Of a stretch of DNA of 64,000 bases, positions 1 to 64,000 are shown piece after piece; positions within the stretch are counted from its first letter, which is position 1, and every line of letters begins with the position of its first letter. The translations under genes and the position numbers were made by a program. A model generated the notes under the pieces. It saw only the letters and a program-made list of their open reading frames with translations, had not been told where the DNA came from and did no database searches. The DNA is from Podarcis erhardii (taxonomy: Eukaryota), in the NCBI GenBank assembly GCA_964252035.1, contig OZ176204.1, one strand, 5' to 3'.

Positions 1-222
1 GTATGCAACGTTCCTAATATACACATTTCTTCAAAGCATTTCCCTCTAATATAATGCATTTTTGTGTTTTATTTTCACCAATGTGTGCATTTTTGTACAC
101 AATTTTTACTGGTGCATGGCAGTGCAAAATTTGGAAAAGTGCAAATTTCAAAGGATGCTTGTCATTCAGTTTGTGTATTGTTTTGGAAAGCGCAAATTAA
201 GTAGATTTCTCCCTTATCCCTA
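1..222. mobile_element. Degraded AT-rich non-autonomous DNA-transposon-like repeat, truncated by the window start
   Basis: Similar to 9200-9530 (shared aatgcatttttgtg, aaaattt/cggaaaagtgca and terminal a/ctccct motifs). Family not determined. Confidence 0.5.
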
Positions 223-520
223 GTTAACTTCCACTTCTACTCCAGTTACTCCAGCCACTCTGACAAGAGGTGGAGGGGGAATCCATTTCAAACAGATTTA
301 CACACAGAATTTGGTTATTCCGACCCCATCAAGCTTTGCTCACATTGGACCGCCTCTTTATTGAGAGTCCACATGTCTGAGCCACTCAGTTTGCTTTTTT
401 TAGAAAAGCCAGACTAATTAAACACAAAGAATAATATATTTACAAAACACGTGACAGAGTCAAGTCCCATCCTCAAAAGCACATGGATTTCTATCGTCCT
501 CAACTTTATTTGCCAAAACA

Positions 521-655
521 ATAGTTTAAAAGAGTTGAGCATGAGACTCTTAATCTCAGGGTTGGGAGTTCGAGCCCTACATTTTGCAAAAGATTCCTGC
601 ATTACAAGGGATTGGACTAGATTATCCTTGTGTTCCCTTTACAATTCTTATTTTC
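521..655 (+). mobile_element. tRNA-Lys(CTT)-derived SINE with a CR1-type tail, degraded
   Basis: gagcatgagactcttaatctcagggttgggagttcgagccc matches the tRNA-Lys-CTT anticodon and T arms. It is followed by ttcctgcattacaagggattggactagat, the same tail seen inverted in the CR1 at 14656-14880. Confidence 0.75.
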
Positions 656-987
656 TCTCTCTATTCCCGCTTCTCACAAACTCATTAGGCAGGAGGAGAG
701 GTTGCTTGAAAAGAAGCTGGGGAAATCTAGGAATGCAAGCTCAGAAGTGATGTTAGTGTTGACAAAACAGGGATGGGTATAGACTTAGTCTTTTTGTATT
801 GTTTTCCTATAACTAATTTACAGCCCTTTCCTCCCCATCATAGGAAGCCAAATTAAAGATAAATGGCAACAGACTTTTTCCCATAGCCCAGTGGGGTTAA
901 AGAGGAGCTAATAGACCTTTCTTTCCAATTTAGCTCAGGCTGTGCAGATTATTCTCCATGAAAGAACTGGCCTTTCCTAATTTAGAA

Positions 988-1103
988 CAGCTGTCCCCAA
1001 CCAGGTGCCCTCCAGATGTTTTGGACTGTAAATCCCAGGACTCCTAGCAAGTACAGAATGGATGGGAGTGAAACATATGGAGGGCACCTGGTTGGGGAAG
1101 ACT
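988..1103. mobile_element. Hairpin hAT-type MITE, degraded
   Basis: Inverted arms ccccaaccaggtgccctcca / tggagggcacctggttgggg with flanks resembling atttagaa. Confidence 0.7.
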
Positions 1104-2169
1104 TAGAATACGTGCTCTTGGAGAATGCATGCATCAAGAGTCTCACCACCCCCTCCATTTAGCAAGTGTGCTTACAATGGAGCTTGCTTTCAAAGCAATA
1201 CTGCCTTCCCTTTGCCATGGTGATAAAGTTTCCTCATATTTAATTGCTGTTTGAAGAACATTATTGCAGCGAGAGGAATGAAATGGGAACAGTCGGTAAA
1301 TAATAAAGTTTTAATATTTAAAAAGGCTAGTTATTTTTAATTAGAACTTAAAATTCCTCGGGACTCTTCATCAAAGGCAAGCGACACAGGCCCATCTGCA
1401 AATGAACAAGCAAATTCGGAAAAAATATTTTTCACTCACTATGAAGCCAGCACAACTTGCTCTCCTTAGCCTCCCCATCACATGAACAATGGCAAAGGCA
1501 CTTCTAAGGCTGCAATGGATTTTTGGAAGGATTCTTCTTCACAGGGAAATGGGGGCAGGCGTGGGGGAGGTCACATTTTTTTCTAAAAAGAGACAGCAGT
1601 GGGGGTTTCTGCTGGGCATTGCTTGGCAGATTGCATCCTTAAAAGTAGCCATGAGGCCAATCAGTTAAAGGGGGCATTCTGTACACACAATCCACCCCTA
1701 GCAAGATGGCACAGCAGTCTTGAGATGCATATTGTCATCTATAAAATGGCTGTTGCAGCTAATATGCAGCACTATGAATAGTGTGGCTGGACCCTTTGCT
1801 CTTGGCAAAGCAATTGTCAAGAAAGGATTGCACGGAAGGTGACTGCAGTGTGGGGGCCCTTGACAAGCAGGAGCAATGACAGCCCATTTGTGGGGGGCAA
1901 AAATTGAGAACCCAGTTTTGGCTCCATCTCCACTACCTCATTACATAGCTTACTAAATAATACTTGTGGTTCAGCTTTATTTCACTTGTTCTTTGACTCT
2001 TAACTCAAGACCAATTCAGAAAACCCAAAATAGTGTGTTGATCAAGGTTTGAATGGGTCTGTGCACACCGTCTGGCATTTGGTGAGACAGTTGTATGATC
2101 AATTTATCATGGGACATTATATTTCAGCCTGTTTCAAGTCTGGAAGTTGCAGCTTGTACAAAATGCAAT

Positions 2170-2680
2170 GGGTTGATCAACCTAGCAGCACCACTTAACA
2201 CCTGAAAGAGTGGCATTGGCTGTCAATATGTGGCCAAACCAAACTCAAGGTGTTTGTGATGAATTGTAAGGCCCCATACAATTTGGGACTGAAATACTTG
2301 AAGAGTCAACTCCTGCCCCACTCTCCCAATATCAACCAATATCTCCCAAATAAGATCTGCTGTGCAGCTACCCGGGAAAGGAACTTCACAATTTTGGCAC
2401 CCCCATTATGGAACACCCAGTCCCTTGATGTATGGCTGCTGCTGCTGACTCTCATGAGTTTCAATCACCAACAGAAAACCCATCTATTCACATAGGCATT
2501 TTCTGGGCAAGAATACAGTGTTCTTTTCCAATTGTGTTACTATTGCTGTTTTATAGCTGCTATGGTTGCTGTTGGTTTTTTGTCAGACTTTTCTTTATGA
2601 TATTTTGGTGACACTCTTTTACTTTTAAAATAGTTTTATTATACACCCACCATGAGATGGCTTGTCAATGAGGGACAGGT
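2170..2680 (+). mobile_element. Old L2 LINE 3' fragment
   Basis: Degenerate ORF2 C-terminal motifs (HWL..., KLKVFVMNCKA..NLG..YL, APPLWN) comparable to the younger L2 at 48967-49816. Confidence 0.6.
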
Positions 2681-2989
2681 TAAAAATATTCCTAAACTAC
2701 TACTACCACAACTAGTACTCCTACACGATAATAAAAATAATTGTTGCTCTGTGGTGCAGTAACATTCTTAGAGCATAGTAAAAAATAAGTTGAGTTGTGA
2801 GTTGGGACAGATGGTGAAGCAATCATATGACCGTGACATTACGTGGCAAATTCCGCATTGCACACCAATTGATTAGGAGAGCCAGTTTGCAATACTCTAC
2901 TGCGGAAGGTTATATAAAACTTGCAGGCAGGAAGTTGGTGGGGAATAGGGCAGCCATTTAAATCAGCAATACCTAACATGTGTCAATTG

Positions 2990-3146
2990 GGCTATGAACT
3001 AGTCTTGCCTCTTGGTATCTCTTACAGCTCACTGAAAGCATCAACAGTGTGAAACAGCAGCAAGACAAATTCTATGTAAAGAAATCACTAAGAAATTGAT
3101 TGAAAATAAAAATAACAAATCTTGCAATGCCTCTTTATAAACTTGC
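2990..3146 (+). mobile_element. CR1 LINE ORF2 fragment, left part, interrupted by a solo LTR
   Basis: cagtgtgaaacagcag...aaattctatg...gattgaaaataaaa...aatgcctctttataaa resembles the CR1 RT C-terminal region and continues after the LTR. Confidence 0.6.
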
Positions 3147-3907
3147 TGTCAGAGCTGCCTCTAGGTCCCAGCTCACAGAGGACCAACGCCCGGTTGATGT
3201 AATGTACAAGAGTCTTTATTGAAGTTTAGTTTCCATTTCAAACCCCAGAGCGTGCAGCCCTACGTCTTGGCCCTAGACCGGCAAAGTCCCCTCTGAGTCA
3301 CTACCCCTTCCGCACCAGTTTAAGATCCTAGCCCGGCTCCACCTCCTGCGCTGTTCCTTCCTCCTCTGGGTCCTTCTGCCCCCTGGGGTTTCCTCCCTCC
3401 TGGACTCTTCTGACGCTGACCCCCCTGAGTCTTGCCTTTCCTTCCGGCAGGCTTTAGGACCTGGCTCCCTATCCGGGCTACCTGCTGTGCCGCTCGCCTG
3501 TACATTTGAACTTGGCGCGCGCGCCCAGCTGGTGACTTTCCTCTTGACCGTTTCCCCGCTCTCCGATGGAGGCGTGGCCAATCCTGACTCATCTCCTCCC
3601 TCTGGTGGTGAGAAGACTGGTCCCGATGCCTGGGACTCCTCCCCCCCCACTACGCTCTGGTGGGGACGCTGGTCCTGATTTCCAACTGCTGCTCAGGGAG
3701 TCCCCGCTGGCCCCTTCCTTCTGGGGTTTCCCCCTTGGCACCCCCCTTGCCCTGGCCATCGGCGCTCCTCTCTGTGAATCTTCCGATTCGCTGGAGAGAC
3801 TCGTGGAATCTCTCTGACCACTGTCACTGCCTACACCCCCCTCGTACTCCTCCTCCTCACTCTCCATTTGCTCCTTCTCCTGTGTCTCTGCTCCTGAACC
3901 CCTGACA
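3147..3907 (-). mobile_element. Solo LTR, 761 bp, probably Gypsy-like and young
   Basis: TGTCAG...CTGACA termini; perfect 5-bp TSD cttgc at 3142-3146 and 3908-3912; AATAAA on the minus strand at 3221-3216; GC-rich with many intact CpGs. Confidence 0.9.
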
Positions 3908-3912
3908 CTTGC

Positions 3913-4270
3913 ATATATTGCAACCTCCTCAAGAACACTGTTATGCTATCTGATCTCCAAAAATATATATCCTAGAGCTAGAAAAGGTGCAAAATTGGCA
4001 AGCAAAATGATCAAGGGGTTGAAGAACCCTGTGAGAAAAGGCCAAAGCAATCTGGGGAATTTTTAAGTTTAGAAAAATGACAACTAAGGGGATCGTGATA
4101 GAGGTTGTGCATGGTGTGCAGAAAGTGAATAGACTGAGTTTTTTATCCCAATAAAATTTTAGGCGCCAGCTGCCCACTGATATCAGATTGTAAATAGGAC
4201 CAGAGCAAACAAAACAAAGTACTTCTTTACACAACTCATACTTAGCTTAAGGAATTTGCTACAAGAGGAT
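3913..4270 (+). mobile_element. CR1 LINE ORF2 fragment, right part
   Basis: tagagctagaaaaggtgcaaaa...aaaatgatcaagggg...tttagaaaaatgacaactaagggg..tgatagagg matches the CR1 LEKVQ.RA.KMI.G / RGD.IE region. Confidence 0.75.
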
Positions 4271-4276
4271 ACAAGA

Positions 4277-4475
4277 ACATAGCATAAGAAGAATCTTGTT
4301 GGTTCAGACCGAAGGTCTATTTAGTCTGTTCAGTAGGCAGTCAGATACCCTTGGGAAGCCCACAAAGAAGGACACAAGTGCAATGTTCCCCAGCAACTAG
4401 TATTCAGAAACCTACTTTCTCTGATACTGGAGGCAATATAGCTCTTGTGACTAATAGCTGTTGATGAACTTATTC
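4277..4475 (-). mobile_element. CR1-type 3' end, inverted and degraded
   Basis: aacatagcataagaagaatcttgttggttcagacc is the reverse complement of a CR1-type tail. Confidence 0.6.
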
Positions 4476-5929
4476 TGTGTGGTGCCCCCACGCCCAGATA
4501 GGTTTAATAGATGAATTAGACAAAGTTATAGCAGACAGGTCTATCCACCTTTCTTGGTCATGATGGTCTCCATGTTCAGAGGCAGTATATCTCTGAATAC
4601 AGGTTTCTGTGGCACAAATAAGGAGAAGCTGTTGCCTACATGCCATACTTGAGGACTGTCTGTGCTGGAGGAGAGATGGGGAAATATATGCAGGATAAAT
4701 GGCAAACAAGTATGTGTCCTGTACATAACCCTTCCCTGCTCACTGACCACTTTTCCGCTGTAACCCACCCATGTCTTCTCAGACCTGCTTTTGCCCGTAT
4801 CTTAGGAGACAAAAGGTCACATCCACACCATACAGTTAAAGCACATCTACCACTTTAACAGTCACGGCTTCCCCAAAGAGTCCTGGGGAAAATCGAAGGG
4901 AAGGAAAGGACATGCCATGCCTGTGATTTCTTTGTAGGGTACAATTGTTTTTAGCACAATTTGTTAAGAAAGAAACAGATAGCATACTGGGGGTCAATTT
5001 CAATGAAGAGTGAGCTAAAAAAAAACCTATCCACATTTTAAATGACTAATTTAAGCAAAAGAAATATTTCTATCTGATTCAAGCTGACAACCAGCTGAAC
5101 GGTGGCAAAGTAGGAATCTCTTCTTGAAATGTATGTGCCAGATGGGAGTGCTCATTGCTCTGAATCAGAGTCCTGGAGAATCACTGACGTCATCCGTGAA
5201 TCTGCCTCCTGCATTTATTTTCGAATCCCTGCTGGGGATGGGAGTCCACACAGAACCAAGGCAATATAACTTGCGCTTCATTAAACAAGTTAATTTCCTG
5301 TCTGGTCCTCCTGAGACATCAAAGTGTCTCATTTTAAAGCCCACTGATGCATGTGGTGAGGGCTCTGCAGAGACTAATCCTCAGAGTCTTCTAAATGTTC
5401 TTCCCTATACATGCCTCTGGAACTCACTGCCCCTTAAGTCCCTGGTGAGCAGTGGTGCCAGCCTCTTAATTTAATGGTGCACAGAACAATGCTGCTTACC
5501 GACAGTCAATCACCTCTCCACCAGAACGTAGAGCAATGTTTTATATAAGTAACAATGATGCTGATAACTCTAATGTACTATAGAATGAGGTGCTCAAAAT
5601 GGAATCTAAATACAAAAGTCGCAGGCAGCCTCCTTGAGGATCAAAAGGAGTCTCTGGATGCTGGTGAATCCTAATGGCATGAAAACAGTGCTAAACATCC
5701 TGTTTTAATATCCCACCTCTGGAGAGGTGTCTTACGGAGCAAGCGGAACCCCCTCGTTCTGGGATTGAGGAATGTGTGCTAGGTTGTGTGGAACCATCCC
5801 TTTGCCCTTCATTAATCCCAGTTAAGTCAGCCTCCCACTGCCACCCTGATGTGCTTCTCACCCAGTCAATGTAGCACTCGCCCTTGCACCTGCCAAACAC
5901 ACAGGTGAGAGTGAGAGTGGCCGATTTAA

Positions 5930-6200
5930 TTTCCAATTGGAAAGGTGACTTAATTCCTACAAAGCTTGACTGGCAGGTGAAGATGATAGAATACCTGGAA
6001 CTTGTGAAAATGACTGGGAGAATAAGAGGACACTCAAATCAGAAAGTGAGCAAAGAATGGGTAATATTTAAAGAATATTTAGAACAATATTGTGAAAATG
6101 CAAATCTCCTGACAGGTATAGTTTGAATCTTGAATATTAAAGAAAATTATAAACATTAAAAAAAATCTTGATATGTAATAGATATAACAGGAAGTGTGTA
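5930..6200 (+). mobile_element. L1-like LINE 3' fragment (ORF2 C-terminus and A-rich end)
   Basis: ORF 5884-6126 ends ISNWKGDLIPTKLDWQVKMIEYLELVKMTGRIR...KEWVIFKEYLE, typical of the reptile L1 ORF2 tail (WK...P...W ... EW..F..Y). Confidence 0.65.
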
Positions 6201-6346
6201 TGGCTTCAGAATATTTAGAAAGCACAATGAGGTGAATCAGAAGTCAAAAACGTGTGTGATGTTAGATGATGTGTAGTCAATTAATGTTTAGTTGTCATTG
6301 TGGTATTATTTTTGTCTGTTTGTGTAGTATGTTTTGCAATAAATAT

Positions 6347-6350
<4 letters not shown>

Positions 6351-6395
<45 letters not shown>
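6351..6395. repeat. (AG)n microsatellite
   Basis: Direct reading of the sequence. Confidence 0.98.
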
Positions 6396-6398
<3 letters not shown>

Positions 6399-6637
6399 TT
6401 TGGCTGGTGAGGGGCTGAGATGGCCTGGGATCTGTTGGATCCCAAGCTGATTTTACAGCTGTTGTATGATAGCACTGGGCCAATGGCTACAGATGCGGGA
6501 GGGGGCCCACCACTCCATAAATCTTTACAGGCAGTGGTGTAAAGTTTGGATTACAACTCATACAAATGAATGCAGATTCTGCAAATATGCAGGGCAAACA
6601 CCCAGAGCAGTATGGGATTGGAGCATATACAATTAAT

Positions 6638-6770
6638 CAAGGATGGAGAACCTGTGGTCCTTCTGATATTACTGGACTATAGTTCTCATCATCCCTGACC
6701 ATTGGCCATGCTGGCTTGGACCGGAGGAAATCAGGAATACAAATAGTTGTAAAATGGTAGGTCCTCCCAG
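6638..6770. mobile_element. Hairpin hAT-type MITE, degraded
   Basis: ggactatagttctcatcatccctgaccattggccatgctggc core shared with 14704-14841. Confidence 0.65.
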
Positions 6771-8480
6771 GTAGTGCGTGGGCAGAGCAGCAGTGAGCGA
6801 GAAGGGACATTGTTGTTTTTCTCCCTGCAATCTTCTGTAACTGAGTTCCTCTGGAGTCAAAAAATAAGCTTGAAGAAGCAGCTGGGGGAAAGGCTTCAAA
6901 GAAGGCTTCAGAAATTCCTTTCACTGATTTTCATCTTGAAATCAACAGTGTTCTTGAACTATGAAATGATGTGGCTTGGTGGCTGCCATTCTTCTAACTT
7001 GCATTTAGCACAAAGCCTTCTGGGAGGAAAACTTTGGGACTAGACTCAAATTGAAAAGGTCAAGGAAATATAGGCTAAGGTGAGAACACAGAAACATCTT
7101 TACATGATGTATTATGTGACCTGGGACAGAAATCCCAGGCTTGAGGATTGCACAGGTCCTTTTTTTCTGTGCCCTTTGGAACTTCCCCTGGTCTGCCCAC
7201 AGCTCTCCTCAGTCTTAAAGTACCCCTCCCCTTCTGGCCATAGCTTGAACTGAGCTGTGATTAAGAGTACAGAGCTCAGACAAAAGTATGTATCTTAAGG
7301 CAACACAATACACGGCCTATAATACTATGTCCTGATTCTGAATCAAGCTGAGGAGAATCTGTCTTGTCACCACTTGCAATCTCCTTAAGACTGACATGGT
7401 CAATTTTGTTTTCCTACTACTACTCTGTTAAAACTAGAAACAATAGCATCACAAATGTTCCTATCTTAGGACCAGTTTCTCTTTGCCGTTTTTCTTTATG
7501 TGAAATCTTCACTCCTGAAAGGCAGGTGTTACACTTTGCCTCATATTTGAGGTAGCTGCTGGTGGTATTTATAGAGGCATCATAATTGCTGGGGGGTGTT
7601 AATGGTCTAGATTTCTCTGTTGCCAAAATGTGTTAGGCTTTGTAAAACTATTTTTTAAAAAATATTATTGAAACCAGCCTTGAGCATATGGAGAGGTGGA
7701 ACATAGATGTTTTTATCTCCGTTCACAGCTTTTGGAAGAAGTTGCAAAATCTTTTTAATCAGAGATAACAGAGGGATGAAAAAGAAGAGAGCCAGCTCCA
7801 TAGGCAAATGAGCTCAGTCAAGCCACTATCTTTTCAAACTCTCATTATATTCAGGGAGGTTCATGGTCAACTGAACCCAGATCTCCTTGGTCCAAGGATG
7901 GGACATGAGAGATCTGTGATTGGGATCTCTGGTGGTTTACAAACAAGCCAAACAGCTCTGGTGGGGTGGGTGGAAATCAGATCAAGACCATGATATTGGG
8001 GAAAGAGCAGGGTGGGGTGAGTATAGGAGTTATCCCTTCCTCCCTGAGTCATTTCCCCAGTTGGAATACCATTCAACCTGCTATTTCTCCATGTAGTAAT
8101 AAATGCATCTGGTGGCATCTGTACCTTTTCCCCAAGCTTGGAGTGGGAGAACAGTTGCCATGAGAATGGCCAATCCCTCTGAATGAGCAGGGATGTGAAT
8201 GCCTCAGCCATTCATTTACACAGCAATCTGATGTTGCACATTGCATTAATATGATGTCATACATTACAATATTACACTGCAAATAGCATTGGTATATTTT
8301 AATTTGTTTTGTCTTTTATTGCTCAGAAGCCACTTTGGGGAGCCACTGACAGGAAACAACACATGTTTTTATTACTATTAATCATCCTGCCACAGCTGGT
8401 ATTTAAGGCTTTCTTAAAAACAGCAAGAAGCTCCTAATCACGGAGTCACATCAAGTTACATCTAACTTCAGAGTGTAGAC

Positions 8481-8590
8481 TAACCTGCCCCACGTTGGTG
8501 CCTTCCAGTTGTGCTGGACTACATCTCCCATTAGCTGGGGATAATGTTGTAGTCCAAAATATCTGAAGGGCACCAGCTTGTGGAAGGCTG
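8481..8590. mobile_element. Hairpin hAT-type MITE, degraded
   Basis: ggtgccttccag..tggactaca / tgtagtcca..tctgaagggcacc inverted arms. Confidence 0.7.
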
Positions 8591-8953
8591 ATCTGGACAC
8601 AACACATCACATTGGAATTGCCAGTATGTGACACATACAAATCTATTACAATCTATTACAAACCACAGAAAACATTCTTCAGATTAGCTTATGGTTGTAA
8701 TGAAACACCTGAAGGGAGATCCCCCCCCAAAATAATAATAATTGTTTTGGTATGATTAAACTGGCACTCAACTAAACCCAGAAATGGATTTCAGAGGGCT
8801 AGGGGAGAATAATGCTACCAAAATATTTCAGAGGAAGTGAAACAGTTTTAACATTCTTCCCAGTTTTCTGCCAGCTACCTAAATTGATCCTTGTCTTCAC
8901 TGTCTTGTATGTGGGGGTGCAAAAGCTGCACCCCTGAAAGTGGGTGTTTCATA

Positions 8954-9179
8954 CAGTGGTACCTTGGGTTAAGTACTTAATTCTTTCCAGAGGTCCATAC
9001 TTAACCTGAAACTGTTCTTAACCTGAAGCACCACTTTAGCTAATGGGGCCTCCTGCTGCTGCTGCGCCGCCGGAGCACGATTTCTGTTCTCATCCTGAAG
9101 CAAAGTTCTTAACCTGAAGCACTATTTCTGGGTTAGCAGAGTCTGTAACCTGAAGCGTATGTAATACGAGGTACCACTG
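8954..9179 (+). mobile_element. Tc1/mariner-type MITE, family A, 226 bp
   Basis: TIR cagtggtacc...ggtaccactg, flanked by TA on both sides, with reiterated taacctgaag motifs. Confidence 0.9.
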
Positions 9180-9199
9180 TATATATATTTTTCCAATCT

Positions 9200-9530
9200 T
9201 AAGCACGGCTTGCCACATTTCTGCATCTCTTTGTGAATTTTTTATTTAAAAATTATTAAAAGTCCTCACAAATATTTATCAGAATTTTAGTGTGAATTTT
9301 CCGCAACATAAACATTTTTGTCTGTTATTTCCCCCAACATGATGCATTTTTGTGTTTTCTTTTCACTTATATAAGCACTCTAATGCACACTTTCCCCTAA
9401 CACGCCCATTTTTTGTTGTTTGAGAACTGTGTTCCAAAATTCGGAAAAGTGCAGATGTTGGAAGGGCAGCTGCGTTTCACTTCATTAAAGTGCAAAGTGA
9501 AACAAATTTCTTTCTCATCCCTGTTTGATG
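9200..9530. mobile_element. Degraded AT-rich DNA-transposon-like repeat, same family as 1-222
   Basis: Shared motifs with 1-222; ends in tctcatccctg. Confidence 0.5.
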
Positions 9531-12088
9531 CTGGTGATGTAATCCATCTCCTACCAAGGACCCCTTGGAGCTGCTTTGGTGGTACCGTCTCCCTTTTTCT
9601 TGCATCTTTCTCTAGTTCATCAACATGCTTAGCCTTCCTTGCTATATTTGGCTTGGCTTTGCCTGCCATCCGCAGGCAGAGACTCCAATTTATTTATTTA
9701 TTTATCTGCTCCGTCCCCCCCCCAAATAAACCCCCAATACCTCTCCTCAAAATCAAAAGAGAGAAAGGACTGAAAAATGACAAATCATTTCAGAACAGGG
9801 TTTGAGTGGATGTGTGTGCTCAGCTCTTATTTTTACGCTTCCTGCTTTGGGTGAGTGTTCAGGAATTCACTTAGTGAGGTGCTGCTTATTCTTTCCAGTG
9901 GGTGATGTTGACAGTCCAGCATTGCCTTTGTTTACACAGCACATTTAATCCTGGGTTTTTAATTTTTTTTTTTTATCTCTCCACATCCGCTCAGAGAAGA
10001 TGATAATTTTCTGAAATTAAACACTTAGCTTGATTGCTGTTTTGTTAATTGCCACATTCACAAACCCCCCCGGTGCTCCTGCCTGTTTAACATGGATAAT
10101 GCTGCAAAGATGATCGGCATCAAATTGGTGTGCAGGTGGGCGGGCGGTAGTACGGAGGCCTCCTCATCATTGCTCGTTCAGATGGATTGCCCAGCATCAT
10201 TGCACAAAGGGAAAGAATTAATCTGAAGCGGAAATGTCTTTACAAAACCACACAGATGGAAGTTCAAAAGAGGAAACTTGAGAAAGAGATTTCTCACCCT
10301 GTTAGCACTGGGGTGCATGTGAAGAATCTTGCAAACTGGAAGCTGATCATATGTTCTTGGAAGCTCTGATAAATTACCTTACATTTCTATAAAGAACTTG
10401 GTTTTCATAAACGCAAGGGCATCTTATGTAGAATGAATCATGCTTGGATTAGTTTTCACCTGAATAAATATCAATTTCAACGATGATAGAAACACCAATT
10501 ATGCTTTTATTATTTACTTTGAAAGCTTATATCCCACTTTACCCTCACCAATGAACTCAAAGTGACTCACAATGCAAACCTCTTAAAAACACAATAATTG
10601 TTTAGTGGCTTCCCAGCTTTAACAGTCTGATTCTACACCTAAGATTTGGTGCATTCAAAGGCACAGAGTTCAGACTGCCTTGTAGTCCTCACTGAGAATC
10701 ACCCTTGACCTCAGCACAGCAAATGCCTTCAGCACAGCTCTACTAGTGTGTTTATCTTTGCTCCCAGAACAAGGTTGAGATCATGAAAATTTAAGAAGTC
10801 TGCTGGATCTCACCAAGTACACCTATCTAGTCTAGCATCACAGGGCCAGCCAGATCCCATGGAAAGCCTGAAATGGTGTGTGTGCCAAGCTGAACTTTTT
10901 CTATGATTTATTTCTGTAGTTCAGCAAAGTTGGCATAATGGATATAGCAAACTTTATTGACCCTCGTGCAAGTCTTTATCCTGAACATCTCCTGGAAGGC
11001 TTCCAGACCTTCTTAATATTTTATGTAAAGATCAGCACAGGCATCTGGTGTTACCAGCAAAATATAATTAATATCTCCTGTAAAAAAGAATGAGCTCCAC
11101 ATATTTAATAGTAAGATAAACTTAGAACTCAGGAAACAAACAAAGATTACCAGTTTAGACATTTCCCACTAGGATTATATTCTTTTGACTACCAAATGAG
11201 CAAAGTAAACAAAATGGGATAGAGATAGGAATGTAGCAGGAAAAAAAAATGAAACAAATGACTATACGGCCTAAGAAAGATCACTCATCTGATTAGCCCC
11301 CTCCTAATTCCACTGGGAACGACTGGCTCAGAATAGTGCTCAAACCCCAGATGAATAGTGTGTTTTGACTCCATTTTACTTTTACAAAGGTTACTGGCCA
11401 CTTTGAGAAATGTTAATCTTTCTGAATTTTCTTTTTTAAATAAAAAAAAAATTTGTAACAGCAGGTAGTACTGGTTCCTGGGTTTGCAGCTGCAGGACAA
11501 GGAGTCTCCAGAGACTGGTGAGGGGACCCCTACTGCAGCATGGGACACACTTGGTATCCGATGTTGCTGACACCTTCCTTAACAAATGAGGTATTTTTAT
11601 CACAGGGGTTTGGGCTAATATTGTGATATTTAACACGCACACTGGCACCTTGAGCTATTTATGGGGAAAGCGCCTTGCTTTCTCTTATTACGAACCTGTT
11701 TTGAAAGTTTCCCTATGTGAAATTAAACCTTCTCACATCCAGCAGGTGAAGTGATATCTTGTGACTATATACTGGTTGACTGGTCTTCAGGGGAATGCAC
11801 AGGTGTGTCTAGCTAAGGCACGATTCTTTTGTCAATTCCATTTCTACATTTTGTGCTTCAGAATGGCAATATGTGACAACGGTCAAAGCATGGTTAGGAG
11901 CCTTTTTCACAAGTGAGCAGCCAACTTGGCAATTCAATACATGGAGGGATAGTATTTTAAATTCTAGCTTTTGAAGTGGTCAACTTGGCCAATAAATTAA
12001 TGCCATCAAGCTATAAGGACAGATTTTCTTCACAATGAAAGACAAAGTATTATAAATTGCATCCATACATTTGCGTGGCAGCTGCACA

Positions 12089-12197
12089 GTGGCAGTGGGA
12101 GGCTCCATTAGCTAAAGTGGTGCTTCAGGTTAAGAACAGTTTCAGGTTAAGAACGGACCTCCAGAACCAATTAAGTTCTTAACCTGAGGTACCACTG
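12089..12197 (-). mobile_element. Tc1/mariner-type MITE family A, half copy, inverted
   Basis: ccattagctaaagtggtgcttcaggttaag...gaggtaccactg followed by TA; reverse complement of the first half of 8954-9179. Confidence 0.85.
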
Positions 12198-14375
12198 TAT
12201 AGCAAAATTTTGGAAGAAGTGGAAAATGACCTTCTTTCTTAACTTATGTCTGCTGGATATGAGAGAAAGCAGTCTTCAAAGCAAGCAGGCCTATAGCAAG
12301 AGCCAGCCAACCTAAAGCACACACCATGAGTCTAGACCTGCAATTACAACTTGCTCACACACGAAATTCAGTATGCTGTACGTATTTATATTTTGCAGCC
12401 TGAAACGCTCTGGGAATAGGGTCAGTTAGCAACATTTCCCACAGCAATAATCTTAGAGGCAGGCAAGTGGCCAAAACTGCGAGCCTTACAAAAGTTCTCA
12501 GGACCACGTAAAGAGGCACCCAAGCTCTGCACATTAACAAAAGGGAGCCTTAAAGATACTAGGAATTAAATAGGAACTCATTGGGGTAGAGGGTTATTTG
12601 GATGGCTAGATGGACAGATGGGGAGATAGCTGTTACGGAGAGATGAAAAGAAAAGTAGTGTGGAGATGGATGTATGGGTGAATGGGCAGACAGATGGTTA
12701 AGAAAAGGGTACTGATTGGTTCTTATGAACCTGAGAAAGGCATCCAAGTTTGTTTCTGTTAAGAAATGCTTAATTAGACTAATTAAAGAGAAGAGAATTG
12801 ACATAAATACTATTTTTTTGTGAACTTGGAGTATGCAAATTTCTCCATCATTTGTCATTACTTGGAGTCTGCTCCCCCCCCCCACTCTTTCATGCGTGAT
12901 TTTAATAAAGCCCCATGTAGATTCTGAATGCACACTCCCATTCAAAGTTGGTGTATGGAGATACAGCTGCCTATAATAACACACTTTCCCCGTTATTCTC
13001 TGCTTAGGCAGTAACTCTTGCAGTTAGAAATATATTGCATTTTTAGGTCAGCGGCGGCACAAAAAAGAGAGGCCAGCAAAACTAAATTGTTAAGCATCAA
13101 TGACTGAGTCAGTGCCAAATCTGCACAATCTATTCTGCCTGTGCATTCCCATTAACCTCCCTTTAAATGCCTCTAGTGCTTGGCACCCCATTTCAACCTG
13201 CTTAAACAAGTGCTGAATGCTAACACCTTGCATCTAACTGCCAAATATTTATTTTATGTTTGTGGTCTTTCAAATATTGTTCGCATCCATAATGCACTGA
13301 AAGCAAATGCGCTTCAGTTGGATAATTACAGAGCATGTCTGAATACAATGCAAATATATCAACTCTTAATAATCATGGCTTTCTGGCAGAAATAGGAAAG
13401 GAGAGATGAGTGGATACACAGATGGGAAATAGAGTGACTGACAGGCAGGACAAAAAAGGAGCATAGGAAACAACACCTAACAGAATAATAAAGCAAGAGA
13501 AATTTACAGGAGGAGGATGGGCTGAGTAGAGTTGAATGGAGCTCTGGGGATTCAAAGCTGAGACAATAGACCAAAGGAGTGTTTGACCTGCTCTTGCCGA
13601 GGCCACCTTGAGGCCCCTCGCTGTCCAAGGAGAGGCAGCCACAGATGGGCAGAAGAGCAGATGGGCAGGTGGGCACATGTCAAAATGGAGGGAGAGAGGA
13701 GCAGCAAGCAGACATAACAGACAAAAGAGTATAGATACAAGTAGTCGGTTGGATTGGACTTGATTAGAGATAGAAACGACATCCAGGCACAAACCTAACA
13801 TGACATCCTGACAGAGTTCTTATTCCCTGGAGATGTGACGCTAAAATATTTACGCCAGGTTTCTGTTGCAAACTCTCCCAGCGGGTGGAGTTAACAAAGA
13901 CTTTCCATTTTACGTGTTTCATACAAAGCAGAAATTACCATTCCCTTTCTGTAACGAAACCAAACAGATTGTCATCTATTGTTGCCTTCTACTGTCAATT
14001 CTTCCCTTCATTAAGCTTTAGGCCAGGGTCACCACCTGGTTGCTGTCCCTTCCCCACCCTTCTTCTTAACCTCACATAGAGAACACAGGCACACGTGCTC
14101 ACACCCTTCACAGATCCACCACCATCTGGCAACCTACTCCACTTCCCCTATTTGTGCCCCCCTTTCCTTCCAATACAGGTCACATTCAGCAATATTTTTC
14201 TCTAGGATTTGTTCCTGGTAACTAAACACGACTCTGCAAGGGGAAAAAAGAGATAAACTCCAAAGACAATTAAGCGCCTTTCTATGTATCGTTGCTGTTG
14301 TTGGTTAGTGCAATGTTTCCCAAATTTTCCAACTGTGGTCTCCTTCTGACCTTGTTTCCTTCCTGTGGCCCCCCC

Positions 14376-14500
14376 CCAGGCATAGCCAAGGGGGGCAGTG
14401 GGTCAGATGCCCCCCAATAAGTAACAGATCAATACATATCTGAGGCTCTGTCCCCCCAGCAAAAGCCTGCCCCCGTAACAAAAATCCTGGCTACGCCTAT
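14376..14500. mobile_element. Small hAT-type MITE, nested
   Basis: caggcatagccaagg ... cctggctacgcctatg inverted termini. Confidence 0.7.
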
Positions 14501-14655
14501 GTCGTCGTCCCCGTCCTACCAGTAGAAAGGTAGCTATTTAAATGTATTCTTTTCTTTGTAAATAGAACATGTTTTGTTTATCATTTTTATAATTTATACA
14601 GAATACAATTCATAAAATGATTGGAACATAATGAAATATTGTTGAAGCAGAAAAA

Positions 14656-14960
14656 CATAGAATCATGGAGCTGGAAGGGACCCCATGGGTCATCTGTCTA
14701 GTGCAGTGTTTCTCAACCTGTGGGTCCCCAGATGTTGTTGGACTACAACTCCCATCATTCCTAGCCAGCATGACTAGTGGTCAGGGATGATGGGAGTTGT
14801 AGTCCAACAACATCTGGAGACCCACAGGTTGAGAACCGCTGGTCTAGTGCAACCCCCTGCAATGTAGGAAAATCAGCTAAAGCATCCATGACAGATGGCC
14901 ATCCAACCTCTTACAAACCTCCAAGGAAGGAGAGTCCAGAACCTCCCAAGGCAGATCCAT
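14656..14960 (-). mobile_element. CR1 LINE 3' end, inverted, interrupted by a MITE
   Basis: catagaatcatggagctggaagggacc is the reverse complement of the CR1 tail; it continues caaccccctgcaatg...gatggccatccaacc after the MITE. Confidence 0.75.
14704..14841. mobile_element. Hairpin hAT-type MITE, 138 bp, intact
   Basis: Near-perfect palindrome cagtgtttctcaacctgtgggtc...gacccacaggttgagaaccgctg; perfect 8-bp TSD gtctagtg at 14696-14703 and 14842-14849. Confidence 0.92.
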
Positions 14961-15699
14961 CTGCCACTTCCCTCTGTGGCCCCCTAGCCTCGTGCTGTGC
15001 CCCCCTCCATTTATGTGATTTTCACCTGCAGCCCCTTTGGAATATCCTGCCCCCCCAATGGGGCCATATGGCCCCCTGGTTGCAAAACACTGGTTTAGTG
15101 CACCATCTGCACAGTCGTTACTCGGCTAAAAAGTGGATCCAGATTACAACTTCCCTCAAGGTAGTGCTCCCACTGTCGGAATCATGACACCACCACTCAA
15201 ATTGCAGTATCATGCCATTTGGGAAGATGGGATTCTTCCAACAGTTGGTACTTCCTTTGTGGTTGTGAACACAGAAAGTAATGTGACTGTGAGAGTGACT
15301 TGGACAGCACGGGAGGCCCTGATGGTGGTGCCACCAGTGCTTCTGCCACCTCCCGCCATGCGCCAACCATCGTTAGTAAGCACACCAGATGGTAGCAATG
15401 GAGTTGGGGAGTACTGAATGGCACTATGCTCTCAAACAGTAACAGCTATGCCATTGTTTTATCCAGTTACAAGAAACCCTGGCTGCAGGTATGACCCAGA
15501 ACCATTTAAAAAGGGTGGAGGTCAGAAGGGCAAGTGGCAAAAGCAACATATATTTATGGAACCCGGCTGCAAAACTTGAACAATGTCAAATCAATGATGG
15601 CAGAGGAAATGCAGTATCTGAAAGCAATCTAGATTTTCTTCTCTGCGCATATCAAGAAAACCAGACATGAGGTCTCTGAGCTGCTGTTGTGGCACTTAC

Positions 15700-16035
15700 C
15701 AGCTTGGTTGGTGGTGATGTTCACAGAGACATGCTGTGGTGGGAATGGGCTTTTGTTGGAAACTCCATTGACAGCCTGGATCTCAAAGGTATATGGCGTA
15801 TGGGCCCACAGGTTGCTGATAAAGACCCGGGTTTCCGTGAGGCCCAGCTGCCTTGGCACAAACTCCACATTGTCATCACAGCGGGAGCAGCTACGGCGGT
15901 CCGACCGACACTTCTTGCAGACAATGTTGTAGGTCACATCATCACGACCTCCCGTCTCCCGGGGTGGGTGCCATTCTAGTATAATTGACGTTTCGTTGAC
16001 AATAGAGATCACGTTGCGAGGCCCTGAAGGAACAC
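15700..16035 (-). CDS. EPHB1: EPHB1 coding exon (exon 5 by recalled human numbering), first fibronectin type III domain
   Basis: 336 nt. Acceptor tttttaacag (AG at 16037-16036); donor GTAAG at 15699-15695. Translation (S)VPSGPRNVISIVNETSIILEWHPPRETGGRDDVTYNIVCKKCRSDRRSCSRCDDNVEFVPRQLGLTETRVFISNLWAHTPYTFEIQAVNGVSNKSPFPPQHVSVNITTNQA is close to EphB1 as recalled. It joins the upstream exon in frame (A|GT = Ser). Confidence 0.97.
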
Positions 16036-19000
16036 CTGTTAAAAAGCAATTTGCAGATAAAGGCTATGCAACTAAATGCCTGATCGTGGTACAATGTATA
16101 CTTTTGCTAAGATGTAGAGATTAGTGAATTTGGACTCACCAGAGCTAGATAAATGCATGCCTCATGATTTTCCATTGTGGGGCTTTCGTTGAGGACCCTT
16201 AGACCAAGAAGGCTCTCCACCCCACTTCTAATGATCTTGAACATCTCCCCCCACAACATGGCATGAACTTGTTAATCATTTTAGGACTCTTTGTTGTGGG
16301 AAATGATACATGAATTCAATAAACCTTACCGAACCTCTCTCTCCCCCACCCCCAAATCCTCCGATTGGCATGTTGGGCTCACACAGAACCTCCCCGATTA
16401 CTTTAAATGTAGAACAATATCCCTTCAGTCAGATTACTTTGTAATGATCCCTATTTTGTAGTGTCGCTTGGCTCAGATACCAAACTAACACATTTGGAAG
16501 TTTCTTCCTGCTTGGTTAGGCTAATGTGTGGAGTAGATAGAGTAGTGGGAAAGTTGTGTCTCTTTTTGGTTAATTCTTGTTTGCTCTTCAGACCACCTTC
16601 ATCTTCTCTTCTCTGCTTAGGTTATGCTTTAGTCTCTATTATTTAAATTGCTGCTGGGGTTAAGATAGATGGCCTTTTGTCCCTTCCACAGCATTTCTAC
16701 CAAATTATAGCACTCAGCTGTCCTGCTCTGTAAAAGGAATCTTACATGTGGCTCTATTTTTAAAGCTGTCACACTTTCCCTCCTTAGTATTATGAGTCCC
16801 ACCAGTTCACTAAAGATTTATGGGCTGTTGGACTTGGCCATAGTTGCCAGAGGCTATCAAGTCACACAGCACAGTCCTCTCAGCTCTATGAGGTCCTTGA
16901 TTTGTTTTAATGGTCCATCTGACAACCAGCTTCCAGCTCAGATCTCTCGAGTCCCCAAATATTGCTGACTTCACCCATATAAATCCTGCTTTATATACAC
17001 ACACAGGGCTGGCCAGGATGAGGCTCATGAGCCACATAAGTTACTCTGGCAGCAAATATTCAAGAAACTGGATAGAAAATAGTCACAATACCCTTTCTAA
17101 AGAGAGAAAGGAGAGTGTGTACTTAGAGTTCAAGAGTTTTCTCCTTCCCCAACTCTGCTCCCAGTCACATACTGGAGCTGAGGCTATACCAAAAGACAAA
17201 CAGTGGCATGCTCCAAAATGTGAGAAGGCTAACAGCAGCAAGATCTGTCACTGGATCAGTTGGTAAGAACGGGACAAAAGGATAAAGAAAGATGGAGCTG
17301 TGGAATGGCTGTTGGTCGGTGAGTGGGTGAAACCCACGTCTCCTTCTATAGTCTTTATAAATGCCTAGTGCTCCACTCAGACAACACAAACCAGAAGCAC
17401 ATATTGTATCCCTGCAAATAAGGTGTCTCTGGTCGTTTGTCCCTTATTTGACATGCACTGTTCCTCATTTCAATGTGGGAGAAGGTGCTATAAGACTATG
17501 AGGAGCAAATCAGAGACAGGTATTGAAAGATTTGGTTCAGGCAATTCACAACGGGGCCTCGGCTGGTATAATGTCCACTCTTTGCCCACGCCAACCATCT
17601 AGCAGAGTAATACAAGGCAGCCTTTAATTTCTGACATTTCCAAGCACTGCTTCCCTCCACCCCCATTTCCAAATCTTGGTCCTGACATTTTGTGAACTGA
17701 AAAAATCTGGTCTACTTCCATTGCAACATCAACCCATACTCATTGAAGCTGAGTTGATGGTACCACAAAGTTGCAATGAGAATTCAAGCTACAAGTTTAT
17801 ACATCTGGAAATCTACACACAACCACATGCTATTGAACACTCACATTTGGCGGGTGGGAGAACAGAGGTGACACAGTATTTTATTTTAAGAATTCCTTGA
17901 AAGTTACAGTTAGGGCTCAGAAAAGCACACATGATATAAAAACAGACAGACTAGCAGAAAATGTCAGAAGCAAAGAGCAGTTATTAATGGTTCAATATGT
18001 CAGGCTGAAAGGATGGGTATTTAGTGGGGTCCTACAAGGGTCTCCTTCTGTGTCTGCTCTTTATGCAGTTATTATTTATTAGCAACTTGGACGCCACAGT
18101 TCAGAGTACGTATATCAAAACTGCAGGCAGCACCATTCTGAGAAGGAGAATGGTGGCTTTGCAGGGGCGGGGGAATTAAGTGCAACTCTGTTTTTATACG
18201 TTGAGGAAATGGGGTTGGAATCAATTAATGGAGATTCAATAAGAACAAATACAGTGTGGAAAGAGTAATCAAAGACACACATATATAACAGGGGAATGCT
18301 GATCAGGCAGTTGTGCCACAGAGAAAACTCTCTGGGCTGTAAGAAATGACAAATAAAATGAGTCAACACTGTGGCCATGCTGCAGGCAAAGCAAACAGCA
18401 TAATGGGCCAAGCTCTATTAAACAAACACTGTAATTATTCAGTCTGATCAGTGCTACTATTTTCTAAACCAGATAACTGAATTCAGACTTGGGGAGACTT
18501 GCCACAAAAATTATCATAACAAAAACTGGAACTTAATGTTGGAGTTCTAACAATTCATGCTTTGGGCAAGCCCTGGACAAGGAAGTTTCATGGTTGTCAT
18601 GATTATATCTACGAGCGTTACACATTATTGCAACATCCATATTTATTTTCAAACTCAAAGCTCAACACCACTGATATTCCTATAATATTTTAATTCACTT
18701 TGGCCAAATCATCTCCCAGAAATTGCACAAAATCCTGTGATATCACTTTTTCCTGCCAATGTAGCATTTGCTTCTGTGTGAATGCTTTTGTTCCATCCAC
18801 TCATGCAGTTGGACTTCACCTTCTCCTCTCTTTGTGTGCCCCAAAAATCTGTTCTGGAGGGTCCCCTCTCTCTGGGGCAGTTTGGGAGGGTCCATGGGTA
18901 GCTGCAGAGGAGCGGAGAGGAGAGGGAAAGCTGTGGTGTGAGGAGAATGGTAGCTTTGGCTACATCCTTCTCTGTTCACTTGTGCAGTATATTATGATTC

Positions 19001-19719
19001 TGAGTGAAAAGACATTCATGTGAATGACTTGTTTGCACAAATGAGAAACTGCAGACCTCACAATTCACTGCACAACAAGTGCAATGCATGCGCAAAATAA
19101 AAATGGGGTTTTGCATTAATCTGTCCAATCAAAAACTAATTTATGGAATAGTAGTAGCTGAATGATTTCCTAAGGAAATCACTTTGGCAGGGTGGAAATG
19201 GTTAGGGAGGATGGAGCTGATAATAAAAATTATCTTGTAAGATTAACACCGTAGGATTGAGGCCCTACTTAACAATAACAAAAGGGGAGGGGACTTCAGA
19301 GATGTACAGAAAACAATTTATTCTCCAATGCATTTTGAGTGTTGCACTTTTCCTCAAGAGCAAATCTGATTCAGTTTTTTCAGAAAGCAATCAAGATTTT
19401 CTTCTATACATTTTTGAAGACTCTTTCTGTTCTGCTCCTGCATCTGGTGTCCTTCCATGCCTGTGGAATTGCAGACACTGTGAGAAATGTGTAAGCATGT
19501 AATGCAGCAGAAGCGGAAGCTGGGATTGCAACTTAAAAGAGCCACACTTGCTGAAAATGAAGCTGACCCACTATCAGGTGAGAAAAATATTTTTTTGTAG
19601 GAGGTTATGAGAAATACGTATTGAAAATGGCAAGTGCAAACTCACATAGTCCAAGCTAATCAAAATATGATGCATCTGCACACATCTTTTACCCTTTTTC
19701 ATCAACACTCCATCACTGT

Positions 19720-20060
19720 ACCCAAACAATGCTTGAGGATCTCTATAGCCTCCTTAGCATCAGTTGAAAAAGAAAGATAAGAGTTGGGTGTCATCAATAT
19801 ATTGATCACAGCTGAACACAAAATCCCAGGTGACCTCTCCAATGAATGTTTTGTAGTTATTAAATAACAAGGGGGTCAAGACTGACCACCTTCTTGGAAA
19901 GTCCAACCATACAGAGCCACTGCAACATGTCTCCCAAACCCACACCAGCCAGATGTCCTCAAAAGACACTACGGTCAATCATATTGAAGGTTGCCAACAG
20001 GTGCAAAAGAACTAATATGGATATAGTTAGAAAGTAGTTAGCTTCAATCCTCTAAGCATC
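19720..20060 (-). mobile_element. L2 LINE reverse transcriptase remnant
   Basis: ORF 19760-19978 gives SVLTPLLFNNY...CDQYIDDTQL, a degenerate version of S.LSP.LFN.Y and YADDTQL. Confidence 0.75.
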
Positions 20061-23000
20061 TTTTACTGATCCTCAGGTTGGACGAGCTGAAATTTATCTA
20101 TCCAAATAGTCCAAACAGATATCTCAGCCGCAGCCATAGATCCTGCAAGGGACTTTACTAGCAAAGTGGTTTGCAAACTGGCCCCAGCCATCTACCAAGC
20201 GTTCCTCTACATTACTTTGGGGACTAGCACTTGGAAGTGCTTGGAACTGCTGTGCTGTGCTGACAGGATGGTGGTGGAAAAGTACACTGATCAGGGGTTA
20301 CCATTTAGAGGCTGGCATTTCAGCACCCCACTTAGCAGGAAATGAATCCAGGGAAGTTCTGCTGAATCTGTCACAACCTACCTCTGCTCAAGCCCTTGAG
20401 GAGTTTTCAGCTGCTGTCCCCATTCCAAACTACCGGCTTCCTTTCTCTCTCTCTTTCTCTCTCCCTCCTTTTCTTCATAATTACATTCAGAGAGGCACTT
20501 TGAGAGAGAGCTTCTCTGATCTGTTACTATGGTTACTGCAGATGAAAGCATTTTGTTAAAATTGCTAGAAAAATGCTATCCTTTAACGAAAATTCCATTT
20601 CATTTAATTTTTTCCCGTCAGCACAGTTAAAGTATTTGTCATGAGCCATCTAGCAGCAAAGACTTTGCTGTGTACACAGTGGAAATGTGATGTGCTGAAT
20701 GTGATGTACTGAAGTGATGCTGCACTTCAAAGTGTTCCCTTCTGTGGGTCATCAATATATAGGGATACACACAAAATGCAAGGCCATTCTGGTTGCATTC
20801 TAATTGTTTTACCCTAGGTCAATGAGTTCACATTTCATCAATACATAAACAAACATGAAGGTTCTGTCAAAATATAGCCAAGCTCTCTATTTCTTCCATC
20901 ATTTTTCTTGCCATCTCCAATTCTTCCCTCTCAACCTTAATGCGATTCTACTCCTGCTTTCCTAAAATTGCTGCTTCAGTAAGCCACACTTTGTAGCAAT
21001 GTCTATTATCCATGATAGAATAGGGTGCCACAATTCTCACTGGCACATCTTGTCTTGTCACTTCTAAAAGACCTACACTGGTTAGCTGTCCAGTTCTGAG
21101 TCCAATTCAAGGTGCTGCTCAAACCTTTAACAACTTGGAACCCAAGTAATTGAAGATGTACACCTTATCCGTTATTTGAGATCACCTGCCAAAGCACTTC
21201 TCTATACGCCGCCTTGTCCATCTGAGGTGAGATTGACATCAATGATGATGATGAAGGCTGACTAGGATGAAGGCCCAGGGAAGTGTTAAGCCAGTCCCAT
21301 CTCCCAGTGGCCCAAAATCTGTCAGGCTCCCTTCACCCCACAAATTTGCCCTGATTCTGTAGGCAATGGATAGAAAGCAACTTGAAACCCTCTGCCACCT
21401 CCTCTCAAAATTGAGCTCCCTACCCAATATATATAAGGGTATGTAGGTAGACTTTGCCTTCCCACAGATTAATAATGACTTTCTCTTAAGCCACTTTTGC
21501 CCCAACCACCCAACTCATCAAAACCATTTAGGGTGCATACATTGGCCTTGTACTAATAAATATTGTAAGTAAATAAAATTATATTCTGCCTCAATTGCTT
21601 TTAAGCTCCCCCACCCCCAGTATCCACTCTCCTTGTCTCCAGGATTTTGTGACATCATAGCCAGGTTAGTTAATGGCTGGGGGTGGGAATCTGGCTGGGC
21701 CATATCACTTTCTGCTGCAACATTACAGGTTGCATCTTGAAAGCTTGATGGTACATAACACTTGCCTCTGTTGCCTGGTTTCAGAGATTTGATCTGAGAC
21801 AGAGTTATTAAAAGTGCTCAGTCACAGAGCAGAACCTTTTATCAGCTTGTTTGAGGGGTTAGTGGCAGACGTTTTGAGCAATAGACGTTATAGCTCCATT
21901 GCCTTCCTTAACTTAACCTGGGGTATAAAATCCGAGGGTAGATATATTGTACCTCTGATAATGGTCAGTAAGCTGAGATTTCCCACCTAATAAAAAGCAA
22001 TCAAACCATGTATCTTTTACAAGGAATCTGCTCATGCTGTTGTAAGGTACAGCCAGGCTCCAACTGTGAACCCTGTGGAGCTGGAACTGGCTGCCTGCAT
22101 TCTGTACCAATGAGACTGCTGGTACTGAACTTGTGGGTCAGACAAGCCTGGGTAAAAAAATATGTCTATACAAGAGAGAGAGAACCTTTTGGCGCACCAC
22201 TCTATGGGTCAACTTTGACAAGGGGTGGGGCAACCCACTTGTCAATCACATGACATCATTATCACATGACACAATGGACAGGTAGGTTTTCCCAGACAAC
22301 TGTCAAAACCCAGACATGGGATGCAGAATGGGGAGGTGTGTGAAAGGAGCAGGAAAGGAGCTCTGTGGGACAGTTCCAAAGATCAGCACCCTCCTTGAGC
22401 AAGGGGTGTTCCCACCTACTACCAGCTGATTGGAGGTTTGGGTCGTGCCTTGCTCCAGGAAAGGAAGAATCAGGAGCCCAGCTTTAGTGTTGTTGTTTTT
22501 TGCAGCTTCGCTCTTACTGGCTGTACACAGCTGACATCATATATGACATCGGGTGCAGGGTGGGTGAACATGGCATCCCCTGATGACCTCAGTGGGGTGG
22601 CCTGGCAACCTAAGTTTCACCTTCTGGTCAGAGGTTTTCCATCCTGAGCTATAAAATATGCATGAAGTAACTGGTGGTTGCTGCTTCACATACAACAAAT
22701 GGAAAGGCATTACATAGAAAAGAGCAACAGGAGAAAATGCCTATTTGGGGGTCATCACCCTAAGATGAAGTGAGGTACCATGAATAGATTTTTTTCAGAT
22801 GTTCTAAGTATAGATCATTTGGTAAGAATCATGCCCCCCCCCTTACATTGAGATGTACTGTACATCTATTTAAATTAAAGCCATTAGGTTTTTTTTTTAA
22901 AAAAATTGCACCTATGCATATAAATAAGCAGATGCAAAAGTAATGCAGATCTGTGTCTCCTTTTGCTCTCTTTTTGGGAATACATTTCCCCTTTTTCATT

Positions 23001-23848
23001 TCTCTGTAAATGGCCGCACGAGCATCCCATAAAATTCTTCCCCATCATCTGCTTCTGAATCACTTTACTTGCCTTCAGCCTTCACTTTGGCCTTAAGTCA
23101 TCAGTTTGTAAGTTTGTCTCTCCCACCCCCCACCCCCCACCCCGCCTGAGGCATTTGCCCATCCTTTGGGGCTGGCAGTTAAAAATGAGACAGATGGGGA
23201 AATGTCCACAGGATTGGACTCATGCCTGGTAAATGGAGGAAAGGCAGAGGGGGCTTAATCACTATGCTTTCTAAATCCATCTCCCTTAAACCCTTTAAAC
23301 TATCTACCAAAAAGGAACAACTGCATATCAATACAACCCAAAGCAAATTTCACTACTGGAATTATAAAGCCCTGGGCGGGGAAGGTGATTTATAGTGGAG
23401 TTCTTGACACTATCTATCTTGTCTGCAGCAGGCATGCCTGGAACCACAGAAAAAGTAACAAATACATCTGATTTTACCAGAGGGATCTTGCAGCAGACTG
23501 TCATCATCCCCACCCCCCAATCTCCTGTTCTTTGTCAACTCTTGATTTACTGGTGGAATGCTGTCCAGCATATGTCAGCACTACAGTTAAAGCACAGCCA
23601 GGGAGGAAGAGGGCAGTCATCTCACAGAACTGCTTGAACCCTTTGGAGAAGCATTTTACCATATTTAACCCAGGTGGAATCATGTCCTTGAAGCATGTTA
23701 AGACTCAGCCCCAGGATCTGTTTTCAATCCCATGTCTCAGCTCTGAAACATTTGAAGTTACATTTAAAATGCATCAGAGCACAGGCATAAAGCATTACAC
23801 AGTAAGCAAAACCTACTCCAAACACTCACCCCTCCCCACCCCCACCCC

Positions 23849-23852
<4 letters not shown>

Positions 23853-23922
<70 letters not shown>
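23853..23922. repeat. Compound (CT)n(CA)n microsatellite
   Basis: Direct reading of the sequence. Confidence 0.98.
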
Positions 23923-23926
<4 letters not shown>

Positions 23927-23999
23927 AAATAAGCAGAATTGGTTCCCAGATCAGAAACTGAAGCTTTCAGGCACATTTTAACCCTGCATTTTTAAGATA

Positions 24000-25300
24000 T
24001 CAATGCATCACTTGCATTACTCTGGTGGATCAAATGGATGAGACCACAAGTGGGTCCATGAGTCAAGAAGGCGGTTTCTGCGTGTGCTGTAGAGGGAAAT
24101 AAGGGGCAGGTGGGGCTCATTAACCTAGGAGAAGGAAAACTGATCTTAAACCTCCACTGCTTTGTGGCTATACTCATTGGTGAGAAAGGCTTCAGGAGTA
24201 AACGCTGAGGAATAATCTCTATCCACTGCCTTGCAGGACATCTTTGGGAGAGGCCAAGGAGTAAACCCGACACAAATCTGGAGCGGAGTCCCTAAGACTG
24301 TTGGTTGGAGCCTTGCATGCCTCCTTCCAACAACTCCTTCAGCCAAGCTGGTGCCAAATGTACTGTCTTGTCATCTGAGCAGCCCAGGATTCTCCAAGCT
24401 TGCACCCTGAAGAGGTCACTTTGGTGCTGCCAGTACAGGAGGGCACACTCAGTTTGAATGCAGCCTCTGAGAGAAGAACTACACCATTGATTGGCAAGGA
24501 GGGCACCCAGAAGAACCACATATTCATGGCATAGGTTTCACAGTGAGGCACTCCTGTCTGCAACAGAACTGCCAACCAAGGGCTCAGAATGCTTATTTCT
24601 CTCTGTCTCTCAACCACCTTTGGTCAGGTTAGCATCTTGAGCGCTTATGCTCCCTCTATGTGCTTGAATATATAGATCAAGCACCAGTTCTATGAAGAAC
24701 TAGACCAGACTGTCAGGAGGGTCCCAGCCCATGAACACCTATTCCTGCTGGGAGATTTCAGAGCCAGAGTTGGGGGTGATCATCACACATAAGACAACTG
24801 CATAGGTCATTTTGGTATTGGCAGCATGAACAAAGGTGGATAAAGGCTGCTGGAGGTATGTTCAGACCATAGCCCAAACATGTTCTTGAACATGTTCTTC
24901 TCTGCCAAGGCAAAATGGTAAGTGTCCTGGAGACATCAAAGGCCATTGGCAGCAGAGGGACTTGTTTGTCACCAGGTGATTGGCACTCAACTGTCTTTGT
25001 TGCACAGGGAGCGACTACAGTGCCAACTGTGGTATGGACTCCTTCTCCAGCCAAAGAGGACCTATAGCAAAAAGGAGAAAGTGTGGCCTTGAATCAACTT
25101 TGCCAGATCAGTCTTACTTGAACTTTGTGAATGCTTCTCTGATTCTGTCAAAGAAGCAATACTGAACTGCTCTATAGACAGCATCAAAGTAAGGTGGAAC
25201 CACATCGAAGGGGCAACCTACAACAAAGCTTTGTCCTCTTTCAGCAAAAGAGAGCAGCAGATCCCTGGCTGGTTTGAGGTCAGCATTAACACAGTGTGTA
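24000..25300 (+). mobile_element. RTE-clade LINE, 5' UTR and degraded APE endonuclease region
   Basis: From about 24620, conceptual translation gives VSILSAYAP...QFYEELDQTVRRVP.HEHLFLLGDFRARVG..H...IGHFGIG..N, the RTE endonuclease signature, with stops and frameshifts, and later IPGWFE. No RT motifs were seen downstream. Confidence 0.75.
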
Positions 25301-26951
25301 AAATAGCTTCTACTGAAATACTGATTCTTAGTAACTGTCTTGTGAAATGTGCAACAGTTAAAATGGCAATTGTTCACATTGTGGCACCAATCATAAATAT
25401 GCATTAAGCTCAACTTAGCAGGAAATGTGCGGGAAAGGGAGAGGCATGTTTCTGTTACACCAGGGAACAGCAGCACCCACAGATATACAATACAAAATTT
25501 ATTTACTCCTATGACATGTAACAACTTGGAAATAGAACAGCTGGCACCTCAAATTAGAACATTTTAAAATTAAGTCTTAACGAGTAGAAATAAAAATCAA
25601 CAAATTGACTTTTTTATACAGTACTCCTCTGGTGAGACATACTGTAAATCAGCTATATAACAAGAGGCAATAAAAACAGATTTATTTACTACTACACTCG
25701 CTGCTACCAGGAATCAGGCACAATATGAAAATTAATCTCTTATTCCAGACACACATTAGACATCTCACAAGCATGCATGCATAGTTACCTACAGAAGAAT
25801 AACTGCAGAAAGCAGTATGCTAACACAGGCCTCCTATACAGGCAAGTTGCACTGGAAGTTATAAGGATAAAAGCCAACTTCTTTTCTTGGAGCCACATAG
25901 GGTAGCCCTATTTCTCTCAAACCAATTGTTTTTGCACAAAAACCACAAATTACTTATTTACCTTCACTTCTCCCCACAGAATTATACGTCTGAAAGAGGC
26001 TGAAGATCACAGAGTCCAACCTTTCTCCCAATGCAGGATCTTCCACAGATCAGCTCCTTCCCCCACATTGAACCCACATAATCCCACACAGAATAATGCA
26101 TTTCCTGTATAATGCATTTCACCCCATATTTCTGGCAAGGATCCTGGCATGTGAATACTGAAGGTATACTGTCACGACCTCATTCTTCTTAACTTGGAAT
26201 TCAAGCAGAGCTGGGTTTTGTACTATTGTAGCTACTATATTGTATCCATATCCCAGCTGCTGTTGCATTCATGTGAAAATACAACCACATATGGAAATAA
26301 ATCTGTCCTGGGATCCGTTTTGTGTCACACATTAGTGGTGGTCAGACAGAGGACTCGAAGTCTCCAACTCCTCCTCTGTCATACAAATGTATCTCTGGCT
26401 GTCATCAGCATTAAGAGTTAATGTCTTCCATCTGTGCCCTAAATTATGAGTAGGATAATTTGTCTTAAGGGTTGTGTTTTCACATCCTTTCCTTTGGGTT
26501 AATGATACTTACAGTAAATGGCTTAGCTGGTGGGGTTTTGTTTCATTTTTTTGTTCTGTTTTGCCTCAGTACGTTCACTTTGCCGATTTTTTTCTTTTTT
26601 CTTTCTGAAGTATGTTGGAAAATGATTGTTCTGAATGAGGCTTGCCTTTGTATGTGCTATAAAGAGTACCTAGCTCATGTGCCGATCTGAAGACTGAGGA
26701 TTAACAGTACTGAGACATTTCCATGCCAACAGAAAGGGATACTGCCATAAGGGATAGTGTCGTATCATTTCAAGACAATTCCAGAACTAGGCCCACAGAG
26801 CATGAGAGGCAATGGATCCACTGAGGTATCAAGGCACACCGATGCAACTCTGAATACTCACTCTAAATCATTATGAGCTACCTGCACAGAACACATTACC
26901 CATGTGAGTTTTGAGGCCTATGCGTTTTCAGTAGAAAATGTTGTTACTTAC

Positions 26952-27107
26952 TGGTACAAGGAACCTCTGATGGATCAAAGTCAGCACGGTAGTAACCATT
27001 GCGACAAGTGCAGATGTGGGCAGCCTCTGACGTGGAGCGGCTGTTGGAGGGGCACTGTGTGCAGGTCCCGGCACCCTGGTTTGCTTTGAACATCCCTGCT
27101 GTGCAAG
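26952..27107 (-). CDS. EPHB1: EPHB1 coding exon (exon 4 by recalled human numbering), cysteine-rich EGF-like region
   Basis: 156 nt. Acceptor is a pyrimidine tract ending ttccag (AG at 27109-27108); donor GTAAG at 26951-26947. Translation (A)CTAGMFKANQGAGTCTQCPSNSRSTSEAAHICTCRNGYYRADFDPSEVPCT(S) has six Cys in Eph spacing and the EphB1-type CPSNSRS and GYYRADFDP motifs. Phase 1-1. Confidence 0.95.
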
Positions 27108-27447
27108 CTGGAATAAACAAGGGCAGAGAAAGAAACAAGAAGGTGTCAAATTCTCATCAAAATACATGTATCAGACAGGAACTGAATTAATCTAATTTTG
27201 TTGCAGTTCCCAAGACATTTTTCCAAAATATGGCATGAACATCATCAATAGAAACAAAGAATTTAACATCCTTGTACAGAAGCGCCTGGTTTGACTGACA
27301 AACGTCCTGAGAACTTTTGCTATTGGGTGGGGTGTAAATATATATCTATTAAACAAAAGCCAAGGTCTAGAAAGCCAGAGAACATCTAAGGATGAATGAT
27401 TATTTTTTGCAGTTTGTGGCAATGTAAGATGGCTGTGCAAGTGAGAA

Positions 27448-27689
27448 CAGTGGTACCTCAGGTTACATACGCTTCAGGTTACATACGCTTCAGGTTACAG
27501 ACTCGGCTAACCCAGGAACAGTGCTTCAGGTTAAGAACTTTGCTTCAGGATGAGAACAGAAATCGGGGTCCGGTGGCGCGGCAGCAGCAAGAGGCCCCAT
27601 TAGCTAAAGTGGTACCTCAGGTTAAGAACAGTTTCAGGTTAAATATGGACCTCCGGAACGAATTAAGTACTTAACCTGAGGTACCACTG
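27448..27689 (-). mobile_element. Tc1/mariner-type MITE family A, full length, inverted relative to 8954
   Basis: TIRs cagtggtacctc / gaggtaccactg with TA on the right; closely matches the reverse complement of 8954-9179. Confidence 0.9.
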
Positions 27690-27895
27690 TACAGCCCTGC
27701 TGCAATTCACTAGTGGTCTGAATTGGCTCATGGCAGCACAAGATGGCAAACTACTCCTGCCTGCTCGGGATTTAGGGCACTGCAGGCAGCTCCCCCACAC
27801 AGAAGAGAGATGGATAAAAAGCCACATATAAGTCTGCTGTCTACTGTGGAGTGACTCTGATTCTCTTTAATGTTAAAGGGCCTCTTTCTGTAATA

Positions 27896-28139
27896 CAGTG
27901 GTACCTTGGCTCTCAAACTTAAACCATTCCGGGAGTCCGTTCGACTCCTGAAACCATTCAGAAACCAAGACACTGCTTCCAATTGGCTGCAGGAAGTTGC
28001 TGCACTCAAGCGGAAGCCACAGAAGGGCATTTAGCTTCTGAAAAAAGGTTTGCAAACTGGAACACTCACTTCTGGGTTTGCGGTGTTCGGGAGCCGATTT
28101 GCTCAGGAGCCAAGCCGTTCAACTACCTAAGTACCACTG
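27896..28139. mobile_element. Tc1/mariner-type MITE family B (same TIR, different interior)
   Basis: TA-cagtggtacc ... gtaccactg-TA. Confidence 0.85.
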
Positions 28140-30375
28140 TAATGTGCCACTGAAAATAATTTGGGCAGGGATGGCCTTCTTAGTACTCTTCCAAACTTAT
28201 AATATTGAAACGAGTTATCTGATCAGCTTATTGGTACAAAGTGTAATTCTTTAAGTATTGCTCCACCACAACTCCCATTTATTTTTATTACTGAAGTATT
28301 CTGCAAACTACATAGCTTGTTTTAAAAGAGATCCAATTAATAAGGGTTTGCAGAATTGTTCTTCAAGGGGGAAAAAATCTAAATATGATTCATTATTCCT
28401 GTTCTGATGTCTTACATGAGCCATCATTCACGATGCCCTCTGACAAATCGGGGCGCGGATACAAAAATGAAAAAAAATAAAAGCAATCTATGTCTCTTTG
28501 TTACATCTTTCTTTAAATTTTAGGCTGCAAAACTATGCACATTTACCTGGGAATAAGCCACAGGGAATAAGCCACAGGGCTTATTTCTGAGTAGACATGC
28601 ATAGGATCACACTATTAAATGTATTGAATTCAGGCTGTCATACCTATGCAAGATTGTTGCTACCAGCCCTAAGCCATCAGAACAAGAGGATATTTAATAC
28701 ATGGAAATATATATTTAAATAGCACATTGCATCAGAGTTTCATCCTATGACATTTGGTCAGTTTTGCAAAGTATTATTAACCATCACAATTCCAGTAGCC
28801 TGGCATATCAACTGATATTCTCAGACGAGTCCTTGACCACACTATAAACACCATTGCTCTTTTCAGTCTAATTGGCAGCTTTGGCACAGAAGATTTTTGC
28901 AAGCAAAAATTTAACAAAGCCACTGGGATTTAATGTTCAGAAAAGTTAGTTTCTAACACTAAGATGCTAATGTACAATGATACAGAGTGAGCAGAGGCCG
29001 CCAGGATATTTGTCTTAATGAGACGGGTGAGCTAAAATGGGCTGTTGACATGAGTCCAGTGTGAAATCTTTGCATAATAGCTAGTTGTTGATGCAGAAGG
29101 ATAAGGGTGGGAAGTTTAGAAGCTGAAATAAATTTATAAAGCAAAAACAAAGTTAAGAAGCATTAGCTTGACATGGAATTGTCTCATCTAATCATAATGA
29201 TGGATGATGCACCATTAAGGACAGAAAATCATACCGCTTACTCTCACTTACACAATTCTCTCCACTCCGATTGGCTGTGGGTGTCTGATTTGCATAATCA
29301 CTGAATGGTAATATGCCTTTTCAGGCAAAATATCCAAGCCGTGTGACAGCAACTAAGATTACGAGATTTCCCATCCCCTTGTCATGACAGGTAGGTACAG
29401 ACTCAGGAATGGGGTGGTGGGGAGGGGAGAGAAAGGAAGCAAGAGACTGTCTGGAGGAATGCTGCTCAAATTCAGCCTACAGCTTTTCAAAGAACTCACT
29501 TGAGATTGCTTTTTAATACTTGTTCATACTTCATTTACAATGCCTGCACACTCACAACAACAACAATCTGAAGGGTCTTTTGATTATCTCCCTCAAACTA
29601 TACCCAGTGCTAATGTGTTTCTAGGCCATCACCTCAGAGCTTATTCAACCAGAAGCTAGCAATTAATTCATAAATAGGAAGCCCTCTCCAACTAGAGCAA
29701 TAATAATGTTTTTATCCTTGCTGGTGTGATGATTCATTAATCAACTGGCTCTCCGTGACTTGTGATCCTGTATGCAAAACATTAGTGGACTGACAGCCTG
29801 CTCATTGCTCCAACATATAACAGAAGATGTACAGCCCAAAGGTGAGTTAGTTCTAGTCTTCCATGAATCAGTTACTATGTGAATGAAAAATGGATGAAGG
29901 GTGCTCCAGGATAGATGCCAGGGTTATATTTTTAACTACATGTGTAGCTCAGTAGGAGAGAAAATAAGGGGGATCACGCTGAGCTAGTAAGAACAGAGAA
30001 AGAAATGCACTGAAGCATTATGCAAACTGAAGGGGGAGTTTCTGTTTGCTTTAACAATGAACTTGGTTCTTTTAACAGAATGCAACTGAGAAAGAGGAAA
30101 AGGAAAACCAGCTATTATCAATAGGTTGTTCTTCAAATCATTGCCAGCGGAACTCCAAGACGACCAATGGTTCAAGAGTGGCAACAGAAAGTCATACTAA
30201 TTAAGACAGCCCTTAGGTCACAGAGGAAGAAATTATGCCTGGTGGCTTCAGCTGTTTCTTAACACACTTTTGACCTCTCGGTTATTGGATGAACAACAAA
30301 TCATAGAAATGGTTGCAAATCCAGCAGCAGCAGCACACCGAAAGCATGGTCAGTCAGAAATATGCAACTGGTTGC

Positions 30376-30940
30376 TCTCGTGGACTGGTTGGACACAGAT
30401 GATTGGTGGGAGGAACCAAGGGATGAAGGCTCAGAGCCTGGTGTGTGGAGGTGGAACAACGATGAATGATCACATGGAGAAGAGGGAGAAGTCTGGGATG
30501 AGGAGATGTTGGAAGGTGAAGAGTTAACAGGGCTTAGTGAGCTGGGAGAGTCTGTGGCAGACAGAAGTCCAGAATCAAGAGTCAGAAGGGGCCAAGAAGC
30601 AGAGATGAATCAGGCTGGTGAAGAGTCACAGGTATCTTCCTCTCTTGCTGTGTCAAGCTCCCCTCCCTGCTTGTCTCCCAGAACCAGAAGAGGCATGAAA
30701 GAGTGAAGGAGCAATTGGTGATGCACAGAATCAGCCTCTGCTTGGGGAAACACCTGGTGAGGAGGGGACTTTGGGCAGTTGTGGGAAGCCAGGGACCTTC
30801 AGTCTTAGCAGCTGCTTCATGGGGGCAAGACCTATTGGAGATGAATTGATGTGTTCATTACACCTGACACTCCTGTGCATAACATGTTTTAATAAAGAGT
30901 CATCTCCATAGTGTGATTTACTGCTGGTTTGCTCCTGACA
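30376..30940 (+). mobile_element. Solo LTR, 565 bp, older and antisense to EPHB1
   Basis: 5-bp TSD gttgc at 30371-30375 and 30941-30945; 3' end cctgaca; 5' end tctcgtgg interpreted as a decayed TGTC start; AATAAA at 30891-30896. Confidence 0.8.
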
Positions 30941-32394
30941 GTTGCTTAGAGGACTTCAGAGAACAGTATCTCAACAATTAAGTATTCTTCATATCTTTTT
31001 TTCCTCCCACCTCTGCCCCTATCTATCCCATCTCAACTTACTTTGCAAACCCAAATGCTACCCATCTTCCACTTCATGGGTGGGCACATGGAATCCCATA
31101 TGTGCAACTGTGTGCATGTAGTCCAATGCTATGCAGAAGGATCTATAGAATGGGTGGGAATGATTCATCATTGGAAGTGCTCCCCCTCTTCCCCTCACCT
31201 CAATTTAATTGCCCAGCTCTAGTTTTACCCATGGAGCCAAGCGTAAGGGGAGGGGGAGAGGAAGAAGACTGAGTAGGGGCAGCCCCCATTCCAGGGCAGG
31301 GGTTAGCAATGCATGATAACACTGGGTGGTCGTGTGCAAGTCATTATGTCTCAGACTCATCATAGACACTCACACATGTGAACATTATCAGCTGGGGAGA
31401 ATAATATTTGCCTATACTAATGGAAGGTCTGGTTCAGAGGAAGGTGAAGGAGTTGCTCTAAGTAGGCAAGGACTCTTGGGCTGGGAAGGTAGGGGAGACA
31501 GGAAAACAAACTAGAAACTGTATGTAGCATAGTCTAAGCTTTTCTATGAAAAAAGTGAAAAGCAATCTATGTCTCACCACAAGAAATGGGCAGCAGAGAG
31601 GCTACAGCAGAGATCCTCAAAGTGATTAGGCCTTGCAAGACTGGAGATCATCTGGAGTAACATATGGTGCCCTCCAGGTCATTAGAGTAATATTTCTCAT
31701 GTGAATATATGCAGTGGTAAGGTGGTCATGATATAGATTATTTAGTATTCCACAATTTAATAGATTCATCCATCCATTCTTTTTTAAAAATCTTTTTTGT
31801 CCTTTCATTTCCCCTTTGTAGTATCTAATACCGCCTGAACGTTGGGGAGAAGGGTAGGTCAGTTAACGAAGGTATCATGTTTCCTGCATCTGATTTTATC
31901 ATTATATTGATTAAAGTCATGGTAAAATAAGATGCAAGACATGTGCACTATGTATGTGTTATATTGTTTTCTGTTTACTATTTAAGATTGGACTTAATGA
32001 CAACTAAAATTGTGGGTAAGCAGCAATGAAGGAGAGAAGGGGTCCCCATGGAATGGTCTATTTTAATGAAACGAAAAGCTCATTGATAAAATGTTAACAA
32101 CAACAAACATGAAAAGCAGACTTTGGAGAATTTTGAGCAAAGGAATGGCTGGAGCGAAGGGGAGGCATCTCACCCGCTTCCCACTGGCTGTTTTCCTATT
32201 TAAAATCCCATTTTCCCCAGGGGCTTTGTTTGTTTCATGTATTGCAAGCAAAGCACAGACCCAAACTAAGCCACTTCATCTCCAAGTTGCCAGCTGAGTT
32301 CTCCCTTATTCCCACTCTTCGGCTGCTACTGGAGGGTACGGTCTATAGGCAGGAAGTGTGAGGCAGGAAGCTTACAGGAGGTAATCAATATTCT

Positions 32395-32540
32395 GGGTCA
32401 GGGAAGCCAACAAGGTGGCCTCCTGATGTTGATTGACTACAATTCCATCATCCTTAGCCAGTGACCATGCTGAATAGGGCTGATGGGCATTGGAGTCCAA
32501 CAACACTCGAGGGCAGCACAACATTGACTACCCTTAGGCT
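32395..32540. mobile_element. Hairpin hAT-type MITE, degraded
   Basis: gactacaattccatcatccttagcc...gctgatgggcattggagtccaacaac core. Confidence 0.65.
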
Positions 32541-35500
32541 GGGTGCTGATAGCTAGGTATGGAGGATTTGTCCTAGAGGCCAAGGATTCACCTCTCTCTG
32601 CCCCAACACAATATGGTGCACCGTGCAAAATTTGAGAACCTGAGAGTCCTTTATTCAACTGTAAAATAGGCATTATCCTCGCCCTATAATGTGTCTGGGA
32701 GAGGGAGCAGGGAGATGAGTCACTGATACAATTGCTTGCCTAAGACCACCCTGTATGTCCATACCAGAGACCTGAACCAGAGGTTTCCCAGTGCATAGTT
32801 ATGTTTTAAGTCATTGTGTTTTGCCAGCTTGCTTCTTTTTCTTCATTTTACTTTTGTCCTGAACAGCCCAAGAGTAGAGAAAGAGCATATACAGAGAGCC
32901 AGGAAATTATGGCAGGCTGACATTAAAGGAGCAGAACCTTGGAATGGTGACACTAACACTGAATTCCCTGGGGAATTCATTGCTAGCCCTGCACAAATCA
33001 ATCCCTCCTTAGAAAAGCAGGTGTTTTGTTGTATGGATTTACCGGGCCTAAAAAGGAAGCATAGGGATAGGGACCTTGGTGGGATCTGCACAAGGACCCC
33101 AGCTGTCCATTGAAAAAGTATAGCCACAAACAGTTTTCCTCTTTGGTCAGCACATGTGAAGATGGAGAATTCTGAGGATGAACCACAGCAACTATAGCCA
33201 TGCATAGATGAAAAGGGAATGAGGACTGTTAGCAATGGAGGAGGGATTATATTCCATGAAATAAGAACCATAGTTTATATGTGATGGGCTATTATTTGAC
33301 AGCCTGAAGATTTTGACGATTAAAATTTCTAAAGTTATAAGGTCAGAGTAATCCTATAGTTGTGGTATTGGGCAATATTCCATGGTGGAGCTACTTCTGC
33401 TTTCCATGCCCTGCTAGATCCATAGCTAGCATAGTTGAGGCCTCCTTTGTGTGTGGGGGGGGGGATTCAGGGTAAGAGGGGCACTGAATCCTGTGAATTT
33501 TTGGCCACCCCAAATAAACTCTTAAGCACTTCATTCCCACCACCACCAGCAGCTACTATAAAAAGAGATGAAAATAAAGGGGTGGTTATTTTTAAGATAC
33601 ATTTGGGCAACGGGAATTTTATAAACAAGATTAAGTTATAGAAATACAATCATCCCACAGTACAAATATATAACTTTAAAAGATGCGAACAAAAATAATT
33701 CTAAATACATAAGAAAAATATGAAATCAATGCAAATAAAATGTTTGTATTTCATTGTTTAAAATCAAAAGAATGCCATGTTTCAAGATGTTGTACTTAAA
33801 ACACAGTAAGAACACAAAAGGATGCTATCTAACGGAAAAAGTAGGAGCGGAACACACTCACAAAAATGCAATTTGTTTTCTACAGCCCTCCCCTTGTGAT
33901 TGTAAAAGCCATCAGAACTGCTTTTTCTAGCACCCCCCCCCCATTCCTTCACCCACATGGAAACCATCACTCCACAGTCACATTACTTCGTAAAGAAACA
34001 TATTAAGTGTCTCATAAACAGCGCAGTGATTGAGATAATGGAAAGTGCCTCTTATCCCCTGTCTGCTGCATCAGGATATCAGACATCTCCTCACAGCCAA
34101 GGGGAGGAAATTAACAGGAGCAAGCTGGAGCAACCACTTTGATGCAATTTCCTTGGGAGATAGCGGTCCATCTAATCTTTATTGAAGTCCTTTAACCTCT
34201 AATTCAAAACACACACAGGTCTCTTGCTCTCCCAGTTCCTTCAGATAGCACAAGGACACAAAATACCTGTCCTAAGATGTGTACAAAAAAGAACCCCCAA
34301 TGATGGGTGGATCCACTTGGTGCCCCTGAGCTCACAGAAGGGTGATCCATTTAGTAGATAGAAGGAGATGAAAACTTTATTTTTTTGCTGGTTCATCTGC
34401 CCCCTTGCAGCTCCCACTGGAGGGGGCCCCTACAAAATAGGGTGAAAGGGAGCATGGGGGACAATATCCGGCAGAAAGGGAAATTTGCAAAAATGTTCTT
34501 TCCTCCTCTTTTACTAGAGTAAGGCTAAGCCACTGTATCCATACCCACATAACTTACTGGACCAAAGAATCATTGCAACAATGTTGTTTAAAACAAGGCA
34601 TGGATGGTGGTGGTGGGGCTCTAAAGTGGTTTACCAGCTTCTCACATACCTTATTTTAATGCATTCTTGCATTCTTAAATTTTTCATAGCAGGATATTTA
34701 AGAACCAGCTACATCTTGCTAAAAAGTGTGGGAAGGGAAGAATTGCAGTGGGGTTGTTCCTCCACAAGAATGTTTGGGGTTGTATCTTTCTCTGTTATTC
34801 TCTCTAGGCCTTTTCAATTGGAACAACCTTATGATGATGGGGAAGAGGGTCTCTCTAGTTGTGCCACTTGTCTGGAGCTGTGCCTGATGCCTTTTCAGTA
34901 CCAGGTGAAGACATTTTAATTAGCTGGGGCTTTTTTCATCTCTGTGATTATTCTTAATCTCTCTTCTCATTTTGTAAATGCTGCTGCTTGTATTACTTTA
35001 AATCCTTATTTGTTGTTTTACTTTCCTGCATTTTAAGGCTCCCTTGTGAACCACTCTCAGAGTCCCTTTTGGGACTGCAGAGTGATCTATCAAATATCCT
35101 AAATAAAATATAAATAAATAGATTTTGTCTATGACCTGCTCTCCCTTTCTTCTGTGTAGCCTTGCCATGAGATAATTGAAACAGACGGCAGAAAGCAGCT
35201 CAGATGGAACTTGTGGGTGTCAGAAAACATGTCCCAGATTGCTCTAACAAGGGGGAAATGGGCTAGATTTAGCAGCGTGTAGTCTCAGTATTTATACAGC
35301 GAGATAACAATCTTGGCTATTGGGTAAACGCATTTCTTCCAGGTTTCTGAAAACAGACCCATCCATTAGCCTTCCTTCACCTGAATACTATTTTGGCCAC
35401 ATGTGCCCTCAATATGCAGGTCATAAAAAGTGATCGAGATGCCCTTTTTGCTTGATTAGCCCAGAACCACTTTCATGATGAGAGACTGTTCAGGCACCTC

Positions 35501-36054
35501 CAGGGATAAACAGTTTTCAAAGCTGAGCAGAAGGTTAAGGGGGAAAGCCATATAGAATGAAGAGTTATGATGACTGCTTGCATTCTGGTGTGGATCATAT
35601 TCTTTTAAGGGCGGTGGGTTGGTCACACACCAAATCTATCTCTCGGCTATAGCTGTTTGTACTAAACAATGGGGGCATTACATATCAAGTGATCCAACTT
35701 TTTTTACCTCGTGTCATCCAATTTTCTTAATTTGTACACTTGTTGAATGATCAAAACCAAGCTTAAATCTAAAATTTTAATTGTTTATCTCATCTCGTTT
35801 GTGAATGATGAGGGTTTGAAATTTCAAAAAGTTGACCATTTTGGCCTTGCCAGACTACACAAAAACATTAAAAGCTCAGTTCAAAATTGAGATACATCAA
35901 AACTAAAAACATGTTCCAAAGCTGAGTGATAGCTTGCTATTGCATGATAGATTTAAACTTAGCTTTGAGCACTCAGCAAGTGTACAAAATATTAAGAAAA
36001 CTGAATGACATGAGGTAAAAAAGTTGTATCACTTGATATGGAACAACCCAATGG

Positions 36055-36057
<3 letters not shown>

Positions 36058-36085
<28 letters not shown>
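36058..36085. repeat. (GAT)n microsatellite
   Basis: Direct reading of the sequence. Confidence 0.95.
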
Positions 36086-39000
36086 CACCATCGGTGTAAA
36101 TATTGCTTTCAACATAAGCGAAAGGACAGGTTGCCACCATGTATCCACTGAGACAGGATGTGACTAGTCTACTTCTCTCCACATTCCTGCTACATCCAAA
36201 TACAGCCAACAAAATCTAACAATGACTGTTTTATAGAGGCTCCAGGTTGCTAGACGTTGCTAACCACAGCTATTTTCTGGCAAAGCACTGAAAGGACCTG
36301 CAAAAGGTTTAACAAAGCACCTAGTTTGCATAAAACTGCCATTAGTTTCCTACATTGTATCTTTTGTTAGTAATCAAGAGTCAAATACCAGCCAAAACCA
36401 TTTATTCTCTTTTCCTTTCACACCCTGGATTCTTTCTTTTATGACTATTACATTTTATTTATTTTGGCTGCTACTCTAATGGCAGGAAAGGAACAGTGCA
36501 ATGTAACTAATGCTACACCAACTGGCTAGGATTATAGCAGTCAATGAGAATATTCAGAGCAATCAATTCGTCACTGGTCAGACCACTCCAACCTTCACTT
36601 TTCTAACCCTAAACATCTGTAGCTACAGTTTCAGAAAGACAGAGTGTGGTAACTCATGAACTGCAGATGCTGGTGACTTATTCATCCCTTCTATGCAATC
36701 TTAACAATTATATTATCACAGACAACATATCACTTTTGTGTATTTTCTACTAAATACAAAATGTAGTATTCCAAAAGTCATTATGATAGACGTTGAAAAG
36801 GAACATTGTTTTTCTTAAGATGCATTGCTCAGCATATTCATCAGAGAAAAAGTCCCCACTGAATTTATTATGAATTAGTTCTCAGCAAATATGCTTAGCA
36901 TCACACTCCACATGATTCTCCAAAGAGGTGGTGGGACCAGCAGCTCAGTCCACCTCTTTGCACCCTTTAAATTGCTTACCCCTCACCAATTCCCAACAGA
37001 TGTTAAACTGTGTTCCAAACAAACCATTCTCACCTCAAAAAGCAGGGACATCCATGGGTAACTGAATTACCTATATTCCTTATTTCTAATTAAACCAACT
37101 TTCCCCCCTATACCTAAGCCCACAGTAGCCCCTTGAAGATGTCCAATAGGGGTGAAATGAGCATGTGGGGAGAACACAGGGGTGGAAGTCTGCAACTATT
37201 AACTTTCATGAGGAAATGGGTAAAGAACAGATAACGAAGTTACTGAAATAAATGCTCTAGAGTAAGCCCACTGAAATTAATGGGTCTACCTTGAACAAAC
37301 GTTAGTTGAACACAACACAAAGGCTTGAATTCTGAGAACGGTGAAGATCCTTTCCAAAGTTATTCCTCTACGGAATGCATGGAGGAATAACTTCTGAAAG
37401 TGGCTTGATGGGAAGCAAACTTGCAGAAGACTTTCACATCCTTTACTCCCTTTGCAGGCTCCTGCAGAGCCACTCTGAAAAGCAGGAAAGCCCTCCTAAG
37501 CAGCACAACCTGAGGTACAGAGCCCAGCAGGAGATGGACCATCCTAAATTGGGCAGAATCGCTTTATGTGAGCTGCTTTCTGCTTGCTCAAGGTGCCTAC
37601 CCAGTTTGGGGCAATTCCTTCTTCAGGAGTGTTGACTGACACACCAAATAAACTCTCCAGGGGCTGAAGAGGGGAGCAGATGATGAGAAGAAATCTTGTG
37701 ATTTGTTTCTCAAAATCAAAGTCCACATACATGCTGCAGTTTGTGTACTAGTTTGTTAAGAAGCAAAAACAACAACCCAGCTATGCTTCTCTCTTCTTTG
37801 CACAGTACTCAAAATAGTCAAAACACATGTGAAGTTAAGTTGGCTAGGGGAAGAGAGGGAGAGGGAGAGAGGTGCCTGGAGTCTAGATTTGGATGACAAA
37901 CACTGAAGGAAGAGACAAGATGGGGAAGGACAGCACAGGTACAGTGGGCCACCCGTCTCTGCCATATGGACCACTTGGTAGCTCAGCTAATGGGTCACAC
38001 TTGTTTATTTTAATGACAATTAATCTGAATGATTCTTGTCAAAATAAAGGAACAAAGTGCATTTTGTACTACACTGTGCATGGTTTTCTGTTACTACTTA
38101 ACTTGCTAATTTGCAAATTTCTGTAATCTGCAATGTGTCTCTTAGTTATTATTACAAATTAGTATCTCTCTTCGATAATTACAGTCTGTCTGCCTACATC
38201 CCCCAACAGTTTCAGCTGAGTACATCATCTTTCACTTCCTGTCCTAAATTGTTTGATGCTGTTGCTGACCTTAGATTCAGCTCCTATTATGCCAAAGGTA
38301 ATATTTCTGTTCTATCAGAAGGCATAAGGTGGTAAACTCCCTAGGTGTTGTTCGTTCCTTTTCATGAAGAAAAGTGCCCTTCTGCCAGTTACCAGGCCAT
38401 GTGGGAGTGCTGTGAAACCTGTCAGAAAGGTGCTCCTAAGAGAGGAAAAGAAAATTGGGCAAAGCTACAAGAATTATATTATTCCAACCTAAACCTCTTG
38501 CCAATTGGTACGCAAAATATTATACGGAATGTAAGCGTTCTGCTCCTCTCTAGAAATAATATAAACTACAGTACATGGAAAAGCAAGAGATGGAAGAGAG
38601 GCCAGGCATAGACTCAATAATATTGGGGATCTGGTTGGGAACAATAATGGCAAAGAGAATCAGTAAGAAAATTGACATTATTATTTATATAGCACATGAC
38701 ATTTCACCGAATACAATCCCCAAGGAGCTTACAATCTAAAATTTGACATGAGGCAAACAATGGGGAAAGAAAATATGCAGGTTTTCCCTGCACAGATGCC
38801 TCTAGGTACTAATGTCTGTGGATTTTAGCATCTGCTACTGTCTAGTGGCTACAACCACCAAAACAGAACAGCTCAATATCAGCTACAAAGCTTCTTGGGT
38901 AATTATTTCAAAGCCTAAGCCTACCACACAGAATTGTTGTGATAATAAATGGGGACCATGTAAACCACTAAGAACAACTCTGAATGAAGAGCAAGGTAGT

Positions 39001-39379
39001 AAAATGCAATAAAAAAATACCTTTCTCAAATAGCACCTGAAGCGGAATTTAGTAACAATTCCAGCCATTGCCTTTGGGGACTGAATTAAAGTTATCTGGC
39101 TGGTTCATTGTAGTCCCATACGATATGACTCTTGTCTGATGCATCCTCCTCTTTCCACCCCCCATCTCATTCTACACAAGGGTAAAAACACAGTTTTTGG
39201 AACAGGTCCTCAAATGCAAGAATGTAACCCAAGCCTGACAGTATAGAATTCAGTTGTGGCTGAACATTCTCCCACCATTATGTCAATTAGAAGTTATTTT
39301 GCTGAAGACACCACTCATTCCACTTGTGTCAAAGGGACTTGTGCAGAAGGCCATTCTGAGTGGATTGTGGCCTAAAGTA

Positions 39380-39615
39380 CAGTGGTACCTCGGGTTAAGT
39401 ACTTAATTCGTTCCGGAGGTCCGTTCTTAACCTGAAACTGTTCTTAACCTGAAGCACCACTTTAGCTAATGGGGCCTCCTGCTGCCACCATGCCGCCGGA
39501 GCACGATTTCTGTTCTCAAGCAAAGTTCTTAACCCGAGGTACTATTTCTAGGTTAGCAGAGTCTGTAACCTGAAGCATATGTAACCTGAAGCATATGTAA
39601 CCCGAGGTACTACTG
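39380..39615 (+). mobile_element. Tc1/mariner-type MITE family A, full length
   Basis: TA-cagtggtacctcggg ... cccgaggtactactg-TA; colinear with 8954-9179. Confidence 0.9.
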
Positions 39616-41389
39616 TAGTATTAGAGAGGCACTTACACTCCACTCACAATGCAAGGCTGTTTTGAGCAAAATGCAACCTCATTTCCAGAATTCCAGGAAG
39701 TGTCTTAGGCATTCTGTTTGTGCCATTCCTTCAGACCTGGGAATGTATAAATGGCTTTCTTTATAAGTAGTCTTTCATATAATAATCTCAGAGAAGAGAA
39801 TTATGCAGGAAACACAGCAAAATCATAAACCTGACTAGTGACAAACAGCTCGCTAGAAGAGAGGAAAAGTTCCTACTTCATAGTGAGTTCCAGTTCCTGC
39901 CAACAGGTAGACATAATACATGGATCCTGGCCTTCACTTAGCCCAATCTGTCTCCCCCACACCACCACCTTGTTCACATTCAGTGTCTCTTACAATGTAG
40001 TGGTGACTTTTGAAGTGAAGGAGCTCAATTCATGGCAGCCCCCATATAGCCACAAGACTGTTTCTAACTAGCCCGATGGCCGAACAACACTTTTCCCCAT
40101 TGTTTGTGGCAGTCTTTTGCATCATTCTGCAGGAATAAACATAGCTGAACTCAGTGATGCTTATTTTTGACTGCATGGGTTCAACTTAGAAGACAATAAT
40201 AAGCTTTAACAAAACATCTTCAGCCAACCGAACTGGAACCTTTAGCTTTTAATTGGAATTGTAAACTTTGCAAAGGAATGTCACCAATTAAACTAGTAGC
40301 ATGAAGAAAGAACCTCACCAAAACAAATATTTGTTGTTTGCATCATTTGATTATTTTCACCATTCTCTGACTTCCTCTATGCTGATTTGTCACAAACAAA
40401 CTTGGACGCCATATACAGTGTGTGTGTGTGTGTATAACCTTATTCACATTTTAGAGCAAAGTCTGTCACTTACGCTGGCTGTCCATCAAATGACATCATT
40501 GCTCCTGTCCTGAAAAAAATGTCCCAGAGCTGTGTGTGTCTCTGCCCACATCTTCACCATGTACCTCCTCTGAACACAATAGCTCCTTCCTTAGTCTGCT
40601 CTGGAATCTGATGCTGCAATCCTGTTCTCTTTGGGGAGGCAGTCCCCTCTACTCAAATGACTTCCACACTTGGTGGAACTCAAACTACACATCCAGGGTG
40701 GTTCCCTTTCTACACTTCTGCTGCTTCCATCTTTGCTGATGAACCTATTCCCACAGCTTCCAACCACTCTTTTCCCTCATCCATAGTGTTGGGATCATGA
40801 TAACCTGAAGGGGTGCTGAATGTCAGCCAGACCCCCAAATCTAAGGGCAATTTTCGTCTCTAAGAAAAGTAAGAACCCCAAAGGAATAGGAAATCTCTCC
40901 TTTATTATATGTGAATGGCCAGGTCTTCCAGATAGTACATTTTACTTCTTCCCATGCATGTGTACTTACCATGCCTCTCAGTGCTCTTTTCTGACACTCC
41001 CTATGTCTAGAACAGCCTTCTCATTATCTTATATGCCAATTTATTTCCCTGTCCTTCAAAACTCAATACCTAAGCCTTTCCAGCACCATCATTGGGAGCA
41101 CCTGTTTTATTCTATATCAGGGGGTAGCAAACCTTTTTCAGACAGAGGGCTGCCTTCCAGAGGGCCACATACTAGTGGACCTGAGGCTCTCTACTCCTGT
41201 TCTTTATGCACTCAGCCAAACCCATCACCTTTTCTACTCCATTCTCAAGCTCCGCCCTTCACTTTCCCCCTTTCTTCCCTGTCTTATGAGATACACCATT
41301 TCCCTTCTCTATTCAAGGTGTGCAGTGCAGTGTGTATAATCTAGTTTTATCCTGTATATCTATATATAAAGCTATCTACAAATGGCCTT

Positions 41390-41540
41390 TTGACCTATTG
41401 CATAGGTCACCTCACCTTACGCTGTGAGGTACCAAAACTAGGGCCTTCTCAAGAGTGGCACCTCAGCTGTGAAACTTCTCTCCCTTTAACATGTTTGTTT
41501 GATGCCAAACCAAGGCACCCAAACCATTTTATTTTGCTGA
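41390..41540 (+). mobile_element. L2 3' fragment, old
   Basis: agggccttctcaagagtggcacctcagctgtgaaac resembles the L2 RAFS..AP.LWN region. Confidence 0.5.
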
Positions 41541-42886
41541 ACTACCAATGATTTACAGAGCAATCCTAATTTTACTCTGCATTAGTTTGGGGCGGAAGTG
41601 CCCTTCTGCTGGCAGAGAGGATCACACCTGGTGGGTGGCACCTCTGTCTTGGTGGCCCCTGGTACACCAGCAGAAAGCTCAGTGGGCAGAGGACTACTGG
41701 TAGCAGCATTTCTGCTGTCAGTAGGCTCTGTCCACCCCTCCAAAAGGCCCCATGATCAAGCCCTTCAGTTGTGCCAGCCTGGAGCTTAACTCTTCCCTAT
41801 TGAAAGCAATGAGAGAATTAAACAAAACCCAAAACCTAGTGACAGTCATCAGGGCTTTGGAAATGATAGGCCATCCTTAACCACCACCCACACACTTACA
41901 ATTGTTCTGCCAATGGGTCCTGGGATTTTACTGCTGCTCTTAACTGTTATTATGTTCTGTGGTGTGCTATTTTATCAGTTATATTTTAAAGGGTTGTTGT
42001 AAAGTGCCTTGAGAATCTTGCACTGAAAGTTGGGGTGTAATGGTTTAATAAATGTGTGCATAAATACATCTCTTCCATAGGTAATTATGTATGTATGTAT
42101 TTATATGCATACATAGGCTTGCCAGAGCATGCGTATTGCCTTACTCTTACTTTCCAAGCCCAAAATAAATGTTTACATTACTGTCTTTTACCCAACCTCT
42201 GAAATGTGTCTCTGTGTAGTCTGGAAATGGAATGTGCTAAAACAGCCAAAGAAAGTCCCAATGTCCGAAAAGGTTAAGCAGCCGTCTAAACAGTGTCAAG
42301 CAAAATGGCTTGAGCATGAAGGACAGCTGCGGGCTGACATGGTATGTCACATAATCACTTATGCTATGGAAACTCTGCAGTGTTACCAATAGCACACGCA
42401 CAATGGCCAGAAACATCACACAACTGCTGAGTGAAAACATGAGAAAAGATCTTCCCTGGGTACAATTACCACATATTCTTTGGCAAAGAGAATGCTCCTT
42501 TTGAGAGACAAAACATATAATGCAAATGAACCTCTGATGCTTAACTTGTAGAAAATATTCTCACCACAAACAAAGGGCACAGATTTTCTATTATCACTTG
42601 CGAGGGGCGGGGGATCCTTTAATCCCTAAACAAACTGAGCTGTAACCAGAAAACCAAATCAACCTTGCTCACATCTAACAATCCATTTGCAATTTAAGGG
42701 GAGCATTTTGACAAACCACTTTACCGCAAAGAGACTTTTAGATATGTGCAACTGGTTTCTATAAATAGTGTTTAAGGAGTGGAGGGAGCAGGATGTAAAT
42801 AAATTTGCTTGCTTAAATTAGCAAATTAGTTTCTATAGTGCAAAAGAGCATCTGGGCCAGACTGCGGGCCTGTGGAGATACCATAA

Positions 42887-43235
42887 GGCCTGGCTCAGAC
42901 ATAATGCGAAGCCATGACTAATGCTAAACCACTCCTCCTCCATGCATAAGAAAAGAATGAAAGCACAGGCATTTAGTTTTTAATAAACTGCACTTTCCTG
43001 TCACATCCAAACTCAAGAAGCTATGGTTAGTCCAAACAAACCAGGACACAACAGTGGTTTCATATCTTAGTTTGTTAACTAATCACAATTTCCTAAATTC
43101 AGACCTAGTGGAGATCTTAGTCCCCCTTCCTTTGAGTGTGAAGGAGGGGGGGAGGAGTGTGTCTGAGTCCATGGCTTGTCATGGCTAGTTCTCACAATGT
43201 TAAACCATATTTCAGTGTTGTGTCTGAATGAGGCC
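42887..43235. mobile_element. PIF/Harbinger-type non-autonomous element, 349 bp
   Basis: TAA on both flanks (42884-42886 and 43236-43238); imperfect TIR ggcct..tcagaca / tgtctga..aggcc. Confidence 0.65.
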
Positions 43236-43826
43236 TAAGAGTGACAGCTGTCCCGGTCATTTGCATAACTTCATCTGGATGCCTTTGTCCACTTTTCAGG
43301 ATAATCAGTATACTCAGTAAAGCAAATTATCAATCAATTTCGTGGATTGACATCCATGTCATGAGTTCAGCTTACACCGTCTTAGCCGGCGGCATTTGAA
43401 AGCTTTCATGGAAATGCTATCGTTGAAGACATAAATCTCTGCATTGGTTTGCTGTACTGATGTGCATCCAGCCTATGGCATTTCCAACCCTTGAAAGCTC
43501 TTGCCAGCTGAGGATCAAATGGGACATGATAGCAGCAACTGTATTTGGTTATTTATCTTCTCCATTAAACAGGGGGTTATTGGATTATTATTTTTAACAT
43601 CAAACAGGGCACATGGGTGAGAATAACTGAACCCTACCATGCAGTACCACTTCCTCATTCTCCATTTTTCATTTCTGGTTCTCACAGCTCAACTCACTTG
43701 CGGTATCAAGCTTTGTTGGGGAAAAAGTTCCCAGGGAGTCATGACTGTCAGGAGCCGAGGCAGAGGAGAGTGTGCAGCTGGGGAGATGTGCCTGGAATGT
43801 ATCCCAAAAATCAGACAGATGGACCT

Positions 43827-44370
43827 CAAGGGCGTCATATGGAATTTTGCTCACACCTCACCTCAGGCCTGCCAGCTTGGCCCTGGGACAGTGGGTGCCC
43901 GAGGGTTGTGTTCATGTGCGCATCTGACGTCAGCATGCCCACCACAGCCAAGGTGCATTTTTGAGAGGGGGCACAGCTAGGTGCTCCCACACAGGCTCCA
44001 TCATTGGAGCCTGGCTCCAGCACACAGCCAGAGCTCCGCTCTTGGGTCAAGTCTGACTCGGAGGTGGAGTGGAGGAGAGGCAGTGGCAGCAGTGTTGCCG
44101 CCCCTCTCCTGCACTGGGCTGCTGATGTACACTCAGCCTCAGCTCCACTCCTGGGTCAAGTCTGACCTGGGAGGTAAAGGAAAGTCGTGGCAGCATTGCC
44201 ACTCCTTTCCTCAGCTGGGCAGTGTGTCTGGCCGGGCTGGGCTTGGCAGGCTCCGTTGGGGGTGCGCTTGGCAATAGCATACACTCCACTGCTGTGCGTG
44301 CTGATGTCAGGCGCACACGTCCCCACGGTGTCTATGCGCAAAAAATATATGGGTGTCATGCCCCTTCATG
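43827..44370. mobile_element. GC-rich MITE-like element with internal inverted and tandem repeats; ends uncertain
   Basis: Inverted pair at 43916-43938 and 44296-44316; repeated units with a period of about 109 bp starting at 44034 and 44143. Confidence 0.5.
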
Positions 44371-44435
44371 GGGAATGTTGTGGGGGCTGGAGCAGTGCCT
44401 TTGCCTGACATATCCTTTTATACCAAATTGAGAAT

Positions 44436-44660
44436 AAGAGTTTGGATTTGATATCCTGCTTTATCACTACCCTAAGGAGTCTCAAAGCGGCTCACGATTT
44501 CCTTTCCCTTCCTCCCCCACAACAAACACTCTGTGAGGTGAGTGAGGCTGTTTAATGTATCACAGTATTGTTTAATGTATCACAGTATTTTAATATTCTT
44601 TTGGAAGCCGCCCAGAGTGGCTGGGGAAACCCAGCCAGATGGGTGGGGTATAAATAATAA

Positions 44661-44703
<43 letters not shown>

Positions 44704-44835
44704 GGCTGAGAGACTTCAGAGAAGTGTGACTAGTCCAAGGTCACCCAGCAGCTGCATGTGGAAGAGTGGGGAAGCGAACCCAGTTCACCAGATTACGAGT
44801 CCACTGCTCTTAACCACTACACCACACTGGCTCTC
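44436..44835 (-). mobile_element. tRNA-derived SINE (Squam3-like), interrupted by an L2 tail at 44551-44702
   Basis: Reverse complement of the SINE at 58733-58951; head gagagccagtgtggtgtagtggttaagagc at the 44835 end. Confidence 0.85.
44551..44703 (+). mobile_element. 5'-truncated L2 3' end with a (TTA)n tail, inserted in a SINE
   Basis: gccgcccagagtggctggggaaacccagccagatggg matches 49702-49745; TSD aggctg at 44545-44550 and 44703-44708. Confidence 0.85.
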
Positions 44836-45699
44836 AGAGAGACAGATGACTGTCTGTATACAAAAGCTACTACTATTGCACTAAGAATGCACTATTCCTT
44901 TTGACAGATCTCTTCCCCCAGCTTTGGGTGTTTCCTTCCACTTCTGAAACACAGCCCATGCCTGACTAGAGAGGGTTTATGCAAATTCTCTACTGTGCTG
45001 TGTGCTCTTCCCCCTTCTCTTCCATCAGCCTCAATGATAGAAAATTGTGTCCTGTTTTCAACTAATGGCAATTTCTTAAACATCTTACCATTTCTGCCCT
45101 TGAAAACTACCTCTTGCATGAATTAGTGTCAGAATCTATCTGTGTTTCAAATCCTGTGGAGTAATGTGATTTTGTTTGCAAGTCAGAAGAACACAAAGAT
45201 GCATTAGACACCCTGACAACATTTCAGAAAGGAGTTATCAGGGAGTCTTTTAATTCTCTCAATGTATTCAAAATTTTCCGAATGCATTCCACTTGTCAGT
45301 AAGACTTAACAATAAGCACTGGGAAACAGTGGAATTTCCCCTCCTTGCAGGAACTACTATGGAAATAAATCAGTTTAAATGGAGTGAGCAGCCCTTTGAC
45401 TTGCCATCCTGACTGCTCCCAATCAGTTGCCCCAAGCCACAGAAAGAGGGAAGGGGCTAGAAAGCAACCACCATATGTGTCCTCCTTGCCAAGAGGCTTC
45501 CTGTGAAGAGAAGCTCAGGCAAACCCTTCTGTCTCCCTGGTCTCTCCCACCTTTGAACTTTTTTGGGCAGCTGACTTTGCCTGCCCCATTCTCACTCCAC
45601 CTTAATATTTCCAAGTAAGAACTCACCTGCAAATAGGTCCTTCCTTATGGGTAGACGTTTCCTCATGGAGCAGGCTATAATTTGAGCGTTAATGCTCAA

Positions 45700-46287
45700 A
45701 TCTGCACTGTGCATAAACACAGCAAGGATCCAAGGCACAACAGGTGATATGCATGGCTAAGTGAGCTACGACACTGATCCGTTATAAAAGAATAGAGTGG
45801 GCACAGCTTGAGCACAATAAGAGGGGTGTTCCTTTGGACTGGGCAAGCAGATGGGGCCTTCTTATAGTGGCCTAGACCTGAGCTGTCTGTTTGCACTGAT
45901 GCTGGTGTCTCAATGACTTAGGTGACAGAGAAGAAGTGTGTTGACTCATAATCATACTGGGTGGTGGAAATCTCCTGGAAGGCTGAACTAGGCATGGGCT
46001 CTGGTAGCACTGGAGGGGGAGCTGGGGCTGGAGGTGAGACTGGTAGAGGAGCTGATGGTGAAGTGAGAGGGATATGATATGAGAGGGAACAGCGCAGAGC
46101 GCCAGGGTGACTACTGGGACCCTCTCTGGGATCCACATCCTCATCTGTAACTTCCCCTGGGTGGCTCCTATGTCTCTTGTGGCCCAAGCGTTGCCTGTCC
46201 TAATTCCCAGAGTCATCAATGGGCAACTCTTCCAACTTCTCCCAACAACTTTTGAAAAGCCATTGGTTCCTCACCCTTACCATAAAT
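45700..46287 (-). mobile_element. Candidate degraded LTR; 3' boundary not resolved
   Basis: Minus strand starts atttatgg (possibly a decayed TGTTATGG), runs through an acidic then Pro/Ser-rich frame, and has a TATAAG motif near 45867-45862. No clean TSD or AATAAA was found. Confidence 0.35.
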
Positions 46288-47439
46288 GATTCATTTTGTC
46301 AGGTTTACTGAGGGGAGGAAGTAGTATTAGACCAGAAACAACACTTTCTAGGAGCCCAGTTCTCCCCTGCAAATTTCCACGGAGCCCCATCTTGCAGAGC
46401 CCCCTCATGAGAGCTGCAAAGGGAGAAAGGGGAAGTTGCAAAAATATTTTTTGTTAGGAATGACAAAAGACACAACAGGTGCAAGTCTTCATTTGAATGC
46501 ACTAGGGCAAAGTTTTCAATAACCTGCAAGTGTGTGGGGAGGGGGGGACCAATGAGAAAAGCCATTTCGGTTCTCTATGAACTTCCTTACCAGTGCTAAG
46601 ATTTATAATGGAAGCCAGCTGCAGCTGCAACTAATAAGCAGTGATATGTCCTCTTTAAGTTGCCACCAGCCTTAACTAATCAAGCCCCACTGAAATATTT
46701 GTCAGGGTGATTCAGTGTTGTGAGGCCTATATAAATCCTAAGATACAAGAGGTCGTTAAAATGTGCAAGGAGGTCTTTGCATAGCAATTACTATCCTGCC
46801 ATAGGGGAAATCTTTGCAGGTAAAATGTACTCTTGGGGTAACTCACCTTTTAACAACAATTTCATATACCCAGACATGGAAACAAACGTAAGATAAAGTG
46901 TCTAACCCTGCCTCCTCTCTCTCTTTCTAGTTAGCTTTAAAAGAGCAAAGCCAAATGGAGAATTCCTCTCAGCTACATTAGCACAAGTGACTATCAGTCA
47001 ATAAATCCTGGGTCAACACATTGTTTTAACCATGAATTCATCAGGTGGCCTTAGCCAAGCCATTATCCCACAGCCTCAGCAGTATTGCCGCAATACGGAT
47101 ACAATAATACTGACCTGCCTTACATTATTGTTTTAAGGCTTACTTTTCTAATATATCTGAAGCACTTGAAAGCCTAAGGGTAGCCCCTCCAGATACCGCT
47201 GGACCACAAGTCCCATGAGCCCCAGACACCATGGAATGATGGGATCTGTAATCCAACCTTGTACAGAAAGCACCACGTTGGCTACCAGTATCTCTCAGCA
47301 GTATCTCCTTTGCCTCCTGCCTCAGCAAAATTAAAACATGAACCAAGAAAAGGTTCCAGCTTCTCAACATAGCCTGAGGAAAGATACCATACGTGCATTA
47401 AAACTCTGGAGAGCCGGTCAATGGAGACAATGCTGAGTG

Positions 47440-47530
47440 AAACAATGTGTTGACCAGGGATATATTGACTGAATGCTGAGCTAAACAGACTACTGGTCTG
47501 ACTTTTTCTATGGCAGCTTCCTATGTTCCA
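47440..47530 (+). mobile_element. CR1-type 3' tail fragment
   Basis: gaatgctgagctaaacagactactggtctgact...ggcagcttcctatgttcc. Confidence 0.55.
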
Positions 47531-48966
47531 AGGAGCTCTTATGGATGTCAACCTCTTATGAGGCAGCCCAGTCAAATGGGTGGCATATTATTATTATTAT
47601 TAACCTTGCAAACATGATGAAAATTATTTTATACCTGGGACTCTCAAACAGTGGTGCCCAAGCTTCATTCAGGTGGTATGCGACATGTCCACATTAAATA
47701 TTCATATGGATTTTTAATTTTATTTCTTTTAATGCTCATGCTGTACTTCACTGTATTACAGTTTGAATTCCAAAGAATGAGAACCGTAATACAAGAAAAT
47801 AGAATAAACAATTAAATTGCATCCAGCACAGCACATTACAATTGCTACAGCAGGCAGAAAAATCATTAGGTGGTCTGCCAAAAGCATCAGCAATATTAAA
47901 GTAATCCACGAGGAGGAAAAATGCTTTACACTTTAAAAAGGTGGGTTACATCGTTCAGACTACCCTAGCTTTAATCAGAAGCTGCTCCCTGGGCGGAGGC
48001 AGCCCAGAGTGGTAAGTCTCATACTTTGGACTTGAGGTGAGGCCTGCTTGTGAACAGCTTATATGCACCACTAGAAGCTTCCACAGCTTTTAAGAATGCT
48101 GTATTTTATCTTCTTTGTACACCACCAGAAAAGTCGAGGGGTAAATGACCCATCCGTGCCTAAGATTTAAAGCAGCTTTCCCTTGAACTAGACTATAAGG
48201 AGAATATAAAACCTACACTGACTACGGTGCCCATTGGGTTTTTCTTCCACATGTGGTTACATTTTAACAACTTTCACATGCGGCTAGGAGAAGGCTCAAA
48301 TTTGCTTTGCATGTCACGCACAAGAGTTTAACCATGTTTGGGGGATTTTCTCAGAAACTATGAGCCCTATAAACATTTGTGGGTTACTCCAAACAACTCT
48401 AATAAAATATGAGACCCCCGAGATCTGAAGCAATTCATTTGACCAAGAAAAAACAAGTCCTGGACACCTGAGCAACCAGCTGACTAGGCAGGATTCCAGA
48501 CGGAAAGGTGATACCCAATAACGAAGTGTGATTCCAGGGCAGTTCTCACAGAGCGAGCTGGGTCTGTGATTCCAGGGAAGTAAACAGAGATTAGATCTCT
48601 CCCGACAACATCTGACTTTCATATTTTTCAAAGGATATCTTACTTTGTAGCTTCCATTGTTAGCCTCACAGGGAAGCTTCACAAAGAAGACACTTCTCTT
48701 CTCAATATGACATACACACTCAATATGACACACACACAACATTTTCCAGGGGGAATGCAGTGGCATCTTTTCTTCTCCATTTTTAAAATAGAAATGTATT
48801 TGGGGAGTGGGGGGCACTTCACTTGTTTAAGAAATCCTGTATACTCCATCTCCCAGGCCTCCTCCCCTGGTTCCTTGCTGTGATGGAGCCCTTAAAGCCT
48901 GTCTAGCACTTTTGTAATTTTCACAAGTCTAATATCCCCACAGGGCCCACATTTGCACTGTCTTTC

Positions 48967-49747
48967 TGAATCCTGACAAGACAGAAGTACTGTTCTTGGA
49001 GGACAGGGGGCGGGTGTGGAGGACTCCCTGGTCCTGAATGGGGTAACTGTGCCCCTGAAGGACCAGGTGTGCTCCCTGGGAGTCATTTTAGACTCACAGA
49101 TGTCCATGGAGGTGCAGTCAATTCTGTGTCCAGGGCAGCTGTCTACCAGCTCCATCTGGTATGCAGGCTGAGACCCTACCTGCCCGTTGACTGTCTTGCC
49201 AGAGTAATGCATGCTCTAGTTCTCTCCCGCTACTGCAATGCGCTCTTCGTGGGGCTACCTTTGAAGGTGACTCGAAACTGCAATTAATCCAGAATTTGGC
49301 AGCTAGACTGGTGACTGGGAGTGGCCACTGGGACCATATAACACCGGTCCTGAGAGACCTGCATTGGCTCCCAGTACATTTCTGAGCACAATTCAAAGTG
49401 TTGGTGCTGACCTTTAAAGCCCTAAATGGCCTAGGTCCGGTGTACCTGAAGGAGTGTTTCCACCCCCATTGTTCAGCCCGGACACTAAGATCCAGCACTG
49501 AGGACCTTCTGGCACTTCCCTCACTGCAAGAAGTGAGGTTACAGGGAACCAGGCAGATGGCCTTTTTGATAGTGGCGCCCTCCCATCAGATGTCAAGGAA
49601 ATAAGCAACTATCTTACTTTTAAAAGACATCTGAAGGCAGCCCTGTTTAGGGAAGTTTTTAATGTTTAATGCTGTATTGTGTTTTTAATATTTGGTTGGG
49701 AGCTGCCCAGAGTGGCTGGAGAAACCAGCCAGATGGGTGGGGTATAA

Positions 49748-49789
<42 letters not shown>

Positions 49790-49816
49790 TACTACTACTA
49801 CTACTACTACTACTAC
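48967..49816 (+). mobile_element. L2 LINE, 5'-truncated, with degraded ORF2 C-terminus and a (TTA)n(CTA)n tail
   Basis: NPDKTEVL, LGVILDS, YQLHLVCRLRPYL...HALVLSR-YCNALFVGLP, HWL, LVLTFKALNGLGP.YL, with frameshifts. Confidence 0.92.
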
Positions 49817-50518
49817 CACAAAAGCACATTTCCCCTTCATATCAGATGAGCCTCAGCAAAGCAATTAAAACTTTTATGTGTTATTTTTGTTATTGTGGGT
49901 CCTACATATGCTACTAAATGCCAGCCCTCTTGTCCTTTGGTACTATTAGAGTCAGATGATCGCTGGTCCTTTAAAAAGCTTCCTCTGGGAATGTCTGAGG
50001 CCCTTGGCCACGCGGTAAGCATAGTGTTGCTGCACCTGCAGTAGCCCAGCTTCCACAGATTATTATTTTTTAAGCAGCTACAGCAGCACAGTAACACTGG
50101 GCTTAGCATATGGCTGGAGGCAGCAGACAGATGAGAACCACAGCACAGCACAATACAATAATAATTACCTTTCTGGTGGTTCTTCGTAAGCGTTGCTGAA
50201 ATGTTCACTTTGCAACTGTAATGATACTTTGTCTACTTTATTGTAAACTTCTTCTCGGCATCAATATATTGTTATAGTCATGTGCTTTTCAGCACTTGTT
50301 ATGATTGTTATATACAACTGTGCTCTTGTATTTGGTTTTTCTTCTTCTCTGCGGCTGCCATCTTTGATCTCTGCTCTTCCAGTTTCTCTTTATTGTTCTG
50401 TTTAGGCTCATTGGATGGGGTGAAGGCCAGCAGTCAGCAGCAGCAACAAAGATTTAGAAGCTCAGAATGAGCAGGCTACATGAAGAGTATGATAAAAGCG
50501 AGAACCTAGTTCTTACTG

Positions 50519-50852
50519 AGGGACGCGGGTGGCGCTGTGGTCTAAACCACTGAGCCTAGGGCTTGCTGATCAAAAGGTCGGTGGTTCAAATCCCCATGAT
50601 GGGGTGAGCTCCTGTTGCTTGGTCCCAGCTCATACCAACCTAGCAGTTTGAAAGCACGTCAAAGTGCAAGTAGATAAATAGGTACTCTGGTTTTGCCAGA
50701 CGCGGCTCAGTTATGCTGACCACATGACCCAGAAAAACTGTCTGTGGACAAACGTCGGCTCCCTCGGCCAGTAAAGCAAGATGAGCACTGCAACACCAGA
50801 GTCGTGACTGGACTTAACTGTCAGGGGTCCTTTACCTTTACCTTTACCTTTT
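50519..50852 (+). mobile_element. Sauria-type SINE with an internal deletion
   Basis: Head gggacgcgggtggcgctgtgg, tail (tttacc)n, and a 12-bp TSD tagttcttactg at 50507-50518 and 50853-50864. Confidence 0.92.
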
Positions 50853-53800
50853 TAGTTCTTACTGGGGTAGAAACTATGTTTCTGGACTGCATTATTTCAG
50901 ATTGCAAATTGGTGGGGGCTCACAAACCTGAATATTCTTCAATACTATAATCCTTCAGACAGACAACTAGATATCAAAGAGACATATAATTTTCTATTTG
51001 AAGAGATTTTATTTTTATCTGTTTCTATGGAGGGTTAACCAATTAAGCGATCCCCCATGTGAAGTGGCACTGCCCAAACATATCACCATCATGATCCAGT
51101 TTATCTTCCACAATAAACCTTGCTCAAAGAAGTTCACAACAGTGGGATAATAATTCACACTAAGTCTGATGAGAGAAATGCAGAAACAGAATCTAAATAT
51201 TTATCTGAAAGCTAAATGTTGCCCCAAGCAGCAACCCTTCAATCAGCCAGAGCCCCACCCAGCTAGGAATGCCTAATTAGCAGCAACAGGCATTGATGAC
51301 AATTTGGTGCTAGTGACCAAGGTTTGGGCAACCTCAGAGTCAAAGGGAAGGAACTGACAGATGGCTCTTGAAGAAATAACATTTTGTGAAAGAGCACTTA
51401 GAAATGTTATTCATCAGTCTTCTAGTATATCTAACATGCAATGCATTTTAATTGCCCTCTCAGCAACTACTGCAGATTGTGCGGACACCTTAGGAATAAA
51501 ATTCCCATTTCACAGATGAAAAAATGCTTCAGGATAGTGGTTTGACCAATACTAATCAGTGAGACCACATTGCAGAGGAATAAGCCATAGTCTCTCCTAG
51601 TCAGATATGTGAATGTTTAGACCTTGGACAGCTCCAAGAGGTAGACAATATCTTGCTTCAATGTGCTGGAACATGAATGAAGCCACACAGCAGGGATTGT
51701 TCCAAATCCTGTTTCTTTTTCTTCTTCTTTTTTTAAATACTGTTTTTATTTATTTTCATGGTACGGAAGATAAATTTTGAGAAAACAGTTGTTACAACAG
51801 TAAACAACAAGTAACTTGTCCGAATAAAATTACAGACTTTTATCATGCTATGTGTTAGAGTTTAATTTGATTACTCTAAGACATCACGCCACATTTTTCC
51901 AAGAGCGCTCACCGGTGGGTGGACAAGGGCTTAGACCATGGTTAAGTTTGTAACTTTGCACTTCTGTAATGCAGAATCCAGACCAACCACTATGCCACGC
52001 TGGCTCTCAAGTGAATGAGAGGTAAGAGTATTGAGATGGCAGAATGTATCAATTTAGGCTGCAGTTGGCGTGGAGGATCACATTTCACAGTAGTCCTCCA
52101 TGTAAAAAACAAAAAGTAAACACCCTTTGTAAGTAAAAACCTAGCACAGCACAAAGAGAGCTTGCTCCTTAATGTGCTAATTTTCTATGTTCTGGGAATG
52201 TTCACATAGAAGAGTGTTGAAAATTGAACCTCCTAATTGCAGCCTGGCATAGTGCAGTACATTCTCTCATCTCGGATTTCTACAACCTCATTCTTTTTTT
52301 CTCTCCCTGCCTCATCCTGCAGGATGTATAAACCAGTCCTGAATTGCTACTCCAGGCTAGGGACATGACACTTCCATTCTCCTCCATTTAGCCACCTCCC
52401 TTTGCCGACACATCCACTTTATTTATTTCCCAGGTCCAGATCTGCCATTTCACTTACCTACATTACGTTGCAGGCAACCTATTTGGTTTCTCCTTGTTCT
52501 CTGATTAAATGCAATGAGTCATTTTGCGAAAACTGGTGGTGTCCAGGAATGAAAATTGTGTTCTATGAGAACACGAAAAGCTATTGCTCTAAGGCACAAT
52601 ATTCTTTTTGATTTCCCCCCCCCCTCACTGCGTACTGCTGCGTAGGAAAGAAAATTGTGCCCCCTGCCCTCCTGGTTCCATCCCTCATGCCCGCCTCCCA
52701 TGCCTGACAAATGTTATTGTGGCTCAAAGGCTGGAGGGCTGAGGTAATGCTCTCAGTCACTTACTGCAGCACTGTAAGCAGGTAAATCACAGTGGTGGGG
52801 CATGAGTGATGGCCTTCTGAACACAAAATACTAGAGGGAAGCCAGATTGCTATGGTAAAACCATCTGTCTTGTGAAAAACCATAGCCCTGATTAGAGTAA
52901 CAGCCTCCCTTGTGATCTTTCCTAGGTAGCCAGCTCCATAAATATTTGATTCCCCATCAGAATAAAAGCATGCTGTTGTGGGCTGTTTTTCTTTTTTCTT
53001 TTTCAGGATTTAAATTTAATCCTAACCCCTGCCAGCCTGAGATGGGCCACTTTGCACTTCTATCTTCATATAAAAGTCCATAAACCTCAGTGCTTTTCTT
53101 CACTTTGAAAAGCTATCCCCATCCCCCCTTTTAATCTGTTTATCAAAACAAATGTCTCATTATTTTCAGCTGCAGTTCCCTAAGCTTTGGAATGCCAGCA
53201 AAGCTCCTTGCATGTTGCATTGAAAAATTAGAATCTATTCTAAGGAATGACTAGGGCTTTCACATATATTTAGTGGAATCCAAATATTATGAATGGGGAG
53301 GGCTGAGCTGTAAGACATGCAGCTTAAAATTTAAAAATTTCCACCAGAAAAAGGTTGTTAATCAGTATTCTCCTTATGTGTTTCCAGCTACTCTAAATGG
53401 ATCTTTCCCTATGAAGAGCATCTGCAAAAACCAGCCTGCTCTGCAAATGGTGTGTACCTTATAGCCTGATCTGCTATAGCCTGAGCTGCTACTCTAGGGT
53501 GTGCACTGCAACTCTAAGAACAGGCATAGTTTTTGTCACAGCACAGAGACATTTCACAGGATTGGGCTGTACAAAGAAAAGTAAACACACCCAATATGCG
53601 TGAATAGGAATTTTCCCACGGGGATATTATGTTACCCAGAATCCTCTGGACATTCCTCTTGCTCAATCTGGAAGCCAATAGCAAGGGAACTAGCAGTGGC
53701 CACAAAGGGGTACATCAGAAAAATATAGGTGTACAATATGTACCCCACACTTTTATGAAGCACTTGGCAAGTAATCAATTTCTTAACAGTAATTACACTG

Positions 53801-56800
53801 GATTTGAGGGATAATTGATACAATTTAGAGTTGATGAATGTATATTAATTTATATATACCCAGAAATATTAGAAGAGAATCTATTTGTGTCAATAAGAGA
53901 ACTGTTGACTGATATTTTCTTCAGTGTTTTATTAACTGAGTCCATTTAAATCTCATAATTATTCAGAAGAATGCACTTCTAATCCATTTCTGTATGCTTG
54001 CATATGTCACTTAGTTCACAAAGCCATTTACAAAACTCTTATTCAGTTGCATGCATCCTCTAATATCTAGTAATCTACCTTTAATCAAGCAAATGTGAGA
54101 TTTTGCACTAAGCAGTAAGTAGCAAATTCATAAATTAAGAAGTCACGAGGACCTAAAATGCAAGGCTATTAATTACGGGTGATTGACAATCATTTTGGGA
54201 AAGTTGTGCGGAAACAGTGCAAGCCTGAAAGTGACTGTGAAGTCAAATTCACTTTAATTGGTGCAGATTTATCTTATGGAAAAACATATGTTGAACAGTG
54301 TAAATTGTTGTGACTGAACTGTTAGTTCCTAAACTGAACGGTAGTCTTCACTTCAATTATTTTTTACTAGGCAATCTCCTCCCCCACCTCTGACCTTCCC
54401 TAGTCCTGCTACAAGGGATCTCAGTTGAATTTGCTAGACTTCAGAAGTTAAATCCTAAATCAATATTAAAGTTCCAACACAGATATATCCTCAAGGGTTA
54501 CTAAGAAATCACCCTTTGATCCTGAAAATGGACATTTTCACACGAAATAATTTAAAATGACTTATTGCTTTCCCAGCATCTGTGTTTAAATATAGCCTCA
54601 AAAAAAATATGATTCTCTTCCCCTCTCTGTCCCCAACATATTGACATCATTCACACGTGCACACAAAGAGTGAGAGAGAAACCTTGTAAGGACAGTTTAC
54701 AGAATATCACATCTGGTTTCCCTCATAGTTCCCCCCTCCTTTCTTTTATGCTCTTGCAATGCAATCCTCTGCTTGTCTACTCAGAAGTAAGTTCCTCAGG
54801 ACTTCTAGGTAAGTGCATACCATATTGCAATCTCTACCTGGAGTAACAAAAGCAAAAATCAGAGCTATTCAAGATAACATCATCATTAGGGATGAACAAC
54901 CAGCACACAAGCAAATCCTGCTAACTTATTCATCACTACACACACACACACACAGGTTTTTTCTTTCTAAAAAAATGTAACTTTGCAAGTCAAGATGCAC
55001 TAGACTTCATTTTCTGAGGCTGCCTTTATTTTGAGGAGTCCTTGAAGCAAGCTAACTAGACCCTCCCACAAAGTTCATTCTGTGTTAAAGAGCCAGAAAC
55101 AGCTGTCACATAAGTAGAACCTCTCCCAGGCAATGTTTGCCATTTTCCCCATCTTCAAAGCACAGCAAAGACTTCACTCGTCCGGGTTGCTTTCATCTCT
55201 CTCATTATTTTTGCAACAGAATAGAAGAAGCAAGTTGTGGGTGCTGATTGGCTAGGATTTAATTGGAACTCTAGGAAGGCACTGCTCTGATTCCTCACAA
55301 TTACATTTCTTTTAAAACAACCTTTTAATGATTTGATTCCCTTTCATTTCAAGCCAACCACTGCCTGCCTACTCCAAGTCCATCAGGACTGGAGCCACAG
55401 CACCACACACCGCTAGCAGAGATAACAGGATGGAGACTGCAAGATTTGTCAGGCTTCAGTTGCAATGGGCAGCTGTGCCAAAAGCACAAGAAAGCAACTC
55501 TGAAATATCCCTCTGTTCCGAGCAATCTTTCCAGGCTAACAGCAAGAGATGTAATGTTTGGCATTTAAACTTGATCAGAGAGGGAAATCAAGGCATACAC
55601 CATGGAGCTTCATTTTAAGCAAATCCTATTAGGATTAGGGAACCAGTATTATTGCATTGGAATTTGGCCCTCTGGAATCTCTTCTAAAGCTGGCATGGAA
55701 ATGTATTATAACATGAAAATTCCTCTGACAATTCAGTGGTTATTTTTGTTAATTCACTATCAACTTTAGGAGAAAGTTTGTCCTTCTAAGGAAAGGATTG
55801 AACTCTAAACTTTTTGGAATAGGTTGCTATTTTTTGTAAGCTTCCAAAACTGTTCTAACAGCAAGCATCGCCCAGGTTCTGAGATCTAAGGCCTATTCAT
55901 ATCTCTAAGTTGTACAGTACTGAGCTAGACTAGACACTGTTGAGGGGGAAATAATGATTACTGAAACCACATCAAATTTTCTCTGGATTGCACCCATCAC
56001 CTGCATCAAAGAGTACATGGTATCATAATTAATGATTTTGGCATAGCAATAATTGGCAAAGTGATGCAAGACTTCATCAAATTCAGGGGAGAAGATAACA
56101 GCCCCCAACCTCAAATGGGGCAATGTCAGAGGTATGTTGATATATATCTCTTTGTGCAAATATAAAAACATATAGTTATAAAGGCCTTCCTTCCTTCCTT
56201 CCTTCCCATCTATCTTGTGCAGTGGTTAAAGACTTTTTCATCTTATTTGTTTGAAGATTTTTCTCTCACCCTTCTAGTGCCTATGCACTTTGCACAAGGA
56301 TATATGTTACAGGTCTCTGCCACTGTTAGATTTCCTCTGCACAAGACCAAAGCAAGGTGCTGCTGCTGCTGTTGGAGACAGACAGAAATACTATGAATGA
56401 CCTACAAAAATGTGTGCAATGTCAGCGTACATGTTCATGAGTGAGAGAAAGAGAGGGGAAACTGCGGTCTTGACAATAATCCACCAGCCAATTTCAATTT
56501 TAGTAATTTACCCACCGTACAAATCCACTTCTGGTGTAAATTTAGTATACAAACAGTGAGAGGGCAAAAAAAGGAGAGGCCTAGTATTACATTTGGGTAA
56601 CTGACATTCAGTGATCTGCTGCCATGTGTGGTCCTCCTGGACAGCTGCCACCAGAGACCTACAGCAGTTTAGAAACACAGTATATGTGATGTTCTATTTT
56701 TATGTCATGGAAAACTTGCCATATTAAACACATAACTTAGTGCTACATCTATGCAAGATGTGATTCATGGTATTTTAGGTTAAGCTTTATTACCAGAAGC

Positions 56801-57353
56801 TATTTGTAAATTTGGAACCAAACACAATTCCTACATATAATTGCAAACAGTACTCATTCATAGCATCCCCCCACCCCATATTTTGAAAATATATACAGAG
56901 AAACTCATAAGATAAACATGAGCTTTAGAGCATCTGGCTTTCTCCTTCTACAGGCCATGGTACATATTTATCAAAGATGTAAAAAGGAAGAAGGGGTCCT
57001 GCCCTAGGTGACATACTGGGTTAATTAAAGCAGTCTGTCCCCTTTAGAAAAAAAAAAGGCTTAAACCTGCCTCAAGTTACAAGAGAATTAAATAGACTTC
57101 TCGGCTTGGTATGCCATAAATGCTTGCTCATGTATAAAGCCTTACCATCCTACTAGAATTTTCTACATTTCCTCTGTTTCAAAGCATGTGCAGTTTAAGA
57201 CACTGTTTGGGGGGCATTTAGAGAAGAACAAGACAGCTGTGTTGGGTGATAAAAGCCTACTTAATGTCTGGGATCTCAGAGCCCACTTTTCAAACCTTCC
57301 ACCCTGCCCCACCTTAGATTTAATAGATATACCCCCACCTTGACACCTATCAC

Positions 57354-57489
57354 CAGAGTTTCCCAAACTTGGGCCTCTCACTGTTTTTGGACTACAATTC
57401 CCATCATCCCTGACCACTGGCCCTTCTAGCTAGGGGTGATGGGAGTTGTAGTCCAAAAACAGCTGGCGAGCCTAGTTTGGGAAACCCTG
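57354..57489. mobile_element. Hairpin hAT-type MITE
   Basis: cagagtttcccaaact...agtttgggaaaccctg with a ggactacaa / ttgtagtcc core. Confidence 0.88.
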
Positions 57490-58732
57490 CTATACACCAT
57501 CAAAGTACTTCCACTGCAAATGCCAGCTCAAGGGCCATTGCATGTGCCTGTTACCAATTCTAAAAAGCCCAGCTATTAGTTATTGTTGGAGCTGTAGTTG
57601 CTCAAGTTATCATTTGCAAGTGTAATGGAATAAAGAAGTAGGATCCCAGCATCCCCATGGCCATGCTATATTATGGTTTCCCCTTCTAATAATTGGGAGC
57701 AATTCACAACACAGATAATATGGGAAAGGACAGGGAGCTTAAAGATGCAAAATGATTATTATAATATCAAGGGCTTTCATCACCCATTACATTAGTATCA
57801 CAGCAAGCTTAGCCAATTGCATGTCGTTGTTTTTTAGCCCCCTTCATCGAGATGCTGCGTTAAACACTTATTTGTTCAATTTTGTGAGGAGCAGAAGGGA
57901 AAGTTTAATCATGGGTGTGAGGAAGGCAAAATAGACAATGGAATTAATACCCTCGTGCAGTTTACAAGCTCCCTGCAGTCCCTCAGTCTGCATATTTCTA
58001 AGGCACTCTATCTGGGGAAAGTACATTGTTCATTTATTTTGACAAAAGCAATTTCAATTATTAATGATAACGCTTCTATAGCACACGTGTAAGCGGGCTG
58101 TAGTATAATTTGTAAGACTATAAAAGGCTTTAAATCAAGAGTTATGTGCTGACTCAGCCACAGTACTGAGCACCTACCATTCTTGTTGACTTTGGTGGCA
58201 ATAAAAGCATTCAGCATCTGCAGAACGTAGGACTTCATTTGCATGTGTATATATATTTATATGTGCAGAGTTTCAGTAAATGTAAGAAACTCTGTGGTGG
58301 TGCTTCATTCATTTACTGATACACATGCAGTTACTAGCCTAGATTCCATATGGAGATACCTTGCTCAAGAAACCTATGGCTGGTTTGATACTAGTCACTT
58401 GTTTTGGAACTGTCATCCTTTGTCCAATCACCTTTTACAGAAGATCCAGCCAATAGACAGAATTCAGCATCAGGCTATGACAAATGTTCTATCTGAGCAA
58501 GGACTTCTTGCGCTACAGTCCTCCCCATCCCCAAACTGTTGTATGGGGTCTCCTGACACACACACCCTGAACCAATTCCAGGCGGCACAAGAGGGAGGGG
58601 GCATCATTACTGCAGAAATGGAACTCCTTGCACAATAATTCCACTGATGGGACTCATGGGCTGAATCCTGCCCCATGCCATTGTCATCTGCCTGCATTTC
58701 AGTGTTTACTCAGCTTCCCTCCCACTCTCTAT

Positions 58733-58951
58733 AGCCAGTGTGGTGTAGTGGTTAAGAGCGGTATACTCGTAATCTGGGGAACCAGGTTCGCATCTCCGCT
58801 CCTCCACATGCAGCTGCTGGGTGACCTTGGGCTAGTCACACTTCCTTGAAGTCTCTCAGCCCCACTCACCTCACAGAGTGTTTGTTTGGGGGGAGGAAGG
58901 GAAAGGAGAATGTTAGCCGCTTTGAGACTCCTTTGGGTAGTGATAAAGTGG
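58733..58951 (+). mobile_element. tRNA-derived SINE (Squam3-like) running into the assembly gap
   Basis: A-box-like tggtgtagtggtt and B-box-like ggttcgcatc; colinear with the reverse complement of 44436-44835. Confidence 0.87.
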
Positions 58952-59082
58952 NNNNNNNNNNNNNNNNNNNNNNNNNNNNNNNNNNNNNNNNNNNNNNNNN
59001 NNNNNNNNNNNNNNNNNNNNNNNNNNNNNNNNNNNNNNNNNNNNNNNNNNNNNNNNNNNNNNNNNNNNNNNNNNNNNNNNNN
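58952..59082. other. Assembly gap of 131 N
   Basis: Direct reading of the sequence. Confidence 1.
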
Positions 59083-60142
59083 NCTGCTGTTGTTTGTCCT
59101 AACATGCAGCTGTGCCACCGGGCTATCTCATGTGGACAGGCAAACTGGATTGAAGTTTTTTAAGAATTCACTCCTTTATCTTTATTGAAACACTTCAAGT
59201 TTTAGCTTCATCTTGGCCCTCTTTGGGCATTCAAGTTTCCCCACAGGAAGGCGTAAGTAGGAACATATGGGGGCAAGCCTGGCCTCTTAAGTAATTCTGT
59301 GCACACCAGGCACACTCTGTGGGCAACGGACAAATATTGCTTAAAGTTGAACAACCTCTGGTAAACTTTATTAAATGAAATCTGCCACCAGGGCAGCGAA
59401 ACACCATCTTTCCCACAATGCATCTCTCCACGGAAGAGCCCCTTAGGATGAGACAGCCCCAGAAATTCTGGGAGTGCATGTGCTGTGTCAGCAGGTCAGG
59501 TGGGAAGATTAGAAAACGGCAGCAGGTCCACCTCAGGGAGGGCAATGCCTTGACCCCTGAATAAAAAAGCATGGACAGCAGCCTTGATGAAGTATTCGGA
59601 ACTGCAGAGCTTTAATGGTGAAATAACATGAAGAACTCAGAACAAAATATTGAGAACTGCTCTTGATCGGTTTCATTATATTACAGGGCACACAGCACTC
59701 ATGAGAGACAGTGGAGATACTCTGCAAGGTAGCACTATAAATCCACTGGTGTCTTTAGTTTGCATGTGTTTTCCTAAAGGTTAGTCAGTGACCAGAAAGT
59801 AAAGCATTTGATCAAAGAAGAAGGGGGTGAGGGGAGAGTCAGGAAATAACTGAGGTAAAGAGAAAGGCCTTAAACTAACCAATACGAGACTGCCTTAACT
59901 TGAGCCCAATAGTAGTACACAAGAAAAGTAACTTGCTCTCCATTCAGACTCAAAAGTTCTATGTGAGGAATAAGACTGTGATGGGAGGCTTGCAATGTTT
60001 TGTCAGTCCATGTGCATACTGTAGCTTTTAAAGAAATATTTCTGTTGTATGTCCTTTCCATCTGATTTGAAAATCTAAGCTAAAGTGCGTACATTTCAGA
60101 CAGCCATTGTGTATGCACAGGTGCAGCACATGTGCACGTGAC

Positions 60143-60300
60143 CAGTGGCGTAGCGTGGGGGGTGCAGGGGGGGCCGGCCGCACCGGGCGCAACATCTGGG
60201 GTTAGGGCAAATCCACGGGTTAGGGGGCGCAAATCCACAGGTTAGGGGGCGCAAATTACTTGCCTTGCCCCGGGTGCTGACAACCCATGCTACGCCACTG
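60143..60300. mobile_element. hAT MITE, 158 bp, young
   Basis: TIR cagtggcgtagcgt / atgctacgccactg; perfect 8-bp TSD cacgtgac at 60135-60142 and 60301-60308. Confidence 0.93.
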
Positions 60301-60472
60301 CACGTGACAGTTTCATGAAATTGGAGTTTGGCACAGGGAACACATCAGGTAATGCATGCAGGGTTAAGACATCCCAACTCCCACTCTGGTGTGTACAACA
60401 ACGTAAGAATGTGACTTGAAACAGGGCTGGGGATAAATTACCTCACTGAGTTTCAAGCTATGTACAGAGCAT

Positions 60473-60476
<4 letters not shown>

Positions 60477-60509
<33 letters not shown>
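60477..60509. repeat. (AG)n microsatellite
   Basis: Direct reading of the sequence. Confidence 0.97.
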
Positions 60510-60513
<4 letters not shown>

Positions 60514-61193
60514 CTCATCATGCTATGTGGCATTAGGCAAAGGCACTATCTTAGTATCCTATCTGCAATATGTCTCACTTAGAGAGCTATCGAAAGAGTA
60601 GCAGTGATAATGCATATGAAGTAATTTGAACATTGAAAGCACTATATAAATGCTGATTATTAATCAAAGCTATCGGAACCATAATCAAAAGAACAATCTC
60701 AAGGAGCAAGAGAGAGAGTGTGTGTGTTCAATGAGCCAGTTTGGGCTGTTCTTCAATGGATGTATCCAAAAACCTATCAGTCTCCATCAGAGAGGCAATC
60801 TAGTGGCTGAAAAGCCTGCAGCTTGTCAATAATGGATGGAGTAGATGTTTGCAGCCATTTTCAAACATCATAGAGGATTTTCGCACATGGAGCGACGTTC
60901 AGTTTTGGCTTAGATTGCTCTGTACATTAATGTAGCCTACTTTGGCTACAATGCACAATTGATTTCTTTTCCCCATTCTAGCCTGCATTAAAAACGTTCA
61001 CATAACAAGAGGCTGGAACAAAGCCAATGCTATCTATGCAATTGCAGTTTTGTTATCATTAAAAGCATCTCTGTTTCCCATGTCTTTTAAACAAGTCCCT
61101 TGAAATCTCCCCCCCCCCCTTTTTTTTCAGAGGCTCCAAGGAGCTGGCCAATCACACATTGGCTGGGTGGGAGTTTACACAGAGACTATAAAG

Positions 61194-61330
61194 CAAGGCT
61201 GGGGAATCTGTGGTCTTCCAGATATTACTGGACTACAACTCCAGTTGTCCTTGCCACTGACCATGCTGGCTGGGATGATGGACACTGGACAGCATCTTGA
61301 TTTAAAGGGAGGTGGCCAAGCTTTTGCCCA
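61194..61330. mobile_element. Hairpin hAT-type MITE, degraded
   Basis: ctgtggtcttccagatattactggactacaactcc...gaccatgctggctgggatgatgg, similar to 6638-6770. Confidence 0.65.
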
Positions 61331-61924
61331 ACTGGGATTGAGAAGGGGGTCTCTCTGAACTTGGTCCTTCTTAGCATTGCTATAAAATTTTGCATTATGC
61401 AGAGCAAAGCAAGACTGGTAATCTAAGAGACTTCTGACATGAATAGCAAAATTCCCCAGGGAAGTTATGCATATTCCCATCTGCCATTAAACCGAAAATA
61501 ATTTGTAATTATTGTGGCTGGAGGAGGAGAAAAGGAAGCACTATTGATTTATTTCCAATATGGTTCAAACTTTATTATTATAATTATTGACAGAAATACA
61601 TATTGCAGCTCAAAGCAATTGCTGAATTCTTGCCTCACAAACAAACCCACCTTTCAAAGGCACATGTGCCTTTGGAGAAAACATGTTGGCTACATTGTTT
61701 TAAGTCCTGCCAGACTCTCTTCCTCACCCTCTGCCCTTCCAATGAGGTTCAAAAAAAATAAATCCAGGGTGAGACGGGGTTTATTTTCAGCAATTAAGCC
61801 CTCCCTCTGCTGTGTCATTTGTGCCTTTGAAAGCTAGCTACTGAATAAGTAAAATTTCCCTATAACTACTCTTGCCTTGCCAGGAAAGCTTTCACTTGTT
61901 TAATCTCTGCAAGATATACTGGAT

Positions 61925-62294
61925 TTAGGTAAAGGTGAAGGAACCCCTGACCATTAGGTCCAGTTGCGGACAACTCTGGGGTTGCGGCGCTCATCTTGCT
62001 TTACTGGCTGAAGGAGCCAGCGTTTGTCCGCAGACAGCTTCCAGGTCATGTGGCCAGCATGACTAAGCCACTCTGGCAAACCAGAGCAGCGCACGGAAAT
62101 GCCGTTTACCTTCCTGTCGGAGAAGTACCTATTTATCTACTTGCACTTTGACGTGCTTTTGAACTGCTAGGTTGGCAGGAGCAGGGACCGAGCAACTGGA
62201 GCTCACCCTGTCACAGGGATTCGAACCGCTGACCTTCTGATTGGCAAGTCCTAGGCTCTGTGGTTTAACCCACAGTGCCACCCGCGTCCCTGTC
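61925..62294 (-). mobile_element. Sauria-type SINE, full length, inverted
   Basis: Reverse complement of 50519-50852 including the segment deleted there; 9-bp TSD atactggat at 61916-61924 and 62295-62303. Confidence 0.92.
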
Positions 62295-64000
62295 ATACTG
62301 GATCCAGGATGGACTTAATGAGTTTCTGCTGGTACCTTATCACTTGCAAATACTAACTGAAGCTCAAAGCAAGCATAGATGGATCTGGGCATAGGGGAAT
62401 TGGGATCAAGGGACAGCCGGACCAAAAGAGCTCAGCCTAGGGGGGAATGCCTGCAGAGCAAGAGGGAAAATCCTCAGCCCTGTTTCTAGAACCCCTGAGA
62501 ATGTACAGAATGCATTTCCTTCAATGAACACCAATCACAAAATGTTCCAAGAAATCTGAAATGAGGGGCAAGGATTAACCAGCCACATGCCTGAAAGCAA
62601 AACATGCATCTTCAGCAAGTTTGGGTTGTTGTTGCTGTTTTAAATGACTCTAGTAATTGAAATGTGATAGAATAATGAGGCACTCAGTTACATCTGCTGA
62701 AGATGGAAAAGGAACAGGCAGGTTCAGCACATCTCTAGTCCTTATGAACAAGGGTCAGGGACTGAACACATTCCCAAGTCTTCTCCAACCCTTTAGGCTG
62801 TGAGCAATGATTTGCATTCACAGAGGGTGGGCAAAATATAGTGAAACAACTTCAATTGTCACATAATTTAGGTCTATCCAATCCTCAAAACAAACCTTTT
62901 GATTAAAAGTAATAAATTTTCTTCTCAGCCCTACACAGGACACAAAATAGCTCAAGAGAGGCTCAAAAGCATATTGTAAGCTTCTTGTGTGAGCAAAACC
63001 TACAGATAAGGCCTCAGAACATGAGTAGATTAACAGCTAAAGGATTCACTGGGCTTCTCTAACTACTTTCTCTGGAATATTATTCTCATTCAGCTCAAGA
63101 ACGCTGCTGTAGGATAAGGGACCCTCCAGAGTGGTGTTTTATTGTGGGTGTATTTTGTAGCATGTTCTTAACACAATAATAGTGCATTAGTGGTAGATTT
63201 ATTCCACCTTATTAGTGTTCTGTTATGGTTCCCCAATGCCGCCACATTATTGCTGGACAAAAAGGAAAGAAGAACATTTGTGATATAAAAAGTTATGGGA
63301 TTTCAGCAGGATATGGGAGTTACAGGATATGAAGCTGTGTAACCATCCCAAAATGTTTGCAGGTGCAAACAGTCTTGAAAGTGGGATTGTGCCCTGATAG
63401 CACAATGAGCGCAAATTATACTAAATGCAGAATAAAATGGACAAGTTATTTGTAGGTCTGCAGCTTTACTGAGCCTGCTAAAACAGGGTTGGTTAAGTAA
63501 GCAGTTTTAACCTAGTTCAGTCAGAAATAACTATGATGCTGAAGTCTGGAGTTCTGTCATCATTACATTGCACATTTAGCTATGTTCCATAAAGGAGCAG
63601 GTACCAGAATATATACACAGTATTTTAAGAAACAGGGAGGCGTTCAGCTCTTTATGGCATCCAGCTTCATTGATTAAATGCTATGTAATTTAGAGCAATT
63701 CTGCAGCCTGTCTACTAGCTTAATAAATGGCTGCTGCTTAGCAACAGCAATGATTACATTCTGCTTTTGCTAACTGTTCTAATACTGACCAAGTTTATTA
63801 ATCTGAATCAACAAAGGACAAGTGATGAAGTTCTCTGAGAAAATTTCAGGGCACTTAACCTTCTCATTCTTGAATATATATACTTAATCAGTCCAGCTCA
63901 GCATCATAGTGTGTCCCAATTATACCAGATCATCAGCACATCATTCTGTGACTGGGCACACCCTATTCTACATAAAAGGAAGCAATAGCACACAATGAAC

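Follow-up and report, generated by a model that had tools for sequence, protein, structure and literature searches.

The reading frame that opens at the second nucleotide of several LTRs in a 64,000-nucleotide stretch of the Podarcis erhardii genome (contig OZ176204.1; hereafter the window) is, with a probability of roughly 0.85, a C-terminal tail belonging to the Pol protein (integrase) of Ty3/Gypsy chromoviruses in lizards, likely serving as a nuclear-import or chromatin-tethering arm. In the family to which element 1 of the window belongs (family 1) and in its sister groups, pol and the LTR frame are joined in frame, the fused protein is found in another lizard, and the frame is under frame-specific purifying selection. 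For elements 2 and 3 we infer that the frame likewise originated from pol. An earlier note on the window had proposed that a squamate LTR lineage encodes a disordered accessory protein in U3; the disordered, acidic-to-basic U3 peptide was recovered, but not a stand-alone gene, since the frame continues pol. The extension of pol into the 3' LTR is already known in plant chromoviruses, whereas the length of the tail (up to 210 codons), its conserved basic C-terminal motif and the FxGF motifs upstream of the LTR are new. The features identified are as follows.

3147..3907, minus strand: element 1, a solo LTR from a young family of Ty3/Gypsy elements (chromovirus of the Tf1/sushi type) whose parents carry gag and pol; TG..CA ends, 5-bp TSD GCAAG on both sides
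3643..3906, minus strand: U3-coded Pol tail, part 1; frame from LTR nucleotide 2, acidic then Ser/Pro (99% over 88 aa in a tblastn comparison with a natural copy fused to pol)
3641..3648, minus strand: G run with a one-base indel that splits the frame of element 1
3273..3647, minus strand: Pol tail, part 2, including the stop codon; frame 3 in the window copy (95% over 124 aa to a natural pol-fused copy)
3315..3377, minus strand: basic and hydrophobic motif conserved at the C-terminus, RR..RR.E..RR.S....L.W
3284..3294, minus strand: 11-mer complementary to the primer-binding site of the parent; predicted self-primer and hence predicted start of R
3215..3220, minus strand: AATAAA polyadenylation signal
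30376..30940, plus strand: element 2, a solo LTR whose family is old (best matches 71-76% identical), with the TSD GTTGC
30377..30706, plus strand: decayed frame from LTR nucleotide 2, with a Trp-rich acidic start and SPRTRR; stops at 30467 and 30704, absent from most copies
30762..30773, plus strand: 12-mer common to element 2 and the predicted self-primer of element 1, near the shared stop of the family
45689..46287, minus strand: element 3, a degraded LTR-like remnant that is truncated at its 3' end and belongs to a third old family; 5' boundary plausible

Element 1 and its full-length parents

The reading of element 1 as a TSD-defined solo LTR with a frame from nucleotide 2 was verified by its ends and TSD. 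In the window copy, this frame ends at 105 codons, and the basic segment RRTQRRKEQRRR lies in frame 3 because the one-base indel in the G run breaks the frame. At the family level, 26 of the 30 top-ranking genomic matches keep the frame intact over 210 codons, and the frame stops at about LTR nucleotide 632-633.

Full-length parents, which the earlier note had suggested looking for, were found for this family. They carry gag and pol, the latter with PR-RT-RH-IN-SH3, i.e. in Ty3/Gypsy order, and the family has TG..CA LTRs, a TSD and a polypurine tract (PPT) before the 3' LTR. The nearest profile matches, where named, are vertebrate Gypsy proteins, and the domain order, LTR ends and primer site agree with the Tf1/sushi group. 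In these parents, pol crosses the PPT into the 3' LTR in the same register as the nucleotide-2 frame, with the junction residues G-G-[MV]-D|V-R. The T of the terminal TG is the third base of the Asp codon, and the frame therefore appears to start at nucleotide 2 every time. Solo LTRs would retain the orphaned tail.

Among 30 family-1 3' ends, six can be read without interruption between the SH3 region and the stop codon at LTR nucleotide 632, and 3' LTRs whose pol has lost the register still keep the frame open. Of 40 junctions in the assembly, only 15 have pol in register; the remaining 25 are shorter by 1, 2 or 5 bases, with nearly all losses falling within three G runs. In short-read contigs of the same species, one-base losses in the G runs amount to 1.6 and 4.3% of the summed depth, and no indels at the junction were listed at a threshold of 5%. 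This low rate hints at homopolymer errors in the assembly, although summed contig depth is a poor measure.

A 10-12 nt complement of the primer site, located ~148 nt from the LTR's 3' end, is present in two family-1 parents and seven subfamily loci, and self-priming in the Tf1/sushi style is predicted from it. The transcript would then start near LTR nucleotide 613 (at the self-primer), which would place ~204 of the 210 codons in U3. These codons would be translated only via the 3' LTR of full-length RNA and never from the promoter of a solo LTR itself.

Sister groups, control clade and other lizards

The same arrangement was found beyond family 1. In a Podarcis muralis UniRef entry (P0004, a cluster of 23 that includes P. 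lilfordi proteins), Pol is fused to the whole tail; its LTR-coded part shows 60-88% identity per 25 aa, a one-codon indel and the same end. Pol is likewise fused to the entire tail in P0015. In three sister family groups (A-C), pol also runs into the LTR, and the tails are 70-110 codons long. A GGA|TGTCAG-type junction is present in 23 of 30 other Gypsy 3' ends; among these 23, pol is in the nucleotide-2 register in 16, the sequence is stop-free from SH3 into the LTR in 11, and frame 2 of the LTR is open for at least 70 codons in 19. In a control clade (three loci with the junction GAGTAC|TG), pol ends before the LTR and frame 2 closes after 10 codons.

No RNA data set was listed as carrying the tail; contigs from three runs presumed to be RNA, from another organism, cover it, which is no indication of translation.

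Selection on the frame

The expectation that dN/dS would lie below 1 in the nucleotide-2 frame was borne out. Comparison of a family-1 copy with three subfamily copies (90, 90 and 67% identity) gave values of 0.33, 0.29 and 0.30 in frame 2 (p = 8e-5, 6e-5 and 4e-11, respectively), indicating purifying selection, and 0.63-1.65 in frames 1 and 3. Both halves of the family-1 tail are constrained (0.32-0.43 and 0.21-0.27). The 42 triplets beyond the family-1 stop, analysed as a negative control, were not a clean one, since they also gave low values (0.20-0.37, p = 0.013-0.05); no comparable low dN/dS was obtained beyond the stop in group B. Eight pairs from the sister groups gave 0.21-0.45 overall and 0.06-0.22 over the last 45 codons, where the remaining frames gave 0.75-4.5. 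The first half of the tail is fast-evolving between groups A and B (0.52-0.88). Close group-B copies have little excess at third positions in four of five pairs, and element-2 copies have none (p = 0.27-0.32).

Indels in multiples of three, the other sign of constraint that had been proposed, were found between family-1 subfamilies, where the family-1 copy and the 67% copy differ by four indels of 15, 12, 3 and 18 nt. The pattern was not universal: one family-1 subfamily copy carries a frame-breaking 16-nt deletion, and multiples of three are not in excess among element-2 copies (19 of 78 distinct indels), as expected from long neutral decay.

Elements 2 and 3

Element 2 is delimited by its TSD, as the earlier note had stated, but its 5' TG has decayed and its frame 2, which includes LSPRTRR, is not open, with stops at codons 31 and 110. 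In the family, frame 2 contains no stop shared by >30% of 29 copies before nucleotides 416-422 (~140 codons), whereas five to eight shared stops occur in frame 1 and four to five in frame 3 over the same span, counts that are referenced to two natural copies. No parent of element 2 was found by pattern searches for the PPT/primer-site junction, by tblastn of loci with gag and pol proteins or by a protein search with a natural element-2 copy; the junction search yielded diverged family-1 subfamilies instead.

For element 3, the fitted 5' boundary lies ~398 nt upstream of a shared anchor; in three relatives whose start is TG-like, this distance spans 369-399 nt. Its frame 2 closes at codon 29, and the basic segment LSPKSLRH lies in frame 3. 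A TSD was not detected, and no parent was found among 17 weak relatives. In the relatives, a Ser/Pro-rich segment is followed by a basic one (SPR..RRSSRLL type) within one frame.

As had been observed, the three LTRs do not align: the only matches are a 12-mer at the frame end (elements 1 and 2) and one 17-nt purine match. The order of acidic, Ser/Pro and basic segments is present in all three families; the term Trp-rich, applied earlier to two of the N-termini, is a good fit for element 2. Compared by their C-terminal 50-mers, family 1 and groups A and B are more alike than composition shuffles (p = 0.002-0.037), and the same holds for the relatives of elements 2 and 3 (p = 0.002-0.03). Comparison of the element 2 C-terminus with family 1 or group A gave mixed results (p = 0.005-0.84).

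Motifs of the tail and its possible function

The chromodomain-like stretch of family 1 can be aligned with that of the sister groups; group A relatives have a recorded Pfam Chromo match, and none was found in family-1 Pol. Pfam gave no match for the LTR peptide, the ESM Atlas no usable match for the tail of a relative, and PDB sequence searches with the FxGF and chromodomain regions nothing relevant and no TIM complex.

Just upstream of the LTR, a hydrophobic residue and 8-16 acidic, Ser/Thr-rich residues precede an FxGF motif, with a conserved Phe or Trp-x-x-x-Phe/Leu before each linker. The motif occurs as a tandem pair in groups A-C and singly in family 1, and it is kept across families and species. 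Two strict FxGF motifs per tail exceed shuffled expectation in all four such tails (P<=0.001), and a single motif does so weakly (0.02-0.06). Among 150 profile matches, FxGF was found in five, all of the lizard type.

An FxGF motif that follows an acidic Ser/Thr linker of 8-16 residues within disordered sequence, as here, is among the features by which TND-interacting motifs (TIMs) are defined in a review of LEDGF/HRP2 partners (PMC9987994). A full TIM would also have a short helix, obligate for docking in the first pocket, and would bind a TND. The TIM/IBM motifs of these partners (PMC9987994 and PMC7835958) share with it the hydrophobic residue, the acidic Ser/Thr linker and FxGF; the lizard motifs sit just upstream of the LTR rather than inside it. 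According to the same review, lentiviral integrases bind the same TND (PMC9987994). The host TND domain, being divided among exons, was found one exon at a time. Our literature search returned no report of an FxGF/TIM motif in a retrotransposon.

The last 45 residues, basic and hydrophobic, may be a signal for nuclear localisation or nucleosome binding, and the partner of the upstream acidic FxGF motifs might be a TND protein, for instance LEDGF or HRP2; together they could stand in for the chromodomain that has degenerated in family 1. We rate the chances of a targeting or import role in general as about even, and binding of LEDGF/HRP2 by the FxGF motifs is a more tentative proposal. Equally speculative is the broader scenario that lizard Gypsy chromoviruses swapped chromodomain targeting for a long disordered tail, half of it in U3, which would combine tandem FxGF mimicry of TIMs (LEDGF/HRP2) with a nucleosome-binding basic helix, thousands of solo LTRs spreading the coding module.

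The Pol-tail reading explains the recurring 'ORF in solo LTRs' of squamate genomes. U3 in this lizard clade is promoter and protein code at once, with measurable amino-acid constraint, and the tail marks the probable site of nuclear-import or targeting signals in an unstudied vertebrate Gypsy clade. If FxGF binds LEDGF/HRP2, the retrotransposon would be convergent on the lentiviral tether; if not, it would still parallel, in a vertebrate, the arrangement of plant CRM elements, with a tail of unusual length.

Alternative explanations

Open frames might arise as a by-product of T-poor, purine-rich LTR strands. T makes up only 13% of the element 1 strand, and the comparison of frame length with shuffles, proposed earlier as a check, was weak for the window copies alone: in dinucleotide shuffles, P for the first stop and the longest frame was 0.043 and 0.22 (element 1), 0.20 and 0.27 (element 2), and 0.28 and 0.034 (element 3). 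A typical family-1 copy did exceed shuffles (P = 0.002 for the whole LTR and 0.010 for the first 640 nt only). Together with the frame-specific dN/dS, the frame-keeping indels, the confinement of shared stops to the other frames in the element-2 family and the closed frame of the control clade, this largely refutes such an origin in family 1 as well as in groups A and B and makes it very improbable overall.

It is also improbable that the U3 frame is (or is in addition) a separate, accessory-like small protein, either translated from the in-frame ATG beside the LTR boundary of a subgenomic or spliced RNA, or cut out of Pol by the protease of the element. An in-frame ATG does lie at -5 in family 1 and is retained in P. 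muralis and P0015, an ATG occurs at LTR nucleotide 5 in most element-2 copies and in one element-3 relative, and the frame remains open where pol is out of register. In groups A-C, however, Val replaces Met at the junction and no early Met is present, pol is fused in frame across several families and species, and the LTR promoter would not transcribe the frame because the predicted transcript start lies at its end. A third and only slightly less improbable view holds that the tail is translated but is mostly a dispensable linker, with selection acting only on a short NLS or on DNA (promoter and self-primer) and with slippage in the G run of the PPT freely switching the tail off. The 25 out-of-register assembly junctions, the range of tail lengths (~70 to 210 codons), the fast first half between groups A and B and the low dN/dS beyond the family-1 stop are in its favour; the constraint on both halves in family 1, the preservation of the frame by indels between subfamilies and the few one-base losses in short-read contigs argue against it.

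Relation to known systems

MMTV sag and lentiviral nef are coding sequences in U3 that form separate genes with their own mRNA. The lizard frame resembles them in being U3-coded and readable in RNA only from the 3' LTR, but it is continuous with pol and belongs to a Gypsy retrotransposon without env; an own start off the pol frame, as in a separate gene, is not what family 1 and groups A-C show.

A closer parallel is found in plants. In CRM group A chromoviruses, pol is described as extending into the 3' LTR and encoding the integrase C-terminus (CR motif), a proposed targeting domain (Neumann et al. 2011, PMC3059260; PMC3605345), and an ORF extension into the LTR is reported for several Bingo families of the Reina clade (Weber et al. 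2013, PMC3605345). CRM group A and the lizard elements are both chromoviruses with pol running into the 3' LTR and a 5-bp TSD. The CRM elements are, however, plant elements primed by tRNA-Met, in which a centromere-targeting CR motif takes the place of the chromodomain (PMC3059260), whereas the lizard elements have a (degenerate) chromodomain upstream of the PPT, predicted self-priming and 70-210 disordered LTR-coded residues. The tRNA-Met primer site and the TGATG..CATCA ends of CRM group A are absent; the lizard ends are TGTCA..TGACA, with a primer site of the self-complementary type. Our literature search found no description of the tail in squamates; subscription papers (Butler et al. 2001) and Repbase reports, which may cover vertebrate pol-into-LTR extension, lay outside its scope.

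Vertebrate Tf1/sushi elements (V-clade; Sushi-ichi) share with the lizard elements the domain order, the SH3 and chromodomain-like end, the TGTCA..TGACA ends and a non-tRNA primer site complementary to the LTR (PMC6317226 and PMC3601003), and self-priming is described for this group (PMC6317226). The lizard tail differs from their Pol ends in being far longer and acidic rather than AT-hook-like, in having FxGF and in its other C-terminal motif. Among the 150 profile matches, G-G-x-[STDNA]|V follows the chromodomain in 32, of which 14 end in SPx[FY] 13-26 residues further on, and the three that were checked are fish proteins. Short read-through of pol into the LTR thus looks widespread in Tf1/sushi elements, the junction being deduced here from protein only.

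The LTR frame of element 1 and its family

The earlier note proposed that several LTRs in the window share a long frame starting at LTR nucleotide 2 (frame 2) and coding for a U3 accessory protein. Two of the copies are delimited as follows.

3907-3147, minus strand: element 1, a solo LTR with clean TG..CA ends and a 5-bp duplication
30376-30940: element 2, an LTR with the duplication GTTGC and a decayed 5' end

For element 1, the boundaries and the frame start were upheld, but the basic segment quoted for it lies in frame 3, and frame 2 of this copy ends after 105 codons. In dinucleotide shuffles, the window copies of elements 1-3 by themselves were barely above chance (P 0.03-0.28), and family data were therefore required. 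A genome search for family 1, the Ty3/Gypsy chromovirus family (Tf1/sushi type) of element 1, yielded 3618 first-look candidates; 40 of them, at 98-100% identity, were scored, and the sequences of 30 were retrieved. Frame 2 is uninterrupted, with 210 codons open in 26 of the 30 fetched copies; it is split in the window copy and three other copies, each one or two bases longer. A typical copy exceeds its composition shuffles (P 0.002; P 0.010 with shuffling restricted to the first 640 nt). Full-length parents were also found, as two LTR pairs 5.8 kb apart representing Ty3/Gypsy elements, which encode gag and PR-RT-RH-IN-SH3, followed by a chromodomain-like stretch and then an acidic tail; env is absent from both. 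This tail, a C-terminal extension of Pol/integrase, is partly coded in the LTR U3.

Selection on the frame

Nei-Gojobori counts were made on natural copies, the pairs of which are not independent. Against three subfamily LTRs (90, 90, and 67% identity), family 1 gave frame-2 dN/dS values of 0.33, 0.29, and 0.30 (p = 8e-5, 6e-5, and 4e-11), below 1 as predicted, versus 0.63-1.65 in the other frames, and both halves of the tail are constrained. Four further subfamily loci with no recognisable 5' end were excluded. The expectation of indels in multiples of three held for the 67% copy (15, 12, 3, and 18 nt), in which the frame is open for 208 codons, but not for one 90% copy, which carries a 16-nt deletion; the second 90% copy has a stop three codons early. 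In eight pairs from sister groups A-C, related Gypsy families whose pol runs into the 3' LTR, dN/dS was 0.21-0.45 over the frame and 0.06-0.22 in its last 45 codons, where the other frames gave 0.75-4.5.

Counting against the selection reading, a post-stop control of 42 triplets in family 1 also gave low values (0.20-0.37; p 0.013-0.05). In the post-stop LTR (window 3147-3272), 6 of 10, 5 of 9, and 21 of 42 subfamily differences fall at the frame-2 third position; the post-stop region of group B has no comparable excess. Within the frame, the third-position excess is slight in four of five close pairs from group B, as expected where post-insertion decay dominates. Taken together, sequence comparison indicates that the LTR frame is real, coding, and under selection.

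The pol-LTR junction

A search with the SH3_Tf2-1 family yielded 150 scored matches, 30 of which were fetched, in Gypsy families other than family 1. The junction was located in 26 of the 30 loci, being of the GGA|TGTCAG type in 23 and the GAGTAC|TG type in three. Among the former, the register of pol matches that of LTR nt 2 in 16, an unbroken frame leads from SH3 into the LTR in 11, and LTR frame 2 stays open for at least 70 codons in 19; the junction peptide is G-x-V-D|V-R, the third base of the Asp codon being the T of TG. In the three GAGTAC|TG loci, pol stops upstream of the LTR and frame 2 is shut after 10 codons.

In family 1, six of the 30 fetched 3' ends have an unbroken frame between the SH3 region and the LTR stop (nt 632). 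Both landmarks are present in 27, of which 10 keep the register, a count biased by a query that is itself out of register. An unbiased pattern search found 15 of 40 junctions in register and 25 shorter by 1, 2, or 5 bases, with the losses nearly all within three G runs by the polypurine tract and distributed over all three. Real slippage at these runs is a possible explanation of the out-of-register copies. In contigs built from short reads and carrying the label of the best-matching species, however, one-base losses there amount to 1.6 and 4.3% of summed depth, and none reaches a 5% threshold; this low rate hints that most register losses are homopolymer errors of the assembly.

Pol-tail fusions also occur among UniRef proteins of Podarcis muralis, where they had gone unremarked. 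In P0004, which represents a cluster of 23 and has 62% identity over this region, Pol is followed by the entire family-1 tail, with the same end and a one-codon indel within the LTR part; in P0001-P0003, Pol is fused to the group A tail. These proteins, which are gene predictions and not translation evidence, lend independent support to the fusion.

Because the tail is in frame with pol, the earlier comparison with U3 accessory genes of the sag/nef type fails. A CR motif is coded where pol enters the 3' LTR in group A CRM plant chromoviruses (PMC3059260), and ORFs extend into the LTR in several beet chromovirus families (PMC3605345). The lizard element shares this layout, but it is not a CRM element, its LTR ends and primer being different. 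In the literature searched, mostly without subscription papers, neither the squamate tail nor a retrotransposon with FxGF motifs was found described.

Expression and proposed role of the tail

The family-1 primer site does not match the tRNA type; a stretch of 10-12 nt within it is the complement of LTR nt 613-623, as in the self-priming that PMC6317226 describes for the Tf1/sushi group. An RNA starting at the predicted self-primer would place about 204 of the 210 codons in U3. These codons would be present in the RNA solely as the 3' LTR. Translation would then yield the tail at the C-terminus of Gag-Pol, and no expression of it from the promoter of a solo LTR would be expected.

Conservation is highest in the last 45 residues of the tail, which are basic and then hydrophobic. 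No Pfam Chromo match was found in family-1 Pol, whereas one is present in group A relatives. Just upstream of the LTR lie acidic linkers rich in Ser/Thr, each closed by FxGF; groups A-C have two of them and family 1 has one, and the Gly-Phe pairs are invariant in five aligned copies. The tandem motifs, the most surprising feature of all, lie outside the LTR frame, in the internally coded portion of the tail, at four Gypsy loci:

L086:1930-2136, tandem acidic FxGF motifs
L102:1927-2148, tandem acidic FxGF motifs
L092:1927-2130, tandem acidic FxGF motifs
L095:1927-2130, tandem acidic FxGF motifs

As a sequence pattern alone, linker plus FxGF fits the outline of the TND-interacting motifs in partners of LEDGF and HRP2, as given in PMC9987994; the host genome has two LEDGF-family loci. 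According to PMC11054761, the integration of Ty1 and Ty5 is directed by short segments of integrase, and PFV Gag and MLV p12 are attached to nucleosomes through arginine anchors. From these motifs and precedents we propose that the tail may be a nuclear-import and chromatin-tethering arm, with a probability of roughly one half. The bolder version, in which the tail would bind LEDGF/HRP2, seems less likely.

A six-tail profile was searched against 1.84 billion representatives. Among the best 150 matches, five have a long FxGF tail, all of lizard type; Rhineura and Vipera proteins have acidic, Ser/Pro, and basic tails without FxGF. The motif G-G-x-[STDNA]|V follows the chromodomain in 32 of the 150, and 14 end 13-26 residues past it, in SPx[FY]; the three checked are from fish. 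With the junction placed from protein alone, short read-through seems widespread among the group's vertebrate elements and expanded in squamates.

Elements 2 and 3

The duplication GTTGC of element 2 was confirmed, but its window copy has frame-2 stops at codons 31 and 110. The family is old, with 3608 candidates and identities of 71-76% in the best matches. When two natural copies served as references for the other 29, the first frame-2 stop common to >30% of copies occurs only at nt 416-422, whereas frame 1 has 5-8 such stops and frame 3 has 4-5, which argues that the frame was once open for about 140 codons. Its end adjoins a 12-mer also present in element 1, the predicted self-primer of family 1. 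No codon-position signal was detectable among these old copies.

The earlier note placed element 3 in the same register, but frame 2 of the window copy stops at codon 29 and the basic segment is in frame 3. Among its 17 weak relatives, three have TG-like starts at about the boundary fitted earlier; one of the three keeps the nt-2 register and has a comparable acidic segment. Several relatives carry the Ser/Pro and basic parts in a single frame ending in an RRSSRLL-type motif. The C-terminal parts of element 2 and element 3 relatives resemble each other (p 0.002-0.03); likeness to family 1 or group A is seen in some pairs only. Because genome searches found no internal sequence for either family, we only infer that their frames are linked to pol.

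Genomic distribution and other repeats

On the 20 large contigs of the assembly, 39 family-1 junctions with internal sequence were counted; 23 of these are no more than 0.5 Mb away from a contig end, at both ends, against 0.5 expected and 3 of 40 best LTR matches. Because solo LTRs are interstitial, full-length copies have more probably been retained near chromosome ends than targeted there. Group A, another young Gypsy family, has many listed copies, spread over the large contigs, with the same long open pol frame, and in one sampled copy pol reads into the LTR. A large fraction of the best SH3 matches, together with several family-1 copies that have internal sequence, falls on the 30-Mb contig C19, as on a repeat-rich, low-recombination chromosome. 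The window also contains dispersed short repeats of at least two families (87-93% identity), given below as a set of four and a set of three:

8952-9164, dispersed short repeat
12081-12203, dispersed short repeat
27447-27695, dispersed short repeat
39377-39616, dispersed short repeat
44431-44841, dispersed short repeat
49683-49791, dispersed short repeat
58725-58948, dispersed short repeat
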